From assembly GCA_963764625.1 (NCBI GenBank), contig CAVXTH010000009.1, forward strand, positions 480,001 to 544,000: a stretch of 64,000 bases of DNA. The letters run 5' to 3'. Position numbers and translations under genes: made by a program. The notes under the pieces were generated by a model that did not search any database, was not told where the DNA came from, and was given only the letters and a program-made list of their open reading frames with translations. Origin of the DNA: Candidatus Krumholzibacteriota bacterium (lineage in GTDB: Bacteria > Krumholzibacteriota > Krumholzibacteriia > JAJRXK01). Shown here one piece after another: positions 1-64,000 of the stretch (its first letter is position 1; each line of letters starts with the position of its first letter).

Positions 1-155
1 GCGGCGGCGTGGTGCTGGCGCACTGGCTGGCGACGGGTCGTCTGACACCGTCGATGCTGGGCATATTCGCTCTCTGGACGCTCGTGTTGTTGCTCTTCGG
101 CCTGAGTTTCGTCGAGTTATACAGCCACCTGAAAACGGACCCGCGAGACGTCTGA
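1..155 (+). CDS. 3' end of a membrane protein (partial, runs off window start)
   Basis: Frame from nt 3 reads GGVVLAHWLATGRLTPSMLGIFALWTLVLLLFGLSFVELYSHLKTDPRDV*, hydrophobic, TGA at 153-155. Confidence 0.55.
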   Translation, partial: GGVVLAHWLATGRLTPSMLGIFALWTLVLLLFGLSFVELYSHLKTDPRDV

Positions 156-439
156 CGCGCGTAGACACACTCCAAGCGAAGGCCGCCGAATCCCCGCGTC
201 CTAACGAGCATGGCCTCGACAACCACGGTCGCGTGGCTCTTGTCGTCGAACTACTTTGTCAGATCGCGGAGCAGCCGATCACGCTCCTGCCGCGCTTGTC
301 CTCACGATTCCACCGCGGTCATGGAGACATTCGGGAGACGGCGTCCCCGGGTCGGCGGGATACTGGTGGAGCCGGGTGTTTCGCTGTAGTAAACTAGACA
401 TTTACCGGAACCATCCGCACGCCTGCCCAAACAGGAGAG

Positions 440-1978
440 GTGATGACCGTGCGACACCGACTATTCTGCGGCATCGTTCTTCAATCCCTGGTCCTCATCA
501 ACACTCCGACCGGCGCCACCACGCGGATCGTCAAACCGGACGGCACCGGCGATGTCCCCACCATCCAGGACGGCGTCAACGCCTCCCTACCGGGTGACAG
601 TGTGGTCCTCGCCCCGGGCATCTTCACCGGCGTTGGCAACCGGGATGTGGACTACGGCGGCAAGGCCATCGTCGTCACGTCACAGGGCGGCGCGGCGGCC
701 ACCATCATCGATTGCGAGGGACTGGGACGCGGATTCCAGTTCGTCAACGGCGAGGACAGTACCTCGGTGCTTTCCAACGTCACCATCACCAACGGACACG
801 AGACTTCGGGTGGAGCGATCTATGCCTTCGGTGCCGCACCCACCATCACGGACAACATCATCACCGGCAACACGGCCGACGAATATGGCGGGGGAATCTA
901 CTCGCTCGAGGCAACACCCGGAGGGGGGCGGATCGCGCACAACACCATCTCGGACAACGATGTGGACACCGGCATGAGCGGCCTCGGCCGGGGTGGCGGG
1001 ATACTGGCCGAGACCATCCAGGTCATCGAGGACAACACGATTACGAGGAACTCCGCTGACAATGGGGGCGGCGTGTGGTTCCAGGGTACATCGGGCCCCC
1101 TAACGCTCGGCTCCCTGATCAACAACACGATCACCAACAACACCGCGCACTTCCATGGTGGCGGAGTCTATGTCAACCTCGGGGCTCTGTCCCTTGCGGG
1201 GAATCTCATCATCGGGAACTACGCAGCCACTTTGGGCGGCGGCATGTATCTGTTGAGAGTGAACGACGCGATCGAGAATTGCGTGGTGGCCAATGACTCG
1301 TGCGGAGTGATAGGCTCGGGAATCTATCTCTTTCAGTCGTTTCCGACGCTGACGAACGTCACCATGGCGTACAATATGGGGCCCGACGCCATCGCCCTCG
1401 ACCAGAGCTCTGTAACTATCGAGCGATCGATCATCGCGTTCAACAGCGGCTACGCCATTGGCTGCTATTCGTATCTGAGCCAGGAGACCTGCGTGGATTT
1501 CTACGGCAACCAGAGCAATGGGACCTGCGTTTCCGGCAGCGACGTGTTCTACCTCGACCCGTTGTTCTGCGATGCAACCAATGGGGACTATCGCCTCGCA
1601 TCCGGGTCGCCATGTCTGCCCGCCAACAGTCCGTGCGGCCAGCTGGTGGGTGCCTTGCCGGAGTGCGTTGCGACCGGCGTGGGCCCCACGCCACGGACCG
1701 ACGGGGCGGTACTGGAGATCTTCCCCAATCCATTCAATCCATCCACTACGATTCGCTACGGTTTCGCGCGTAGGAACGGCCCGGTGACGGTCGTTATCTA
1801 CGACGTGCGCGGACGCCGGGTGCGCACGCTGGTGAACGAACAACAAGCCGCGGCGGTGCGGTCGGTGAAATGGGACGGGCGCGATGACAACGGTGTCGCG
1901 GCGGGTTCGGGTGTCTACTTCTGCCAGGTCAAAGCACCCGGCGTTCTGGCGGCGCGTCGCATGGTGCTCCTGAAGTGA
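440..1978 (+). CDS. Secreted right-handed beta-helix (PMP/pectate-lyase-like repeat) protein with C-terminal FlgD-Ig/T9SS-like domain
   Basis: Signal-like N-terminus, repeated GGAI/GGGI...N motifs, C-terminal PNPFNPSTTIRY...IYDVRGRRVRTL...WDGRDD...SGVYF. Confidence 0.85.
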   Translation: MMTVRHRLFCGIVLQSLVLINTPTGATTRIVKPDGTGDVPTIQDGVNASLPGDSVVLAPGIFTGVGNRDVDYGGKAIVVTSQGGAAATIIDCEGLGRGFQFVNGEDSTSVLSNVTITNGHETSGGAIYAFGAAPTITDNIITGNTADEYGGGIYSLEATPGGGRIAHNTISDNDVDTGMSGLGRGGGILAETIQVIEDNTITRNSADNGGGVWFQGTSGPLTLGSLINNTITNNTAHFHGGGVYVNLGALSLAGNLIIGNYAATLGGGMYLLRVNDAIENCVVANDSCGVIGSGIYLFQSFPTLTNVTMAYNMGPDAIALDQSSVTIERSIIAFNSGYAIGCYSYLSQETCVDFYGNQSNGTCVSGSDVFYLDPLFCDATNGDYRLASGSPCLPANSPCGQLVGALPECVATGVGPTPRTDGAVLEIFPNPFNPSTTIRYGFARRNGPVTVVIYDVRGRRVRTLVNEQQAAAVRSVKWDGRDDNGVAAGSGVYFCQVKAPGVLAARRMVLLK

Positions 1979-2018
1979 TATGGAAAGCGGAGTCTCGTTG
2001 GCAAACAAAAGTTTGGTG

Positions 2019-2265
2019 ACGGATAGTGGATTGTATACGGCGCTTTAGCCGAAAAGCGAGCAACGACCTTCGAAACGGGTGCTCTTTGCGCTGTGTTCTC
2101 GGTGCGATGATCACCATGAGGATTGATCGTCGATCCGCGACTCACCCTACCGCAACTCTGTTCGCCCGACATGCGCCCACCTGAGCGGCTTCCACCTATC
2201 CTTGGGCACACCGTACCCCCGACGCTCGTGCTGTTGCGCATTCGTCGGGAGGCTGAGGGTACTGG
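2019..2265 (-). repeat. IS91/ISCR-like oriIS end, copy 1 (247 bp)
   Basis: Matches 17334 onward, starts ACGGATAGTGGATTGTATACGG, diverges after GAGGGTACTGG. Confidence 0.9.
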
Positions 2266-2483
2266 CTGACCAAGTCGGGCAGGCAGCGAAAGATCGGCAA
2301 GATCGTCAGCGGTGGAGGTTGTGCTCTGGTGGTTCTTGCGGTGAGCGTGGCGGTGCTGACTCTTCTGAGCTGGGTGAGTCTGTAGGCAACCGCGGCGGAG
2401 TTGAAGCGATTCGGATTTCGTCGCATAATGGAATGGTCGCGGCATATTGATTGATCTGCACATTTGCAAGGTTGGTAAAGCTC

Positions 2484-3059
2484 ATGAGATGTGGAATTGC
2501 CTGCGGGCTGTTACTCTCGTTGCTCCTTTTCCTCGCTCCGAGCACGAACGCACAGGATGTCCCGGGAAATGTCTTCTTGGGAGTGCCCTCAATTCTCACT
2601 CACTACGTGCTCGTGTGTCTTCCTCCCGAGGGGGGCGTCTACGCGCTCGCCACTGAACCGCTGGAGCCGGTGAAGTCGGTGCGCTTCCAGGTCACCTGGC
2701 CGGACGGAGTCGATCACGATCAGGGGAGCGTGATCTGGCCGGGCGCGGTCGATGTCTCCGAACCCGGTGACGACATCTGGGACATCGTGTTCGAGGAATG
2801 TCGCGACAAACCGGGCAGCACTCTGTACCTCGTGAACTACGGAGGGGTGGATTATTACGGTCAAAGGGGCTGGATGTGCCCGTATGGTGACGTGGTTCCC
2901 CGACCGGTGTGGACGCTGTGTTCCGGGGAAACCATCGAAGCCTCGCTCTTCGACATGGGCCCTTCCTGGGTGGATGGCTGTTCTCCTTTTGGAAACAACT
3001 TCTGCGAGGTCATCCCCGCCCAGGCGCAGAGCTGGGGCACCCTGAAGTCCAGCTACTGA
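2484..3059 (+). CDS. Secreted hypothetical protein with C-terminal SWGTLKSSY motif
   Basis: Signal peptide ending STNA-Q, ends AQAQSWGTLKSSY, duplicated with a frameshift near 20991. Confidence 0.7.
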   Translation: MRCGIACGLLLSLLLFLAPSTNAQDVPGNVFLGVPSILTHYVLVCLPPEGGVYALATEPLEPVKSVRFQVTWPDGVDHDQGSVIWPGAVDVSEPGDDIWDIVFEECRDKPGSTLYLVNYGGVDYYGQRGWMCPYGDVVPRPVWTLCSGETIEASLFDMGPSWVDGCSPFGNNFCEVIPAQAQSWGTLKSSY

Positions 3060-3079
3060 GAATGAAGTGGAGAGGATCG

Positions 3080-3418
3080 ATGGATCGCAAGAAGGCCGTT
3101 CGAGACTATTAGGAGTCCGCGCGCCCGGCGGGAGTCTACCGCGTGCAGCACACGCCGAGCGGCCGCACTCTTTTGGGATCCAGTCCCGATGCGCCGGCGA
3201 TGCTCAACCGCATTCGCTTTCAGTTGCAGACGAAGGGGCATCCCAATCGCAAGCTTCAGGCCGACTGGAATGCCGATGGCGCGGATGCCTTCACCTTCGA
3301 AGTCTTGGATCTGCTGCCGCCCACCGAGAACGAAGTGAAGGACCCGGCCGCAGAGTTGGCCGCTCTCGAGGAATTGTGGCAAGACAAACTGCAGATCGCG
3401 GAAGAGCTGCGCTACTAG
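3080..3418 (+). pseudogene. Small GIY-YIG-like protein with an in-frame TAG at 3110-3112
   Basis: MDRKKAVRDY*ESARPAGVYRVQH...; the second copy at 21586 has AAG at this codon. Confidence 0.65.
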
Positions 3419-3510
3419 TCTCGCCATGAACATTGACTGGCACGAAGAGGCCAGCTTCAGATAGGATTTCATTTCTAAACCACCGGCCACGTATTCCCAC
3501 GAGGGCAAGC

Positions 3511-4239
3511 ATGTCTGAAAGTTCCGTTGCTCGTTGGCCCCAGCACTACGCGCGTCTCTGTGGCTTCTTTTATCTGTACATCATCGTGGCCGGCATCTTC
3601 GCCGAACTCTTCGTTCGCGCGAAGCTCGTCATTCCGACCGACGCCGGCGCGACAGCCCACAACATCCTGAGCCACGAATCGCTGTTCCGGATTGGGTTTT
3701 CCGGCGAGATCCTGCATCTCTCCTTCGACGTCATGGTGGCAGTGATTCTGTACGCGTTGCTTCGCCCTGTCGATCGCAGCATTGCCCTCCTCGCCGCGTT
3801 CATGCGCTTTGCCTGTGATCTCATCTTGGCCGTGGCGAGCATGAGCCACTTCGCGGCATTGAAGCTCTTGCATGGAGGCGCTGCTCTCGAGTCCTTTTCC
3901 TCGGGACAACTGCATTCGCTCGCACTGTGGGTGATGAATCTTCACGGCGACGCCTATGCCATCAGTCTCGTCTTCTTCGGCTTCGCATGTCTCGCCCTGG
4001 GGCACCTTCTCTTTTACTCAGACTTTCTCCCCAAGGCCCTCGGTGTTCTGCTCGCTCTCGCCGGAGTCTGCTACCTCTTCACGAGCTTCGCCCAGTTCCT
4101 GGATCCGGCCTTCGCCCAGCGACTCTTTCCCGTCTTCTTCATTCCGTGCTTTGTGGGCGAGCTCGGCTTCGCGCTGTGGATGCTCGTGAAGGGCGTGAAA
4201 GTTGAAAAGTGGAGAGAGCGGGCGCTCGCGCAGGACTAA
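3511..4239 (+). CDS. DUF4386-like multi-pass membrane protein
   Basis: YARLCGFFYLYIIVAGIFAELFVR...ATAHNILSHESLFRIG...GELGFALWMLVKGV pattern typical of DUF4386. Confidence 0.8.
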   Translation: MSESSVARWPQHYARLCGFFYLYIIVAGIFAELFVRAKLVIPTDAGATAHNILSHESLFRIGFSGEILHLSFDVMVAVILYALLRPVDRSIALLAAFMRFACDLILAVASMSHFAALKLLHGGAALESFSSGQLHSLALWVMNLHGDAYAISLVFFGFACLALGHLLFYSDFLPKALGVLLALAGVCYLFTSFAQFLDPAFAQRLFPVFFIPCFVGELGFALWMLVKGVKVEKWRERALAQD

Positions 4240-4392
4240 ACCCCTAACGGGGCGGTTGGCGACAGACCCGTTGTCCGTCCAGGCTATCAACTCTTGACCG
4301 CCCGGGCAGAAGTGGTCCACGCTCAGCTCATCCGTCCCCTCCCCCTACAGGTCTTAGTTTACGCTTCGTGTGCTGCTCAGGAGGCATTGCCG

Positions 4393-4976
4393 TGACCAAA
4401 TTTCGTTGGGTGTTGTTGCTCGCTTTGATTCTCATGGGACTTTGGGCTCGTGAAGCTTCGGCTCAAGGACGACCCGATCCCGCAAAACTCATGGCGGCTC
4501 AGCGAGAGGCGATGAGCCGACTTGCCATCATGGATGGGGTGTGGAGGGGTGCCGCTTCGATCAGCATGGGTCCGGACGGGAAGCACGAAATCACCCAGAC
4601 AGAACGGGTTGGATCGTTCTTGGATGGTTCCGTGAAAGTCGTCGAGGGCCGCGGCTACGAGGCAGACGGCACGGTCAGTTTCAATGCGCTGGGCATCATC
4701 TCCTACGACCCTGAGTCCAAGAGTTACACGATGCATTCCTATGCGCAGGGGAATGTCGGTGACTTCGTATTGACTCCTACGGGCGATGGCTACAGCTGGG
4801 AGATCCCCGCTGGACCCATGAAGATAAAATACACGGCCACCATCAAGGATGGAACTTGGATCGAAACCGGAGACCGCGTATTGCCGGGCAAGGAGCCGGT
4901 GCGGTTCTTGGAGATGAAGCTCGAACGTGTCGGAGATACCGACTGGCCGTCCGCAAACGCAGTGAAGCCCCAGTGA
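4393..4976 (+). CDS. Secreted DUF1579-like protein
   Basis: Signal peptide, AQREAMSRLAIMDGVWRG...TQTERVGSFLDGSVKVVEGRGY. Confidence 0.7.
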
Positions 4977-5103
4977 GCGAGTGCGCCCTGCATGCTTCCG
5001 CGGAAGTGGCCGCGGGCCGGGGTCTTGTTCATATTCTGGTACGTAGAATTCCCGCCAGCGCGGGAAACGCAACAGATAACTCGGCCCCGAAAGGAGCTTC
5101 AGT

Positions 5104-5235
5104 ATGAAGCTGAGAAGCAAATTGTGGAGCGCTGCGCTTCTTCTCGTCGCAGTACTCTGGTCGATCGCCGCTTTCGCCAAGAACACTGACCAGAAGATCG
5201 TCGTCAAGGACGTCGGCTTTTCCACTCCCGAGTCG
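5104..5235 (+). pseudogene. 5' fragment of a secreted beta-propeller/SMP-30-like protein cut by repeat copy 2
   Basis: MKLRSKLWSAALLLVAVLWSIAAFAKNTDQKIVVKDVGFSTPES runs straight into the repeat. Confidence 0.6.
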
Positions 5236-5670
5236 ACGGATAGTGGATTGTATACGGCGCTTTAGCCGAAAAGCGAGCAACGACCTTCGAAACGGGTGCT
5301 CTTTGCGCTGTGTTCTCGGTGCGATGATCACCATGAGGATTGACCGTCGATCCGTGCCAGGTGTCTGAGAATCCGGTCCACCACCGCTGCTTCGTCGATC
5401 ACCGACACGATCTTCATGGTTCCCCCGCACTGCGGGCAGAGCATGGGGTCCAGCTCGAAGATCCTGCGCAGCAGGCGTGCCCAGCTGCGGCTGCGCGCAG
5501 TGGACGGTGCCCTGGCGATCGTCGCGTCCTGGGGGGTGGCTCTTGCCCCTCGGGCCCGGTGCGAGTACCAGCCGTAGTAACGGACCAGGTGCTGCCGTGG
5601 CGCGGGGATCTAGGCGCACAGACGGCGGATCATCTCCAGAACATCGAGTTCGAGATCACGTTGGCCGGTG
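5236..5670 (-). repeat. IS91/ISCR-like end, copy 2 (ori plus 3' piece of transposase, internal deletion)
   Basis: Same start motif, deletion at CGATCCG microhomology (5348-5354), identity to the full copy ends at TTGGCCGGTG. Confidence 0.9.
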
Positions 5671-5840
5671 AGGCGCTTGGTCAACTGTTTGAGGATGCCA
5701 TCGTTGCCGAGAAACTCCTCGGGCTTCTTGCCGGCGATGAGCTCATCGAGCAACTTGTCGGTAGGATCTGGCTTGGCCATGGCTCTTCTCCTTTGATAGA
5801 GTATAGTTCAAGGCCAGTTACACAGAAAAGCTTACAGTCT
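5671..5840 (-). mobile_element. IS256-family left end and transposase N-terminal fragment
   Basis: Minus strand from ATG 5780: MAKPDPTDKLLDELIAGKKPEEFLGNDGILKQLTKRLT; terminal AGACTGTAAGCTTTTCTGTGTAAC resembles IS256 IRs. Confidence 0.7.
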
Positions 5841-5872
5841 TGATAATGGAAGCTCAAACACGAGGATTGAAA

Positions 5873-6982
5873 ATGAAGCGAAATCACCTCTATTTCATTA
5901 TCACGCTGTTGCTTGTCGCGATGGCGGTCGTCGGCTGCTCTGACAACGGCACCGCCCCGGTGCTCGACAAGGGCCCGGCTATCACACGCGTTTGGATCGA
6001 GGGCGCGCTCAACGTATCCCTCGGTGGCACCACGGCCATGAAGGCCATGGTCATGTACGAGGACGGCACAACCCACGATGTCACCGAAGACGCCGCCTGG
6101 GACACGCTCGACCCCACCGTGGCTACCGCGGACAACGGCGTCGTGACAGCGGTCGACATCGGTGTCACCCAGGTGCGCATCCGCTACCGCGGCGTCACCT
6201 TCTCCGACTTTCTCGGTGTTCCGACGCGTGGGTATCCTCAGGGCTCCATCTCACTCGAGGGATACAGCGGGGTCGACCAGGCACTCCAGCTCAACCCCGG
6301 CGAGACCCGTCAGCTCAAGATCGAGATTCGATACCCCGACGCCACCACGCTCGACATCACCGACCGCGCGGTCTTCGACTCGTCCAACCCCGCCGCCATT
6401 TCCGTCGATCCATTCGGAGTGGCCACCGTCCACGTCGACCAGGGCGCGACCGAGCTCTGGATCGAGTACCGTGGCCAGTACGCGCAGTTCACACTGCAGG
6501 TGGGTGACCCCCTGCCCAAGCAGTACGAAGTCTATGTGGAAGCCGAAAGATTCGCGGCGCCCAATTCGTGCGACAGCGCCACCAACGCTGATGGCGGCGA
6601 CGGCGAATTCTGTTACCAGATCAACGTCGTTACGCCGACCGGCGACCGCCTGCTCGTCGCCGAGACCACCGACTATCCCAGCAAGGACCACGTCATCCAC
6701 GTTGACCAGAACGGATCGCTGACCCTCAACTCCGCGCAGCTCGGCCCGCTCCCACTCAGCGAAATCCAGGCCCTCGAGGTCGAAGTGCGCGTGACCGAGT
6801 GGGACCTGCAGTGGACCGACTTCGGCGACCCCATACACGATTCCGATATGGACGACAGGTCGGACAGCCGCGTCTATCGCGGCTCCGACGGCTTTTCGCC
6901 CGGCGTCCACACCATCAACCTCACCGGATCCGCCGACTGCGAAGTCGAGGTCAGCTTCCGCATCATCGCCGTCCAGCTGTAG
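5873..6982 (+). CDS. Lipoprotein with Big_2-type Ig-like domains
   Basis: Lipobox VVGC, two repeats of DGTTHDVT..A.W....P.VATA / DATTLDITDRAVFDSSNPAAISVD. Confidence 0.75.
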   Translation: MKRNHLYFIITLLLVAMAVVGCSDNGTAPVLDKGPAITRVWIEGALNVSLGGTTAMKAMVMYEDGTTHDVTEDAAWDTLDPTVATADNGVVTAVDIGVTQVRIRYRGVTFSDFLGVPTRGYPQGSISLEGYSGVDQALQLNPGETRQLKIEIRYPDATTLDITDRAVFDSSNPAAISVDPFGVATVHVDQGATELWIEYRGQYAQFTLQVGDPLPKQYEVYVEAERFAAPNSCDSATNADGGDGEFCYQINVVTPTGDRLLVAETTDYPSKDHVIHVDQNGSLTLNSAQLGPLPLSEIQALEVEVRVTEWDLQWTDFGDPIHDSDMDDRSDSRVYRGSDGFSPGVHTINLTGSADCEVEVSFRIIAVQL

Positions 6983-7020
6983 CCCCCACCCGGAAGGGCG
7001 CAGGAACGCAAGGGCCCCGT

Positions 7021-7119
7021 ACGGATAGTGGATTGTATACGGCGCTTTAGCCGACAAGCGAGCAACGACCTTCGAAACGGGTGCTCTTTGCGCTGTGTTC
7101 TCGGTGCGATGATCACCAT
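7021..7119 (-). repeat. IS91/ISCR-like oriIS end, copy 3 (99 bp, shortest)
   Basis: ACGGATAGTGG...GATGATCACCAT then unrelated sequence. Confidence 0.9.
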
Positions 7120-7194
7120 ATTGACCTTGGTGCGATGAAGAGTTTGAAGAAGCAGCAACAGATGAAAGGAGCCGCGGCCCTCTGGGGCCGCGGC

Positions 7195-8037
7195 CTGTCC
7201 CTGCCCCGAGTTCAATAAGCAAGTGCAACACTTCTGGCTTAGCGACTTCCGCGCTAGAATGCGCGGATTATGTCTAAACACTACAAGCACTTGTCCGAAG
7301 AGGAGCGGGATCGTCTGGCGATCCTCAAGGGCCAGGACCTGCCGATGAGAGCGATCGCGGCTCAACTCGGTCGGTCTCCCTCGACGATCTCACGGGAGCT
7401 GCGTCGTAACGCCTCCTCCGGCAGATCAAGCGGCTATCTGCCCCATAAAGCCCAAACCGAAGCCGACCTTCGTTGGAGGCAAAGTCATCGTCGGCTGCGT
7501 CTGAAAGCCCCCTTCCTGAGGTCATATGTCCGAATCGGTCTCAAACGAGGCTGGTCACCCGAGCAGATCGCCGGACGACTTCGATACGAAGGTCACTCGC
7601 TGACCGTCAGTCACGAAGCCATCTATCAATGGATCTACCTCGAGGCTAGGGAGCTGATCCCTCGGCTCGCCAAGTCTCACCGCAAACGACTACCGCGCCG
7701 GTATTGCAAACACTCCCGATTCCGTATCCCCAACAGGGTTTTCATCTCCGAACGCCCCCAGCATGTGCTTACACGGGAATAGCCAGGACACTGGGAGGTC
7801 GACACCGCCAACTCACCTCGCGGGACGGCGGCGCTCGCTGTTGCTGTCGAACGCAAGACTCGGTACATGAGGATCAAGGCCATCTCTCGAAAAACGGCTA
7901 TGGCGTTCCGCAAGTCGCTGGTTGAAAGTCTCGGCAGCTATCCCGACCACATCCGAGCGACAATCACTTACGATAACGGTGCAGAGAACACATGCCATTG
8001 CTGGGTCGATCGCGCCCTGGGCACTCAGGCGTACTAC
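7195..8037 (+). mobile_element. IS30-family element, defective (nonsense codon 7780-7782, 3' truncated); ORF starts 7270
   Basis: YKHLSEEER...RSPSTISRELRRN, WSPEQIAGRL, GHWEVD, TITYDNGAEN; similarity stops after TQAYY, before the expected third catalytic Glu. Confidence 0.85.
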
Positions 8038-8264
8038 GACGGCCCCATTCGTGACTCTCAGCAAAACAGAGACGCCGTGCTGCGCAAGTATTCGAAACGT
8101 GCCCGAATGTGGCAAACGAAAGGCCCACCTGCGGTGAGCGATACGGCCTGCGTTAAGAAAACGAGGCCACCTGATTAGGCGGCCTCGATAAGTGGCTCCC
8201 CTTTCGTGACTCGCAGCGAAAGGGTCTATGTTCGGGGGTTGACTAGGTCCGTAATCTCTGTGGC

Positions 8265-9416
8265 TCACTGGCCGCCGCGGAAGAGAGCCTTTAGTCCTCC
8301 GAAGCTTGTGGCCTCTGTGGGCACGGGAGCTCCTGCGAAGGGTTCGAAATCCGCGATTCCTGTCTCCAGAGCGGAGTCGTGATTGTCATAGATGCGCGCA
8401 GCGATCTCCGTAGGATCGGTTGTCCCCCAGTAGTTGTTCGTGAAGTCATAATGCCTGATCTCAGGCGCGGTATCTCCCGTCAAATAAGCCAGATATCCTT
8501 GTGAAGAAATTAAGTCGTTCTCGTTGACATGCACAGTGCTAGGCGAACCAATCCATATTCCGTATAACTGTGAATTCAGCAGCTCATTCTGATGAAGGTC
8601 TACCGTAGCGTAGTTGCTGATATCAACATGCCATCCATTGTTCTGAAGCGTGTTGTCAGCAACCGTCACCACGGTCCCGCTTTCTAACAATACGATCCCA
8701 GAGTACATGACATTTTCGATTGTGCAGTTCTCGATGAACCCCGGACAATTGTCAAATTGGATTCCTACACTACCTCCATTGATATGCGTGTAGCTGATCT
8801 GAGCTTCTTGCGGTGATCCTAGCGTAATTCCATATCCGACATTATCTGTCAACTCGCAATGGCTGATGCGAATCAGTCCCCCTGTAAATGGCACATGAAT
8901 GCCGTCCTCGTTGTTATGCATGATGCTATGATCAATCGTAAGGGGACCTTCCGGCTCAAAGCCAAATTTGCAGTATCGTGCCACACAATCCGCTATGTAG
9001 AAATCCCCTAGGGAGTACGCGCCCACCCAAGTGTTCTCAAATGTCATCTTTTCGATGTGAGTTACGCTGACGTTTTGGGCGACGACCAATCCCACGGGAT
9101 CTCCCTGGGCAGTGGTGGGTGCGGTAGGACCGATGATCACGGCATCTCGATCCGTCCCTATTATCGTCAGATTGTCTACCCGAACTACTAGATGCGCGTC
9201 GCGTCGTACGCCGCTGTTGAAATAGAACTCCGTGACTTCTTCATATCTTCCAGGTCCGATCAACAGAGTATCCCCCGCTGCTGCAGCGTCGGCTGCTGGC
9301 TGCAGCAGGGTATAATCTCCCGTGCCATTTTTCATCACGGTGATGGTATTGGACCAAGCCGCCGTCGAGAGGAGAAGTAGAGCCAAACTGAATGTGGCAA
9401 GGATGGAGTTGCGCAT
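8265..9416 (-). CDS. Secreted beta-helix (NosD-like) protein with C-terminal TSFGGLKALFR motif
   Basis: Signal peptide, GTGDY..LQPAADAAAAGDTLLIGPGRY, parallel beta-helix repeats, NNYWGT, visibly AT-richer than the core. Confidence 0.75.
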   Translation of the reverse strand: MRNSILATFSLALLLLSTAAWSNTITVMKNGTGDYTLLQPAADAAAAGDTLLIGPGRYEEVTEFYFNSGVRRDAHLVVRVDNLTIIGTDRDAVIIGPTAPTTAQGDPVGLVVAQNVSVTHIEKMTFENTWVGAYSLGDFYIADCVARYCKFGFEPEGPLTIDHSIMHNNEDGIHVPFTGGLIRISHCELTDNVGYGITLGSPQEAQISYTHINGGSVGIQFDNCPGFIENCTIENVMYSGIVLLESGTVVTVADNTLQNNGWHVDISNYATVDLHQNELLNSQLYGIWIGSPSTVHVNENDLISSQGYLAYLTGDTAPEIRHYDFTNNYWGTTDPTEIAARIYDNHDSALETGIADFEPFAGAPVPTEATSFGGLKALFRGGQ

Positions 9417-9475
9417 GCTGTTGCCTTCTCGAACTGCGGGTTGGGGCTATGGACCCCAACCCACTACTCCTACAG

Positions 9476-9620
9476 TTAACGCACGACCGTGACGCGTGTC
9501 TTGAGGTCCTTTCCGTCCGCCAACATCCGGACAAAATAGACTCCGCTGGAAACCTGGGTTCCAGCACTGTCCTGGCCTTTCCATTGTACCACATGGGGGC
9601 CCGGCCCAAAGACCTGGGGG
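9476..9620 (-). pseudogene. Orphan FlgD-Ig C-terminal fragment cut by IS3
   Basis: GPGPHVVQWKGQDSAGTQVSSGVYFVRMLADGKDLKTRVTVVR*. Confidence 0.7.
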
Positions 9621-9709
9621 TGCTTGCCGTCAGACTGATTGAGACAGATCCAAGCTAAAAATAGAGGACACTTCTGAGGTATCCTTAAGAACCCCAAAGG
9701 GAGTGTACC

Positions 9710-10072
9710 ATGTCCGAATCTACGAGTCCCGAGTCGAAAGTCCGTGAGATCCGCCGCAAGACACGCAGACGTTACAGCGCGGAGGAGAAGATTCGTATCG
9801 TCCTGGACGGATTGAAGGGTGAGGACAGTATTGCCGAGCTCTGTCGTCGGGAGGGGATTAGCCCGAATCTCTACTACACCTGGTCCAAGGAGTTTCTGGA
9901 GGCCGGCAAGCGCCGTCTGATGGGCGACACCAAGCGCGAGGCGAGCAGCAGCGAGGTAGAGGATCTTCGTCAGGAGAACAGCGAGCTGAAGCATACGGTC
10001 GCCGATCTGACGCTGCGTGTCCGTGGGCTCAAAAAAAATATCAGTGGCTTAGACGGCGGACGGGGCCGCTGA
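9710..10072 (+). CDS. IS3 OrfA (HTH)
   Basis: RRRYSAEEKIRIVLDGLKGEDSIAELCRREGI; A-run at 10031-10038 is a candidate -1 frameshift site. Confidence 0.9.
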   Translation: MSESTSPESKVREIRRKTRRRYSAEEKIRIVLDGLKGEDSIAELCRREGISPNLYYTWSKEFLEAGKRRLMGDTKREASSSEVEDLRQENSELKHTVADLTLRVRGLKKNISGLDGGRGR

Positions 10073-10074
10073 CG

Positions 10075-11100
10075 ATGCGATTCAGTCAGCCGGAAAGGAT
10101 GGAGATCATCCGCCTGGTCGAGGAGTCGGAGCTGGGAGTGAAGCAAACGCTGCAGGAGCTGGATGTTCCTCGGAGTACCTTCTACCGCTGGTATCGGCGC
10201 TACGAGGAGGCAGGCTACGAGGGCCTGGCCTTGAGGCAATCAGCGCGGCAATTCTGGAATCGGATTCCCGATCCTGAGAGGCAGCAGGTTGTGGAAACAG
10301 CGCTGGAGAAGCCCGAGATGAGCCCCCGGGAGCTGGCCTGGCACATCACGGATACCCAGGGGCTGTACATCTCCGAGTCCAGCGTCTACCGCATCCTGAA
10401 GGACTTCGATCTGGTGACCAGTCCGCACTACATCGTGATGCACGCCGCGGATGAGTTTGCGCGGCCGACGCGGGCGATCCACGAGCTGTGGCAGACGGAT
10501 TTCACCTACTTCCGGATCGTCCACTGGGGCTGGTACTACCTGCTGACGATCCTGGACGATTACAGCCGCTACATCATCGCCTGGAAGCTCTATACGGGGA
10601 TGGGGACTGCGGATGTCACCGATCTCCTCGATGAGGCGATCGAGAAGACAGGCGCGGATCACGTGGCGGTGAAACATCGACCCAGGCTGCTTTCGGACAA
10701 TGGACCTTGCTTCGTCTCTCAGGAGCTGAAGGAGTATCTGCAGGCCCATGAGATGAGGCACACCCGTGGCAAGCCCTACCATCCGATGACGCAGGGGAAG
10801 ATCGAGCGTTACCACCGGACGATGAAGAACGTGGTGAAGCTGAAGAACTACTACGCACCGGGGGAGCTGAGCGAAGAGCTCGAGCGCTTCGTCCACTACT
10901 ACAATCACCAGCGCGTCCACGAGTCGCTGAGCAACCTGACCCCGGCTGATGTGTATCTAGGTCGGGGGCGGGAGATCCAGACGGCCCGACAGCGGCTGAA
11001 GACACAGACGCTACGCCGTCGCAAGCGTTACAACAAAGGCCTCAATCCACGGAAGGAGGAGCTGATTCTACCGTCGATCTATCGCGAAAGTGTCCTTTAG
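10075..11100 (+). CDS. IS3 OrfB DDE transposase
   Basis: WQTDFTY...LDDYSRYI...SDNGPCF...QGKIERYHRTMK; -1 frame relative to OrfA. Confidence 0.9.
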   Translation: MRFSQPERMEIIRLVEESELGVKQTLQELDVPRSTFYRWYRRYEEAGYEGLALRQSARQFWNRIPDPERQQVVETALEKPEMSPRELAWHITDTQGLYISESSVYRILKDFDLVTSPHYIVMHAADEFARPTRAIHELWQTDFTYFRIVHWGWYYLLTILDDYSRYIIAWKLYTGMGTADVTDLLDEAIEKTGADHVAVKHRPRLLSDNGPCFVSQELKEYLQAHEMRHTRGKPYHPMTQGKIERYHRTMKNVVKLKNYYAPGELSEELERFVHYYNHQRVHESLSNLTPADVYLGRGREIQTARQRLKTQTLRRRKRYNKGLNPRKEELILPSIYRESVL

Positions 11101-11139
11101 CAATCGGCGCAATTTGTCTCATTCAGTTGACGACGTACA

Positions 11140-11398
11140 GGGCTTTATGGGGCAGATAGCCGCTTGATCTGCCGGAGGAGGCGTTACGACGCAGCTCCCG
11201 TGAGATCGTCGAGGGAGACCGACCGAGTTGAGCCGCGATCGCTCTCATCGGCAGGTCCTGGCCCTTGAGGATCGCCAGACGATCCCGCTCCTCTTCGGAC
11301 AAGTGCTTGTAGTGTTTAGACATAATCCGCGCATTCTAGCGCGGAAGTCGCTAAGCCAGAAGTGTTGCACTTGCTTATTGAACTCGGGGTAGGGACAG
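11140..11398 (-). mobile_element. Second IS30 left-end fragment, inverted, truncated by IS3
   Basis: Reverse complement of 7195-7453, same MSKHYKHLSEEERD start at 11323. Confidence 0.9.
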
Positions 11399-11772
11399 AC
11401 GCTGGTCACCCGACGACCAGAGCTGCCAAGGCAAATTTCAAACTTTACATGACTCAAGACTGGACGTATTATCCCCAAGAACCGGACAGCGCTCCCTTCC
11501 ATCGTCCGGTATTGGCTCTCACTCATGATGAAATCGTGGTCTAGGGACCAGGGCCACCCCACTCAAGAGTCTCTCGGAGTATGAGAGTTCTCTCTGAGCA
11601 GGCGTACGCTGAGTGCTGCTCTAAAGGAGGCAGAGACTTCGCTTGGCCCTCGTTGCCAAAATTAGGGTAGTGATAAATCGATGAGCTACCGCTTCGCCGC
11701 GACTTAGGGGAAATCTCACTTGCCTATGACACTGGTACTACTTGGACCAGGGAACACTGAAGGGAGAATCGC

Positions 11773-12375
11773 GTGAAGTACTTACCTTTTGTAATGCTGA
11801 TTGTCCTATCAATCGCATGTGCAAGTGCAACAGTCGCTACAGCACAATGTGAATGGTGCACTAGCATTGATGAGGAAGCTTGGTGTATCAACAACCCGAC
11901 CGGCTATGTTCTCTGCCAAACTCAAGGCGGCGGCTGTGTTTTCTCGGGCGGTACCTGTCCTTCTGGGGGTGGAAGTGGTTGCTTCCTGGAGGGGACCATG
12001 ATTTTGACTCCAAGCGGCGAAAGGCCCATCGAGTCGATCAAGACCGGTGAGTTCGTCGTCGGGAGATGTGGTGACGGCGGCACATGCGCCGAGAAGGTCA
12101 AGGCCACGATGAAGTTTCTTGCCAATGGATACTTAAGAATTAACGATGTTATTGAAGTGACTCCGACACATCCCTTCTGGGTCGGCGGCAAATGGATTCA
12201 GGCGGGCGAGCTGAAGCCTGGTGATGAACTGGAGAGTGATCAAGGGGAGAGAATGAAGGTCGCATCAATCGAATGGATCAACAAGGGTGTGCGTGTGTTG
12301 AATTTGGACGTGGGGATGAGTTCAACGTTTTATGCGAACGACATTCTTGTGCACAACAAGGAAATCATAAAGTAG
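11773..12375 (+). CDS. Secreted Cys-rich peptide fused to a Hint (intein-like) domain
   Basis: Signal peptide, 6-Cys segment, G-rich linker, then CFLEGT...TPTHPF...VLNLDV...FYANDILVHNK. Confidence 0.85.
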   Translation: MKYLPFVMLIVLSIACASATVATAQCEWCTSIDEEAWCINNPTGYVLCQTQGGGCVFSGGTCPSGGGSGCFLEGTMILTPSGERPIESIKTGEFVVGRCGDGGTCAEKVKATMKFLANGYLRINDVIEVTPTHPFWVGGKWIQAGELKPGDELESDQGERMKVASIEWINKGVRVLNLDVGMSSTFYANDILVHNKEIIK

Positions 12376-12485
12376 GTTCAGAAGCGGTATCTGTTGCATC
12401 CCAGTGCCACGTAGCTGGGGTGCAACACATAACTTTGATTTGCGAGCGCCATCGGACTCTTAGAGGGCGACCTTAGGGGGCACAA

Positions 12486-13547
12486 ATGAAAGCCACATTG
12501 CTTGCTGTCACATTGCTCTTCATCCAACTTCTCCTGCTCAACTCGCTGAAAGCAGGCGAGATATCTTGGGTGGAGCCGCGTGAGGCCCTACTCAAGCCGG
12601 ATTTGGTTGTTGGGGACAGTGAGAAGGAAGATGGCGTTCTGATAGGACGTGTCAACAATGTCGTGGTCGATTCACAGGGCAATTTCTACGTAGGCGATTA
12701 TGGCTTCATGTGGATTGCGTGCTTCTCAGATTCTGGAAAGTTTCTGAGAAAATTCGGATCAAAGGGCGAGGGCCCCGGTGAACTAATGAGACCATTTGTA
12801 ATGGCAATCGATAGCCGCAATCGCCTGGTGTTCGCAGGAAATGGAGGACGTGTCACGCTGCTCGACACGGAAGGAACGTTTCTCGATGAATTCACTCGAG
12901 AGGGACGAGGCTCCTTCACCTATTCTCTGCAGTTTGATTCGTTAGGAGATCTTTACGTAGTTGCGCCAGATATTTTGAACCAGCAGATGATTCATGTCTA
13001 CACGCCCCAGTGGAAGTACTTGAGATCATTCGGGGATACATATGCTGTCGGAACCAAGGAAGATACAAGGACGGAAGGTCTCTACGCATCGGGCTTTCTT
13101 TCAATAGGAACCGATGATGCGTTGTATTACGTTCAAACGTCACCCTACTTACTCCGTAAGTACAAGAGCGATGGAACTCTTGTGGCCTCGACGAATCAAG
13201 GCGTGGGAGAGTTTGTACCCAAGCCACCCGAGGTGGACTATACGGGAGCAACTATCGACGTAAAATACATTGGGGGTAGCACTGGAATCGTAGTGAGTCC
13301 TAATGAAGTGGTGATCACCACGGCCTACAGAAAGACTGAGGAAGGGGAAACAGAAAGTCTTATCCTCTTTCACGATTCGCAACTTCGACTGCTTGCCAGG
13401 CTACCGAAGAGAGGATATTGCCGCGTGGTTGGGTGCGATCATGAGGGGCGCATCTTTTTGGTGTCAAGAGCTGGGGATGTCCCCCTACTGACACGATACA
13501 GGCTGTCCTTCGAGAAGAGAGTTTCAGCAGCGTCCCGACAAGAGTAG
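12486..13547 (+). CDS. Secreted 6-bladed beta-propeller (NHL-repeat) protein
   Basis: VDSQGNFYVGD...FSDSGKFLRKFGSKGEGPGEL. Confidence 0.8.
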   Translation: MKATLLAVTLLFIQLLLLNSLKAGEISWVEPREALLKPDLVVGDSEKEDGVLIGRVNNVVVDSQGNFYVGDYGFMWIACFSDSGKFLRKFGSKGEGPGELMRPFVMAIDSRNRLVFAGNGGRVTLLDTEGTFLDEFTREGRGSFTYSLQFDSLGDLYVVAPDILNQQMIHVYTPQWKYLRSFGDTYAVGTKEDTRTEGLYASGFLSIGTDDALYYVQTSPYLLRKYKSDGTLVASTNQGVGEFVPKPPEVDYTGATIDVKYIGGSTGIVVSPNEVVITTAYRKTEEGETESLILFHDSQLRLLARLPKRGYCRVVGCDHEGRIFLVSRAGDVPLLTRYRLSFEKRVSAASRQE

Positions 13548-13933
13548 GCGGGGTATGCATGGAGAAGTGGCGGCGCAAACGAGCGGACCGCTAGCCCCTG
13601 ACATGCGCCCGGTGGTGAAGCGCCAGACTTACCAGAATGAAGGCTTGGTGAGTATGAGGTCCAGGGAGGATTGATTGGAAGGTTGTCGTGAGCATGGCCT
13701 GTCCAACAGAGACTGTCTGTAATCGCCGGTCCAATACTGCGGCGGGCGCCGGTCGAAAACCGCGGCATCGTGACCTTGAGATATGCACTCGGAGCGCGCC
13801 AAATTTGTCGGGTCTACAGGTTTCGCGTAACTGGTGCTGTGGCACCGACATCACTTTTTGCGTGGTTAATATTCCGTTACAGTGTAACCGGTCGCTCTAG
13901 GGAGTCTTGCGTTCTCGGTTTTGTCGCGGATTC

Positions 13934-15502
13934 CTATCTCTCATCTGCGATGGAGCGCATGGGATCGTCAGCGAAGTTCTCTTTCCACAGCCTCGGGGTC
14001 AGCTGATGGACCTTGTTGGCGGGGTGCGTTGCGATCCGCTGCAGCACATCGACCAGGTAGACGTAGGGATCGATCTCGTGCATGCGACAGGTTCGTAGTA
14101 AACTCTGGACCACGGCCACCTGCTGCGCTCCCATCTCCGTCCAACAAAAGAGCCAGTTTTTTCTTCCCAACGCAATCGGCCTGATCTCACGCTCGAGATG
14201 ATTCGTGTCCAAAGGCACGTCGGGATTCTCGAGAAATACCCTCAAGGCCTTCTCTCGATCCAGCGTGTAATGTGCCGCTTTGGTAAATAGGCTGCTGGGT
14301 AAGAGCAAGTGATCGTGAAAGGCCTCGGCAAGCCACGCAAAGAAGCGATCGACAGTCGGTTTACAATGTACCGCCCGGTAAAGCAGCGCCTTCTCTTCGG
14401 ACCGATGCTTCTCCTTTAGAATCGATTCGTGCTTGTACAGCTCGGCAATCCAATCCAGAGCCTTCTTTGCCAAAGCCGGCTCGCTCGCTTCGGCCTGCAC
14501 AAACTTGCGGCGAGTGTGACTCCAACACTGCGCGCGGGTGACACCCTCGCTTGCTTTTGCAAAGCGCTCGTAGGCCTCATAGCCATCGCTCAGGAGCACA
14601 CCCTGGTAGGCTCCCAGTGCCTCGTGAATCACCCGCGTCGCCCGCGTTGCAGCAAAGACGAAGGCGATCTCCTTCTTCTCACCGAAGATCGGCCAAAAGT
14701 AGCCGGTCTTCATCTTCCCCTTGCCCTTACGCCCCGCCTTGATCGGCGTTTCGTCCATGGCCAGCACCTGACTGTCGAGGATCGAGGAGAGCTGGGCCTG
14801 GTAGAGGGGCACCAGGAGCTCGCTGGTGCGCTGCGCCCAATTGGTCAGCGTGGAGCGACTGAGGTGGACCCCGGCCTGCTCCATGCGCTGGTGCTGGCGA
14901 TAAAGGGGTAAGTGATACACAAACTTATCGATGAGTGTACACGCTAAGACGCTCACGTCGGCCACACAGCGTTCGAGCACGGTAGGAGGGAAGTCGGGCG
15001 CAAGGAAGGCCCCATTGTCCTTGCGTTTGATCACGGGTCTGCGGTAGCGCACGATCTCGTAGGTAGCGGGCTTCTGGAGAAGACGGCTCGTGGTCTTGTG
15101 GCCGACAATATCATAGCTACCAGGATCGAGGGCCTCAGCCTCGGGGCACGCGAGAGTTTCCTCCCGCACCGGCAGTGAAGGGTCAAATCGAAGTTTGGTG
15201 CTGTCACTGGGCCCAGAAAACCGTTTGCGCCGGGCATGGCCTTCGACTTTGGTCTCCTCCACGGGTGTGGCCTCTATGGCCTGAAGGCTTTCTCCCAGGG
15301 ACAGCTGGCGGGATTCATCGAGGGTCAGGCGGCGCTCGGACTTCTCCCCGAAGAGCTGGCGTTTGAACCAATCGAGTTGGTGCTGCAGCTCGTCGATGCG
15401 CTCAGTAAGTTGTTCGTTGGTTTTCTCGATCGCAGTCTTGGCCTCGAGCAGCGCGGCAATCTCTTCGCGGTTCATCGTGTCTGCGCGCTCTAAAGAAGTC
15501 AT
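13934..15502 (-). CDS. tnpC: IS66 transposase TnpC
   Basis: KRQLFGEKSER, HLPLYRQ, MDETP, CWSHTRRKF, DTNHLEREIRPIALGRKNWLF. Confidence 0.95.
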   Translation of the reverse strand: MTSLERADTMNREEIAALLEAKTAIEKTNEQLTERIDELQHQLDWFKRQLFGEKSERRLTLDESRQLSLGESLQAIEATPVEETKVEGHARRKRFSGPSDSTKLRFDPSLPVREETLACPEAEALDPGSYDIVGHKTTSRLLQKPATYEIVRYRRPVIKRKDNGAFLAPDFPPTVLERCVADVSVLACTLIDKFVYHLPLYRQHQRMEQAGVHLSRSTLTNWAQRTSELLVPLYQAQLSSILDSQVLAMDETPIKAGRKGKGKMKTGYFWPIFGEKKEIAFVFAATRATRVIHEALGAYQGVLLSDGYEAYERFAKASEGVTRAQCWSHTRRKFVQAEASEPALAKKALDWIAELYKHESILKEKHRSEEKALLYRAVHCKPTVDRFFAWLAEAFHDHLLLPSSLFTKAAHYTLDREKALRVFLENPDVPLDTNHLEREIRPIALGRKNWLFCWTEMGAQQVAVVQSLLRTCRMHEIDPYVYLVDVLQRIATHPANKVHQLTPRLWKENFADDPMRSIADER

Positions 15503-15511
15503 GCATTCTTT

Positions 15512-15865
15512 CTAGCGCATTTGTGATCTTCTTCCAAGTGGAATCCCATCCAAGAGCAAACGGAACGCCTTCTCGCTCAGCTCCTGTTTCGCCGAGGAAT
15601 CCGGCAGGACAAAGCGGCCGCGTTCGAGGCGTTTCGCAAAGAGACAAAAGCCAGTGCGATCCCAGTACACCAGCTTCAGATAATTGCGGCGGCGGTTGAA
15701 GAAGACGAAGAGCGTCCCCGTGAGCGGGTCTTCTGCGAGCACACTTGTAACCACTCCCAAAAGCCCATCGAACTGTTTGCGCATGTCGACCGGCTCGCGG
15801 TAGGCGAGGATACGAGGGACAGTGGACGAAAACAGCACGCCTAGCTCCGCAGCCGGAGAACGCAT
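15512..15865 (-). CDS. tnpB: IS66 accessory protein TnpB
   Basis: PVDMRKQFDGL...LFVFFNRRRNYLKLVYWDRTGFCLFAKRLERGRF. Confidence 0.95.
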   Translation of the reverse strand: MRSPAAELGVLFSSTVPRILAYREPVDMRKQFDGLLGVVTSVLAEDPLTGTLFVFFNRRRNYLKLVYWDRTGFCLFAKRLERGRFVLPDSSAKQELSEKAFRLLLDGIPLGRRSQMR

Positions 15866-16152
15866 CCGCCGGGCAGCTCGAGCTCGACGGTCCAGGGGGC
15901 AAGCTCTTCCCTTTGCGGAGTGATCTCCACGAAGGACTCCTGCGCAGTCTGCGAATTCGTCTCGGCCAAAGTAACCTCAGAACGGCGTTGCGAACTCCTC
16001 AACTTCCGATGCCAGCGCGCGAAGCTGGCCGCATGGATGTGCTCTCGTTCGCAGAACTTCTCACGGCTCAATCTGCTCTTATCGAAGCTATCGAAGATCT
16101 CCGACCACTCCGCGGCGCTGCGGTGAACCTTACCATCGGCGGTGACTCGCAT
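15841..16152 (-). CDS. tnpA: IS66 accessory protein TnpA
   Basis: RSAAEWSEIFDSFDKSRLSREKFCERE...FVEI...VELELPGGCVLRL. Confidence 0.85.
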   Translation of the reverse strand: MRVTADGKVHRSAAEWSEIFDSFDKSRLSREKFCEREHIHAASFARWHRKLRSSQRRSEVTLAETNSQTAQESFVEITPQREELAPWTVELELPGGCVLRLRS

Positions 16153-16254
16153 GAAATCCTCCTCGTTGGAACTCCAGGACCAATCACCGATCCTGGCTAC
16201 GAAAAGGATGTAGCAAATCATGAGCAGTATGGGAATACTCCCCAGAGTGACCGG

Positions 16255-17331
16255 TTACTTTGCGGCTGCCCACCTGCGTAGCACTCTTCGCTCCATATTC
16301 GCGTACTTCTCAGCTGAACGTACATAGGCAAAAGTTGACATATCCTCATCCTCTGTTGATGTCGTGAATGAATCAACTAGCACATCTTTGGCTGTAGGCC
16401 AAAATGCACTCCAGTGTCCATCAAAGTTTGGAGTACTCGTGACCACATGGAGGATGGAGCTCGGTTCAATTTCCTTGCGTGCATATACGCCAGCCAGCGC
16501 GAGCGCATGGAATCGAAGTCGTCGCAAGAAGCGAAGCTCTGGAGTCTCCTTCGCAGTTCTCTTGCAGTCATCACTGATCCGAAGGTAAAAAGCAAGGGCG
16601 AGGAGGAGTTCACCAAAAGTGTCTTCCGACCAGAGGTTTTCTATTTTTCCATCAACACCAAAAGCACGCTCATATGCTCCACCAGATTCTGCATGTGTCC
16701 AGAGTGATTTGGGAGCGGAATGAATGAGTGTCGGTTCCTCCAAGAACGCATAACGAATCTTGGCCATCTCTTCCAATTTGATGCCTGTGCCAGTGCCGCG
16801 TCTCCCAACAGCACGCTTGCGCACATACTTAATTTTCGGCAGAGGACCGCGGGCCTTGCGATCCTTAAATTGTTTCTCTAGGAACAACTGAATCGGGTCA
16901 TTTGACCTGAAATCCGATACCTTGATTTGATTCTGAGAGTTGTTGAACTGTATGATCTGACGATTGAATCCCTTTTCCGTCTTGTAGTCTTCGCTTTGTG
17001 TCAGTCGAAACAGTACTTCCACTTCTTTCAGTGGAGGCTGGTTCGCCAAGCTGGAGACAGTCTGCGCCCCATTGATTATTTGCATGTTCTCCGCGGTCAG
17101 CCTGTTACCGTCGACATCAAATGATGTGCATATTGCGGACACTCCGTTATTGAAGTAGAAGAACTTCTCTGGATCTTCAGATGCGGTCTGGCCTATTGCT
17201 TTGTTTATCCCCCGATTCCCCAGATATCCCCTTATGTTGAATGCGTAGAGGGAGTGTCGATACTGATTAGCCAAGTTGCGTAGAGAGTTGCCTTTAATAC
17301 AAGCAATGAGAGTTCGATAGGGCTCCTCCTT
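16255..17331 (-). pseudogene. AIPR-family (abortive infection) protein fragment
   Basis: NIRGYLG, FFYFNNGVSAIC, QIINGAQT, NNSQNQIKVSDFRSND; frame is open up to the repeat-4 junction and the stop is supplied by the IS66 end. Confidence 0.8.
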
Positions 17332-17333
17332 CT

Positions 17334-19123
17334 ACGGATAGTGGATTGTATACGGCGCTTTAGCTGAAAAGCGAGCACCGAACTTCAGAACGGGTGCTCT
17401 TTGCGCTGTGTTCTCGGTGCGATGATCACGATGAGGATTGATTGTCGATCCCCGACTCACCCTACCGCAACTCTGTTCGCCCGACATGCGCCCACCTGAG
17501 CGGCTTCCACCTATCCTTGGGCACACCGTACTCCCGACGCTCGTGCCCTTGCGCGTTCGTCGGGAGGCTGAGGGTACTGGTAGGGGTTCATGCTCTTGGC
17601 GGAGCTCGTTGCGCCGTCCCCTCGTGCGGGTCGTTGCCGCCGATCCGTACCAGGTGTCTGAGAATCCGGTCCACCACCGCTGCTTCGTCGATCACCGACA
17701 CGATCTTCATGGTTCCCCCGCACTGCGGGCAGAGCATGGGGTCCAGCTCGAAGATCCTGCGCAGCAGGCGTGCCCAGCTGCGGCTGCGCGCAGTGGACGG
17801 TGCCCTGGCGATCGTCGCGTCCTGGGGGTTGGCTCTTGCCCCTCGGGCCCGGTGCGAGTACCAGCCGTAGTATCTGACCAAATGCTGCCGTGGCGCGGGG
17901 ATCTGGGCGCACAGACGGCGGATCATCTCCAGAACATCGAGTTCGAGATCACGTTGGCCGGTGCTGGGATGGATCGGTGTCCGAACCCGAACCTGCTTGG
18001 CGTCGAGCGGGGTGATCGCGTCGAGCCGGATCGGCGCGCGGGTGATGTATCGCGCGAGATGCTCCTGGCGCTCGGTGTGATCGGGCAGCACCGGCTCGCC
18101 GGCATGGACCCCGAAGCCCGAGTGCTGCCATGACAGGAGCATGGCCTCGGTCTCCTCGCGCAGGCGCTTCGCGCGCCGGAGCTCTTTAAGCACCAGCCGT
18201 CGGAACAGCTCAGTCAGCGTCTTCTGATCCCACCACTCGACGCGCTCAAACCATGGATCGCCGCGGCGCGGTAGGTGGAACGCTCCCTCGGTGATCAGCG
18301 CGTGGACGTGCGGATGGAAGTTCGCGGCGTAGCTGCCGAAGGTCTGGATCGACGCGATTGTGCCCACCTGCGCCCGGGGGTCATCGACCGCCTCGCACAG
18401 CAGGCGCTGGGTCGCCTGGTGCGCGCAGCGCGGAAGGATCGACAACAGTCGGCGCTCCCGCTCGAACAATCCACGGATCACCTTGGGTACCGTGAACACC
18501 ACGTGGCGGTGGGCAACCGGGCTGAGCACCTCCTCGACCAGATGTTCAGCAAAAAGAGCAGCGCGCTTGGCCTGGCAGCTCGGACAGAAGTTGCGGGTCT
18601 GGCAGCTGAACGCCAGCAGGTGCTCGCCGTGACAGTTCGGGCAGCGGATGCGCGCGAAGCCGCCTTCGAGGCGACCGCACTCGAGATACTGGTCAACCAC
18701 GCGTCGCACAACAGCGCGCAAGGGGCCGTACTGGTGCTCGAAGCGCTCGTCGTACTCGCGGAAGAAACGCTCACCGTGGCGGTCGAAGAGTTGGTAGAGC
18801 GCGGTGCGCTCAGGATGGCGGGGCCGGTAGAGCCTGACGAAAGATGCAACCGCGGTACCTGGCAAAATGCCTCCCAGAGAGGGAGGCATTCGCGTGCTTC
18901 GACGCTCCTGCATGGATAGGGGAGGCCAGAGAGCATGGCAACACAACCCTTGTCGAGGTGGCACGGGCTCTTCAGGTGCATGTGATTTCGCGTAGACTTG
19001 GGCCGGCGATCAAGTTTGATGAACTCGCGCCGTTGCTCGTCCGTCGGAAGCCTGGGCGGCATCGTATAGTCGCGCCGTCGCCCCCTTGAAAAACTTCATC
19101 GAAGCCCATTGCACACTCATCTG
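17334..19123 (-). mobile_element. IS91/ISCR-like rolling-circle element, copy 4 (only copy with a full transposase)
   Basis: Conserved end about 250 bp downstream of the transposase stop, ending ...CCACTATCCGT on the minus strand like ISCR oriIS; no terminal IRs or TSD. Confidence 0.9.
17588..18889 (-). CDS. IS91-family HUH transposase with Zn-binding domain
   Basis: CGRLEGGFARIRCPNC...AFSCQTRNFCPSC, HVVFTVPK, HUH motif HPHVH, HLARYITR, LVRYYGWYS; start uncertain (18889 or 18964). Confidence 0.92.
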   Translation of the reverse strand: MPPSLGGILPGTAVASFVRLYRPRHPERTALYQLFDRHGERFFREYDERFEHQYGPLRAVVRRVVDQYLECGRLEGGFARIRCPNCHGEHLLAFSCQTRNFCPSCQAKRAALFAEHLVEEVLSPVAHRHVVFTVPKVIRGLFERERRLLSILPRCAHQATQRLLCEAVDDPRAQVGTIASIQTFGSYAANFHPHVHALITEGAFHLPRRGDPWFERVEWWDQKTLTELFRRLVLKELRRAKRLREETEAMLLSWQHSGFGVHAGEPVLPDHTERQEHLARYITRAPIRLDAITPLDAKQVRVRTPIHPSTGQRDLELDVLEMIRRLCAQIPAPRQHLVRYYGWYSHRARGARANPQDATIARAPSTARSRSWARLLRRIFELDPMLCPQCGGTMKIVSVIDEAAVVDRILRHLVRIGGNDPHEGTAQRAPPRA

Positions 19124-19440
19124 AGGTATATGCAGGGGCGATGCACGGAATTGGTGGGACCTGGGCAAGTCGATTCCAGGGCGTGATGGACGAGTTGGAT
19201 GCGAATACTCCCCCATTGTTCATCTACGACCAACTTCGGGCAGCGTTCCCAGAAGTCAAAACCTATGCCCTTTGGAGGTTGGGCTACTTGCCCGATGAGA
19301 GTGCCACACGCCAACTGATAGAGGATGTTCTGCTCGGTGCTGGGAACTCAGTGGTTGGCAGACTTGCGCCCACATATACCTATGAGCAACTGAGTCTGAA
19401 CAGCGCGGATTACACATCGACGAGTATGTGCGCATCTGAG

Positions 19441-20151
19441 CTATCCCTTCCTCTTATAAAACTGTCTGATTTCGGCCTTAAGTTGACCAAGGCTGCGTGA
19501 GTCTGGCTCCGTCACAAGACTACCTAGCGCAGCACTGCCTTGTTTTCCCGAGGCATGGGCTTGAAGAGCAAGAGCTTCATCGTACCCAGTTTGCCTAAGG
19601 ACAACGCACGAAGCTGTGGATGAACACTCGAGGTATCGGATGAACCCCGCCTTGGCCAAGCCACAAATGGGAGAATTGCGGTATTCCTCCGACCAAGTTT
19701 CTTTCGGGAACACCTCAGGTGGATTCCGAACTAAAACCACGATTACCCTGACTCCAAGTGGTAGGCTTGGATCAGGCCTATTAGAGAATGCTGCCGGCTG
19801 AAAGACTGGTCCACTAGGCGTATCGAATACACCTCGATGCGTGAACAGTTTCACACTATCCCCACATGCTCCAGCCAGGACCTCTTCCACTGCAATGGTA
19901 GCTTCGAGATAGTAGTAGTCCGATGGAGGAAAGAAGAGGGCCTGTTTCGTCGAAACAATTGTACCGACTACCGCAGCTCGCATATCGATCAGAGGTGGGA
20001 ATTCTGGTTCTCCCCGGTGCCCATATCGATGGGCAGAAGGATTGATTACTACGGGCTTGCCTCTTGCCTTGGCGCAAGCTGGAATGAGCCAGCAGCTGGC
20101 TATAACCAACACCTCCGCCAGCAGTAGCCTCCAATATCCCTGCGAGATCAT
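19441..20151 (-). CDS. Putative secreted hypothetical protein
   Basis: MISQGYWRLLLAEVLVIASCWLIPACAKA signal-like start, AT-richer segment; start approximate. Confidence 0.5.
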   Translation of the reverse strand: MISQGYWRLLLAEVLVIASCWLIPACAKARGKPVVINPSAHRYGHRGEPEFPPLIDMRAAVVGTIVSTKQALFFPPSDYYYLEATIAVEEVLAGACGDSVKLFTHRGVFDTPSGPVFQPAAFSNRPDPSLPLGVRVIVVLVRNPPEVFPKETWSEEYRNSPICGLAKAGFIRYLECSSTASCVVLRQTGYDEALALQAHASGKQGSAALGSLVTEPDSRSLGQLKAEIRQFYKRKG

Positions 20152-20525
20152 GTTTTTCCTCCAAATTTCTAGGACGGCACCGAGTGCTGCATGGTTGGCG
20201 AATCTCAACTTCCTGTTACATTCGTGCCATATTTCATTGCTGCAACCATCGAAAGCGGCTTCAATACCCAAGCTTAACATGGATTCAGACCGTGTGTGGT
20301 TCCCTGGGATTCCAGGTAGAAAGCAAGAGACACTCGTCTTCGTTGTGGATTCGGGTGATTGAAGCACATTCGAATCTCACCGTATGGGCTTGAGCAATAA
20401 GATCTACAAGGGGATCCCACGTCCCACGCAGCGCCTGCCAAGACCCTCCCTACGGCTGCACCCAATCCTGCCAGAGATGGGCCAAGCAGTGATACTTGAG
20501 GTACTGAGCGACAAGTGTGTGCCGG

Positions 20526-20772
20526 ACGGATAGTGGATTGTATACGGCGCTTTAGCCGAAAAGCGAGCAACGACCTTCGAAACGGGTGCTCTTTGCGCTG
20601 TGTTCTCGGTGCGATGATCACCATGAGGATTGATCGTCGATCCGCGACTCACCCTACCGCAACTCTGTTCGCCCGACATGCGCCCACCTGAGCGGCTTCC
20701 ACCTATCCTTGGGCACACCGTACCCCCGACGCTCGTGCTGTTGCGCATTCGTCGGGAGGCTGAGGGTACTGG
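20526..20772 (-). repeat. IS91/ISCR-like oriIS end, copy 5 (247 bp)
   Basis: Same sequence and same right-hand junction as copy 1. Confidence 0.9.
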
Positions 20773-22612
20773 CTGACCAAGTCGGGCAGGCAGCGAAAGA
20801 TCGGCAAGATCGTCAGCGGTGGAGGTTGTGCTCTGGTGGTTCTTGCGGTGAGCGTGGCGGTGCTGGCTCTTCTGAGCTGGGTGAGTCTGTAGGGAACCGC
20901 GGCGGAGTTGAAGCGATTCGGATTTCGTCGCATAATGGAATGGTCGCGGCATATTGATTGATCTGTACATTTGCAAGGTTGGTAAAGCTCATGAGATGTG
21001 GAATTGCCTGCGGGCTGTTACTCTCGTTGCTCCTTTTCCTCGCTCCGAGCACGAACGCACAGGATGTCCCGGGAAATGTCTTCTTGGGAGTGCCCTCAAT
21101 TCTCACTCACTACGTGCTCGTGTGTCTTCCTCCCGAGGGGGGCGTCTACGCGCTCGCCACTGAACCGCTGGAGCCGGTGAAGTCGGTGCGCTTCCAGGTC
21201 ACCTGGCCGGACGGAGTCGATCACGATCAGGGGAGCGTGATCTGGCCGGGCGCGGTCGATGTCTCCGAACCCGGTGACGACATCTGGGACATCGTGTTCG
21301 AGGAATGTCGCGACAAACCGGGCAGCACTCTGTACCTCGTGAACTACGGAGGGGTGGATTACCACGGTCAAAGGGGCTGGATGTGCCCGTATGGTGACGT
21401 GGTTCCCGACCGGTGTGGACGCTGTGTTCCGGGGAAACCATCGAAGCCTCGCTCTTCGACATGGGCCCTTCCTGGGTGGATGGCTGTTCTCCTTTTGGAA
21501 ACAACTACTGCGAGGTCATCCCCGCCCAGGCGCAGAGCTGGGGCACCCTGAAGTCCAGCTACTGAGAATGAAGTGGAGAGGATCGATGGATCGCAAGAAG
21601 GCCGTTCGAGACTATAAGGAGTCCGCGCGCCCGGCGGGAGTCTACCGCGTGCAGCACACGCCGAGCGGCCGCACTCTTTTGGGATCCAGTCCCGATGCGC
21701 CGGCGATGCTCAACCGCATTCGCTTTCAGTTGCAGACGAAGGGGCATCCCAATCGCAAGCTTCAGGCCGACTGGAATGCCGATGGCGCGGATGCCTTCAC
21801 CTTCGAAGTCTTGGATCTGCTGCCGCCCACCGAGAACGAAGTGAAGGACCCGGCCGCAGAGTTGGCCGCTCTCGAGGAATTGTGGCAAGACAAACTGCAG
21901 ATCCGGAAGAGCTGCGCTAATAAGTCTCGCCATGAACATTGACTGGCACGAAGAGGCCAGCTTCAGATAGGAATTCATTTCTAAACGAACGGCCACGTAT
22001 TCCCACGAGGGCAAGCATGTCTGAAAGTTCCGTTGCTCGTTGGCCCGAGGACTACCGCGTCTCTGTGGCTTCTTTTATCTGAACATCATCGTGGCCGGCA
22101 TCTTCGCCGAACTCTTCGTTCGCGCGAAGCTCGTCATTCCGACCGACGCCGGCGCGACAGCCCACAACATCCTGAGCCACGAATCGATGTTCCGGATTGG
22201 GTTTTCCGGCGAGATCCTGCATCTCTCCTTCGACGTCATGGTGGCAGTGATTCTGTACGCGTTGCTTCGCCCGTCGATCGCAGCATTGCCCTCCTCGCCG
22301 CGTTCATGCGCTTTGCCTGTGATCTCATCTTGGCCGTGGCGAGCATGAGCCATTCGCGGCATTGAAGCTCTTGCATGAGGCGCTGCTCTCGAGTCCTTTT
22401 CCTCTGGACAACTGCATTCGCTCGCACTGTGGGTGATGAATCTTCACGGCGACGCCTATGCCATCAGTCTCGTCTTCTTCGGCTTCGCATGTCTCGCCCT
22501 GGGGCACCTTCTCTTTTACTCAGACTTTCTCCCCAAGGCCCTCGGTGTTCTGCTCGCTCTCGCCGGAGTCTGCTACCTCTTCACGAGCTTCGCCCAGTTC
22601 CTGGATCCGGCC
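20773..22612 (+). repeat. Duplicate of 2266-4110 with frameshifted copies of the secreted, GIY-YIG-like and DUF4386 genes
   Basis: Near-identical sequence with scattered substitutions and indels; DUF4386 cut at GGATCCGGCC by copy 6. Confidence 0.9.
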
Positions 22613-23892
22613 ACGGATAGTGGATTGTATACGGCGCTTTAGCCGAAAAGCGAGCAACGACCTTCGAAACGGGTGCTCTTTGCGCTGTGTTCTCGGTGCG
22701 ATGGTCACGATGAGTATTGATGGTCGGTCCCCGACTCACCCGACCGCAACTCTGTTCGCCCGACATGCGCCCACCTGAGCGGCTTCCACCTATCCTTGGG
22801 CACACCGTACCCCCGACGCTCGTGCTGTTGCGCATTCGTCGGGAGGCTGAGGGTACTGGTAGGGGTTCATGCTCTTGGCGGAGCTCGTTGCGCGGTTCCC
22901 TCGTGCGGGTCGTTGCCGCCGATCCGTGCCAGGTGTCTGAGAATCCGGTCCACCACGGCTGCTTCGTCGATCACCGACACGATCTTCATGGTTCCCCCGC
23001 ACTGCGGGCAGAGCATGGGGTCCACCTCGAAGATCCTGCGCAGCAGGCGTGCCCAGCTGCGGCTGCGCGCAGTGGAGGGTGCCCTGTCGATCGTCGCGTC
23101 CTGGGGGTTGGCTCTTGCCCCTCGGGCCCGGTGCGAGTACCAGCCGTAGTATCTGACCAAATGCTGGCGCGGTGCGGGGATCTGGGCGCACAGACGGCGG
23201 ATCATCTCCAGAACATCGAGTTCGAGATCACGTTGGCCGGTGCTGGGATGGATCGGTGTCCGAACCCGCACCTGCTTGGCGTCGAGCGGGGTGATCGCGT
23301 CGAGCCGGATCGGCGCGCGGGTGATGTACCGCGCGAGGTGCTCCTGGCGCTCGGTGTGATCGGGCAGCACCGGCTCGCCGGCATGGACCCCGAAGCCCGA
23401 GTGCTGCCATGACAGGAGCATGGCCTCGGTCTCCTCGCGCAGGCGCTTCGCGCGCCGGAGCTCTTTAAGCACCAGCCGTCGGAACAGCTCAGTCAGCGTC
23501 TTCTGATCCCACCACTCGACGCGCTCAAACCATGGATCGCCGCGGCGCGGTAGGTGGAACGCTCCCTCGGTGATCAGCGCGTGGACGTGCGGATGGAAGT
23601 TCGCGGCGTAGCTGCCGAAGGTCTGGATCGACGCGATTGCGCCCACCTGCGCCCGGGGGTCATCGACCGCCTCGCACAGCAGGCGCTGGGTCGCCTGGTG
23701 CGCGCAGCGCGGAAGGATCGACAACAGTCGGCGCTCCCGCTCGAACAATCCACGGATCACCTTGGGTACCGTGAACACCACGTGGCGGTGGGCAACCGGG
23801 CTGAGCACCTCCTCGACCAGATGTTCAGCAAAAAGAGCAGCGCGCTTGGCCTGGCAGCTCGGACAGAAGTTGCGGGTCTGGCAGCTGAACGC
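22613..23892 (-). mobile_element. IS91/ISCR-like copy 6, transposase 5'-truncated
   Basis: Identity to copy 4 ends at GCAGCTGAACGC inside the Zn domain; ORF 22867-23808 is the C-terminal part. Confidence 0.9.
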
Positions 23893-24041
23893 TGGCCGAC
23901 GGGACCTTCGAGGCGGGGCACTACGTCCGCAGCTGGGATGGACGCGACAAGAGCGGAAGGGTCGTGCCCTCGGGCGTGTACCTCGCGCGCTTGAAAGCAG
24001 GCGACCGGGTGGAGACGCAGAAGATGGCTTTGCTCAAGTAG
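23893..24041 (+). pseudogene. Orphan FlgD-Ig C-terminal fragment
   Basis: LADGTFEAGHYVRSWDGRDKSGRVVPSGVYLARLKAGDRVETQKMALLK*. Confidence 0.75.
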
Positions 24042-24096
24042 TGAAAATGCGGCTTTAATCAGGCTGATGGCGGACTGACTGGTCCAGTCTCGCCAG

Positions 24097-24126
24097 GGCC
24101 CCGGGCGGAAGTCCGGGGCCTTTTCT
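24097..24126 (+). terminator. Rho-independent terminator
   Basis: GGCCCCGGGC-GGAA-GTCCGGGGCC followed by TTTTCT. Confidence 0.7.
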
Positions 24127-24268
24127 CGCGATTGCGAACCCAACAGAATTGAAAGCGACTTTCAGTTGCGAGGAAGATCGAAGTGCCGGCGGGCGAGGGT
24201 GGAGGTGTATACTGCATCCAGATTCCATCTGGGCTCCCTGTCATGAGTGAACACAGGAGGGTCCCGGT

Positions 24269-27049
24269 ATGTCCACTGCCTGGCGTGTCGGGAGCTGGTG
24301 TCATCGGCTCCGGCCGCTTCTACTCTACCTCCTCATTCCCCTTCTCATCCTCGGACCTCACGCCTCGAGTTCGCACGCGGCGAGTCCGGATTCCCTGGCC
24401 ACGCAGCCGGACACGGCAAACAGCAGCCACCTCCTGCGTGCCCGACTCGACAATGGGCTCCGGGTGGTAATCGTTCCAAAGCCGCAGGAAGTGCTCGTCC
24501 GAGCTCTCCTCCTCTACGATGCCGGTGCCTGTCGCGAGCCGGAGGGCAAGGGGGGACTCGCCCACCTCGTCGAGCACCTCATGTTCGCGAGCAGTGCCCC
24601 AAGACCCGACGAAAGCTTGCGTCAGCGACTGAGACTGCACGCGATCGACGATCGTGGCTGGACCAGCTCCTTTGCCATGGGCTACCAATGGGATTGTCTA
24701 CCAGAAGAGCTTCCCGTTTTGCTCGAGATCGAAGCCGAGCGGATGGCCGGTCTCGCGTTGAGTGAAGCGACCTTCGAACGGGAACGAAACGTCGTGTTGC
24801 GGGAGAAAGATTTCCGTGGCGAGAGAGACGCCTGGGAGGAATTGATCTCGAACTGCTACCGCGCCGCCTACAAGGGGCATCCGCTCGGACGCGATGTCTC
24901 CGGAACCGTCGAGTCCGTCTCGCAGCTCAGTCTGCAGGACGTGCGCGAGTTCCACGAGGAATACCTCCGGCCCGGTCGCGCGATCCTGGTGATCGAAGGG
25001 CCGGCGTCGCCCCAGATCGTCGTACGGCAAGTCCGCAAGAGCTTCGAGCCAGTACAGAAGCCCGGCTCGGGAACCGAGGCCACACTGCCTTCGCTTCCAA
25101 AGCTCGCGCACCACAGTGTGATCAGTGATCGACCCGATTTTCAGGGCTTCCAGGTTGCTTACGGATTGCGGACTCCAACCCGAACCCCGCACGACCTGGT
25201 CATGAACGCCATCCTGTGCGAATTGTTGGACTCCTGGGTGGGTGCGCTCAGTTCCTACTCCATGGGCAAAGAGAGGCTGCTCGTGGTCCATCGCTGGTAT
25301 TCTCGGTACTTCGCGGGCCCGGAGTTTGTCACCATGGAGGTCAACGCGGACTACGATGCCCAGGAGGCTCTGTCCTGGCTCTGGAACGACATCGTGAGGA
25401 GTGGCCGTCATCTGCGAAACAGGATCAGGTTTCCTGCCATCATCGAAGGGGCACGCCGACGACTTTCTCAGCACGGTTTGCGCTCCGGTTCGGATCTCAC
25501 GGATCTCGCCATGAACGAGCTGGCGGTCGGTCCCACCGCGTCGTTGAGCGTTTTGGACTCGATTCTATCGAAAGTCGACGAGGAAGATTGCCTGGAGTAC
25601 TTCCATCGCGCGATCAACAACGAGTGCAGCGTCAACACAGTCGTCCATGGCAAGGGATCCAAACGCAAGCTCGAGCTCAATACGGTGGGAATGGCCAGCG
25701 CGACCGCGCAGGACAGTACTGGCTACAAGCCGGCACCGAGTCCCGATCCGGAACGGCTCGAGGAACTCCTGCAACTCTACGAGCGCTGCGGTCTACCCAG
25801 GATGGAACGAGTCTCTCTGCCCGATCAGGGCAGCTTGTACTTGTGGGAGCAACCCGAGAGCCAGGAAATGCGTGTGGCGGGTCTGCGGTGTTTCCGCGGC
25901 CTTCGAGACCTCGAAGCCTCGGGTAAGCCGGGAATGAACGCGCTCTACAACGTCACGGCGTCCTATGCATCCAGGCGGGATGACCCGGATGAGGAACCGG
26001 AAATCTATCACCTTCCCTACGGAACCAGATTCCTTGCTGATGCCTTCGAGTACAACTTCTCGGCCCATGGCCGAAGCGAGGACCTGGACGGGATACTCTC
26101 CACTTTGTCAGAGCGGTTGAACAAGAAGGGGCTCGATGCCGCTGCGTGGGGAAGAACCTTGAGGCATGTCGATCTCTGGTTCGCGAAAGACTATGTGGAT
26201 GCGCAATTGCTCGCTCAACGGTATCGGCGCTCACTCGTCTTCGGTCCAGAGCATCCTTCTCGCTATTCCGAGATTTGCCCCCCCGAGACCTATGACAAGA
26301 TCAAATACAAAGACATCAGCAAATTCCACCAGAACCTCGCATCCCGGGATGGACTCCTGTGGTTCGCGAGCGGAAGAGTTGATTCGGCCCGGCTGGTTCG
26401 CGCTCTGCCGAAGCTGATCAAACGGGACAAGAAGCCGAAACTGATGGAAACCATCCCGGGCGCTCCTCCGCTGAAGCGGATCAGCGGTCGCATCTTTCCC
26501 GCATTCGAGTGCTCGGACGCAAGAGTCGTGCTGTCGTTGCCTGCGATCGACGTGTCCGCGGTGCCGAATGCCTGGGCCCACTGGGAGATTCTGCGGGCCA
26601 TGTTGCACCAGCAGCTCTTCCAAGAACTCCGCGAAAGGGAGAGCCTCGTCTACGTAGTCCAAGCGGACGAGGATCTCCAGGGAGACCGGTTCTCTCTCAC
26701 GATCAGCGCCAGCACGTCTCCCGAACGAGCGGAACGGGTATTCTCGATCCTGTGCGAGTTTCTGAAGAGAGTTCGATCACGCGCGGTCGAGGAGTCTCCC
26801 TTCCTGCTCGCCAAACTCGATGCAATCCACCATCTGCTGCGAGCAGAGGAAGATCCTGCTCTCGCTCTCGCCCGAATGGAGTGGATGGCGCGGTTCGGTC
26901 CCATACCAGAGAATCCCACTGAGGAACTCATCGATCTGGACCTGGCCTCCTTTCAGAGCTTCCTAAAACAGACCGTAAACCCGGACGCCTTCGTCTTCAC
27001 CGTCGTGGGCCCGATCCTGGAGGATGAGATCGAGAGTTTTACCTTCTGA
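24269..27049 (+). CDS. M16 (insulinase-like) zinc peptidase, large single chain
   Basis: LDNGLRVV, GLAHLVEHLMF (HxxEH), FERERNVVLRE, LFQELRERESLVY. Confidence 0.8.
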   Translation: MSTAWRVGSWCHRLRPLLLYLLIPLLILGPHASSSHAASPDSLATQPDTANSSHLLRARLDNGLRVVIVPKPQEVLVRALLLYDAGACREPEGKGGLAHLVEHLMFASSAPRPDESLRQRLRLHAIDDRGWTSSFAMGYQWDCLPEELPVLLEIEAERMAGLALSEATFERERNVVLREKDFRGERDAWEELISNCYRAAYKGHPLGRDVSGTVESVSQLSLQDVREFHEEYLRPGRAILVIEGPASPQIVVRQVRKSFEPVQKPGSGTEATLPSLPKLAHHSVISDRPDFQGFQVAYGLRTPTRTPHDLVMNAILCELLDSWVGALSSYSMGKERLLVVHRWYSRYFAGPEFVTMEVNADYDAQEALSWLWNDIVRSGRHLRNRIRFPAIIEGARRRLSQHGLRSGSDLTDLAMNELAVGPTASLSVLDSILSKVDEEDCLEYFHRAINNECSVNTVVHGKGSKRKLELNTVGMASATAQDSTGYKPAPSPDPERLEELLQLYERCGLPRMERVSLPDQGSLYLWEQPESQEMRVAGLRCFRGLRDLEASGKPGMNALYNVTASYASRRDDPDEEPEIYHLPYGTRFLADAFEYNFSAHGRSEDLDGILSTLSERLNKKGLDAAAWGRTLRHVDLWFAKDYVDAQLLAQRYRRSLVFGPEHPSRYSEICPPETYDKIKYKDISKFHQNLASRDGLLWFASGRVDSARLVRALPKLIKRDKKPKLMETIPGAPPLKRISGRIFPAFECSDARVVLSLPAIDVSAVPNAWAHWEILRAMLHQQLFQELRERESLVYVVQADEDLQGDRFSLTISASTSPERAERVFSILCEFLKRVRSRAVEESPFLLAKLDAIHHLLRAEEDPALALARMEWMARFGPIPENPTEELIDLDLASFQSFLKQTVNPDAFVFTVVGPILEDEIESFTF

Positions 27050-27103
27050 CTACCGCCTAGTCGCGGCGAACGTCATGGCTCTTCGATCAGGTCGAAACAA
27101 ACA

Positions 27104-27129
27104 AGCGCCCGGTGTCACCACCGGGCGCT
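27104..27129. terminator. Hairpin between convergent genes
   Basis: AGCGCCCGGTG-TCAC-CACCGGGCGCT, T-rich tail on the minus strand. Confidence 0.6.
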
Positions 27130-27156
27130 GTTGTCAGGTAGAGTATAGGACGGAGC

Positions 27157-27416
27157 TCAGCTCTTCTCCTTCATCTTCTCTTCCTTCTTCATCATCTTAG
27201 CCATCTCGGCCTTGTTCTTCTCGGCCCAGGCATGAAGCTCGGCGACGACCTTCGGATTGTCGGAGGTAATGACCGCGATATCGCCGTTCTTGGTTTGAAC
27301 GTCTTCGTAGTGGGCGCCCTTCATCATACAGTTGGTGAGCGCGGTACAGCTTCCGCACAGGGTCACGGCTTCACCGGCCTGAATCTTCTTTTGGCAAGCC
27401 GCCATATCCATATGGT
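27157..27416 (-). pseudogene. 3' fragment of a CxxC protein cut by copy 7
   Basis: ..MAACQKKIQAGEAVTLCGSCTAL...ITSDNPKVVAELHAWAEK; abuts the repeat with no upstream region. Confidence 0.55.
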
Positions 27417-28152
27417 CGGATAGTGGATTGTATACGGCGCTTTGGACGCCGAGCGAGCAACGACCTTCGAAACGGGTGCTCTTTGCGCTGTGTTCTCGGT
27501 GCGATGATCACCATGAGGATTGATCGTCGATCCGCGACTCACCCTACCGCAACTCTGTTCGCCCGACATGCGCCCACCTGAGCGGCTTCCACCTATCCTC
27601 GTGCGGGTCGTTGCCGCCGATCCGTGCCAGGTGTCTGAGAATCCGGTCCACCACCGCTGCTTCGTCGATCACCGACACGATCTTCATGGTTCCCCCGCAC
27701 TGCGGGCAGAGCATGGGGTCCACCTCGAAGATCCTGCGCAGCAGGCGTGCCCAGCTGCGGCTGCGCGCAGTGGAGGGTGCCCTGTCGATCATCGCGTCCT
27801 GGGGGTTGGCTCTTGCCCCTCGGGCCCGGTGCGAGTACCAGCCGTAGTATCTGACCAAATGCTGGCGCGGTGCGGGGATCTGGGCGCACAGACGGCGGAT
27901 CCTGCATGGATAGGGGAGGCCAGAGAGCATGGCAACACAACCCTTGTCGAGGTGGCACGGGCTCTTCAGGTGCATGTGATTTCGCGTAGACTTGGGCCGG
28001 CGATCAAGTTTGTTGAACTCGCGCCGTTACTCGTCCGTCGGAAGCCTGGGCGGCATCGTATAGTCGCGCCGTCGCCCCCTTGAAAAACTTCATCGAAGCC
28101 CATTGCACACTCATCTGTTTGTACTATATTGCATCTACGCACCGCCACCTTT
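27417..28152 (-). mobile_element. Non-autonomous mini IS91/ISCR element, copy 7 (736 bp)
   Basis: Ori end plus transposase 3' piece plus upstream region; two internal deletions shared with copy 8. Confidence 0.9.
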
Positions 28153-28271
28153 TCTTTGTCTGATCGTGCGGCGTTGCCAATGGGTGAATGGGAATGTGAT
28201 CCTTGAACTGCACATGCTGCGTGGGTTAAGCTCGATTTCGTTCCCCATCTCCCTCATTTCCGAGGACATTC

Positions 28272-28956
28272 ATGAACCGACTCAAGCCCGTATTGCGTGC
28301 CGTTGCATGTTTGGCCGCCCTTGCAGCATTCGGATCCTGCTCGGACAGCAAGAGCCCCACTGCCGGAAGCGGTACCTGCGGTGACGAAAGCGTACACTGC
28401 GTTTACGCGATCATTCATACCGCCGACTGGAGCACTGGTGTGGACTACCTCGGATCTAGACTGGACCAGACCGACTACTACGGTACCACCGATCTGCCGC
28501 TCGCGAACATCGAGGGCGTGTCTCCGGGAGACCAGATCTACGTCGGAATCACTCTGTCGCCCGCCCTGGTCGTCAGCAGCAACATACCTCCTGAGGTAGT
28601 CTTGCAGGTGGCCGGGGCACTCCTGGGTGGAAGCACGGATCTCGTGGTACAGACTGAACCGTCTATCTCGATGCGGGGTGACTGGCAGACCATACAGTAT
28701 CCGAGGGTCAATCTTCGCGGCAAGAGCGACGACAGGCAACTGTGACAGCATGAACGCAGAGTGGAGAGCGACGGGGTTGTCGGCGGGTGACGAGCTGCGC
28801 GGCTTTTCCCTCAGCTTCACGGTTCCCGAAACCTGGTCGAACGGTACGTCGATACGGGCAAGCCAGACCATTCCGGTCGAACGAATCGACTGGATCGCGT
28901 CACTCTCGGGTGATACCAGCGGGGAGGTCCCTCCCATCCAGTTGAAGGAGCGATGA
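28272..28956 (+). CDS. Putative lipoprotein, probably frameshifted near 28720
   Basis: MNRLKPVLRAVACLAALAAFGSC lipobox; ORF 28272-28745 appears to continue in the 28627-28956 frame. Confidence 0.5.
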
Positions 28957-31900
28957 TCAAAGAGGCGGTTGCCTGGCTCCATGACCTAACGCAGCAGAGG
29001 TGATCCGGCGGGTCTGTACCGTGCCGGGAATTTGCAGCCTTGCGAAGTAGGTGCCCGAAGCGAGCGCGGCTCCGCTGTCATCTCGTCCCGTCCAGCTGGC
29101 GCTGTGCGTTCCAGAAGTCTCCTCCTCGTCAACGAGTGTTGCGACCCGCCGGCCTCGCACGTCGAACACCTCGAGGCTCACGCGTCCTGCGCGTGGCAGC
29201 CGGTAGTTCAGAAGGGTTCGCCCGCCAAAGGGATTCGGGCTCGGGGGCGCGAACCAAAACTGCGTCGCCGCAATGGGCGTGGCCGCGGTGCCGAGAAGCG
29301 CTGTCCGCAGGTCTGTCTCGGTCAACGAGTTGTACGGAAGCCCGATCCAGGGACTGAATTCGAAATAGGGACTGCGCGAGCGAAAGCGCAGCCGCCAGTG
29401 ATACGCGGTCTCCGAAGTGGCACCGGTGACGGGCTGCTCGAGAGCGACCGCGCTCCCTGCCGAAGTGGGTGCACCCGTGTCGGTGTAGGGACCCCTCTGG
29501 AGCACCCCATCGAACGGGACTCCGACCGGCTTCACCTCGTATTCCATTTGGACTCTGGTACGTCCCGCCGGGCATCGGCCCAGCGCCTTTAGGGCCCAGG
29601 CGGTTTGGACGTTGGACGCGCCGAGCAAATCGATCGGGGCCGAACCGTCGTACTGCGCCTGGCGCGGTATCTTGGGGAGACCGTTGCCGTCGTTGCCAGG
29701 GTGCAGGTAGATCTGATCGAAGCCCCACTTGGTCACCAGCAAATCGGTAAAACCGTCTCCGTTCACGTCGCCGGCGGTGGCAACGACTTGGCCCATCGAA
29801 GCATCAGCCTGATTCGATTCGAAGAACCACTCGTCGCCGATCGGAGGAAAGCTCGACGGTGCGCCGAAGAATACCGTCACCTTCCCCTCGAATTGCTGGC
29901 CATGACTGTACCGCGGCGAGCCGACCACGATATCAGAATACCCGTCTCCATTCAGGTCGCCTGCGTAGCCAACCGAGAGCCCCAGATTCTCACCCAAAGT
30001 CCCCAGGCGACTCCAAGCCTCGTTTTCGTCGATCCCCGTTGGACCACCCAGGTGCACTTGCACGATTCCGTCGAGCGATTGACCCCCGAGCACGATGTCC
30101 GAGTATCCGTCACCGTTCAAATCGCCGGCACTATCCACCGCCACGAGATTGGTGCTGGGAGTGCTCAACCAACAATAGGCCTGGGGGATGAGTTGAAGCC
30201 CAGAGGGAGATCCGAGGTACACCATCGCCACTCCGCGGTTGTCGCCGAAACCGGAGAGCGTCCGAAAATTCCCGACGAGCACGTCAGAATACCCGTCGGC
30301 GTTGACATCTCCGGCGCTCGCCACCGTGTTTCCCACGCCCTCTCGCGTGACGGACCACGAGGGCGATGTCTCCAAACCGGTGGCGGACCCACGGAACAAA
30401 TATGCCGTGGAACTGCCAACCCCATCCGCTCCCACCAAGACGTCTCCGTAACCGTCTCCATCGACGTCGCCAGCATCCGAAACGGCAGATCCGAACAAGC
30501 TGTTCTGCGCGTCTCCCACTTTGGACCACGAGGACGTAATGGAGAGTCCACTCGGACCTCCGTCGAACTCGAAGACCTTCCCTTCACCACCTTGGCTGGC
30601 GTTGAAATCGGGGTCGCCCACCAGTACGTCGGTGTACCCGTCGCCGTTGACATCCCCAGCGAGCGAGACCGAAGCTCCATACGACTGAGGTGCCGCTCTG
30701 CGAGCTCGACCAGGAGGGACTCGTCGACAGCCCGTACGCAGTTCCCAGATACAGGCGGGCGCGCCCATGCCCGGACATGAAGTTGCTGTAGTTGGGGGCG
30801 CCGACGATGACGTCCGAATAGCCGTCGCCGTTCACGTCTCCCGCCGTCGAAGCCGCGTGTCCGTTGTCGGTATCGGCGGCTCCGTCCGAAGCGATCCAAC
30901 CGGGCGCCTCCGAGGGATATCGTTGTCCACCCGTAAAGACCCACGCTGTGCCGAGGTTGGAGTAGTTGGGACTCGTGAGATCGCGGTAGGGTTCTCCTAC
31001 GATGATCTCGGAGAAGCCATCCCCATTGACGTCTCCCGCGGTGCACACGGCGCTGCCGAATTGCGTATCGAAAGAGCCAGAAGTTCGTGTACAGGGGGAC
31101 GTCGAGGGTCCAGCGGAACTCCCGAAATACACGGAAATGTGTCCCTGGTATCCCGGTGCGCCCGGGCTGCCGACGATGATCTCGGCGTAGCCGTCGCCGT
31201 CAAGGTCACCTGCGGTGGACACTGCGATACCGTAACGCTGCCCGGTGACCACCCCGACCTGAGTCCAGACCGGCGTGGTGGCCAGACCAGTGGGACCTCC
31301 CAGATACACGTCGGCCCTGCCCACCACGTCGACTAAATTCGGTGTGTACTTGGGAGCACCCACGATCACGTCGGCGTAGCCGTCGCCATTGACGTCACCT
31401 GCAGTGCAAACCGAGGTGCCGAGTTGTGAACCCAAGCCCCCCGTGACGGACCAATTCTCCGTGCCTCCGATCCCAGAAGGGGATCCGTAATAGGCGAAGA
31501 CCTTGCCGTTGTCGTTGGCAGTGTTCCCGAACGCGTCGTAGCCCGGTGCTCCCACGAGGATGTCGTCATAGCCGTCGCCGTTGACATCGCCCGCAGTCGC
31601 TACCCAGCTGCCAAAATGTGCGCTTTCGGTCCAACCAAAGAGGACTGCATCGTAGGAAGTCGAAGGTCCACTGGGAGAGCCATAGTAGACATAGACTGCG
31701 CCAGACTCGGCCCCCAATAGACCGCCCCCGACACCACGGGCACCCACGACGACATCGGCATACCCATCGCCGTTGACGTCGCCAGCCGTGCATACCGAGC
31801 TGCCGAACAGGGCGCCGGCCAGGTTGATTTCGGCCGTCCAGTCGGGGCTGCCCGAGATCGGGTTGGGCGCGGTAGAGCCGAACCAGATGTAAGCGCGCCC

Positions 31901-32365
31901 TTCCCCAGATTCGCCGTTGGTGTATTGCCAGGCGCCGACGATGACGTCGTCGTAACCGTCGCCGTTGACATCGCCGGCCGCCGAAACCGAGTTTCCAAGA
32001 TTTTCGAAGTATTGGTCCCCAACGACACTACCACCGGTAGACCACAAGCCAGTGACCGAACCCAGCAAAACTTCGAAGTACCCCTCGTCGTAGAGTGGCC
32101 CACCGAAGTCGGCATCCGGAGCTGCCATGATGATGTCGCTGAATCCGTCACCATTGACATCACCGGCGGTCGCGACCGCTTTGCCAAAGTGTGCGTCGTT
32201 TTGGGTGAGACCGTAGTATGGACCGCTGTAATTCGGCAGGCAAGCAAGCTGGGCCAAAGCGGAGGAGTGCACGCAGACCGAGGTGATGGCAAGTGCAATG
32301 AGAATCAGAGGAACTCGCGAGCGGCTACCGGAGGTTGGGACCACGGACGCCAGGGTCGCACTCAT
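28957..32365 (-). pseudogene. FG-GAP (integrin-alpha) repeat protein with FlgD-Ig tail, frameshifted near 30690
   Basis: Many AGDVNGDGY.D..VGAP repeats over two frames, signal peptide after ATG 32365, PNPF...VFDVRGRRVATLVD tail. Confidence 0.85.
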
Positions 32366-32443
32366 GAGAGTACTCCCTTCGGGGGGGAGGGAAGGATCGT
32401 TGAATTGATCGTACGCGAATTCGACAGCCCACTTCCACCCGAA

Positions 32444-33180
32444 ACGGATAGTGGATTGTATACGGCGCTTTGGACGCAGAGCGAGCAACGACCTTCGAAA
32501 CGGGTGCTCTTTGCGCTGTGTTCTCGGTGCGATGATCACCATGAGGATTGATCGTCGATCCGCGACTCACCCTACCGCAACTCTGTTCGCCCGACATGCG
32601 CCCACCTGAGCGGCTTCCACCTATCCTCGTGCGGGTCGTTGCCGCCGATCCGTGCCAGGTGTCTGAGAATCCGGTCCACCACGGCTGCTTCGTCGATCAC
32701 CGACACGATCTTCATGGTTCCCCCGCACTGCGGGCAGAGCATGGGGTCCACCTCGAAGATCCTGTGCAGCAGGCGTGCCCAGCTGCGGCTGCGCGCAGTG
32801 GACGGTGCCCTGGCGATCGTCGCGTCCTGGGGGTTGGCTCTTGCCCCTCGGGCCCGGTGCGAGTACCAGCCGTAGTATCTGACCAAATGCTGGCGCGGTG
32901 CGGGGATCTGGGCGCACAGACGGCGGATCCTGCATGGATAGGGGAGGCCAGAGAGCATGGCAACACAACCCTTGTCGAGGTGGCACGGGCTCTTCAGGTG
33001 CATGTGATTTCGCGTAGACTTGGGCCGGCGATCAAGTTTGTTGAACTCGCGCCGTTACTCGTCCGTCGGAAGCCTGGGCGGCATCGTATAGTCGCGCCGT
33101 CGCCCCCTTGAAAAACTTCATCGAAGCCCATTGCACACTCATCTGTTTGTACTATATTGCATCTACGCACCGCCACCTTT
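32444..33180 (-). mobile_element. Non-autonomous mini IS91/ISCR element, copy 8; right border of the island
   Basis: Near-identical to copy 7 through GCACCGCCACCTTT. Confidence 0.9.
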
Positions 33181-35193
33181 GCCACCCAATTTCTGGAGAG
33201 CGGCGTGTCCTACCGCGAGCGGCAACGAACTACGAATCAGCTGTCTTCTCCCCGAAGTCCGCGGCTGCTCCCGTCGCCCTCCGAGCAGGAGATACAGAGT
33301 TTTCACTCGTTATGCGCAAGCTCTGGGTCGGCTGTGACTCGCTCTCGCGCGACCGCCGGCACTTCGGCGAAGCTAGGCTCCCCGGCGTCCTCTGGCTCCC
33401 GCGCGACTGCAGTCTCTTGCGACAAGCTGCGCGACACCTTCGCCGCCTATCGCGCCGCCGACTCGCGGCTCCTACTCCGCCTCTGTCTGGCAAGTGCCTA
33501 TTTCATCGCGCTGCGGGGGCCGCGCTGGATGGCCCATTCGCAACGTGATTACGCCAACGCGTTGCTCGGCGTTTCCCCCTCGACCCTCTTGGAGTGGGTT
33601 CGAGTAGGTCGCCTGCTCTGTCAGCAGCCGCATCTGCGGGCCGAGTTTCGCGAAGGGCATACTTCCCTTCGTGCGCTCGACGCCCTCGCGCGGCATGGGT
33701 TTAAGGAGCAAGATGCTAAGGGCAGCGGGGAGGACCACGCTCCGGGCGCATCCGCCCACCGCGCAGACAAACAAGAACGGAAGGGGACCAACTCCGAACC
33801 GGCAACCACCGGCAGTGCGGGAGGGGACGAGTCCGGCGAGTTCACCAACATCTCCTTTTCCGCACCCGCGCCCGCCGTCCTCTATCTCGAGGACTCCCTC
33901 GAGCTCGCCCGTGCAATTGTGGGACGCTGCCAGGGCGACGAAGAAGCCATCAGCGCCCTCCTCGCCGAGGCCGGCGGCGAAGGCGAATCAACCGTTGATG
34001 CGGCGCGGGCACGGCGCCGTTTCGGGGTTCGGGACGGGCGCACGCACACTCCCCGTTCACGGGAACAGTCCGCGCGTTTGGAACGCACCGCGCGAACCCT
34101 CCCCCATCCGCGCCTTCCCGTCCTGGGAGAGATTGCCCAACGTCGCTACGCCTTCCGTCTGCACGCCCTCTTGCAGCGTCTTTTGGCGCGACGCAATCGC
34201 CTGCGCCTCCGCCAAGAAGATCAGCTCTATGAATGGATGCTCGACGGTCTACACGAGCGCTACGGGTACTCCAACTTCGAGCGCTTCGCGCGCGCGCTTC
34301 TCGATCTGCCGCAGTCGACCTGCACCGATCGCCTGCGTCGCGCGCGCGAGAGGCGGAGAAAACACCCCATCGCCCTCGCCCGCGCCCGGGGCAAACTTTC
34401 CACCGTGCAGGCCGACCTCCTGGCGCTCCTGCATCGGCGTTGCCACGTTCCCGTCTCTGACCTATGGAAGTGGATCCGCTACGCACTTCGCCATACCGTG
34501 CGCGGCCTGCGCGCCGCCATGGCCTGGGCGCGCCGACAGCTCCTCACCGACTATCGCGCGTGGTCTCTGGCCGGTTGCGCTCCTCCGGATGAGGACCAAC
34601 TCCGAACCGGCAACCACTCTTTGGAAGTACTCGTGCGGAATCCGGAGCATGCGCAAGGGGCCACTCTCCACGAGGCGCTCTTGGCCTGGAATGACGCCCC
34701 CCGGGGCACCGCTCGCTTTCGCCTCAGTCTTCAGACCCGCGACGAGCTCCTGATGCAGCTCGCCAGCGAACAGGATCGCGTGCGAGCCCAGGCCGAAGTT
34801 CCCGCGCCGCGACGGATCCCGGCGTGGCTCGCGTTGTGTCGCCTCTTTTATCGCGCACGCAAGGTGTGGGCGGACCATCACCAGTCGATCCCGGCTTCCC
34901 AACGGCGCATTCTCGATCGCGATGGTTGGCGTTGCGCCACTCCGGAGTGTACGCAGCGCCGCAACCTCCAGGTCCATCACCTGCAGTACCGGGCGCGAGG
35001 GGGCGACGATCGCGACTCCAACCGCATCACACTCTGCGCGTTCCACCACCAGATCGGCGAGCACCAGGGGCTCTTGCGCGTACGCGGCGAAGTTGGGACC
35101 GACGGGAAAGGGCTCACCTGGGAGATGGGCCTCGATGAGCACGGGCGCCCCTTCAGGGTTTACCGCGACGAGAGACTTATGGCGTCAACGTGA
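33157..35193 (+). CDS. Large protein with C-terminal HNH endonuclease domain
   Basis: ILDRDGWRCATPECTQRRNLQVHHLQYRARGGDDRDSNRITLCAFHH; true start uncertain. Confidence 0.75.
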   Translation: MHLRTATFATQFLESGVSYRERQRTTNQLSSPRSPRLLPSPSEQEIQSFHSLCASSGSAVTRSRATAGTSAKLGSPASSGSRATAVSCDKLRDTFAAYRAADSRLLLRLCLASAYFIALRGPRWMAHSQRDYANALLGVSPSTLLEWVRVGRLLCQQPHLRAEFREGHTSLRALDALARHGFKEQDAKGSGEDHAPGASAHRADKQERKGTNSEPATTGSAGGDESGEFTNISFSAPAPAVLYLEDSLELARAIVGRCQGDEEAISALLAEAGGEGESTVDAARARRRFGVRDGRTHTPRSREQSARLERTARTLPHPRLPVLGEIAQRRYAFRLHALLQRLLARRNRLRLRQEDQLYEWMLDGLHERYGYSNFERFARALLDLPQSTCTDRLRRARERRRKHPIALARARGKLSTVQADLLALLHRRCHVPVSDLWKWIRYALRHTVRGLRAAMAWARRQLLTDYRAWSLAGCAPPDEDQLRTGNHSLEVLVRNPEHAQGATLHEALLAWNDAPRGTARFRLSLQTRDELLMQLASEQDRVRAQAEVPAPRRIPAWLALCRLFYRARKVWADHHQSIPASQRRILDRDGWRCATPECTQRRNLQVHHLQYRARGGDDRDSNRITLCAFHHQIGEHQGLLRVRGEVGTDGKGLTWEMGLDEHGRPFRVYRDERLMAST

Positions 35194-35331
35194 ACACTTC
35201 CAGGAGGGACAGTGACGGACAACGGACAGACGGAGAGTGAATTGTATAGGGCGCCTTGGCCGAAACGCGAGGGCGGACCTTCGAGACGGGTCCCCCTTGA
35301 GCGCCGACCCAGGTACTCGCGTCGGCAGGGA

Positions 35332-36963
<1,632 letters not shown>

Positions 36964-37043
36964 GGTCTCTCTCCTCGAAATTTCGCTGCGGTGGTGGGCG
37001 GGCGACGCCCGCGCGCGACGCCCTTCACCCTCGTGCCGGGAAG

Positions 37044-37868
37044 CTAGTCAATTCCCATCAGGAATCCCAAGAGCAGAGTCAGATTGGGGGCGCCGTCGTC
37101 GAAGCCGAATCCCAGCGAAGCGCGGAGGTGGTTGCTTCCGCTCACGAGGTAGTCCAGGCCCCCGTTGATGAGACCGTACTGGCTGGCGCTGCCCCAGTTG
37201 AACTCCCCGATTGCGCTGAGATCCCGCGAGAGGGGATAAATGGCACCGCCGCCGAAGTGGATGCCGGTATCCCGGTTGTCGCCGCTGAATTCCACGCTCT
37301 CGATTCCCGCATTGGCCAAAAGGACCCAGCCCGAATCGAGGTGGTAGCGCATCGCGCCGAAGAGATCGACGTTGAAATTGCCCGCCCCGACCTCTTTCTT
37401 GCCCACCGGGAGGTCGACCCAGGCCCCCAGGGCGACCTGCGGGTTCTTGGCCTGCACCCTGTACCGGGCGTAGCCGCGCAGATCGGAGAGTCCGGATTCA
37501 CTTCCCCCGCCATGGTCCGCGCTGAGATGGTCGAGGCTCCAGCGCACTCCGGTCTCGAGATCGGGAGCGGCCTTGAAACCAGCTTGTCCCCCCAAATTCC
37601 AGCCGCTGCCGCCATCGTAGTCGTTGAGCGCGAAGAAGGGTTCGACCACCAAATTCGGCACGATGACCGCGTCCTCGATCCACCTCGTGAAGGGTCGGAC
37701 GTCTTCGCTGCGCCCTTGATAACTCAGCTTGGACTCGTTGCGCGGAGCTACCGTCGCGGAGCTTTTGTTGTCGCCCGTCGTGCTCTTTCCGGTCCCCTGA
37801 GCATGGGCGATCACGGCCGAGCTCAAAAGGAGAGCGACGAGCGCTACGAAAAAGATGGTGCGTCGCAT
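37044..37868 (-). CDS. Putative outer-membrane beta-barrel protein
   Basis: Signal peptide, alternating hydrophobic beta-strand pattern. Confidence 0.6.
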   Translation of the reverse strand: MRRTIFFVALVALLLSSAVIAHAQGTGKSTTGDNKSSATVAPRNESKLSYQGRSEDVRPFTRWIEDAVIVPNLVVEPFFALNDYDGGSGWNLGGQAGFKAAPDLETGVRWSLDHLSADHGGGSESGLSDLRGYARYRVQAKNPQVALGAWVDLPVGKKEVGAGNFNVDLFGAMRYHLDSGWVLLANAGIESVEFSGDNRDTGIHFGGGAIYPLSRDLSAIGEFNWGSASQYGLINGGLDYLVSGSNHLRASLGFGFDDGAPNLTLLLGFLMGID

Positions 37869-38079
37869 GGTCAAGCTTCCTCCTGAAAATGAGTCGCTGT
37901 CGGCTGCAGCGTAACGCAGTGGCCGAGCTTGGAAACCCTTGGAAACTCAAATTCCTCAGGATCTGGGCAGGCTACGCGAAGGCCAGAAATCTCGCAAGAA
38001 ACTTGCTGAGAAGCGGAGCTTGCGGTGCCCAGCGATTTACCAGAGAGTGAATCCGTGGCACGCCGGCGCAAAGGAACGA

Positions 38080-38514
38080 ATGGACAAGTTCATCCGCATC
38101 ACTCCATCGCTGACCATTCTCGCCACCGAACTGCGCTTTCGGACTTCACGGAGCTCGGGACCGGGAGGGCAGCACGTCAACACCACCGATTCGCGGGTGG
38201 AGCTCTTGTTCGACGTGGCGGAGAGCGCGAGTCTGGGTCCCAGGCAACGGGCCCGATTGCGCGAGAAGCTGGACTCGCGCCTCGACGGACGCGGAGTGTT
38301 GCATCTAAGCTCTTCGGTGCACCGCAGCCAGGCTGCGAACCGGCGCGAGGTGTTGCAGCGATTTCAGCAGCTGCTCGCGGAGGCGTTGCGGCGGCCGCGT
38401 CTCCGTAAACCCACCGCGCCCACCGCGGCCAGTCGCCGTAGGCGAAAAGAAGCCAAACAGCGCCACGCGCAACGCAAACGCCAGCGTCGCGCGGTCGACC
38501 CCGATCGGGAGTGA
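38080..38514 (+). CDS. arfB: Alternative ribosome rescue factor ArfB
   Basis: SRSSGPGGQHVN, RSQAANR, basic C-terminal tail. Confidence 0.92.
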   Translation: MDKFIRITPSLTILATELRFRTSRSSGPGGQHVNTTDSRVELLFDVAESASLGPRQRARLREKLDSRLDGRGVLHLSSSVHRSQAANRREVLQRFQQLLAEALRRPRLRKPTAPTAASRRRRKEAKQRHAQRKRQRRAVDPDRE

Positions 38515-38516
38515 GA

Positions 38517-39479
38517 ATGTCCGCCGACCGAGCCCTTCTCCTGGCCCAGCTGGGTACGCCCGATGCGGCTACGGCCGGAGCGGTGCGCCGCTACCTGGCG
38601 GAGTTTCTCAGCGATGAGCGCGTGGTCGACTATCCGCGCTGGCTCTGGTGGCCACTCTTGCACGGGATCATCCTGCGCGTACGCCCGAAAAAGAGCGCCG
38701 CGATGTACCGCCGCGTCTGGATGCAGGAAGGCTCGCCGCTGCTGGTCTACAGCCGCCGCCTGGAGAGTGCGCTCGCCGCGGAGTTGGGGCCCGGTTGGAA
38801 GGTGGCTCTGGGGATGCGCTACGGAAACCCCGGCCTGAGAGAAGCGCTGGAGGAGCTGAAGAGCCGGGGCTTCGCCAAGCTCGTCGTTTTGCCCCTCTTT
38901 CCCCAGTATTCACGCTCGACCTGCGAGAGCGTGTACGACGCGCTGCACGCACTCTGGCCCGAGCGAGGCGACGAGGTGGTGGAAATCCGCGGCTTCGCGG
39001 AAGATGACAGCTACCTGGACGCTTTGGCCCAGAGCGCCCGCGAGGCCGAAGCGAAGTGGGGGCCCCCGCAGCACTGGCTTCTGAGCTTCCATGGTCTTCC
39101 GCGCCGCTACCTGAAGCAGGGGGATCCCTACGCGAGGCAGTGCGAGGCCACCGCGCGCCAGCTGGCGCAGAGAATGGGCTGGCCGGCGAGCCGGTGGGAA
39201 ATTTGCTACCAGAGCCGTTTCGGGCCCGAGCCATGGATCACGCCCAACACCCAGGAGCGTCTCCGAGAGCTGGGGAAGGCCCATATGGAGAGTCTCTACG
39301 TGATGACGCCCAGTTTCACCAGCGACTGTCTGGAGACCCTGGACGAAATCGGGGAGCTGGGAAAGGAGCTCTTCCGCGAGGCCGGTGGGGGAGAGCTGAG
39401 GCTGGTGCCCTGCCTGAACGACCATCCCGCCTTCGTGCGAAGTCTGGCGGGCCTCGTCCGGCGGTCCGTGCTAGACTGA
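38517..39479 (+). CDS. hemH: Ferrochelatase
   Basis: QLGTPD, GSPLL, LFPQYS, LLSFHGLP, YQSRFG, DCLETLDEI. Confidence 0.95.
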   Translation: MSADRALLLAQLGTPDAATAGAVRRYLAEFLSDERVVDYPRWLWWPLLHGIILRVRPKKSAAMYRRVWMQEGSPLLVYSRRLESALAAELGPGWKVALGMRYGNPGLREALEELKSRGFAKLVVLPLFPQYSRSTCESVYDALHALWPERGDEVVEIRGFAEDDSYLDALAQSAREAEAKWGPPQHWLLSFHGLPRRYLKQGDPYARQCEATARQLAQRMGWPASRWEICYQSRFGPEPWITPNTQERLRELGKAHMESLYVMTPSFTSDCLETLDEIGELGKELFREAGGGELRLVPCLNDHPAFVRSLAGLVRRSVLD

Positions 39480-39564
39480 AAAGTGAGGAGTGGAACTCTG
39501 AGGCGCGTGACGGCGTAGATCAAACGCTGGTACGGCTTCGACGCTTCCTGAGGAGACTGACCAG

Positions 39565-40866
39565 ATGGCTCGCACCATCTCGATCGTTCCCAAGGCCTCC
39601 GATCGCCAGGCTACCGAGGGCGATCATCCCGATTATTCAGCTCATCCTCTTCTCGATCCGCGTTTCTTTCAACGCGACCGCAACGCGATGCGTCAGTACG
39701 TGCGTCTGTTGCGTGAGAACATGAGCAATCCCTGGCGCTACCAGAGTCTTTTGAATCGATTACTGCATCCGGTCAGCGAACAGCATCCGCTGGAGGTGAA
39801 CGAGAGAATCATCTCCTCCTACCTCCACGACGCCAGCGCCTATCTGGCGCAGCTCGTTCGGCTTCTGCCCGAGGAGGAGAGAAAGCACTTTTCCTGCGAC
39901 GAGAGAATCGCCACCTGTAACGACTTTCACCAGCTGGTGGGACACCTCTTTTGCGACCACAGCAGCCGCTGCGCGTTCGAGGCCCGTCGCAAGCTCTATC
40001 TCGCGCGCATGCTCATCCAGATCGATCGTACCCGGCGCATTCAGGAAGGCCCGCGCCACAAGCGCTATTTGCTCTCGATCCTCGAGCGCGAACTCTGGGC
40101 CTACGTGCGCGAATCCGGAGACGTCGAGGTGAGCTACACCTTCGACGAATCCGGGGTGCATCTCAAGGAAGCGCGGGGAAAGGGTTCGGATTGCCACTGG
40201 CATCGTTTCAGCACGCGCCGAGTGGTGCGCGACCTGCCGGGTGGACCTTACGATCTCCCCATCTACCACGTTTCGGTGAGATTCAAGATGGATGGCGCGC
40301 CGGTGGCCGGCATGCGTCAGAAGGACCGCCGCGCCGAGGATTTGCCGCGGCTGGAAAGAATTCGTTCGGCCTCAGTTCTCTCCAAGATGCTGCGCAAACG
40401 CATCAACGATCCGGTCGCCATCACCGATATCTTAGGCCTTCGTTTCATCGTCGAGGATGAGAGGAGCGTCCACCAATTGGCGGATTTCCTCCATCACGTT
40501 CTCGGGGGACCACTGGCCTTCCGCAACCAGGTCGATCTGTTCCGTTTCCCCGAGCAACACCAGGAAATGAACCGCTTCAGCAGCAGCGAATTCAAGGTCT
40601 TCAAGGAGGACGTCGACGTGCTGTACGCACCGGGAAGAGGAGAGGCGATTCAACCGTACATCTTTCCGGTAGAACTGCAGATCCTCACGGTGGAGAGCTA
40701 CCTACGAACTCTCCGACGGCTCGACAACACCAGCCATCGAGCCTACAAGCGCCGACAATTCCTGGAAGGGGTCTTTCCCTATCTCTTCCCGACCGAGATA
40801 TACGGGGCGCCGGGAAATCCGAAGGACTCGCATTCGGGCAAGTCAGGCGAGCGCAAAGCACTCTGA
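39565..40866 (+). CDS. TIGR04552-like protein (RelA/SpoT-type nucleotidyltransferase fold)
   Basis: SVLSKMLRK...ITDILGLRFIVED...FPVELQILTVESY...SHRAYKRRQ. Confidence 0.6.
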   Translation: MARTISIVPKASDRQATEGDHPDYSAHPLLDPRFFQRDRNAMRQYVRLLRENMSNPWRYQSLLNRLLHPVSEQHPLEVNERIISSYLHDASAYLAQLVRLLPEEERKHFSCDERIATCNDFHQLVGHLFCDHSSRCAFEARRKLYLARMLIQIDRTRRIQEGPRHKRYLLSILERELWAYVRESGDVEVSYTFDESGVHLKEARGKGSDCHWHRFSTRRVVRDLPGGPYDLPIYHVSVRFKMDGAPVAGMRQKDRRAEDLPRLERIRSASVLSKMLRKRINDPVAITDILGLRFIVEDERSVHQLADFLHHVLGGPLAFRNQVDLFRFPEQHQEMNRFSSSEFKVFKEDVDVLYAPGRGEAIQPYIFPVELQILTVESYLRTLRRLDNTSHRAYKRRQFLEGVFPYLFPTEIYGAPGNPKDSHSGKSGERKAL

Positions 40867-40872
40867 TTTCGC

Positions 40873-41793
40873 TCAGAATTCGCGCTTCTCTTTGGGCACC
40901 CGGGTTTTTGCCGCGACGTAGTGCACGTTCGAGAGCTTCAGTCCCATCGAAATGAGACGGATCTCTTCCTGTTCTTGAAGACTCACCCGTCCGTCGCCCG
41001 CCGCTACCGCGAAGAGGACGTCGAGGAAGGAGATGCGTTCGGCCTCGGTAGTGAGGGAAAAGAATTCACGGAGGCTTCGGTGCAGATCGAGCTCGTCGCC
41101 GGAGTGAACGAGCACCACCTCGCTCACCGCGCACGCGACGCCTTCACTCAGCCCCCAACCATCGCGAAGCGCCTCCACCATCACCGCGCGCTCTCCCTCG
41201 TCTACCCGCCGGTCGACTTCGGCCACGTGAGCCAGGAGTCCGCCGGCCAAACAGAGGCGCTTGAGCTCCCTCTCGTCGAAGTCGTGGCTCATGTCTTCCT
41301 CGGCGATTCGATCGGCGACCTCTCGCAAAATGGTGTGGTTGAGTTCCTCGAGGCGCTTTTGGGGAAGTTCCGCCTGCGCGGCGGCATGCGCGCGGCGCTG
41401 GAGGGGCGAGCGGAAAAAGCTCTTCAGTTCCTGCCATACTGTCGTTTCGTCGTGCTGGATGGCCTGGCGGATCTTTTCCATCGCATCGCGCTCGGGCTCG
41501 CCGAACTCGCCGTCAGTACGCAGGAGCCGGTCGATCGCGTCAAGTACCAGGCAACGGTCCTCTTCGCCATCGATACTCTGGGCCAGGTTCTGGATGAGAC
41601 GCTCACGCTCGCGAGTGTCCACCGGAAACTCCGCGCGGCGTTCGAGTTCGGCCCAGTGTTCCGGCCGAAGCCCGGGAAGGCGGAAGAGCAGGTCCTTGAG
41701 ACTCTGCAACTCTTTGGGGCTCAACTCCCCGTCGGCCCAGGCCGCGGCGACGAGGGCATGCCCCAGGTTCAATACGACTCTTTGCTGCGTCAT
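40873..41793 (-). CDS. TerB-family protein (tandem TerB-like domains)
   Basis: LVAAAWADGELS, VAEVDRRVDEGE, LFAVAAGDGRVS...EEIRLIS. Confidence 0.75.
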   Translation of the reverse strand: MTQQRVVLNLGHALVAAAWADGELSPKELQSLKDLLFRLPGLRPEHWAELERRAEFPVDTRERERLIQNLAQSIDGEEDRCLVLDAIDRLLRTDGEFGEPERDAMEKIRQAIQHDETTVWQELKSFFRSPLQRRAHAAAQAELPQKRLEELNHTILREVADRIAEEDMSHDFDERELKRLCLAGGLLAHVAEVDRRVDEGERAVMVEALRDGWGLSEGVACAVSEVVLVHSGDELDLHRSLREFFSLTTEAERISFLDVLFAVAAGDGRVSLQEQEEIRLISMGLKLSNVHYVAAKTRVPKEKREF

Positions 41794-41926
41794 CACTGTC
41801 TCCTCACCCTGAATTTCCACTGTCAAACGAAAGGAAGACCAGAGCTGGGTCCGCGATTATAGTGATCACAGGAAGAACTTACTCGGTGCCGGGCAGCACG
41901 CAACTTCCCGAGGTCTCTAAGCTCCA

Positions 41927-42865
41927 GTGCGCTCAAAAGTCACAGTCGCGCTCCTTCTCGCCCTGGTGGCAGGGGTGGCCCTCTCCTATCTGTTGGCCGG
42001 AACGCGCTCTTTCCCTGGGTCTTCGTCGAATCAGGAACGCTCCACCACTCCGTCCTCGAGTCGCGCGTGGAACCATGGGGTCATTCTCTTCGCGCCCAAT
42101 CTCGAGGAGACCGCGTGGGCTCTGGGCTACGGAGACGAAATCCTGGCCACCACCGACTATTGTGTCTGGCCGCCGCAGCTCTTGACCTTGCCCAAAGTGG
42201 GCGGCGCTGTGGATCCGAAGCTCGAGAAGATTCTGAGTTTGAGGCCGGACCTCCTGGTGGTGCAGGGAGAGAGTCGGGTGCTTTCGCGCTTCGCGGACGA
42301 CCACTCCATTCCCCTGGCCCGGGTCGACATGGATCTGGACGTCGAATCCATACTGCGTGGTTTCTGCGTGCTCGATTCCATTCTGGCGCAACGAAAGCGG
42401 CCCGATGGAGATCGACTGCGCGCGAAAGTGGAAGCAGAGCTGGGCCGCATATCCACCCGCGCGGATTCGCTGGCAGATGCATCTCCACGGCCGCTCGTGT
42501 TGTTGTCTCTGGGACACGACCCGGTGAACTTGAGCCGGCTGTGGACGGTGGGAAGCAAGAGCTTTCTGAACGAATTGCTCACGCTGGCGGGAGGGGAGCC
42601 CCTTTACGCCGATTCCCCCCTGGGATACTTCGAACCCAGTTTGGAATCGGTGCTCGCCAAGCCCCCCAACCTGGTTCTCGAACTACGGCCTGGCACAAAG
42701 TGGAGCCAGAAAAAGGAAGACGAGTTGGCGGCGATCTGGCGCAAGGGCGATGTTTTGTGCCCGGTCGTGTTGGTGACTTTCGATGGTCTCTTGATTCCAG
42801 GACCGCGGATCTCCCAGACGGCTCGCGTGTTGCAGGCAGCCCTTTTCAGAGCGCGGGGGAACTGA
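41927..42865 (+). CDS. ABC substrate-binding protein, cobalamin/iron-chelate (BtuF-like)
   Basis: TDYCVWP...LPKVGG..DPKLEKILSLRPDL. Confidence 0.85.
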   Translation: MRSKVTVALLLALVAGVALSYLLAGTRSFPGSSSNQERSTTPSSSRAWNHGVILFAPNLEETAWALGYGDEILATTDYCVWPPQLLTLPKVGGAVDPKLEKILSLRPDLLVVQGESRVLSRFADDHSIPLARVDMDLDVESILRGFCVLDSILAQRKRPDGDRLRAKVEAELGRISTRADSLADASPRPLVLLSLGHDPVNLSRLWTVGSKSFLNELLTLAGGEPLYADSPLGYFEPSLESVLAKPPNLVLELRPGTKWSQKKEDELAAIWRKGDVLCPVVLVTFDGLLIPGPRISQTARVLQAALFRARGN

Positions 42866-42868
42866 AAG

Positions 42869-43662
42869 ATGACGCTTCGCCTGAGCGATCTCAGCTTTTC
42901 CTATACCGAGGGCTTGCCCGTACTCTCGGGGCTTTCGCTCGAGCTCAGGCGCAAGGAGTTCGTGGCCTTGCTGGGCCCCAACGGGAGCGGGAAGAGCACG
43001 CTGCTTCGCCTGGCGTCCGGACTGCTGCCTCCGGGCCAAGGCAAAGTGGAGTGGGACGAGCGCGAGCTCTTCAGCTACTCGCGCCGCGAGCGCGCCCGCA
43101 AGATCGCATTTCTTCCCCAACAGGTGGAAAGCATCCACGTCCACACCGTGAGGGAAACCGTCGCACTCGGGCGTTATCCGTATCTGGGACCCTGGGGACG
43201 CCCACGCGAAATCGATCGGAAGGAAGTCGAGCTCGCCATGGAGCGCACCGAGGTCACCACGCTGGCCTCGCGTAACCTACGCGAGTTGAGCGGGGGGAAC
43301 GGCAGAGGGTCCATCTGGCGGCGGCGCTCGCGCAGGGAGGAGACCTTCTGCTTCTGGACGAACCGACCGTATCCCTCGATCTGCATCATCAAGTGCGGTT
43401 CATGTCGCTGCTCCAGGTCTTGGCCAGTGAGGGTCGAGCCGTGTTTTGCGCCACTCACGATTTGAATCTGGCCGCCGCGTTCGCGAGCCGCGTGGCGCTA
43501 CTGCACCGAGGCAGCTGCGTGGCCGAAGGAGACCCGGCCGATGTTTTGCAGGAGCAGCGTATCAAAGAGGTCTACGGCGAAGGTCTCTGGGTGGGCGCGC
43601 ATCCGGCCGGAGGGAAAGTCGCGGTCTTGCCCTCGATCCCGCGCGAAGGAGACGCGCGATGA
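42869..43662 (+). CDS. ABC ATPase (BtuD/FepC-like), apparent frameshift near 43292-43297
   Basis: GPNGSGKST, LSGG then a frame change in a G-run; THDLNLAA in the downstream frame. Confidence 0.85.
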
Positions 43663-44651
43663 AGCGCTTGCTGCTTCTGGCCCTCTTCTGCGTGGTGGTG
43701 TTGATCGCCGCCCCCTTTCTGGGGAGCACTTCGATCGACGTGCGGGGAGCGATTCACGATCTGTTGGAGGGCACGCGAAGTCCTCGGGCGCAGATTCTCC
43801 TCTTGCGCGCGCCTCGTATTCTGCTCGGTCTTCTGGCCGGAGGAAGCCTCGCCGTCGCCGGCGCCGTCTTTCAGACTCTCTTGCGTAACGACCTGGCCAC
43901 GCCCTATACCCTGGGCGTTTCCTTCGCCGGTGCGCTGGGGGCGTTTCTCGCGTTGAGCGTTCCCGGTCTCGCCTTTGCGCTCGGTCCGCTTTCGTCGGTC
44001 ACTCTGTTCGCGTTCCTGTTCGCGGTACTCGACGTCGCGGTGTTGTACTTTCTCTCGCGGCGAGGCCGGCAGCTCAACACCAACGAGTTGTTGTTGGCTG
44101 GAGTCACTCTCAACTTCTTCTTCGGCGCCGCCATCCTCTTGCTGCGTTTCTTGAGCGACCCGTTCCGTCTGCGCGCGATGGACCATTGGATGATGGGCGG
44201 ACTCGCAGTGGGGGGCGCGAGTGCGCTGTCACCCTTGCCGGTGGTGCTTCTCCCCGCCCTCGTCCTGGTGGCGGTGCAGGTGGGCGCGCTCGACCAACTC
44301 GCATTCGGAGAAGAACTCGCGGGCAGCCGTGGCGTCGACGTCGAATCCACCCAGAAGATTTGTCTTCTCTCCGCGTCCGCTCTCACCGCGGTCGTGGTGG
44401 CGGTGACCGGACCCATCGGTTTCATCGGGCTCTTGGCTCCCCACGCCGCCCGACGCGTGCTCGGTCCCGCTCATCGCACTTTTCTGGTGGGCTCCTTCTT
44501 GTTGGGGGGAGGATTTCTCGTGCTGGCCGATTCCATCACCCGCAGCATGACTCTGGCCGGCAGGGGTGCGGAGCTTCCGGTGGGTGTTTTGACCGCGATC
44601 GTGGGCGCGCCGGTGTTCCTGGCGCTGTTGTTGCGAGCGAAGCGCGCGTGA
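43659..44651 (+). CDS. ABC permease (BtuC/FecCD family)
   Basis: RAPRILL, FQTLLRNDLATPYTLGVS, GPIGFIGLLAPH, ELPVGVLTA. Confidence 0.9.
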   Translation: MKRLLLLALFCVVVLIAAPFLGSTSIDVRGAIHDLLEGTRSPRAQILLLRAPRILLGLLAGGSLAVAGAVFQTLLRNDLATPYTLGVSFAGALGAFLALSVPGLAFALGPLSSVTLFAFLFAVLDVAVLYFLSRRGRQLNTNELLLAGVTLNFFFGAAILLLRFLSDPFRLRAMDHWMMGGLAVGGASALSPLPVVLLPALVLVAVQVGALDQLAFGEELAGSRGVDVESTQKICLLSASALTAVVVAVTGPIGFIGLLAPHAARRVLGPAHRTFLVGSFLLGGGFLVLADSITRSMTLAGRGAELPVGVLTAIVGAPVFLALLLRAKRA

Positions 44652-44699
44652 GCATCATCGGCGCTGGTCGAGGCCGCCGACTGCGGCTAGAATGAACCC

Positions 44700-45302
44700 A
44701 TGGTCAAACTGAACCGAATCTACACGCGCACCGGCGACGACGGATCGACCGGACTCAGCGACGGAAGCCGCGTATTCAAGGATGACATCCGGATTGCGGC
44801 CTACGGTTGCGTGGACGAGCTCAACGCCACCATCGGCATCTGCATCGGCGCTTGCGGCGCAAACGACGAATCCGCACACACCGCTCTCCAGAGCATTCAG
44901 CACGATCTCTTCGATCTGGGCGCCGATCTCTCCACTCCGCAGAAGCCGGAGGAGGGAAAATCCCCGTCCCCGGACACCGCCGCGCTGCGCATTGTACCCG
45001 AGCAAGTGAAACGGCTGGAAAAGCTCATCGACGCCGCTAACGAAAACCTGGCTCCGCTGAACAGTTTCGTTCTTCCCGGCGGTTCCTCACTGAGTCAATT
45101 TTTGCACCTGGCGCGTACGGTGTGCCGCCGCGCGGAACGCAAGACGGTGGCGCTCAGCCGCAAGGCGAAGGTCAATCCTCACGCCCTGCGGTACCTGAAT
45201 CGACTCAGCGATTTTCTCTTCGTCGCCTCTCGCATCGCCAACCACAACGGCGCGAAAGACGTGCTCTGGCAACCCGGTCACACCCGGGATCGAGAGTCGT
45301 GA
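44700..45302 (+). CDS. pduO: ATP:cob(I)alamin adenosyltransferase, PduO type
   Basis: IYTRTGDDGSTGL, AYGCVDELNA, FVLPGG, RTVCRRAER, YLNRLSD. Confidence 0.92.
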   Translation: MVKLNRIYTRTGDDGSTGLSDGSRVFKDDIRIAAYGCVDELNATIGICIGACGANDESAHTALQSIQHDLFDLGADLSTPQKPEEGKSPSPDTAALRIVPEQVKRLEKLIDAANENLAPLNSFVLPGGSSLSQFLHLARTVCRRAERKTVALSRKAKVNPHALRYLNRLSDFLFVASRIANHNGAKDVLWQPGHTRDRES

Positions 45303-45307
45303 ACTTC

Positions 45308-46453
45308 ATGGACCGCCCCGTTCCCTTTTTCGATCTAAAGGCCCTGCTGGCTGCGCAGGGGAACGAGCTGCGCGCGGCGCTCCTGGAGGTTCTCGATTCC
45401 GGACGCTTTATCGGTGGCCCCAAGGTGCAAGAGCTCGAGAAGACCCTGGCGGAATTCGTCGGAGTCGAGCATGCCATCGCCTGCGCCTCGGGCACCGCTG
45501 CCGAGCAATTGCTTCTGATGGCTCTGGGTATCGGACCCGGGGATGAAGTGTTGGTCCCCGATTTCACTTTCGCCGCCACCGCCGAGGCGGTTCGCTTGGT
45601 GGGGGCCAGCCCCGTGTTTGTCGATGTCACGCCCGATAGCTTCACCATGGATCCCCAGGCGGCCCGGGCGGCCCTCAGCGAGAGGGTGAAGGCGATCGTC
45701 GCGGTGAGTCTCTTCGGACACCCGGCCCATCTGCTTGAACTGGAAGAACTCTGCCGCGAGCACGGGATTGCCCTGCTCGAGGACGCGTGCCAGAGTTTCG
45801 GCGCCGAAGTGGACGGCCGCGGCAGCGGCTCCTTCGGCCGTGCTGGTTTCACTTCCTTCTATCCGGCGAAGCCGCTGGGTGGTCTGGGCGACGGTGGGAT
45901 GATCTTCTGTAAGGACGATCAACTCGCCGCGCTTCTTCGGCGTTTGCGGCAACACGGCGAAGTCGGCCACCACCTCCACCAGGAGCTGGGCACCAACGCG
46001 CGACTCGACGCACTCCAGTGCGCGGCGCTTCTGGTGCGCGCGCGCGCATTCCCCGAGGAACTGAAAATGCGTCAGCGCATCGCGGAACTCTACCACGAGG
46101 CGCTTCGAGGGACGGTAGAGCTTCCTCAACTACGCGAGGGCTGCCGCTCTTCGTGGGCGCAGTACACCGTTCGACTTCCCGATGAAGCGCAGCGCGAGAC
46201 TTTTTGCCGTGAGCTGGCCGAGGAGGGGGTGCCCACCGTGGTGCACTATCCTCAGCCTCTACACACCCAGCGAGCATTCGCGGGCCCGAGTTCCCGAACT
46301 TCAAAGACGCCGGTGACGGAGACCCTCTGCCGCCAGGTCGTCTCGCTCCCGTTCTCGGCGTACATGGATCCAGCGGACCAAGAGCGCGTGATCTTGGCCA
46401 TTCAGTCCTGGGCTCAGCGGCGCGATTCCGCGGCGGCCGGCACTCGCGCTTGA
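45308..46453 (+). CDS. DegT/DnrJ/EryC1/StrS aminotransferase
   Basis: SGRFIGGP, EDACQSFGA, SFYPAKPLGGLGDGG, NARLDALQ. Confidence 0.92.
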   Translation: MDRPVPFFDLKALLAAQGNELRAALLEVLDSGRFIGGPKVQELEKTLAEFVGVEHAIACASGTAAEQLLLMALGIGPGDEVLVPDFTFAATAEAVRLVGASPVFVDVTPDSFTMDPQAARAALSERVKAIVAVSLFGHPAHLLELEELCREHGIALLEDACQSFGAEVDGRGSGSFGRAGFTSFYPAKPLGGLGDGGMIFCKDDQLAALLRRLRQHGEVGHHLHQELGTNARLDALQCAALLVRARAFPEELKMRQRIAELYHEALRGTVELPQLREGCRSSWAQYTVRLPDEAQRETFCRELAEEGVPTVVHYPQPLHTQRAFAGPSSRTSKTPVTETLCRQVVSLPFSAYMDPADQERVILAIQSWAQRRDSAAAGTRA

Positions 46454-46471
46454 GAGGATGGCGGTGACTGT

Positions 46472-49252
46472 ATGAAGGCTTGCAGGGCAAGCGGGTGTGA
46501 GTGGGTGAGGACGGCAGTCCTTATAATCGGACTGATCCTTCTCGTGGCTTTCAGAGCCAAGTACGCGGACGCGGCTGTGGCTGACGAAGAGGGCACGACG
46601 AGTTCCTGGGTTGCGGGGGCGGACTACGATCCTGCCGTACCGGCCCCCTCTTCCGTTTTGGGATTTGCGCTGGGGGAACGACCGGCCCCGGTCGATGCGC
46701 TCGTTGCCTACGCCCGCCTCCTGGCGAAGACGAGCGATCGGGTGAGCCTGCAGGAGATCGGCCACAGCGTGGAGGGCGTTCCCCTGTTGCTCTTGGCAAT
46801 CACCGATCCTTCGCAGCAAGCAGGAATGGAGGAGTCTCGTCGCGCGCTGCTTGACGCCCCGAATTCGCAGGGGAAGGCGGCAAGTGTGCCGCCTCTGCCC
46901 GCGGTGTGGATCGCCTGCAGCATTCACGGAGACGAGGCCAGTGGCTCCGACGCGGGAATGTTCTTGGCCTATCACCTGGCGGCCGATCGCAGCGAACAGA
47001 CGAAGACCCTGCTGAAGAAAATCCTCGTTCTCATCGACCCATGTCAAAACCCCGATGGACGACGGCGCTTCTTGGAGCACCTCCGCGCCTTCACGCGCCA
47101 AGCCGGCGGACCCGATCCCTATCCCCTTGCCATCGAACACACCCAGTTCTGGCCGGGCGGCCGCTACAACCACAACCTCTTCGACCTCAACCGGGACTGG
47201 GCCTTTCTCACGCAGCCTGAGACCCGGGCAAGGGTAGCGGCCTTCTTGCGCTTTGTGCCGCAGGTGTTCGTGGATCTGCACGAAATGGGTCCGTCCTCCA
47301 GCTATTTCTTTCCGCCCTCGGCCAAGCCGCACAATCCACTGCTTCCCGAGGAACTCCAGTCGTGGCTGGATGATTTCGGCAAAGCGAACGCGGCGGCCTT
47401 CGATGCCGCCGGGATGGATTACTTCGTGCGGGAGGAGTTCGATCTCTTCTACCCCGGGTACGGCGATTCGTGGCCGTGCCTTCAGGGCGCGATCGGGATG
47501 ACCTACGAACAGGCCACCACGCGCGGATTGTGCATCACGCCCGAAGGCAAGGCGACACGGAACTACGAAGACGCGGTCCACAACCACTTTCTCGCGGCTC
47601 TGACCACCTGCGTGGAGAGCGCCGCCAAGGGCAAGCAGCTCCTGGAGTATTCGCGCCGCTTCCGCCAGGAGGCCTTGCGCGAGGCGCACAAGCGCGATGT
47701 AAAGGAGATTATCTTCGACGCGAGCGAGCATCCGGCGGAAGCTAAACGATTGGCGTGGATATTGAGCACGCAAGGGGCGGAGGTTCTGCGCAGCAACACG
47801 GGCTTTGGGGCCGAGGTCTCGACACCGCAGAGCGGGGAGGAAGACAAGCGAGAGTTTCCCGCCGGCAGCTACCGCGTCGTGCTCGAGCAGCCGGCGTATC
47901 CGTTGCTTGCCAATTTGCTCGGCCCGGAGCAGCAGCTGGACGAGGATTTCTTGCAAGAAGAAGCCAGGCGTCACGAAGCGGGGCTTCGCAATCGCTTCTA
48001 CGATGTGACGGCTTGGAGCCTTCCTCTCGCGTTTGGTTTGACGAGCTATTACAGCTCCAAGAGTCTCCGCGTGGCCAGCGAGCGGGTAGACCCTCAGGCT
48101 CCTCCCAAGGTGGCGAAGCTCGATTCCACGGCGGCTTCGTACGGCTACCTGATTCCTTACCGCGACGACGCGGCACTCGTCGCCCTGACTTCACTCTGGC
48201 GCGGGGGCGCCCAGGTTTACCTGGCGCGCGATGCACTGCGCCAGGGCGGCGAAGACTTCCCTTCGGGAAGCTTTGTCCTCAAACGTTCGGCCCAGCCAAC
48301 TGGCCTCGACCTGGATTCTCTGCTCACCGAGGTGGTGTCTTCGACTGGGGTGCGCGCCGTTCCCACCGCGAGCGCATGGAGCGACGAAGGTCCTTCTCTG
48401 GGAAGTGATCGAGTCGTGCGGCTGCACCCGCCGCGCATCGTGGTCGCGACCGGACCTGGCGTGCGACCAACTGGCGTGGGCAGCTTGTTGTGGAGTTTGC
48501 AAGAGCACCTCGGGGTCGACTGCTCGGCGGTTCTCCTCGATCGGCTGGACGACGTGCGCCTGCGTGAGGTCGACGTCATCGTCTTGCCCGACATGGAGAA
48601 GCAGATGCCAGAGCTTCCACTGGAAGAACTTCGCAGCTGGGTCGACCAGGGCGGAACCCTGGTGGCCCTGGGCCGGGCCTGCGAAAAACTCATGGAGCTA
48701 CCCGATTGGCTGGAGGCCTCGCTCGTCTCCGATGCGAAGGCCGAAGAAAGCGGTGGCGCCGCGGCCGATCCGCGGAGTGGAACGCCGGGGCCGCCCCCGC
48801 CTGCGCTCTCGGACGAGGCGAACTGGCCCGAGGGGGCCCGCAACCCCACGAGCCGCACTTCCCCCCGCTCCCGCCACGACAGCGCTCATCCATTCAGCCA
48901 ACCCTCGCCCACTCCGGGGGCGATTTTCCGGCTCCAGCTCGCTCCCTATCACTTTCTCCGTTATGGCTCTGAGGCCCCTCTCTTCGCCCTGGTTCGCAGC
49001 GACCGCATGCTCCAGGCGGGCGAGGACGACCTGGTTTGTGCGTTCTACGCCGACCACGAACCCCGCGTGGCCGGCTTCGCCTGGCCCGAGATGACCGAAA
49101 GTCTGGCGGGACGTCCCTATGCGCTGTGCGAGGCGCACGAAAAGGGCAAGATCATCCTTTTCGCTGAGGACCCCACCTTTCGGGGAATCTGGCCGCTCAC
49201 GACGCGCCTGCTCGTGAACGCCATCCTACTGGGTCCCGCCCTGCCCCGTTAA
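46472..49252 (+). CDS. M14 zinc carboxypeptidase-family protein
   Basis: SIHGDE, NPDG, GGRYNHNLFDLNRDW, DLHEMG. Confidence 0.9.
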   Translation: MKACRASGCEWVRTAVLIIGLILLVAFRAKYADAAVADEEGTTSSWVAGADYDPAVPAPSSVLGFALGERPAPVDALVAYARLLAKTSDRVSLQEIGHSVEGVPLLLLAITDPSQQAGMEESRRALLDAPNSQGKAASVPPLPAVWIACSIHGDEASGSDAGMFLAYHLAADRSEQTKTLLKKILVLIDPCQNPDGRRRFLEHLRAFTRQAGGPDPYPLAIEHTQFWPGGRYNHNLFDLNRDWAFLTQPETRARVAAFLRFVPQVFVDLHEMGPSSSYFFPPSAKPHNPLLPEELQSWLDDFGKANAAAFDAAGMDYFVREEFDLFYPGYGDSWPCLQGAIGMTYEQATTRGLCITPEGKATRNYEDAVHNHFLAALTTCVESAAKGKQLLEYSRRFRQEALREAHKRDVKEIIFDASEHPAEAKRLAWILSTQGAEVLRSNTGFGAEVSTPQSGEEDKREFPAGSYRVVLEQPAYPLLANLLGPEQQLDEDFLQEEARRHEAGLRNRFYDVTAWSLPLAFGLTSYYSSKSLRVASERVDPQAPPKVAKLDSTAASYGYLIPYRDDAALVALTSLWRGGAQVYLARDALRQGGEDFPSGSFVLKRSAQPTGLDLDSLLTEVVSSTGVRAVPTASAWSDEGPSLGSDRVVRLHPPRIVVATGPGVRPTGVGSLLWSLQEHLGVDCSAVLLDRLDDVRLREVDVIVLPDMEKQMPELPLEELRSWVDQGGTLVALGRACEKLMELPDWLEASLVSDAKAEESGGAAADPRSGTPGPPPPALSDEANWPEGARNPTSRTSPRSRHDSAHPFSQPSPTPGAIFRLQLAPYHFLRYGSEAPLFALVRSDRMLQAGEDDLVCAFYADHEPRVAGFAWPEMTESLAGRPYALCEAHEKGKIILFAEDPTFRGIWPLTTRLLVNAILLGPALPR

Positions 49253-49899
49253 GCGCGCCGCGAAAGCCGGTTCGCGTCTTTACGACCTCGCTTGGGTAGA
49301 ATCATTCCATTCTGGAGAAGCCATTGCGTTGGGGCTGAGATTGGGTTCTCTTAGTAACGGAACCGGGGGGAACCCGGCTCCACGGGAAGACCGCTCCCGG
49401 CCGATCTCGGAAACCGCGGTCCAGAATTTCGCGACCACGTGCGGGCCGGACCGGTTTGTGGCGCTTGGAGATGCGACTGACACACGGGCGCCGTCGGTGC
49501 ATCTCGGTTAGGAATCACTCGCAGGGCGTGGCGAGGGTTCTCATTTACGTCGCAAGCGCTTGGTATTCCTCATGAGGTACTGGGACCAATCCTCATGATC
49601 AAAGGGCTCCAAGTTCGGTACGGCCCGCGCAACTTCTTCACCCCCCTGTGCGCTTCATCCTGCCTCGGCTCCCACCGGTAGCGCAACTCGAGCATGAACG
49701 GGCAGGGGGGTGTTCTTCGAACTGCAATGAAACTGCGTGGATTCTGGGCGGGGCGAGCGGAGCTTGCCTCGCCTTTTGCTGCTCGCTTCCTGGGCCAGAG
49801 CCGATTATCCTCCGAATCGAGCGCGAACCGCGCGCGCGAATCGCTCCCTTTTATTCCAAGGAAGCGGTTTGCGAGTTCGGACCTAGGAAGGAGAAGATC

Positions 49900-50376
49900 G
49901 TGGAATTCGTGAGCATTGCCGACGACGTGGTGTTGGGTAAGGACGTGAAAATCTATCGCTTCGTGAATCTCTACGGATGCCAGATCGGGGACGAATGTCG
50001 AATCGGCACCTTCGTGGAAATCCAGAAGGGCGCCGTGATCGGTCGTTACTGCAAGATCAGTAGCCATACCTTCATTTGCGAAGGGGTTCGAATCGGGGAG
50101 GGCTGCTTCATCGGACACGGGGTCGTGTTCATCAACGATCTTCATCCGCGCGCCGTCACCCCCAGCGGCAAGCCTGAGAAGGAAAAGGACTGGGCGGATC
50201 GCTTCGTTCCCACCGAGATCGGCGATCAGGTTTCGATCGGATCGGGTGCCATCATCATGGGTGGGGTGCGCGTGGGAACCGGCGCCGTCATCGGAGCCGG
50301 AGCGGTGGTAACTCGTGACGTGGCGCCGAAAGAGGTCGTCGCAGGGGTTCCCGCGCGGGTGCTGTATCACCTGTAG
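49900..50376 (+). CDS. Hexapeptide-repeat N-acetyltransferase (WbpD/FdtC-like)
   Basis: FVNLYGCQIGDECRIGTFVEIQK, FICEGV, VAGVPAR; RBS AGGAG before GTG 49900. Confidence 0.9.
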   Translation: MEFVSIADDVVLGKDVKIYRFVNLYGCQIGDECRIGTFVEIQKGAVIGRYCKISSHTFICEGVRIGEGCFIGHGVVFINDLHPRAVTPSGKPEKEKDWADRFVPTEIGDQVSIGSGAIIMGGVRVGTGAVIGAGAVVTRDVAPKEVVAGVPARVLYHL

Positions 50377-50465
50377 ACTCCGCTTGAGGCTCGAGCGGCA
50401 CCATTCTTGAAACAGCATGCTTCTCGAGAGCGGTCTCGTCGTGGGGACGGGCGCTTTCCTATCGC

Positions 50466-51482
50466 ATGCGCACTGGCTTTCTCGTCACCCTCCCCGAGCA
50501 GCTCGAGTGTTTCGAGCCCATCCTGCGGCGTAGCCCTGGATCTTCCATCCTCGTGCCACAGGGCCTGTGGCCTTCTCCTCACCTCAATTCAAGGGACGAG
50601 CTGCTCCGGCTCACGCGGCAGCGCGGCCTGACCCCCGCCACCGAGCCCCAAAGGGAATTCGACCTGGTGGTGAGCCACGGGGAGCTTCCCGAGTCGAGTC
50701 TACGGGCCTGGCTGCGAGACCGGGGCACCCTGGTGCAGTGGCGCGGTCCCGGCGACCAGGGACGGCTCTCCTGGGCCACCCTGGCGCTTCTTTCCGGTCC
50801 CCGGTTGCACGAAGACGACCCTTTCTCGGCGAGCGAGATCGTCGGCGACCCGCAGTTGGACACGGCACTGCAGGTCGGTGCGCGGAGTCGCGCTCGAAGC
50901 TTCCTCGGACTCTCGACCGACCTTGGACGGCCCCTGTTCGTGCTGCGCGCGGAAGCGCAGTGCGGAGGCTTGAAGACTCTGGCCCCTGCTCTGGCGCGGC
51001 TGCGCCTCGACGCGGATTTGGTCTTGAGCTGCAGCAGTCTGCGTCGGCTCGACGATCCGAAGCCCTTCGACCGCGTCTTGAGTGGTCCGGGAATTTTGGT
51101 GGCGGGGGAGAAAATCGCGACAGCGGATCTGTTGGCCGCGGCGGATCTCGTCTTGGCCGAACCGGGGGAATTCTTGCTCCGCGCCGCTGCTCTGGGGCGG
51201 GTGAGTCTCGGTCTGGGTTCCTGGAACCTGAAGCGGAGTCTCGGCGGCAGGGGAACTCCGTTGGATGTCGCCTTAGCTGAATTCGAGTGGGTGGATGATA
51301 GTGATCGACTCTCCCGGGCGTTGGCTTGGGCTCAGGAGGATCCCCGCGCTCTCATGGTCTCCGCGTCCAAGGTTGCCCGAGGACTGCTGGGTCCGGTCGA
51401 TGGAAACTCGGTACGGCGCGCGGTCGAGGCGCTCAAGCTTTGGGGACCGCAGTGCGGAGCGCTCGAAGAGCAGTTCAGTTAA
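50466..51482 (+). CDS. Hypothetical protein, possibly GT-B/CDP-glycerol glycerophosphotransferase-like
   Basis: VGDPQLD, DLLAAADLVL, DGNSVRRAVEAL are weak motif matches. Confidence 0.45.
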   Translation: MRTGFLVTLPEQLECFEPILRRSPGSSILVPQGLWPSPHLNSRDELLRLTRQRGLTPATEPQREFDLVVSHGELPESSLRAWLRDRGTLVQWRGPGDQGRLSWATLALLSGPRLHEDDPFSASEIVGDPQLDTALQVGARSRARSFLGLSTDLGRPLFVLRAEAQCGGLKTLAPALARLRLDADLVLSCSSLRRLDDPKPFDRVLSGPGILVAGEKIATADLLAAADLVLAEPGEFLLRAAALGRVSLGLGSWNLKRSLGGRGTPLDVALAEFEWVDDSDRLSRALAWAQEDPRALMVSASKVARGLLGPVDGNSVRRAVEALKLWGPQCGALEEQFS

Positions 51483-51491
51483 ACGCTTGAT

Positions 51492-52334
51492 TCACTCTTT
51501 TTCCTGCATGGCCGCCGTCTGCCGCCCAAAGAGTCTCGGAGCGGTCGCCACGCGGGCGTAGCCCGGCTGGTGCTGGCAGGAATTCACCGCCAGAGGAGCG
51601 AGCACAAACCCTAGCGTTTCGATGCAGAGCTGCGCATGGGGGGAGGCGGCGGTCTCTTCGGTCAACACGAAGCCGGAGCATCCGGCGTGGGCGAACTCGC
51701 TGATCCATTCCAGTTGCGAAATCTTGGGCATTCTAGAATTCATCATGGTGCTCAAAATGCCGCCCGAGAGCAGAAGTGGACGGTATTGGCGCGCGCACGC
51801 CACGAGCGCGCGTTCGATCTGCCGATTCGCCCGGTCCTCACCCATTTCCCTCAGGTAATCTCCGTACGGCAGAACCAGGGCATCGCTGGCGGCGATGATC
51901 GATTCGAACTCCGCATCACCGAGCTCGTCGGGGCAGGGGAGAGAGCACGCAAGCTGGATGGAAGGCAGCAAGAGCTCACGCGCGTGGAAGATTTCCGTGG
52001 TTCCCCGCACACCGTTGAGTGAGACCCATTCGAAACTCTCGGCTGACGCGTAAATCAAGAACTCGCTCGTGGTCAAGAGGCTCGTGCGCCGGTGGTTGGA
52101 GGGACCCGGGAGGTCCAGGAGCGCGGGACAGGAATACGAAGCGCGCACGCGTGAAAAATCGGCGAGGCTTCCGTGGGCGGCGTCGAGCCGAATGAGATCG
52201 ACTCCCTGAAGCTGGGGGGTGGTGGGAGTCACGGTCGCGATGATCGAGGGCCTTATTCTCTTCTCCTGCCTGCGGGGTCGCACGGTCGCCATCCTCCCCG
52301 GTCCATCCATTCTCGCAGCAGCTCGATACAGCAT
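51492..52334 (-). CDS. Divergent pyruvate-kinase-like barrel protein
   Basis: IIATV, GVDLIRLDAAHGS, LLDLPGP, ILSTMMNS.MP, FVLTEETA..PH. Confidence 0.55.
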   Translation of the reverse strand: MLYRAAARMDGPGRMATVRPRRQEKRIRPSIIATVTPTTPQLQGVDLIRLDAAHGSLADFSRVRASYSCPALLDLPGPSNHRRTSLLTTSEFLIYASAESFEWVSLNGVRGTTEIFHARELLLPSIQLACSLPCPDELGDAEFESIIAASDALVLPYGDYLREMGEDRANRQIERALVACARQYRPLLLSGGILSTMMNSRMPKISQLEWISEFAHAGCSGFVLTEETAASPHAQLCIETLGFVLAPLAVNSCQHQPGYARVATAPRLFGRQTAAMQEKE

Positions 52335-52552
52335 CGCCTCTCACCCCTGGTTGAACGACTGGCCCGGGACACATCCACCCCCTCATGGAGAGTGGATGGC
52401 GAGGGAAGTCCCGGGCACTACGCTGCACAGCAAGGCTGATGCCGGGGTCAGAGGGAGGGGCTACGAGGCGGAACTCGGCCCGCGAAATGGGGGAGAGGCT
52501 CGGCTCCGGCGGCAGAAGTGGATGACACCGATCCAGCCCGATTTGAGGCCGG

Positions 52553-53764
52553 TCAGGGCTTAACCGGAGGTGGCTGCGGCGGGCGCGCCGCGAGTGCAAA
52601 CGCCGCGCCCAAGAGGAAGTAGAGCAGCATTTCGACCTCGTCGTCGGTCTGATAGACCTGGAACAGGCCGGCGACGGAAATGCCGGCCTGACAGGCCACC
52701 GCGCCCACCAGAATCCAGGCCGGACCCGAGATACCACGACGGGCTTTCCACAAGAGGACCATGCTCAGGATGAGAAGGACGAGTGCGGCAAGAAGTCCCA
52801 AAAGGCCCGCATTGACCCCATGCATGAGGAAGTCATTATGCGAATGGGACTTGGTGTCGTAGAAGCCAGGCACTTCGAAGCGCTGCATCATCGGGCCAAA
52901 GTTGCCCGGCCCGAACCCGAGCCAGGGGCGCGCCACGATTCCGTGCAGCGACGAGCTCCAGAGGTTCCGCCGGGTCGCTTCCGCCCCCGGTTGAAAGAGC
53001 GCGCTCACCCGCTGGGTGAAGGCGGGAGTCAGAAGCGCCACCACCGCCATGGCCGCAATGGGGGCGAGGACCACCCACTTGCGCCGGGTTGGCAGAGCGA
53101 TGGCCAGTACCACGATTCCGATCAGTGCGCCCACCTGGGCGCTGCGCGCAAAGGACAAGAGCAGTGCCAAACCGGTGAGAATCACCGCGCTAATCGAGAG
53201 GGCGCGCTCGATCCCCCAGCGCCTCTGGCCCAAGAAAGCCCATGAGGACGCGACGATGAACAGCAACATGACGTGACCACCGTAGGTGAGGTGATGGCCG
53301 AAGAAGGCCACCGACATGTACTGTCCGTCGGTCATGGGCGCAGCTCGGTGGTGCCACCAGTCGATTCCACTGAAATGTTGCCAGATCCCGTAGACCGCGA
53401 CCGCGGCCCCGACGCTCAAGAGGAGCTTCACGGCTCGCTCGACGTGTTGACTCTGTCCGAATGAGGCCAGAGGCACCGAAACGAGCAGCAGTTTGAGCCA
53501 CATTTCGCCCAGGAGCTTTCCCCAGTTGCTGGGATAGGGCGCCGCGAACAGAGTCGCCAAGACGTGGGCCAAATAGTAGGCCAAGAGGGCGGCCGCGATC
53601 GCGCGCGGCACGGCTCCGTGTGGCCGGGGATGAAAGGACCAGCGCAGCAGAGCCGCGGCGGCGAGGGCTCCGGCGGAGATCGAGCCGACGGCGACCGAGA
53701 GGGGGGCGCTGAGGGCGAACGCATAGATTGGCAGCAAGAAGAGAAAGAACCACCGGGATCTCAT
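52553..53764 (-). CDS. O-antigen ligase family protein
   Basis: Multi-TM, LSFARSA, RPWLGFGPGNF, HSHNDFL. Confidence 0.85.
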   Translation of the reverse strand: MRSRWFFLFLLPIYAFALSAPLSVAVGSISAGALAAAALLRWSFHPRPHGAVPRAIAAALLAYYLAHVLATLFAAPYPSNWGKLLGEMWLKLLLVSVPLASFGQSQHVERAVKLLLSVGAAVAVYGIWQHFSGIDWWHHRAAPMTDGQYMSVAFFGHHLTYGGHVMLLFIVASSWAFLGQRRWGIERALSISAVILTGLALLLSFARSAQVGALIGIVVLAIALPTRRKWVVLAPIAAMAVVALLTPAFTQRVSALFQPGAEATRRNLWSSSLHGIVARPWLGFGPGNFGPMMQRFEVPGFYDTKSHSHNDFLMHGVNAGLLGLLAALVLLILSMVLLWKARRGISGPAWILVGAVACQAGISVAGLFQVYQTDDEVEMLLYFLLGAAFALAARPPQPPPVKP

Positions 53765-54363
53765 CGTGTGGAATCGCCGTGAAGTTCTCTCTCGAGCCAT
53801 CCGCAGAGAATGTGACCCACCAGGATGTGACATTCCTGAACCCGTGCGGTGTTCGAACTGGGGACCATCAGGAGCAGATCACAGAGTCCCCGGCTGGCCA
53901 TTTTTCCGCCGCCCGACCCGGTCATCCCCAGACGGCAGAGACCCCTTTCCTTGGCCACCTCGAGAGCGCGGAGCACGTTGGGACTGTTACCGCTGGTCGA
54001 GATGGCCAGGGCGACGTCCCCTTCACGGGCACGCCCTAGGAGTTGACGCGCGAAGATCTCGTCGAAACCGTAGTCGTTGCCGATCGCGGTGAGCGCGCTG
54101 GAATTCACGGTCAGAGCCTCGGCCGCGAGCGGCGGGCGTTCGTGTTCGAAGCGGCCGCTGAGCTCGGCCGCGATGTGCTGCGCGTCCGCGGCGCTGCCCC
54201 CGTTTCCGAAGGCCAGGAGCGAACCACCCCCGCGCAGCGACTCGGTGACGGCTTGCGCCATCGCCGCGATGACCCGGGCTTGTCCGAGCAGAGCTTCCTT
54301 CACTTCGATGCTGGAGTGGATTCCCTGCCGAACCAAGTCGAAATCGAGTTCAGAGCTACTCAC
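53761..54363 (-). CDS. gmhA: D-sedoheptulose-7-phosphate isomerase
   Basis: GNGGSAADAQHIAAEL, IGNDYGF, ISTSGNSPNV, TARVQECHI. Confidence 0.95.
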   Translation of the reverse strand: MSSSELDFDLVRQGIHSSIEVKEALLGQARVIAAMAQAVTESLRGGGSLLAFGNGGSAADAQHIAAELSGRFEHERPPLAAEALTVNSSALTAIGNDYGFDEIFARQLLGRAREGDVALAISTSGNSPNVLRALEVAKERGLCRLGMTGSGGGKMASRGLCDLLLMVPSSNTARVQECHILVGHILCGWLERELHGDSTR

Positions 54364-54489
54364 GCTGAAACTCCTGGTGGGATACGGGGGGAGAGGTACG
54401 CGGCGTCGCTGTGAACTTAGCCGCAGCCGGAGTTCTGGACAAGCACGGGGGCGTCGTCCCGCTTGAACCCTGCCGTCGCATGCGCCAAG

Positions 54490-55332
54490 ATGCCAGCCAT
54501 GCCCACACGACTTCGGCTCCAGGACTTCGCCGACTGGACCCGCTACTATCGCGAATATCAGATCCGCTTGGCCACGGATTACCTCTTGCCCTGTCTGCGC
54601 CGCTGGGGCCGCTGGAGTCCGGGAGTTCGCATTCTCGACGTGGGCTGCGGAGACGGTGGGGCGGTGATCGGCCTGGCGCGAGCGGGGGCGCGCCTGAGTG
54701 GACTCGAAATCGATCCACGGCGCCTGCACGGGGCCCTACAGCAGGTGGAAGCGGAGAAGCTAGAGGTGCAGCTCGCGGTGGCCGACGTCACCGACGCGAA
54801 GAGTCTGGAAGTGCTAGGCGGGCCCTTCGATCTGATCCTGTTTCGCGACGTCCTGGAGCACATTCCGCGGCGTGGCCAGGCTCTGGCCAATTGCCGCGCG
54901 CTGCTGGCTGACCGAGGGGGAATCGTGGTGGTCTTCCCTCCCTACTACTCACCCTTCGGAGGACACCAACAGCTCCTGCACCCCAAGGCCCGGCTCGGGA
55001 TTCCCTTCGCGCGCTTGCCCTGGGCGCATTGTCTCCCGCGGAATCTCTTTCGCAGCCTGGCGCGAGGTGACGACGGAGCGGACGATCCGCAGTGGGAGGA
55101 GATCGAGACCATTCACGCAGCCCGGCTCACTCTCTCCTCGCTGAGGAAGACGGCAAAGGAGGCGGGGCTTCGCGTGGCGCGCGCGCACCACTACTTGCTA
55201 CGTCCCAGCTTCGCCTTGCGGTATGGCACGCCGGTGCTGGGGGTGGGAGTCCTTGGCGCTGTTCCCTTGCTTCGAGAAGTTCTCGTCACTGGAAGCTACC
55301 AGTATCTGGAAGTCGACGAGAGCTCGCTCTGA
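54490..55332 (+). CDS. Class I SAM-dependent methyltransferase
   Basis: ILDVGCGDGG, FDLILFRDVLEHI. Confidence 0.85.
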   Translation: MPAMPTRLRLQDFADWTRYYREYQIRLATDYLLPCLRRWGRWSPGVRILDVGCGDGGAVIGLARAGARLSGLEIDPRRLHGALQQVEAEKLEVQLAVADVTDAKSLEVLGGPFDLILFRDVLEHIPRRGQALANCRALLADRGGIVVVFPPYYSPFGGHQQLLHPKARLGIPFARLPWAHCLPRNLFRSLARGDDGADDPQWEEIETIHAARLTLSSLRKTAKEAGLRVARAHHYLLRPSFALRYGTPVLGVGVLGAVPLLREVLVTGSYQYLEVDESSL

Positions 55333-55373
55333 GGAGGATTCCCAGGGTACGCTCACCCAGTATCTGAAACCGG

Positions 55374-55856
55374 CTACTTCTTGACTTTGAGCTCATCGAG
55401 CTTCTCGAGAATCTGCTCGGCGTGCCGTCCCACGTCGGGCTTCTTCCAGATGTGCTGGATGCGGCCATCCTTGTCCAAAAGGAAAGTGCTCCGCTTGATC
55501 CCGAAAGTTTTCTTCCCGTACATGTTCTTCTCACCCCAGGCGCCGTATTTCTCGGCAATCTTGTGTCCGGGGTCGCAGAGGAGGGGGAAGGGGAGCTTGA
55601 ATTTCTCTCGGAATTTCGCGTGGCTCTCCGCATCGTCCGGTGAGACTCCGTATACCTTGATACGACGCCGCTTCAGTTCGGCCCAATTGTCCCGGAGCGA
55701 ACACGCTTCCTTGGTGCAGCCGGGCGTATCATCCTTGGGGTAGAAATAGATGACTGCCTGCTTGCCCACGATGTCCCTGTTCAAAGAAACACTCGTCCCG
55801 TCGGTGTCCTTCGCGGTGAACGCGGGCGCCTTGCCTCCGATCGTCAATTCCGTCAT
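55374..55856 (-). CDS. bcp: Peroxiredoxin Bcp
   Basis: YFYPKDDTPGCTKEAC. Confidence 0.93.
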   Translation of the reverse strand: MTELTIGGKAPAFTAKDTDGTSVSLNRDIVGKQAVIYFYPKDDTPGCTKEACSLRDNWAELKRRRIKVYGVSPDDAESHAKFREKFKLPFPLLCDPGHKIAEKYGAWGEKNMYGKKTFGIKRSTFLLDKDGRIQHIWKKPDVGRHAEQILEKLDELKVKK

Positions 55857-55996
55857 CGTGATGCCTCCATAGAGTGGGAATTCAGCACGCATGATATGGC
55901 CAAGCGCTCATCCCGGCCACACCGCGGGGCGCCGAGAGGTGCTTCCCTCGATCGATGCTTGCTGGATCGTCGGCAAATCTCTACGCTAGCAGCGTC

Positions 55997-56371
55997 ATGA
56001 GTGTACCCAAGAGCGAACCCGCGATCCGCGTGATGATGATGCCGCGCGACACCAACGCGCACGGCACCATTTTCGGCGGGATCATTCTCTCCTACATCGA
56101 CCAGGCGGGAGCGGTGGCGGCGCACCGAGCTGGGTGCCACAAAGTGGTGACTGTCGCCATGGATCAGATCGAATTCCACGAGCCGGTGCAGGTGGGGGAC
56201 CTCGTCAGTTTCTATGCCGAGGTGGAGCGAATCGGCCGGACCTCGATCACAGTGGTGGTGCGGGTGCACGCCCAAGGCAGCGACTTTCGTAAGTCGGTCC
56301 TGGTGACCGAAGCCCGCGTGGTCTACGTCAACGTCGGCGAAGATCAGCGCCCGCAAGCAATCGAGCAGTAG
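55997..56371 (+). CDS. Acyl-CoA thioesterase (YciA-like)
   Basis: MPRDTNAHGTIFGG, VERIGRTSITV. Confidence 0.9.
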   Translation: MSVPKSEPAIRVMMMPRDTNAHGTIFGGIILSYIDQAGAVAAHRAGCHKVVTVAMDQIEFHEPVQVGDLVSFYAEVERIGRTSITVVVRVHAQGSDFRKSVLVTEARVVYVNVGEDQRPQAIEQ

Positions 56372-56390
56372 GACGCACTTCAAATTTCAC

Positions 56391-57860
56391 TCAGTGAAAT
56401 CCCACCTCGTCGTTCTCCCGCACCGTCACCGTGCCGTACTTGGCCAGGACGTCTTTCACCTCGCTGGCCACTCCGATGCAGGTGAAGGACAAGTTCTCTT
56501 CCGGATACCATTTCCCGATCGCCGCGTTGCAATCGCTTAGGGTGACTCCGTCCAGAGACGTGAAAAACCCATCCACGAACTCGCGGCCCAGCCCGTAGGC
56601 GGAGATGAGACAGAGAGTGTGGGCCAGTGAGCCGTTCGATTCGTAGCGGTAGGGGGTCTGACCCTTCAGATAGGCCCTGGCCGACTCGAGTTCCTCCGCG
56701 CTGATTCCCTGCTCGTGAAGACGCTTCAGAGTCTGAAGAGCCAGGTCGATGGCCTCGGCGGTGGTCTCCTTCGCCGTGAAGGAGGCAATGGCTGCCGACC
56801 CGGCCTGGCGCCTCCGGTCGATCGTATACCCCGCGCCGTAGGAGAGGCCGCTCTCGATGCGAAGTTTGGTGTTCAGCCAGGAAGTGAACCGTCCCCCGAA
56901 GACGGTGCGCACGAGCTCGACCGCCGCGAAGTCGGGGTCGCTCCAGCTGGGGCCCAGATTGCCAATGCGGAACCAGGTCTGCGGCGTATCGGGCTTGTTC
57001 ACCAGCAACACCTCACGGCCCTTGGCGGGTGTGGGCGGGGGAATCTTCGTGACCGGAACGCGCGCGGCCGGCATCGACGAGAAGGACTTCTCCACCGCCA
57101 GTGCGACCGCGTCCATTTTGAAGTCACCCACCACGGCCAAGATGGCGCGATCGGCGCCGTAGTGGTCGCGATAGAACGAGCGAACCGTCTTTGCGTTCAC
57201 TCCCTGAAGGCTCGTCTCCGTTCCCTCAGTGGGCCGGCCGTAGGGATGGTCCTTGAAGAGATGCGCGTCATGATACTCGGTGAGCACGAAACGAGGATTG
57301 TCTTTGGCCTGACTCACGCCCTCGGACATCTGCTGCGCTAGCTTGCTCACTTCGTTCGCTTCGAAACGAGGCCGCAGGACCGCGTCCGAAAACAGCGCCA
57401 GGCCATCCTCGAAGTCCTTGGTCAGGCACTGGAAGGAGATACTGGTGCGATCGTGATCGAGGTCGGTGTCGAGCGTGGCTCCAAGGAAGTCCAGCGCCTC
57501 GGCGAAGGCGGCGGCGTCACGATCGCCGGCTCCCTTGCGGAGAGCTTCGGCGCACAGTGCAGCCAATCCTGCATGAGACGGAGGATCGGCCGCCGAACCA
57601 TCCTGAATCCACAGCTCGAAGTTCACCAGAGGAACCTCGCCGTGTTTCATGAGCAAGAGCGTCAGCCCATTGTCCAGAATGCGAGTCTCATACTCCGGGA
57701 GTTTCAAGCGGGGGGACGTCGTTTGCGCACGACTCACGGATGGCATGAGCGAGGGGAATGAGCCGAGTTGCAGGACCAGAACGAACACCACGAGGGCCAG
57801 AAGGGCAGAATGGAAGGACATCGGCAACAGCCGAGCAAAAAGTCTTTCAGTTCTTGTCAT
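56391..57860 (-). CDS. M16 peptidase, non-catalytic subunit
   Basis: LDNGLTL, no HxxEH, LRIESGLSYGA. Confidence 0.85.
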   Translation of the reverse strand: MTRTERLFARLLPMSFHSALLALVVFVLVLQLGSFPSLMPSVSRAQTTSPRLKLPEYETRILDNGLTLLLMKHGEVPLVNFELWIQDGSAADPPSHAGLAALCAEALRKGAGDRDAAAFAEALDFLGATLDTDLDHDRTSISFQCLTKDFEDGLALFSDAVLRPRFEANEVSKLAQQMSEGVSQAKDNPRFVLTEYHDAHLFKDHPYGRPTEGTETSLQGVNAKTVRSFYRDHYGADRAILAVVGDFKMDAVALAVEKSFSSMPAARVPVTKIPPPTPAKGREVLLVNKPDTPQTWFRIGNLGPSWSDPDFAAVELVRTVFGGRFTSWLNTKLRIESGLSYGAGYTIDRRRQAGSAAIASFTAKETTAEAIDLALQTLKRLHEQGISAEELESARAYLKGQTPYRYESNGSLAHTLCLISAYGLGREFVDGFFTSLDGVTLSDCNAAIGKWYPEENLSFTCIGVASEVKDVLAKYGTVTVRENDEVGFH

Positions 57861-59238
57861 CGTCTTGCTCCGCTTCGCTCGGGATGAGGGTGACCACGGT
57901 CCGGTTGTCCTGAGTCAGGTACTGGGCGGCCACGCGCTTCAGATCGTCGATGCTCACTTTCTGGTAGTCTTGGGCCGCGTTGAAGAGGTGGCTCCACCCG
58001 CCGTGGAACATCTCGTAATCGCCCAGCGACTGGGCCTTTCCGCTCAGAGTGGAGAGCTCGCGGTAGAAATCGGCCAAGAGGATGTTCTTGGCCTTGGCCA
58101 GTTCGCGCTCCTGGATTCCCTCGCTAGCTACCCGCCCGATCTCCTCGTAGAGCGCCTGCTCGACCTCATCGCTCGTCGCTCCCTTTCTCACTTCCGCGAA
58201 GAGAACGTAGAGAGTGGGGTCGAAGGCCTCGCCCAGGTCTCCCCAGATCGAGAGGGCGCTCTGGTCCTGGTCCACGAGACGGCGGTAGAGCCGAGAGCTC
58301 TCGCCGTTCGTGAGGATGAGATCGAGAAGTCGCAGAGCCGGATAGTCCTCGCTGTCGGCCTGCGGAACGTGCCAGCCCGCGGCCACGCTCGCCAGCTGCG
58401 CTTCCTTGCGCAAGACGACACGCCGTTCTCCTTGCTGCTCGGGCTCGACCGTCACGACGTCCCGGCCGATCTCGCGGGCCGGGATGACGCCCAGTTTCTC
58501 GCGCAAGATGGGCAGCACTTCGTCGGGGTCGAAGGCGCCCACCAGAACCATCGTGGCGTTGTTCGGCGCGTAGAAGCGCCGGTGAAACGTCTCGAGATCC
58601 TCCTGGCGCCAGTTCTCGATGTCGCTGCGCCATCCGATGACGGGCCATTGGTAGGGGTGGGCGGTGAAGGCCGCGGCCCACAGCTGGATCAGCATGAGCC
58701 GGGAGTTGGAATCCTCGATGCTGCGGCGCCGCTCGCTCATCACCACTCCCCGTTCACTCTGGACCACCTTGGGATCGATGGACAGCGCGGCGATGCGATC
58801 TGCCTCGAGATCAATCGTGGTGGCGAGCGCGCTGGCGGGAATCCAATCCTGATAGACCGTGAGATTCCGGCTGGTGTAGGCATTGTTGGCTCCGCCCGCG
58901 GCTTCCATGGTGCGGTCGAAGGCGCCCGGCGGGTAGTGCTTGGAGCCGTTGAACATCATGTGCTCGAAGAAGTGGGCCAGGCCGGTGATGCCCGGAGCCT
59001 CGTTGCGGCTGCCGACGTGCCAGAAGGTGTAGATCGAGAGATTGGGGATGCTCTCTACCGGCCACAAAATGACTCTCATGCCGTTGTCCAGCACGTGTTC
59101 CTGGATCTCCGCCGGCGGGTCCGCCGCGCGGGCGACTGAGCCGGGAATCAAAACCGACAAGAAAGCACCCACGAGCGATCCCAGGAGAAGGCACCGCGGA
59201 TGTCGAACGAAGGGCAGCGGACGGGGCAGGAACATCAT
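57847..59238 (-). CDS. M16 peptidase, catalytic subunit
   Basis: VGSRNEAPGITGLAHFFEHMMFNGS, NAYTS; start uncertain. Confidence 0.9.
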   Translation of the reverse strand: MMFLPRPLPFVRHPRCLLLGSLVGAFLSVLIPGSVARAADPPAEIQEHVLDNGMRVILWPVESIPNLSIYTFWHVGSRNEAPGITGLAHFFEHMMFNGSKHYPPGAFDRTMEAAGGANNAYTSRNLTVYQDWIPASALATTIDLEADRIAALSIDPKVVQSERGVVMSERRRSIEDSNSRLMLIQLWAAAFTAHPYQWPVIGWRSDIENWRQEDLETFHRRFYAPNNATMVLVGAFDPDEVLPILREKLGVIPAREIGRDVVTVEPEQQGERRVVLRKEAQLASVAAGWHVPQADSEDYPALRLLDLILTNGESSRLYRRLVDQDQSALSIWGDLGEAFDPTLYVLFAEVRKGATSDEVEQALYEEIGRVASEGIQERELAKAKNILLADFYRELSTLSGKAQSLGDYEMFHGGWSHLFNAAQDYQKVSIDDLKRVAAQYLTQDNRTVVTLIPSEAEQDDDKN

Positions 59239-59539
59239 GCGACCTCTTGCTTGAGCTCTGGCTATCCGGCGGGGGAACCGCAAGGACGGGTCTTTTTCCC
59301 GCGCCATGGGTTCGCCAGTGTAGCAGGCATGAGGCGGTGCGACCACGAGCGCTTTCGGCCGGCCACGAGGTGGGCCTCCCTCGGGAGGAACGATCCGACA
59401 TCTATCGCCATCTCAGGGTCTTTCGCGCACCGGGATGACATTTCTCGTAACACCGCTTAGGCTCGAAGCATGCAAGGGAACCGACGCCCCTCTCCGCCGC
59501 GGAGAGACGTTCCCGTCCCTCACCCGGGTCCGAAATCTG

Positions 59540-60481
59540 ATGGAAGTCTCGATTCTCGTCTGTACGTTCAATCGCTCGAAGAGCCTGAGGCGGATGCTCG
59601 AGAGCTTCGTGCGACTCAAAGTGGAGCCCGGCCTGCGCTGGCAAGTGGTCGTGATCGACAACGCTTCCACCGACGAGACTCCGGCCACGATCGCCGCGTT
59701 CCAACGGCGTCTCCCCCTGGTCGCCGGCAGGGAGGAAAAACAGGGTAAGAGTCACGCTCTAAACAGCGGCCTCGATCTCTGCGATGGACGCATCATCCTG
59801 CTCACCGACGACGACGTCGAGGTCGACCCGGAATGGCTTGCCGCGACCCTCGCGGCCTTCCGCTCGCAGCCGGTGGACGCGGTCTTCGGCCGGATTTTGC
59901 CCCGGTGGCCGCAGGTGGCTCCCCCCTGGTACTCCTCGCGCCTCGATCCCGCGCTCGCTCTCTTGGACCTGGGCTCTAAGCCCTTCGATCTGAGAATCGG
60001 CGACGACAGCTTCTTCGGGGCCAACGCCGCCATCCTCAAGGATACCGTGAATCAACTGGGACGCTGGTCCGTCACCTTGAATCGAGCGGGAACCGAGCTC
60101 TTGATGGGGGAAGACAGCGAGATGTGCGACCGCATCCTGCGGGCGGGCCGGCGCGTGTACTACCAGCCGGAGAGCGTGGTGCTTCACTGCTTCGACACCC
60201 GCCGGACCCATCTCAACTACTTTCGGCGCTGGTTCTTTGCCCACGGCCAGAGCGCGGTCCTGCGCGGGGTTCAGTTTCCCGCGGATGGCCCTTCGCTTTG
60301 GGGCGTCCCGCGCTATCTCTATCGCCAAGCCGCCGAGTACGCGCTGGCGAGCGCGTGGCGCTGGTTATTTCGTTCGCGGGCCGAGGCGTTCGCGCACGAG
60401 ACCAGATTCTGGGGTATCCTGGGGGCGATGGCCCAGCATCGCCGCAATCGAACCACTACAAACGAGGATGAGTCTCGCTGA
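59540..60481 (+). CDS. Glycosyltransferase family 2
   Basis: VSILVCTFNR, VIDNASTD, LTDDD. Confidence 0.9.
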   Translation: MEVSILVCTFNRSKSLRRMLESFVRLKVEPGLRWQVVVIDNASTDETPATIAAFQRRLPLVAGREEKQGKSHALNSGLDLCDGRIILLTDDDVEVDPEWLAATLAAFRSQPVDAVFGRILPRWPQVAPPWYSSRLDPALALLDLGSKPFDLRIGDDSFFGANAAILKDTVNQLGRWSVTLNRAGTELLMGEDSEMCDRILRAGRRVYYQPESVVLHCFDTRRTHLNYFRRWFFAHGQSAVLRGVQFPADGPSLWGVPRYLYRQAAEYALASAWRWLFRSRAEAFAHETRFWGILGAMAQHRRNRTTTNEDESR

Positions 60482-60514
60482 GGAGAGTCCGGGAAGGACG
60501 CGATCGAGGTCGGC

Positions 60515-61495
60515 ATGGATATCAGTGTGATCATTCCCAGCTACAATCGGGCTCATCTCATCGCCGAGACCCTTCAAAGCGTCTTGGGGCAGAGCCTGCC
60601 TCCGCGGGAGATCATCGTGGTGGATGACGGCTCGACCGACGATACGGCGGACGTGCTCGCGCCATTCGGCGACGCGGTGCGCTACGAGAGAATCGAAAAC
60701 GGAGGAGTCTGCCGGGCTCGCAACCACGGATTCTCCTTGAGCCGCTGCCCGTGGATCGCCCTCTGCGACAGCGACGACCTCTGGACAAAAGGGCATCTCC
60801 AACTGCACGCGGAATTGAGGCAGGAGCATGGCGAGGTCCCGTTTTCCTTCTCGAATTTTCGGATCATCAAGGAAGGGATCTGGGAGGCAGGCACGAAGTT
60901 CGACGATGCTCCGCCGGGCTACTGGGACGGCGCGGGCGTCATTCACGGGGGTTGGTGGCCGATCTACGACATGTGCGGACGGGTGCTCCGGTTTCAGCCC
61001 GTCTTTCCCTCGACGATCGTCATGTCGCGAGAGCACTTTCAGGCCATCGGGGGTTTCGACCCCCGATTCAGCCGCACTCCTTCGGAAGATTTCGACTTTA
61101 TTCTACGGGCCGTGGAATTCTCGGAGGTGGCGGCGCTTTCGACCCCAACCGTAGGGATTCGGAGGCACGAGTCGAACTTCTCCCGAGATTTGTTGGCGAC
61201 GATTCAGGGGGAGATCGAGATACTCTACCATGCCCGTGACGGCCACTCTACCCAGGCGGACTATTCGGCCATTATCGACGATGAGATCTCCTATCGCAGT
61301 GGAGTCGCGGCCGAGGTCGCCTTCGAACGCGGGGACGTGGAGACCTTTCGCCGGCTGATGCGTGACGTCTCTCGAACGCGGCGTCATTTCAAATTGCAGG
61401 TGAAGAACGCGGTCATGTCTCTTCCCCCTTCCCTCGCGCAGCTTTGTTCTCTCTTCTTGAGTAGTCTCCATTCCCAAAGTCGACCAAGGACCTAA
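60515..61495 (+). CDS. Glycosyltransferase family 2
   Basis: SVIIPSYNR, VVDDGSTD, LCDSDD. Confidence 0.9.
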   Translation: MDISVIIPSYNRAHLIAETLQSVLGQSLPPREIIVVDDGSTDDTADVLAPFGDAVRYERIENGGVCRARNHGFSLSRCPWIALCDSDDLWTKGHLQLHAELRQEHGEVPFSFSNFRIIKEGIWEAGTKFDDAPPGYWDGAGVIHGGWWPIYDMCGRVLRFQPVFPSTIVMSREHFQAIGGFDPRFSRTPSEDFDFILRAVEFSEVAALSTPTVGIRRHESNFSRDLLATIQGEIEILYHARDGHSTQADYSAIIDDEISYRSGVAAEVAFERGDVETFRRLMRDVSRTRRHFKLQVKNAVMSLPPSLAQLCSLFLSSLHSQSRPRT

Positions 61496-63096
61496 TGGAA
61501 GTGGATCGAGCTGACGCCACCCAAATTCGCAGATCTTCGGCACAGGACCCGGGACAACGGTCGTTGACTCGCCGAGTACTCGGCAATCTGCTCGCCAACC
61601 AGGCGGGATTCTTTTTCCCGCTCGTCATCGGCTTCTGGATCGCTCCCTTCATCGTGAGAAACCTGGGAAACAGCATGTACGGCGTGTGGTCGCTCATCGT
61701 GGCCTTCACCGGCCACTACGGGCTCTTCGCGGGGGGGATTCAGAGCGCCACCACCAGATATCTTGCCTATGCCATCGGGCACGACGATCCCGACATGGAG
61801 ACCCGCTACGTGAACGCGGCGCTACGCATCCTTTTGCCGGCCGCGGGACTGTGCGCGCTGGGAGGAGTTCTGGTGGCGATTTTCGGCGCGGACAAGTTCA
61901 ACATTCCGCCCGATCTGCTCGGCTTGGCGCGACAGACGATCGTGGTCGCGTCGATGGCAGTGGGCGCCACTTTCGCCTTCGCCGTCTTCAGCTGCCTTTT
62001 GGTCGCCAACCAGCGCTTCGACACCATGAACGGCATCGCGGTGGGAGGCTTGGTACTGCGGGCGGGTCTCATCGTGATTCTCTTCAAGGCTGGTTTCGGA
62101 ATCCTGGCCCTGGCCTATCTCACGCTGGGAATTGCGGTGGTGACAGGAGTGCTGTACTTCGTCGCCGCGCGCAAGCAAGAACCGAACTGGCGCCTCGATC
62201 TGCGCAAAGCGGATCGCGCTTCGCTTCGAGCCCTGTTCACCTTTGGCGGAAAGTCTCTCATGGGAATCGCGGCCGATCTGCTCCTGACGCAGGCCGACCT
62301 GGTGATCATCGGGCTCTACTTTCCTCCCGAGCGCATCACGATCTACGCGCTGGCGTCCACGATGCTGCGCTATGTCGGGAGCTTCATCAGTGCCATCGTG
62401 CGAGTCGTCGATCCTTACGCGGCCCAGAGCTTCGCTCGCAGCGGCACGAAAGGGGTTCGCACCGTCTTTCTCGAGGGCAGCGTCTTCATGTATACGATGG
62501 GGGCGATTTTGGCCGCGGGGGGCATCATGCTCGGCCAGCCCTTCTTCAGGCTCTGGATCGGGCCCGAATACGGGGAGTGCGGAGTTCTCATGGCCATCCT
62601 GATCTTTCCGCAGATCTTCAATCCCAATTCCCGTCTCGGGTATTCTGTGCTGACCGGCACGGCGCGCATTGGCACCTACAACACGATGCGGGTGAGCTCG
62701 GGAATCCTGAAAGTGGTATTGAGTCTCGTTTTGCTCCACTCGATGGAGATCTACGGCGTGGCAGTTGCGACCCTCGTCGCCTACTTGCTCGTCGATCTCG
62801 TCTGGTTTCCGTCCTACATGAGTCGGGTGTTGAACTACTCCATCCGCCGCCTCTACTTGAAAGCGCTGGGACCCGGGATGATCGTGTTCTTCGCGACTCT
62901 CTTGAGCGCATGGGGGGTGGCTCGAGTGATCGAACCTGTGAGTTGGTACCATTTGGTGCTCAACGCGATCCTGACGACGGCGGGGGGCGTGATCACCGCC
63001 TGGATCGTGCTTCCCAAGGAAGTGGTCGGCGTCGACTGGCGCACGCGCTCCCGAGTGGCCGTCGCGGCGCGGATTCGAACTCTTCTGTCCCGCTGA
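61495..63096 (+). CDS. Polysaccharide flippase (Wzx/MATE-like)
   Basis: Many TM segments, PFIVRNLG...YGVW, follows two GTs. Confidence 0.85.
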   Translation: MEVDRADATQIRRSSAQDPGQRSLTRRVLGNLLANQAGFFFPLVIGFWIAPFIVRNLGNSMYGVWSLIVAFTGHYGLFAGGIQSATTRYLAYAIGHDDPDMETRYVNAALRILLPAAGLCALGGVLVAIFGADKFNIPPDLLGLARQTIVVASMAVGATFAFAVFSCLLVANQRFDTMNGIAVGGLVLRAGLIVILFKAGFGILALAYLTLGIAVVTGVLYFVAARKQEPNWRLDLRKADRASLRALFTFGGKSLMGIAADLLLTQADLVIIGLYFPPERITIYALASTMLRYVGSFISAIVRVVDPYAAQSFARSGTKGVRTVFLEGSVFMYTMGAILAAGGIMLGQPFFRLWIGPEYGECGVLMAILIFPQIFNPNSRLGYSVLTGTARIGTYNTMRVSSGILKVVLSLVLLHSMEIYGVAVATLVAYLLVDLVWFPSYMSRVLNYSIRRLYLKALGPGMIVFFATLLSAWGVARVIEPVSWYHLVLNAILTTAGGVITAWIVLPKEVVGVDWRTRSRVAVAARIRTLLSR

Positions 63097-63137
63097 AGCG
63101 ATCGAGCCGCCGGTGGATCGGTCGCAGGTCCCCTTTC

Positions 63138-63563
63138 TTAGACCTCGATCATGTTGAGCCAGGTGTCGTGCTGGTTGCAGACACTGAGCGCATAGAGCGC
63201 GCCGCTGTAAGTCGGTAGCATGAAGGTGGAGGTCGGTGCCTTGTCCTTCGTGGGATCGAACATGTTCTCGTCGAGAAAACGGAAGTTCTTGTCCAGCAGC
63301 ACGTGCTTCACGATGTAGTGCTCGTATCCGTCCATGGGATGATGCGTCATGACCTGAATCGAGAGGCCGTCCTTTCCTTTGTCGAGCTCGATACTGGGCA
63401 GGTGCAGCACCACTTTCTTGCTCCAGCGGCCGGGAGCTTTCTCGGTGTAGTAAACCCCGCCCGCCATGGGGCTGTCGGGGACTTCCGCGAGGACCATTTT
63501 GGGGACGATCAGCGCGCCTGAGACACCGACGAGTCCTAGCTGGATGAATTGACGTCGATCCAT
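63138..63563 (-). CDS. Tat-exported superoxide reductase/desulfoferrodoxin-like protein
   Basis: DRRQFI Tat motif, HHPMDGYEHYI, CNQHDTW. Confidence 0.8.
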   Translation of the reverse strand: MDRRQFIQLGLVGVSGALIVPKMVLAEVPDSPMAGGVYYTEKAPGRWSKKVVLHLPSIELDKGKDGLSIQVMTHHPMDGYEHYIVKHVLLDKNFRFLDENMFDPTKDKAPTSTFMLPTYSGALYALSVCNQHDTWLNMIEV

Positions 63564-63669
63564 GGATTTCTCCTTTTCTCCGCATCGAGGGGGGATCGAG
63601 ACGTGTTTTCGTTCGAGGGTTTCAGTTTAATCGCACACCCATTTGCGGGCAACGTCACCACTCGCGCGC

Positions 63670-64000
63670 TCAATCGGCGGTGAGCTCGATCCTCAGGTGT
63701 TTCAGCGCGCGGCGAAACTCCGCCGGTAGATCCGCCTCGGCCGCGAACCCCACGGCTGGCTCCTCGAGTTCGAGACTCTTCGCGTGCAGCAATTGATGGT
63801 CGAGGAAGCCGCGCAGCTTCGCGGCTTCATCTTTGTCGGGGTCGCCATAGCGCGGATCACCCACCACCGGCAGGCCGTGCGCCTTGCAGTGAGCGCGGAT
63901 CTGATGGGTGCGTCCGGTGAGGACTTCGGCTTGCAGGAGGGACGAGGCTGGGCCGGCGGCGATCCAACGAAAGCGCGTGCGCGCGGGGAGACCCTCCTGG
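63670..64000 (-). CDS. RluA-family pseudouridine synthase, 3' part (runs off window end)
   Basis: LTGRTHQIRAH...VVGDPRYG...QLLHA. Confidence 0.85.
   Translation of the reverse strand, partial: QEGLPARTRFRWIAAGPASSLLQAEVLTGRTHQIRAHCKAHGLPVVGDPRYGDPDKDEAAKLRGFLDHQLLHAKSLELEEPAVGFAAEADLPAEFRRALKHLRIELTAD

What the first reader, a model, noticed from the sequence alone, without database searches (positions are those of the whole stretch)
2019..33180. Array of eight co-oriented rolling-circle (IS91/ISCR) origin ends separating unrelated cargo: candidate integron-like gene-capture platform
Seen: eight copies in 31 kb, all in one orientation, starting at (A)CGGATAGTGGATTGTATACGGCGC (2019, 5236, 7021, 17334, 20526, 22613, 27417, 32444). 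They alternate with cargo blocks 2266-5235, 5671-7020, 7120-17333, 19124-20525, 20773-22612, 23893-27416 and 28153-32443. There is no copy in the 31 kb of core genes to the right, and only one copy has a full transposase. Known: IS91/ISCR elements carry oriIS downstream of tnp, lack IRs and TSDs, and mobilise flanking DNA. Inference: independent insertions would not be expected to cluster and co-orient like this, so the locus looks like a fixed chromosomal platform where one HUH transposase serially adds ori-cargo units, functionally like an integron but with no tyrosine integrase in the window.
Basis: partly seen in the sequence, partly recalled or inferred. Interest (0 to 1): 0.93.

Follow-up and report, generated by a model that had tools for sequence, protein, structure and literature searches.

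The report
Rolling-circle transposon ends stacked at one site
One spot in this bacterial chromosome holds a head-to-tail stack of start-ends of an IS91-type rolling-circle transposon, each followed by a different piece of captured DNA, which looks like a natural record of how such elements pick up and pile up foreign genes.

Summary
The 24-nt end occurs 8 times exactly, plus one degenerate copy at 35230. Genome-wide there are 12-13 copies, all on one strand, all within 41 kb of a 3.57-Mb genome.

The repeat is the origin (ori) end of an IS91-family element. One copy is full length (17333-19123). Two are 703-bp deletion derivatives. The rest keep ori and have lost the terminus (ter) side.

Two congeners have an empty site: the two flanking genes lie 4 nt and 152 nt apart. 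A third congener has its own co-oriented array there with mostly different cargo.

Read-through transposition is visible:
- Copies c4 and c7 carry 15 and 50 nt of the neighbouring HNH gene's promoter.
- A 2.1-kb ori-plus-cargo unit was copied and ends exactly at the next ori.
- One cargo is a 2971-bp chromosome fragment 98% identical to another species.
- Four mini-oris of 14-40 nt abut full oris.

Best reading: one-ended transposition products accrete at resident ori ends. It is not integron-like in function: cargo is often truncated, and there is no integrase and no shared promoter. Read-based tests were unavailable.

The parts
2019..2265 (+). c1: ori-end fragment, IS positions 2-248, ter side missing
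   Evidence: BLAST to the full copy; alignment
2266..5235 (.). Cargo of c1. A 2971-bp chromosomal fragment 98% identical to a congener's native locus. The genome's own paralogous locus on contig C5 is 76-83% identical. Holds a DUF4386 gene (3433-4239).
   Evidence: Pfam
5236..5670 (+). c2: ori-end fragment, IS 2-119 plus 305-631
5671..7019 (.). Cargo of c2: a 380-aa ORF with no family match. The block 5340-8035 is shared with the sister genome at 99.5%.
7020..7119 (+). c3: 100-nt ori miniature
7120..17332 (.). Cargo of c3. Holds an IS30-like HTH fragment, a beta-helix gene, an IS481-like rve transposase (10075-11100), a PT-HINT fragment, a beta-propeller gene, an IS66 element (13934-15502, minus strand) and an AIPR fragment (16255-17274, minus strand).
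   Evidence: Pfam and NCBIfam
17333..19123 (+). c4: the only full-length copy (1791 bp). Its last 15 nt or more are HNH-gene promoter DNA, so it is a read-through copy.
17588..18964 (-). IS91-family transposase ORF (458 aa as read; the family match starts at residue 66). Has an HPHVH (HUH-type) motif.
   Evidence: Pfam Y2_Tnp and Zn_Tnp_IS91; NCBIfam NF033538, 196 bits against a cut-off of 125; translation
19124..20525 (.). DNA right of c4: orphan ORFs with no relatives in 208 genomes of the phylum
20526..22612 (+). c5 unit: IS 2-248 plus 1840 bp. A copy of 2019-4110 with 23 differences. It starts exactly at ori, ends exactly at the ori of c6, and cuts the DUF4386 gene.
22613..23892 (+). c6: IS 2-1281, with a 313-aa transposase remnant (22867-23808, minus strand)
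23893..27416 (.). Cargo of c6. It starts inside what I read by eye as a gene's C-terminal (FlgD_ig-like) sorting domain; no search was run on that piece. Holds an M16 peptidase (24269-27049).
27417..28152 (+). c7: 703-bp two-ended deletion derivative plus 35 bp of HNH-upstream DNA. 99.2% identical to c8 plus its flank.
28153..32443 (.). DNA between c7 and c8: FG-GAP repeat gene(s) on the minus strand. A paralogue on contig C7 is 74% identical in DNA.
32444..33145 (+). c8: 703-bp derivative at the position of the old master copy. The sister genome's second haplotype has a full-length copy here.
33157..35193 (+). HNH-domain gene (678 aa) lying between c8 and c9. It has its own conserved promoter. 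In other congeners it is not next to the dehydrogenase gene.
35230..35327 (+). c9: degenerate ~98-nt ori miniature at the right edge of the island
35332..36963 (-). Aldehyde-dehydrogenase (pruA-like) gene: the conserved right flank
   Evidence: Pfam; synteny

Best explanation
**What it is.** The repeat is the ori end of an IS91-family rolling-circle insertion sequence of a Candidatus Krumholzibacteriota bacterium.

**How transposition runs.** It starts at a nick at the left edge of (A)CGGATAG and runs rightward, antisense to the transposase gene, towards ter. Termination is sloppy:
- It may stop early, giving ori-only miniatures.
- It may run past ter, giving ori-IS-flank units.
- Copies that have lost ter always carry off the DNA to their right.

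**How the array forms.** These ori-led products are put back next to an ori that is already in the chromosome. Two routes fit, and I cannot tell them apart:
- The transposase uses a resident ori nick site as its target.
- A closed circle recombines with a resident copy through ori homology.

Repetition has built a head-to-tail, co-oriented stack of ori-plus-cargo units in the spacer between two convergent core genes. Related species exchange parts of this stack.

**Shown:** the family, the polarity, read-through, unit copying, foreign origin of one cargo, confinement to one locus, and the empty site.

**Inferred:** the nick position, the accretion step and its catalyst.
For: **Family.** Pfam Y2_Tnp and Zn_Tnp_IS91 match. 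The NCBIfam IS91 equivalog scores 196 bits against a cut-off of 125. There are no terminal inverted repeats and no target duplications.

**Polarity and read-through.** The last nucleotides of c4 (TTGCACACTCATCTG), and 35 more in c7, are the -35 and spacer of the HNH gene's own promoter. The same promoter stands upstream of HNH paralogues where there is no IS, at G000:C3 and in an IS-free congener.

**Unit mobility.** Region 20526-22612 copies 2019-4110 from the exact ori edge and stops at the ori of c6, inside a gene.

**Foreign cargo.** Region 2265-5235 is 98% identical over all 2971 bp to an internal piece of G003's native locus. G000's own locus is 76-83% identical. Both ends of the fragment coincide with IS-derived edges.

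**Ori-edge joining.** Four mini-oris of 40, 38, 28 and 14 nt directly abut full oris in two genomes. No solitary mini-ori was found elsewhere.

**One locus.** All 13 of 13 ori hits lie within 41 kb on one strand. The pattern search gives 12 forward and 0 reverse.

**Synteny.**
- The site is empty in G004 (4-nt spacer) and G001 (152 nt).
- G002 has 10 co-oriented oris at the same site with mostly different cargo.
- The same c2 unit has different left neighbours in G000 and G002, with the break exactly at ori.

**Published behaviour.**
- IS801 yields 229-, 360- and 679-nt ori-end miniatures and carries 290-1431 nt of flank (PMC3189936; I read passages).
- IS91 makes single-strand circles and one-ended events (PMC13181058; I read the abstract and passages).
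Against: - c4 and c7 are followed by non-ori DNA, so not every product landed at an ori edge.
- The junctions between a truncated IS and its cargo (IS positions 100, 248, 457, 537, 631 and 1281) show no common tetranucleotide. They need an earlier step in a donor, which I infer and did not observe. G003, the species closest to the cargo donor, has no copy of the IS.
- G002 has a diverged copy among ordinary genes on another contig and a few ori-less fragments.
- More distant relatives of the element in G005 and G008 lie on several contigs.
- The island's left 3.6 kb (C9:470416-474036) has no ori at its left end.
- No reads could be examined, so no circle, no junction support and no activity is shown.
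Confidence: 0.55

Rival explanations
1. This is an ordinary IS hotspot and graveyard. A genomic island tolerated many independent insertions of the element, full or miniature. They share one orientation because of strand bias at the replication fork. Later deletions and homologous recombination between copies trimmed the ter sides and shuffled blocks. No ori-directed step is involved.
For: - The island also holds IS66, IS481-like and IS30-like elements and truncated genes.
- Identity between copies is mosaic. For example, c4 is 93% identical to c8 at ori but 99% at ter.
- The + strand is G-rich in 52 of 56 20-kb bins of the contig, so a strand bias is conceivable.
- The IS801 study judged most natural fragments to be products of reorganisation rather than one-ended transposition (PMC3189936; I read passages).
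- c4 and c7 look like plain insertions.
Against: - Strand bias does not explain 13 of 13 copies in 1.2% of the genome.
- Both ends of the G003-like fragment coincide with IS edges.
- The c5 unit ends exactly at the next ori.
- Four mini-oris sit exactly at ori edges.
- In G000, no IS fragment lacks ori apart from the partial copy at C9:474037. Random deletion would lose ori as often as ter.
Confidence: 0.3
2. This is a true cassette system, the strong form of the reader's idea. The ori end acts as a site-specific recombination site. Units excise as ori-cargo circles and re-insert at any ori. The array is maintained because it supplies adaptive genes.
For: - The architecture matches: one locus, co-orientation, and different content at the same site in a sister species.
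- Unit copying is seen.
- Six of 11 oris have a minus-strand ORF starting within 160 bp to their left.
Against: - Cargo genes are often cut: the DUF4386 gene in the c5 unit, the gene fragment right of c6, and the AIPR and PT-HINT fragments.
- One cargo gene carries its own promoter.
- No promoter-like site was found in the element.
Confidence: 0.1
3. This is an assembly artefact: a chimera built by joining unrelated contigs through a shared repeat.
For: - The genome is a metagenome-type assembly of 9 contigs.
- The two copies of the 2.1-kb unit differ by 7 single-base indels, which may be consensus errors.
Against: - The repeats are short, mostly 100-700 bp, inside a 1.13-Mb contig.
- An independent assembly (G002) and a metagenome contig (L031) show the same kind of array at the same flank.
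- The block c2-cargo-c3 is found intact at 99.5% identity in G002.
Confidence: 0.03

Closest known systems
IS91 family insertion sequences (IS91, IS801, IS1294) and their one-ended transposition
   Same: - The transposase is an HUH type with a zinc-binding N-terminus.
- Ori lies downstream of the gene, and the two ends are different.
- There are no inverted repeats and no target duplication.
- Ori-end miniatures and transduction of DNA beyond ter both occur.

   Basis: PMC3189936 and PMC13181058 (passages read).
   Different: - No CTTG/GTTC-type tetranucleotide lies beside ori.
- All copies sit at one chromosomal site in one orientation.
- Mini-oris abut full oris.
- The host is an uncultivated phylum.
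ISCR elements, including tandem ISCR-resistance-gene units on plasmids
   Same: - Gene capture occurs next to a rolling-circle element.
- Copies have lost ter.
- Co-oriented repeats of IS-plus-cargo units occur.

   Basis: PMC10819877 and PMC7190383 (search listings only); PMC13393415 (passages read).
   Different: - From the titles and abstracts in that listing, the known tandem arrays repeat one unit. Here each unit differs.
- The ISCR clade model scores 182 bits against a cut-off of 925.
- There is no link to a class 1 integron.
Integron cassette arrays
   Same: - One fixed chromosomal site.
- Co-oriented units bounded by a repeated site.
- Content differs between close relatives.
   Different: - No tyrosine integrase.
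- The boundary is a transposon ori.
- Units are of arbitrary length and often cut genes.
- No common promoter.
Helitrons of eukaryotes (gene-fragment capture by end bypass)
   Same: - A rolling-circle HUH element that picks up flanking gene fragments by missing its 3' end.
- It forms new 3' ends.

   Basis: PMC4778049 (abstract seen in the search listings).
   Different: - No helicase domain was found in the transposase.
- The host is bacterial.
- The products stack at one locus.

Membership tests
IS91 family | Transposase with the IS91-type HUH catalytic domain and an N-terminal zinc-binding domain | tested here: met
   Pfam PF04986 (E = 5.8e-26) and PF14319 (E = 4.2e-21) match. NCBIfam NF033538 (equivalog) scores 196.4 bits against a cut-off of 125. 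The HPHVH motif is visible in the translation. Whether there are one or two catalytic tyrosines was not settled; I see only ...ARYITR..., and the motif itself is recalled, not tested.
IS91 family | Two different ends, with no terminal inverted repeats | tested here: met
   None of the 25 longest of 39 inverted pairs in 17333-19123 joins the two termini.
IS91 family | No target-site duplication | tested here: met
   The flanks of c4, c7 and the other copies share no direct repeat.
IS91 family | Ori downstream of the transposase gene; transposition runs from ori to ter and can run on (one-ended transposition) | tested here: met
   - The ori edge lies 254 bp beyond the stop codon.
- c4 and c7 carry HNH-promoter DNA beyond ter.
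- The c5 unit is an ori-led copy.
IS91 family | Conserved target tetranucleotide (CTTG, GTTC or similar) next to ori | tested here: not met
   The 11 left flanks show no such consensus. The invariant (A/T)CGG could itself be a target word, which would leave this inconclusive. It is included in the mini-ori duplications.
IS91 family | Single-strand circular intermediates | not testable with these tools
ISCR subgroup | Transposase within the ISCR clade | tested here: not met
   NF052416 scores 182 bits against a cut-off of 925, over the N-terminal half only.
Integron | IntI tyrosine recombinase beside the array | tested here: not met
   PF00589 gives 6 matches in the genome, on contigs C6 and C2, and none on C9.
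Integron | Promoterless single-gene cassettes read from one common promoter | tested here: not met
   - Cargo includes other IS elements and truncated genes.
- One cargo gene has its own promoter.
- No promoter-like site was found in the repeat.
Integron | attC-type recombination sites at cassette ends | not tested
   No attC model was run. The only shared boundary sequence found is the IS91-type ori.
Helitron | Rep domain fused to a helicase | tested here: not met
   Only Y2_Tnp and Zn_Tnp_IS91 were found in the 458-aa protein.

The most novel reading that the evidence does not exclude
The ori end of this IS91-family element doubles as the preferred insertion or termination site of its own HUH transposase. 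Ori-led DNA circles of any content would then be stitched in next to a resident ori. This would make a heritable, exchangeable, integrase-free capture array: a third way, besides integrons and composite transposons, in which bacteria stack foreign DNA at one address. The 14-40-nt mini-oris would be footprints of that reaction.
Probability: 0.3. Interest if true: 0.85.

Novelty: new variant of a known kind. Interest (0 to 1): 0.66.

Why it matters
How IS91 and ISCR elements gather genes is still argued. ISCR transposition has not been shown experimentally (PMC13393415, passage read). For IS801, most natural fragments were put down to recombination (PMC3189936, passage read).

This locus is a natural record with unusually clear footprints:
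- read-through copies that carry a neighbour's promoter;
- a copied ori-plus-cargo unit;
- a cargo whose donor species can be named by handle (G003);
- mini-oris at ori edges;
- an empty site in congeners.

It yields a direct, testable claim: a resident ori attracts new ori-led units. It also suggests a simple assay. If the claim is true, it would explain why such elements build complex resistance regions. It would also show that chromosome fragments of related species are traded this way in an uncultivated phylum.

Tried and rejected
**Secondary structure of the ori end.** RNAalifold on 9 copies gave 27 pairs, but only 1 had a compensatory change. The copies are too alike to test a structure, so I make no claim.

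**Promoter or terminator in the element.** The simple scan found 0 of each.

**Was c4 a plain insertion into an AIPR gene?** The ORF to its right (19441-20367, minus strand) has no Pfam or NCBIfam family. It has no relative in 208 genomes of the phylum. The protein atlas gave only unnamed look-alikes at 0.91. The question stays open.

**Empty sites for c4 and its right flank.** Region 19124-20525 has no match in G001-G004.

**Donors for the sister genome's cargo.** Searches with 40 kb of its array found only IS elements, the shared block and the flanks.

**Common end motif at truncation points and cargo ends.** None was seen.

**Metagenome scan.** It gave 7 short contigs:
- One (L026) is a chance match.
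- L031 shows 3 co-oriented oris next to the same left flank.
- The rest are too short to help.

**Integron reading in the strict sense.** Rejected, because there is no integrase.

**Paper supplements.** They were not opened. The supplementary tables of PMC13181058 (target and cleavage sites) might bear on the tetranucleotide question.

**Literature searches.** Searches turned up no description of a single-locus, co-oriented array of different ori-cargo units for an IS91-family element. That is four word searches of an open-access library, not proof of absence.

Full report
**1. The observation**

The 24-nt word occurs 8 times exactly on the + strand, at the stated places. A ninth copy with 3 mismatches lies at 35231. 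None was expected in 100 shuffles. The copies share a sharp left edge, (A/T)CGGATAG, with unrelated DNA to the left. They extend rightward for different lengths.

The window is G000:C9:480001-544000, in a 3.57-Mb genome of 9 contigs.

BLAST of the longest copy against the whole genome finds every piece on C9 between 475989 and 513145, all in + orientation. Two of these copies lie just left of the window.

A profile of 11 ori ends finds 13 hits with E of 2.6e-4 or better, all + strand, between C9:474037 and 515327. The next hits have E of 2.2 or worse.

The pattern with up to 3 mismatches gives 12 forward and 0 reverse in G000. It gives 0 forward and 13 reverse in one congener, G002. It gives nothing in the other 206 of 208 genomes of the phylum.

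**2. What the repeat is**

The longest copy is 17333-19123 (1791 bp). It holds a 458-aa ORF on the minus strand. The ORF matches Pfam Y2_Tnp and Zn_Tnp_IS91. It passes NCBIfam's IS91 equivalog at 196 bits against a cut-off of 125, and fails the ISCR clade model at 182 against 925.

The repeat edge lies 254 bp downstream of the stop codon. In IS91-family elements that is the oriIS side (PMC13181058, passages read). There are no terminal inverted repeats and no target duplications.

Copies mapped onto the full element:

| Copy | IS positions kept |
|---|---|
| c-2 (left of window) | 2-185, 288-457 |
| mini-ori | 1-40 |
| c-1 (left of window) | 2-185, 288-537 |
| c1 | 2-248 |
| c2 | 2-119, 305-631 |
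| c3 | 1-100 |
| c4 | full |
| c5 | 2-248 |
| c6 | 2-1281 |
| c7, c8 | 2-185, 288-592, 1574-1791 (703-bp two-ended derivatives) |
| c9 | about 1-98, degenerate |

In G000 every IS piece belongs to a copy that begins at ori. The one exception is the partial hit at C9:474037.

**3. Polarity and read-through, read from the sequence**

The last nucleotides of c4 (…TTGCACACTCATCTG), and 35 further nucleotides in c7 and c8, align with the region upstream of HNH-gene paralogues that have no IS nearby. One paralogue is at G000:C3 near 6480. Another is in G003, a congener without the element. There, these nucleotides form a conserved TTGACA/TTGCAC – 16-17 nt – TAT(A/T)(T/C)T promoter.

So the true ter lies further in. 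c4 and c7 are copies that began at ori at the c8 position and ran 15 nt or more, and 50 nt or more, into the HNH promoter. This fixes the direction as ori on the left and ter on the right. It also shows one-ended transposition, including that of a non-autonomous 703-bp derivative.

**4. Units that moved**

Region 20526-22612 is a copy of 2019-4110, with 16 substitutions and 7 single-base indels in about 2090 nt.
- It begins exactly at the ori edge, with a different left flank.
- It ends inside the DUF4386 gene, exactly where the ori of c6 begins.
- The source continues collinearly past that point, so the source is the original.

The cargo of c1 (2265-5235) is 98% identical over all 2971 bp to G003:C20:89359-92329.
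- That stretch is an internal piece of G003's native locus. The locus is syntenic with G000's own contig C5 locus, which is only 76-83% identical.
- The fragment's left end joins IS position 248, and its right end joins the ori of c2.
- It is therefore a chromosome fragment from a G003-like species.

Other cargo has diverged paralogues in the genome or in congeners.

**5. Mini-oris**

Ori pieces of 40 nt (G000) and of 38, 28 and 14 nt (G002) stand directly in front of full oris. No such piece stands alone anywhere. They are what one expects if a short nascent or displaced strand is joined to a nicked ori edge.

**6. The locus in relatives**

| Genome or contig | State of the site |
|---|---|
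| G004 | Empty. The stop codons of the two convergent flank genes are 4 nt apart. |
| G001 | Empty. The stop codons are 152 nt apart. |
| G002, contig C9 | Array of 10 co-oriented oris between the same flanks, cargo mostly different. |
| G002, contig C8 | A second version of the right flank, ending in a full-length copy next to the HNH gene. |
| L031 (metagenome contig) | 3 co-oriented oris beside the same left flank. |

- In G000 the two flank genes are 44.9 kb apart. c9 abuts the right-hand gene.
- In G001, G003 and G004 the HNH gene lies elsewhere.
- G002 shares the block 5340-8035 at 99.5% identity and an IS66 at 100%. Its flanks are 77-93% identical.
- The shared c2 unit has different left neighbours in G000 and G002, with the break at the ori edge.
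- The G002:C8 contig stops inside the array.
- A genus further away (G005) has clusters of mostly co-oriented fragments of related elements. In one 16-kb stretch, 5 of 6 are on one strand. Its ori-edge motif is alike: GGATA-N3-G-N-TT-N-TAT.

**7. Best reading**

Known IS91-family reactions account for the miniatures and for the ori-plus-cargo units. These reactions are early termination, read-through and circle formation (PMC3189936 and PMC13181058, passages read).

What is new is where the products end up: next to resident oris, at one address, in one orientation. Either the transposase uses a resident ori nick site as its target, or closed circles integrate by homologous recombination with a resident ori. 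The two give the same sequence outcome. The first 96 nt of c5 and c6 are identical, so no crossover trace can be read.

The + strand is G-rich in 52 of 56 20-kb bins of the contig. The ori-led strand is therefore the one that would serve as lagging-strand template. This fits single-strand chemistry but proves nothing.

**8. Evidence against, and limits**

- c4 and c7 are followed by non-ori DNA.
- The IS|cargo joints have no common motif and require an unseen donor step.
- G003 itself has no IS.
- G002 has a diverged copy among peptidase genes on another contig and several ori-less fragments.
- The left 3.6 kb of the island has no ori at its left.
- Cargo is often broken and includes three other IS families. 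There is no integrase on the contig and no promoter-like site in the element. The integron analogy is therefore architectural only.

**9. Verdict**

This is a single-locus stack of ori-led capture units of an IS91-family element. It is not shown to be a transposase-run cassette platform, and it is not integron-like in function.

It is a new variant of a known kind. It is of clear interest to mobile-DNA specialists because it offers a testable mechanism for gene gathering by rolling-circle elements.

Noticed in passing
window 33157-35193; also G000:C3:6482-8610 and G000:C1:5385-7220: A 678-aa protein with only a weak HNH match (Pfam E = 3e-4; IscB HNH region 34.6 bits against a cut-off of 175) belongs to a multi-copy family in this genus. 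The family has a conserved promoter. Its function is unknown.
   Followed up: partly
window 13883-16258: An IS66 element is 100% identical over 2376 bp to a copy in the sister species, whose core flanks are 77-93% identical. An IS481-like element (9621-11140) is 98.6% identical. This points to very recent exchange of mobile DNA between the two species.
   Followed up: partly
window 16255-17274 (minus strand): A 339-aa AIPR-domain ORF aligns only to positions 238-384 of the 593-position MzaE (anti-phage) model, so it appears to lack its N-terminal part. Its start lies 59 bp from the ori of c4.
   Followed up: partly
window 28957-32542 (minus strand): The FG-GAP repeat gene is split into two overlapping ORFs of 603 and 652 aa. 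Its paralogue on contig C7 is one 1176-aa ORF. This is a frameshift or a consensus error. The upstream ORF's start codon lies inside the ori of c8.
   Followed up: no
window 7195-7453 and 11140-11398: A 259-bp inverted repeat (99.6% identical) brackets the beta-helix genes and the IS481-like element. It matches the IS30-like element, which also has two copies in the sister genome.
   Followed up: no
window 11773-12375: A 200-aa ORF has a pretoxin-HINT domain only. It looks like a stranded piece of a polymorphic-toxin gene.
   Followed up: no
G002:C8:489001-502376 (L017) against G002:C9: The sister assembly holds two versions of the HNH-dehydrogenase flank, 85.6% and 88-97% identical to G000. 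Its stated contamination is 7%, so it may mix two strains or species.
   Followed up: partly
window 17531-17566: A 16-nt-stem, 4-nt-loop inverted repeat lies inside the element at IS positions 199-234, just before the point (248) where c1 and c5 are cut off.
   Followed up: no
G005:C28:8001-28000 (L039) and G005:C6:1-20000 (L040): There are clusters of mostly co-oriented fragments of related IS91-like elements (transposase 50-66% identical) in another genus of the same family. Several keep the ori-proximal end of the gene.
   Followed up: partly
L032:14334-14337 (G004 empty site): The 4-nt spacer between the two convergent genes at the empty site reads CTCG. This is the word reported as the IS91 terIS cleavage site and a minor target (PMC13181058, passage read). 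It may be coincidence.
   Followed up: no

Follow-up and report, generated by a model that had tools for sequence, protein, structure and literature searches.

Elements of the IS91 and ISCR groups are held responsible for mobilising resistance and virulence genes. To our knowledge, the arrival of DNA beside oriIS has never been shown for ISCR elements, and for the IS91 family it has been shown for four members, in the laboratory only. Polar copies with one exact and one ragged end are also known from 5'-truncated LINE insertions, where they arise from interrupted copying; LINEs are an analogy only, sharing the polarity and differing by reverse transcription, an unrelated enzyme and dispersed copies. 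In one-ended transposition of IS91, IS801 and IS1294, as described in the sections cited here, only the oriIS end is required and exact; the opposite end varies, and neighbouring DNA moves with the element (PMC3189936; PMC13181058). Ori-end fragments of IS801 of 229, 360 and 679 nt transpose in vivo with flanking DNA, and the far ends of these miniature fragments finish in a consensus tetranucleotide (PMC3189936, in part); IS91 and IS1294 are given as missing terIS in 1-14% of events (PMC13181058, in part). The ISCR elements, such as ISCR1 of complex class 1 integrons, are likewise described with an exact oriIS boundary, many different abutting genes and no working terIS (PMC6218425, in part). 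Among eukaryotic HUH rolling-circle elements, Helitrons (Helraiser) require the initiating end, acquire new far ends by premature truncation and read-through, and capture host fragments (PMC4778049, in part).

The island described here is best read as a variant form of known one-ended transposition, set apart by repeated ori tips (stutters), an array at a single site, and the lack of target or termination specificity. With IS91, IS801 and IS1294 it has in common the transposase family, the exact oriIS end, the variable other end and the carriage of adjacent DNA. It differs from ISCR elements, with which it shares the boundary traits named above, in a transposase that scores below the ISCR model, in truncated copies and in cargo made up of chromosomal fragments of relatives instead of resistance genes, and from Helitrons in that these are eukaryotic, encode a Rep-helicase fusion, prefer AT targets and form no single-site array.

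The repeat found in the window, the 64,000-nt stretch of DNA analysed, is an IS91-family (HUH, two-tyrosine) rolling-circle insertion sequence. Copy 4 (17334-19123, + strand) is the sole copy with an intact transposase gene, tnpA (17588-18964, - strand, 458 aa), which is also the only full-length tnpA in the genome. The product matched Pfam Zn_Tnp_IS91 (PF14319, 4e-21) and Y2_Tnp (PF04986, 6e-26), and NCBIfam transpos_IS91 (NF033538) with 196 bits against a cut-off of 125, over model positions 4-355 of 356. H-V-H and Y-x-x-x-Y strings, which we take to be the catalytic motifs, are visible in the translation. Assignment to the ISCR clade was rejected, the score against NF052416 being only 182 bits with a cut-off of 925. 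Copy 4 has no direct repeat in its flanks and its ends are not inverted repeats, in keeping with a family that has neither TIR nor TSD. The exact end of the repeat is the oriIS side, because it lies 254 bp past the tnpA stop codon, where the family's oriIS is located in the sections cited (PMC5737581; PMC13181058). Like an IS91-family oriIS it has a subterminal hairpin (17355-17373, + strand; IS 22-40), which was identified by DNA folding and of which copies 7 and 8 have another form.

The opposite end of copy 4 was analysed by comparison with contig C3 of the same genome (G000) and with a metagenome locus, L140. The region upstream of an HNH-endonuclease family gene (33157-35193, + strand, 678 aa) is matched by the final 35 nt of copy 4 and by the final 70 nt of copy 7. 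The gene is multi-copy in the genus and here stands between copy 8 and the ori relic that borders the island on the right. The same upstream region precedes an IS-free paralogue on C3, and L140 breaks at the same point. From this comparison the IS proper probably occupies 17334-19088, with a predicted terIS at IS position 1755, and the 35 nt at 19089-19123 probably represent ancestral HNH-gene flank acquired by read-through. The end at IS 1755 reads ...CTTG and folds no better than shuffled sequences. Copies 4 and 7 thus carry 35 and 70 nt of the ancestral flank, DNA that was contiguous with the element in the donor, as expected for one-ended transposition; for cargo 1, treated below, no such contiguity is seen in the representative of the donor species.

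The initial annotation had described eight copies with identical left boundaries and unequal lengths. The boundaries proved exact throughout, with ACGGATAG at 2019, 5236, 7021, 17334, 20526, 22613 and 32444, and the variant TCGGATAG at 27416 (copy 7). BLAST against copy 4 gave retained lengths of 247, 435, 99, 1790, 247, 1280, 737 and 737 nt for copies 1 to 8; copies 7 and 8 are not simply truncated, as they have two internal deletions (IS 185-286 and 592-1572). All on the + strand, the secondary copies are copy 1 (2019-2265; IS 1-247), copy 2 (5236-5670; IS 1-118 and 304-630, with the undeleted form 1-630 present in the related genome G002), copy 3 (7021-7119; IS 1-99), copy 5 (20526-20772; IS 1-247), copy 6 (22613-23892; IS 1-1280, a mosaic haplotype), copy 7 (27416-28152; IS 1-184, 287-591 and 1573-1790, plus 35 nt) and copy 8 (32444-33180). 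Copies 7 and 8 are 99% identical and share both deletions, the far end of copy 4 and 35 nt beyond it, and copy 7 includes 70 nt of the right flank of copy 8. Copy 8 stands at the ancestral site beside the HNH gene; at the orthologous position, G002:C8 and L140 each have a (near) full-length copy. At least seven different internal deletions were counted among the IS copies.

The eight copies are not the full set. Shortly before the window begins there are three more pieces with an ori (G000:C9:475989, 479410 and 479450), and an ori relic lies at 35215-35331. The genome holds 12 IS copies, all starting at the same base on one strand; across the whole genome a 22-nt ori pattern matched 12 times in forward and never in reverse orientation, and BLAST, the ori pattern and a tnpA search found no IS copy in G000 outside the island. 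Chance similarity is excluded, because identity among the copies is 87-100% across 99-1790 nt, and because units 2 and 3 (each unit being a copy with the cargo to its right) recur at 99.5% in an independent assembly. The recurrence bears also on a possible assembly artefact: the genome is metagenome-assembled, and repeats of 100-1800 bp are prone to mis-joins, yet units 2 and 3 are found in a second such genome, the stutters recur elsewhere (see below), and the flanks of the array are colinear with three other genomes. An artefact is therefore extremely unlikely.

All copies lie within a 44.9-kb island between two convergent genes, which was delimited to window positions -9584 to 35331 because in the sister species G001 and G004 the two flanking genes are direct neighbours; in G004, this empty site leaves 4 nt between the stop codons. 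On the right the island is bounded by an old ori relic (35215-35331, + strand), consisting of stutters at 35215 and 35222 and a diverged ori fragment from 35230, with similarity over about 75 nt, that adjoins the stop codon of a chromosomal gene (35332-36963, - strand). No ori was found at the left edge. A second species, represented by G002, has its own array at the same site and the same relic; the island ends are common to both genomes and the middles differ. IS66, IS481-like and IS30-like elements are also present in the island.

The junctions are polar. Base 1 is kept in 12 of 12 IS pieces in G000 and in 10 of 12 in G002 (22 of 24 together), so that the left-junction constancy on which the initial annotation relied holds throughout G000 and fails in G002 for the two pieces that have no ori end. 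The 50 nt upstream of each copy show no relation between copies. Among 21 distinct left flanks there is no target consensus; unlike the situation in IS91, IS801 and IS1294, none of the 21 ends in CTTG or GTTC next to ori, and one ends in GTCC. The far ends, 22 of them distinct, fall at IS 6, 7, 8, 14, 28, 37, 40, 60, about 75-100, 99, 247, 319, 456, 494, 536, 630, 859, 1063, 1213, 1280, 1790 and 1825. They have no common terminal motif or tetranucleotide, which sets them apart from the one-ended products of IS91 and IS801, whose far ends resemble terIS or the target tetranucleotide, and no secondary copy ends at the probable terIS. A shared far-end motif or IS-mediated deletion had been named beforehand as evidence against illegitimate far joins; no such motif appeared, and no far end abuts the end of another IS. 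The proposal that left junctions are enzymatic is supported by the exact oriIS end, the absence of a flank consensus and cargo-to-ori joints with no microhomology.

Full-length insertions later broken by homologous recombination, other IS and random deletions, with ori ends surviving by chance or selection, would leave no mechanistic polarity. Such a history would suit the other IS elements, the many internal deletions and the mosaic haplotypes in the island, and 17 IS801 fragments in Pseudomonas syringae are reported without strong polarity, most being ascribed to reorganisation (PMC3189936, in part). It is nevertheless unlikely, as at least 17 independent truncations are ter-side against two ori-side (one-sided binomial, approximately 4e-4), all copies are on one strand (12/12 in G000, 13/13 in G002), no far end meets another IS, all seven stutters start at base 1, and the duplication linking units 1 and 5 begins exactly at one ori and stops exactly at another.

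The cargo of unit 1 (2266-5235) is an internal fragment of a sister-species chromosome and ends inside a gene at ori 2. Its identity is 97.8% with a stretch within G003:C20 and only 76-83% with the orthologous region on the genome's own contig C5. On either side of this stretch, G003:C20 continues colinear with G000:C5; G003 has no IS copy, and the donor species as represented therefore has no IS beside the fragment. The joint between IS 247 and the cargo (2265/2266) shows 1 nt of microhomology (the one IS-to-cargo joint with a known donor), and that between the cargo and ori 2 shows 0 nt. Unit 5 (20526-22612, + strand) consists of copy 5 and the first 1.84 kb of the cargo of unit 1. Its beginning coincides precisely with ori, and it meets ori 6 with 0 nt of microhomology, so both cargo-to-ori joints with a known continuation have none. 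As 2019-4110 duplicates 20526-22612 at 98.9%, copies 1 and 5 are not independent, and unit 5, judged by its sequence, is a shortened copy of unit 1. The search for donors suggested earlier thus yielded one for cargo 1, with joints of 0-1 nt, and none close for the other approximately eight; the microhomology figures rest on three joints, with a close donor for one of about nine cargos. Illegitimate joining at ragged far ends agrees with the 22 motif-free ends and the 1-nt joint, while later ordinary deletions could explain them too.

Other trapped genes lie against the oris. An AbiU/AIPR-like gene without its N-terminal part (16255-17274, - strand; Pfam AIPR; PADLOC AbiU, profile positions 239-422 of 537) has its 5' end 60 bp from ori 4, and homology of the FG-GAP repeat gene of cargo 7 (30584-32542, - strand) to a paralogous region on G000:C7 ends at 32440, directly at ori 8. 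Minus-strand genes thus start just left of oris (AbiU-like, 17274; an ORF at 4377-5225; FG-GAP, 32542), and oriIS-borne promoters of ISCR1 are described as driving the variable adjoining region (PMC6218425, in part). This could indicate a selected, integron-like capture platform in which ori fragments are kept for putative outward promoters that express abutting genes. Most genes at the joints are truncated fragments, however, neighbouring genes have mixed orientation and cargo content is not conserved between G000 and G002, and such a platform is very improbable.

Seven stutters of the ori tip, 6-40 nt long, were found, all of which begin at base 1 directly before another ori: 7 nt (35215), 8 nt (35222) and 40 nt (G000:C9:479410) in this genome, 14, 28 and 37 nt in G002, and 6 nt in L140. 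All seven end at or before the 3' foot of the ori hairpin, and the two stutters with informative sites both have variants that are private to the ori on their right. Outside G000, stutters occur in G002, in L140, which is an independent metagenome contig, and in a contig of run X2. Short contigs yielded no read-level support for ongoing events. The stutters are direct footprints of ligation between an ori 5' end and a 3' end at which ori had just been copied. No report of ori-tip stutters was found in the IS91-family literature searched.

The initial annotation had offered two models, partial rolling-circle resynthesis from a nicked ori with template switching, and homologous integration of one-ended transposition circles. 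Its general inference holds, and neither model is singled out. For ISCR elements, the model reported by Toleman et al. (2006) proposes that rolling-circle products are rescued by homologous recombination, which would give same-direction arrays. From the sequence, integration of circles would fit the single locus, single strand and mosaic haplotypes equally well; it cannot make stutters of 6-40 nt. If, on the other hand, each unit were made in place only by nicking, extension, a switch onto foreign DNA (for example incoming single strands) and religation, the stutters would be exactly this reaction minus the template jump. Unit 7 would fit as well, being a 99% copy of unit 8 that includes the 70 nt of flank, with foreign DNA between this flank and ori 8, as would the agreement of copy 1 with copy 2 at all sites in IS 1-103, the IS-free donor species, and growth only in the space to the left of resident oris. 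Against this, each of copies A, B, 2, 3 and 4 exceeds in length, or differs in haplotype from, every ori at present on its right; copy 6 is compatible only with a copy 8 that had not yet undergone its deletions; the source of unit 5 is unit 1, located 18.5 kb to the left, and not the neighbour on the right; and we know of no precedent for template jumps of 1.4-10 kb onto foreign DNA. As the only process, it is doubtful. Derivation of each copy from its right-hand neighbour, also proposed earlier, is accordingly supported for copy 7 from copy 8 and by the two informative stutters, and contradicted by copies A, B, 2, 3, 4 and 6 (the last against present copy 7) and partly by 5; the haplotypes are at odds with a simple copy-from-neighbour history.

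The reading that we favour, and consider fairly likely, is one-ended IS91-type transposition in which ori 5' ends are joined to unrelated 3' ends, far ends are unspecific and units integrate beside resident oris. Starting from the observed anatomy, empty site, donor, junctions and stutters, the chemistry, order of events and route of the foreign DNA are reconstructed as follows. The transposase would nick the + strand exactly before base 1 of the oriIS end and, from the known chemistry of the family, remain bound to the ori 5' end. Joining of this end to 3' ends of unrelated sequence would create exact joints of any sequence to ori, with no target motif. The far end would not be set by terIS, and would result from an early stop, from continuation 35 or 70 nt past IS 1755 or from later ordinary deletion. 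Enzymatic premature termination is no more than a possible source of the far ends here, which, unlike those of IS801 miniature fragments, finish in no consensus tetranucleotide. Alternatively, the far ends could be ordinary later deletions, with only ori-bearing fragments multiplying; plain deletions, of which the internal ones are examples, could be the source of all IS-to-cargo joints.

Under one-ended transposition, the intact transposase of copy 4 would re-mobilise only fragments that bear ori, so that ori-anchored units multiply and drag along DNA on their right. New units would integrate directly before a resident ori, either through strand transfer at the nicked ori or through homologous recombination between shared ori-proximal sequences, and the array would therefore have grown leftwards, on one strand and at one site, from a founding ori insertion between the two convergent genes, trapping foreign DNA that includes the piece of sister-species chromosome. 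Stutters would be abortive cycles, in which the bound ori end, after a nick and a few bases of repair synthesis, is ligated again, now to the 3' end just made. A simple miniature insertion with contiguous flanks was not found anywhere we looked.

The island is a natural record of more than 20 independent ori junctions, with an empty site, one identified donor and footprints of abortive cycles. It shows a lineage operating with neither target nor termination specificity, and so bears on rolling-circle gene capture. More tentatively, and with rather low probability, the transposase-bound ori 5' end may be ligated to whatever nascent 3' end is close by at the replication fork, a regular side reaction of this enzyme that writes stutters, and 3' ends of foreign single-stranded DNA that the cell has taken up may lead to chromosome fragments of other species being stitched before ori. 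If so, captured DNA would be accumulating in the island in order, as a record that continues to grow, and bacteria would have an equivalent of Helitron capture with no transposon on the donor side. Single-strand transposases are generally described as preferring the lagging-strand template. The nicked strand is probably that template here, because 52 of the contig's 56 20-kb bins show positive GC skew on the + strand.

Two domain calls of the initial annotation concern DNA to the right of copies. The proposed IS256 fragment at 5671 received no Pfam support. The FlgD tail at 23893, following copy 6, matched FlgD_ig at positions 43-75 of 79 (E 3.5e-5), which is below the curated cut-off and suggests, at low strength, an FlgD_ig-type domain tail.

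The repeat described in the initial annotation is identified by its sequence as an IS91-family insertion sequence. The longest of its eight copies, copy 4 (17334–19123), carries a transposase gene (17588–18964, minus strand, 458 aa), which is the only intact gene of the IS91 kind in the 3.57-Mb genome under study (G000). The encoded protein contains zinc-binding and Y2 transposase domains, as in the IS91 family (Pfam), and scored 196 bits against the NCBI IS91 transposase model (cut-off 125), covering nearly the entire model; its score against the ISCR model, 182 bits, fell short of the cut-off of 925. Downstream of the transposase gene, 254 bp beyond its stop codon, is the exact end common to all copies (ori, base 1 of the element); a hairpin is found at IS positions 22–40, counted from the first base of copy 4. 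According to excerpts of two accounts of the family, oriIS is located at the end downstream of the transposase gene, and rolling-circle transposition begins there and proceeds back through the gene to terIS (PMC13181058, PMC5737581). The exact end occupies the place of the family's oriIS, where rolling-circle transposition starts, and the transferred strand would therefore be the plus strand of the window, with its 5' end at the exact end.

The proposal that the eight copies share one left boundary was borne out: seven of eight begin with ACGGATAG and copy 7 with TCGGATAG. The 50 nt preceding each copy showed no relatedness to one another and the left flanks contained no target motif, demonstrating exact joining of ori to unrelated DNA. 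From this end, copies 1 and 5 retain IS 1–247, copy 2 retains IS 1–118 and 304–630, copy 3 IS 1–99, copy 4 IS 1–1790 and copy 6 IS 1–1280, while copies 7 and 8 retain IS 1–184, 287–591 and 1573–1790, followed by 35 more bases common to both. Copies 1 and 5 belong to a single duplicated unit (2019–4110 and 20526–22612, 98.9% identity) and so cannot be counted as independent. Four further ori-bearing pieces outside the eight copies make the array wider than annotated: three upstream of the window on contig C9, at 475989 (IS 1–184 and 287–456), 479410 (40 nt) and 479450 (IS 1–184 and 287–536), and a diverged ori relic at window positions 35215–35331. A 22-nt ori pattern, allowing up to three mismatches, matched 12 sites in G000, every one on the plus strand, 13 sites in G002, a sister species with its own array, on one strand throughout, and none in the other 206 Krumholzibacteriota genomes searched. 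A search of genome contigs with a 17-nt degenerate ori pattern returned nearly exclusively chance matches in unrelated phyla, and the Krumholzibacteriota rows alone were kept. A metagenome scan (5 loci) contained no simple miniature insertion.

The opposite, ter-side ends of the copies are arbitrary. Across G000 and G002, 22 different far ends were counted, among which no common terminal tetranucleotide or motif was found. The copies also carry at least seven distinct internal deletions (IS 185–286, 119–303, 592–1572, 568–664, 678–815, 879–965 and 185–717), the first of which is common to four G000 copies and metagenome contigs. Deletion breakpoints (e.g. window 27599/27600 and 27901/27902) overlap by 1–15 nt (3, 10 and 2 nt in G000; 15, 2 and 1 nt in G002), values that are upper bounds taken from BLAST pieces. 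Pieces lacking ori are few (0/12 in G000, 2/12 in G002). With at least 17 truncations on the ter side against 2 on the ori side, it is unlikely that the copies were broken at random and without polarity, and the short ori-tip pieces described below also stand against this. In G002, a repeat of about 1.4 kb on contig C9 (reverse-complement ~7948–9421 and ~49190–50659) stands in front of a diverged ori (piece a) and of an ori-less piece (i), and probably caused the loss of IS 1–209 at the latter.

Judged from sequence comparison, the true terIS probably lies at IS position 1755 (...CTTG). Bases from IS 1756 onwards are homologous to the region upstream of a paralogous, IS-free HNH gene on contig C3, a homology that takes in the final 35 nt of copy 4 and, in copies 7 and 8, the final 70 nt. 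L140, an independent copy from a metagenome, also breaks where this homology sets in. With terIS at this position, copies 4 and 7 would be read-through products of the copy adjoining the HNH gene; none of the secondary copies would end at terIS. The fold of the putative terIS was not significant. A 22-nt pattern of the HNH-upstream motif matched only in G000:C3 and G002:C8, the copies here being one indel off. The HNH-endonuclease family protein of the window (33157–35193, 678 aa) has its paralogue at G000:C3:6482–8610, where a 15-nt tandem repeat precedes the gene; two to three diverged copies (69–82% nucleotide identity) are present per genome in all genus genomes searched.

In G001 and G004, congeners without the element, the chromosomal genes flanking the array are adjacent and convergent, and in G004 four bases separate their stop codons. 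This empty site defines window positions -9584 to 35331 (44.9 kb) as an island. On the right the island is bounded by the ori relic, comprising two ori-tip repeats (7 and 8 nt) and about 75 nt of diverged ori sequence, which abuts the stop codon of the right-hand chromosomal gene. No integrase or recombinase domain was found among the 39 island ORFs scanned. The island of G002 lies between the same flanking genes and has in common with that of G000 a left part of 3.5 kb and a right part consisting of a copy with the 592–1572 deletion, the HNH gene and the relic. The middles are almost wholly different, the exceptions being units 2–3 (99.5%) and other mobile elements (IS66, at 100% identity, IS481-like and IS30-like). 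As the islands are alike at their ends and different between, new material has entered in both lineages only to the left of the oldest ori; the array has grown only leftward of resident oris and on a single strand. Contigs of four sequencing runs over 19000–33400 were short, with most pieces below 1.3 kb, and gave no new bridge across any unit junction; run X2 contained the joint at piece h of G002, and run X4 a variant ter region.

The IS66-family element (13883–16258; transposase 13934–15502, minus strand) is identical over 2376 bp to the G002 island copy, whereas the chromosomal flanks of the islands are 85–93% identical, which points to recent exchange between the two species. A 259-bp inverted repeat (7195–7453 and 11140–11398, 99.6%) is the start of an IS30-like element (HTH_38 ORF, 7270–7782) and flanks a beta-helix gene and an IS481-like transposase gene (10075–11100); pieces of this region also occur in G002.

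Foreign chromosomal DNA has been captured in the array. Cargo 1 (2265–5235) is 97.8% identical over its full length to contig C20 of G003, another sister species, but only 76–83% identical to the corresponding region of G000 itself on C5. The G003 contig runs on at both sides of the match, colinear with the C5 region, and no element copy was found in G003; cargo 1 therefore comes from the interior of a sister species' chromosome. At its right break, a 303-codon ORF is interrupted after 44 codons. Microhomology amounts to 1 nt at the joint of IS position 247 with cargo 1, and to 0 nt at both the joint of cargo 1 with ori 2 and that of the unit 5 3' end with ori 6. Homology to the donor and to C5 continues through position 4110, so unit 1 is the longer form and unit 5 a shortened copy; units have been re-copied starting from ori. 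Other cargos matched regions of G000 or related genomes at 67–87%, and no donor above 87% was found for them among 10–12 relatives; four genomes searched for the G002 cargos gave none either. In several genes the break falls exactly on an ori: at ori 4 in an AbiU-like gene and at ori 8 in an FG-GAP gene.

Variable sites define three haplotypes. The first, recent and cross-species, comprises copy 4, G002 pieces g and h and a copy on G002:C8; the second comprises copies 1, 2 and 5, with copies 3 and A close to it; the third comprises copies 7 and 8. A mosaic of these haplotypes is seen in copy 6, which differs from copy 5 at seven sites within positions 92–130. Descent of every copy from the one on its right, as suggested in the initial annotation, held for copy 7 from copy 8 and for the ori-tip pieces with informative sites, but failed for copies A, B, 2, 3 and 4; descent of copy 1 from copy 2 could be accommodated, as could that of copy 6 from copy 8, provided that copy 8 was then undeleted. 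Local nicking, copying and template switching, proposed initially as one route, would leave these haplotypes and unit 5 unexplained if it acted alone. Homologous integration of transposition circles, the other proposed route, accounts for the site, the strand and the mosaics.

The array also contains stutters, very short pieces that each start at ori base 1 and directly precede another ori. Seven were found: 7 and 8 nt at the ori relic, 40 nt before the copy at G000:C9:479450 (a variant of which is present on an X2 contig), 14, 28 and 37 nt in G002, and 6 nt at L140. None of the seven extends beyond the 3' foot of the ori hairpin, and both stutters with informative sites carry the private variants of the right-hand ori. 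Random slippage would not start at base 1 every time, and nested insertion would leave the remainder of a split ori downstream, which is absent. Reading the 40-nt stutter as 30 nt plus a 10-nt filler was also considered and rejected, its last ten bases matching positions 31–40 at 6/10. The simplest account is that a nick before ori base 1 would free a 3' end, which would be extended by a few bases before the enzyme-bound ori 5' end is religated to it. Stutters are accounted for by local nicking and copying and left unexplained by circle integration; a mixture of the two routes is likely.

On the likeliest reading, the transposase would nick at ori and its bound 5' end would become linked to 3' ends of unrelated DNA. 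Any unit with ori retained would be moved in trans by one-ended transposition, with the far end fixed by unspecific stopping or by later deletion, and would then integrate before a resident ori, through either strand transfer at the nick or homologous recombination. Judged by GC skew, the plus strand is probably the lagging-strand template. Single-stranded DNA is preferred by other HUH transposases, and a similar requirement here would explain the single orientation.

Published excerpts already describe one-ended transposition with ori-end miniature fragments for IS801 (PMC3189936), variable DNA next to oriIS for ISCR1 (PMC6218425), and truncation and read-through for Helitrons (PMC4778049). 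The present array differs from these cases in that all copies are stacked at one locus defined by an empty site, a foreign chromosomal donor is identified, and ori-tip stutters are present; in the portions of the open-access literature covered, no earlier description of such stutters was found. Unlike the classical IS91 family, the array lacks both a target and a termination tetranucleotide, and so departs from two defining features of the family's behaviour. It is of solid interest for the study of rolling-circle transposition and gene capture.

The FlgD tail annotated at 23893 received a weakly supported FlgD-type match, and no IS256 domain was found in 5671–7020, where an IS256 fragment had been proposed at 5671. 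Behind the leftmost copy, upstream of the window, G000:C9:477700–478689 encodes a Ser/Thr kinase matching the PD-T4-6 defence family (2.6e-62); this gene and the AbiU-like fragment (16255–17274) show that pieces of defence systems are present in the island. Two large FG-GAP repeat genes (28957–32542) are built of tandem units of about 190 nt (11 copies at 30269–32195) and share 74–76% identity with a pair of paralogues on G000:C7 and with G002:C17. The ORF at 11773–12375 contains a pretoxin HINT domain (PT-HINT, 9e-14) and probably represents a piece of a polymorphic-toxin gene.
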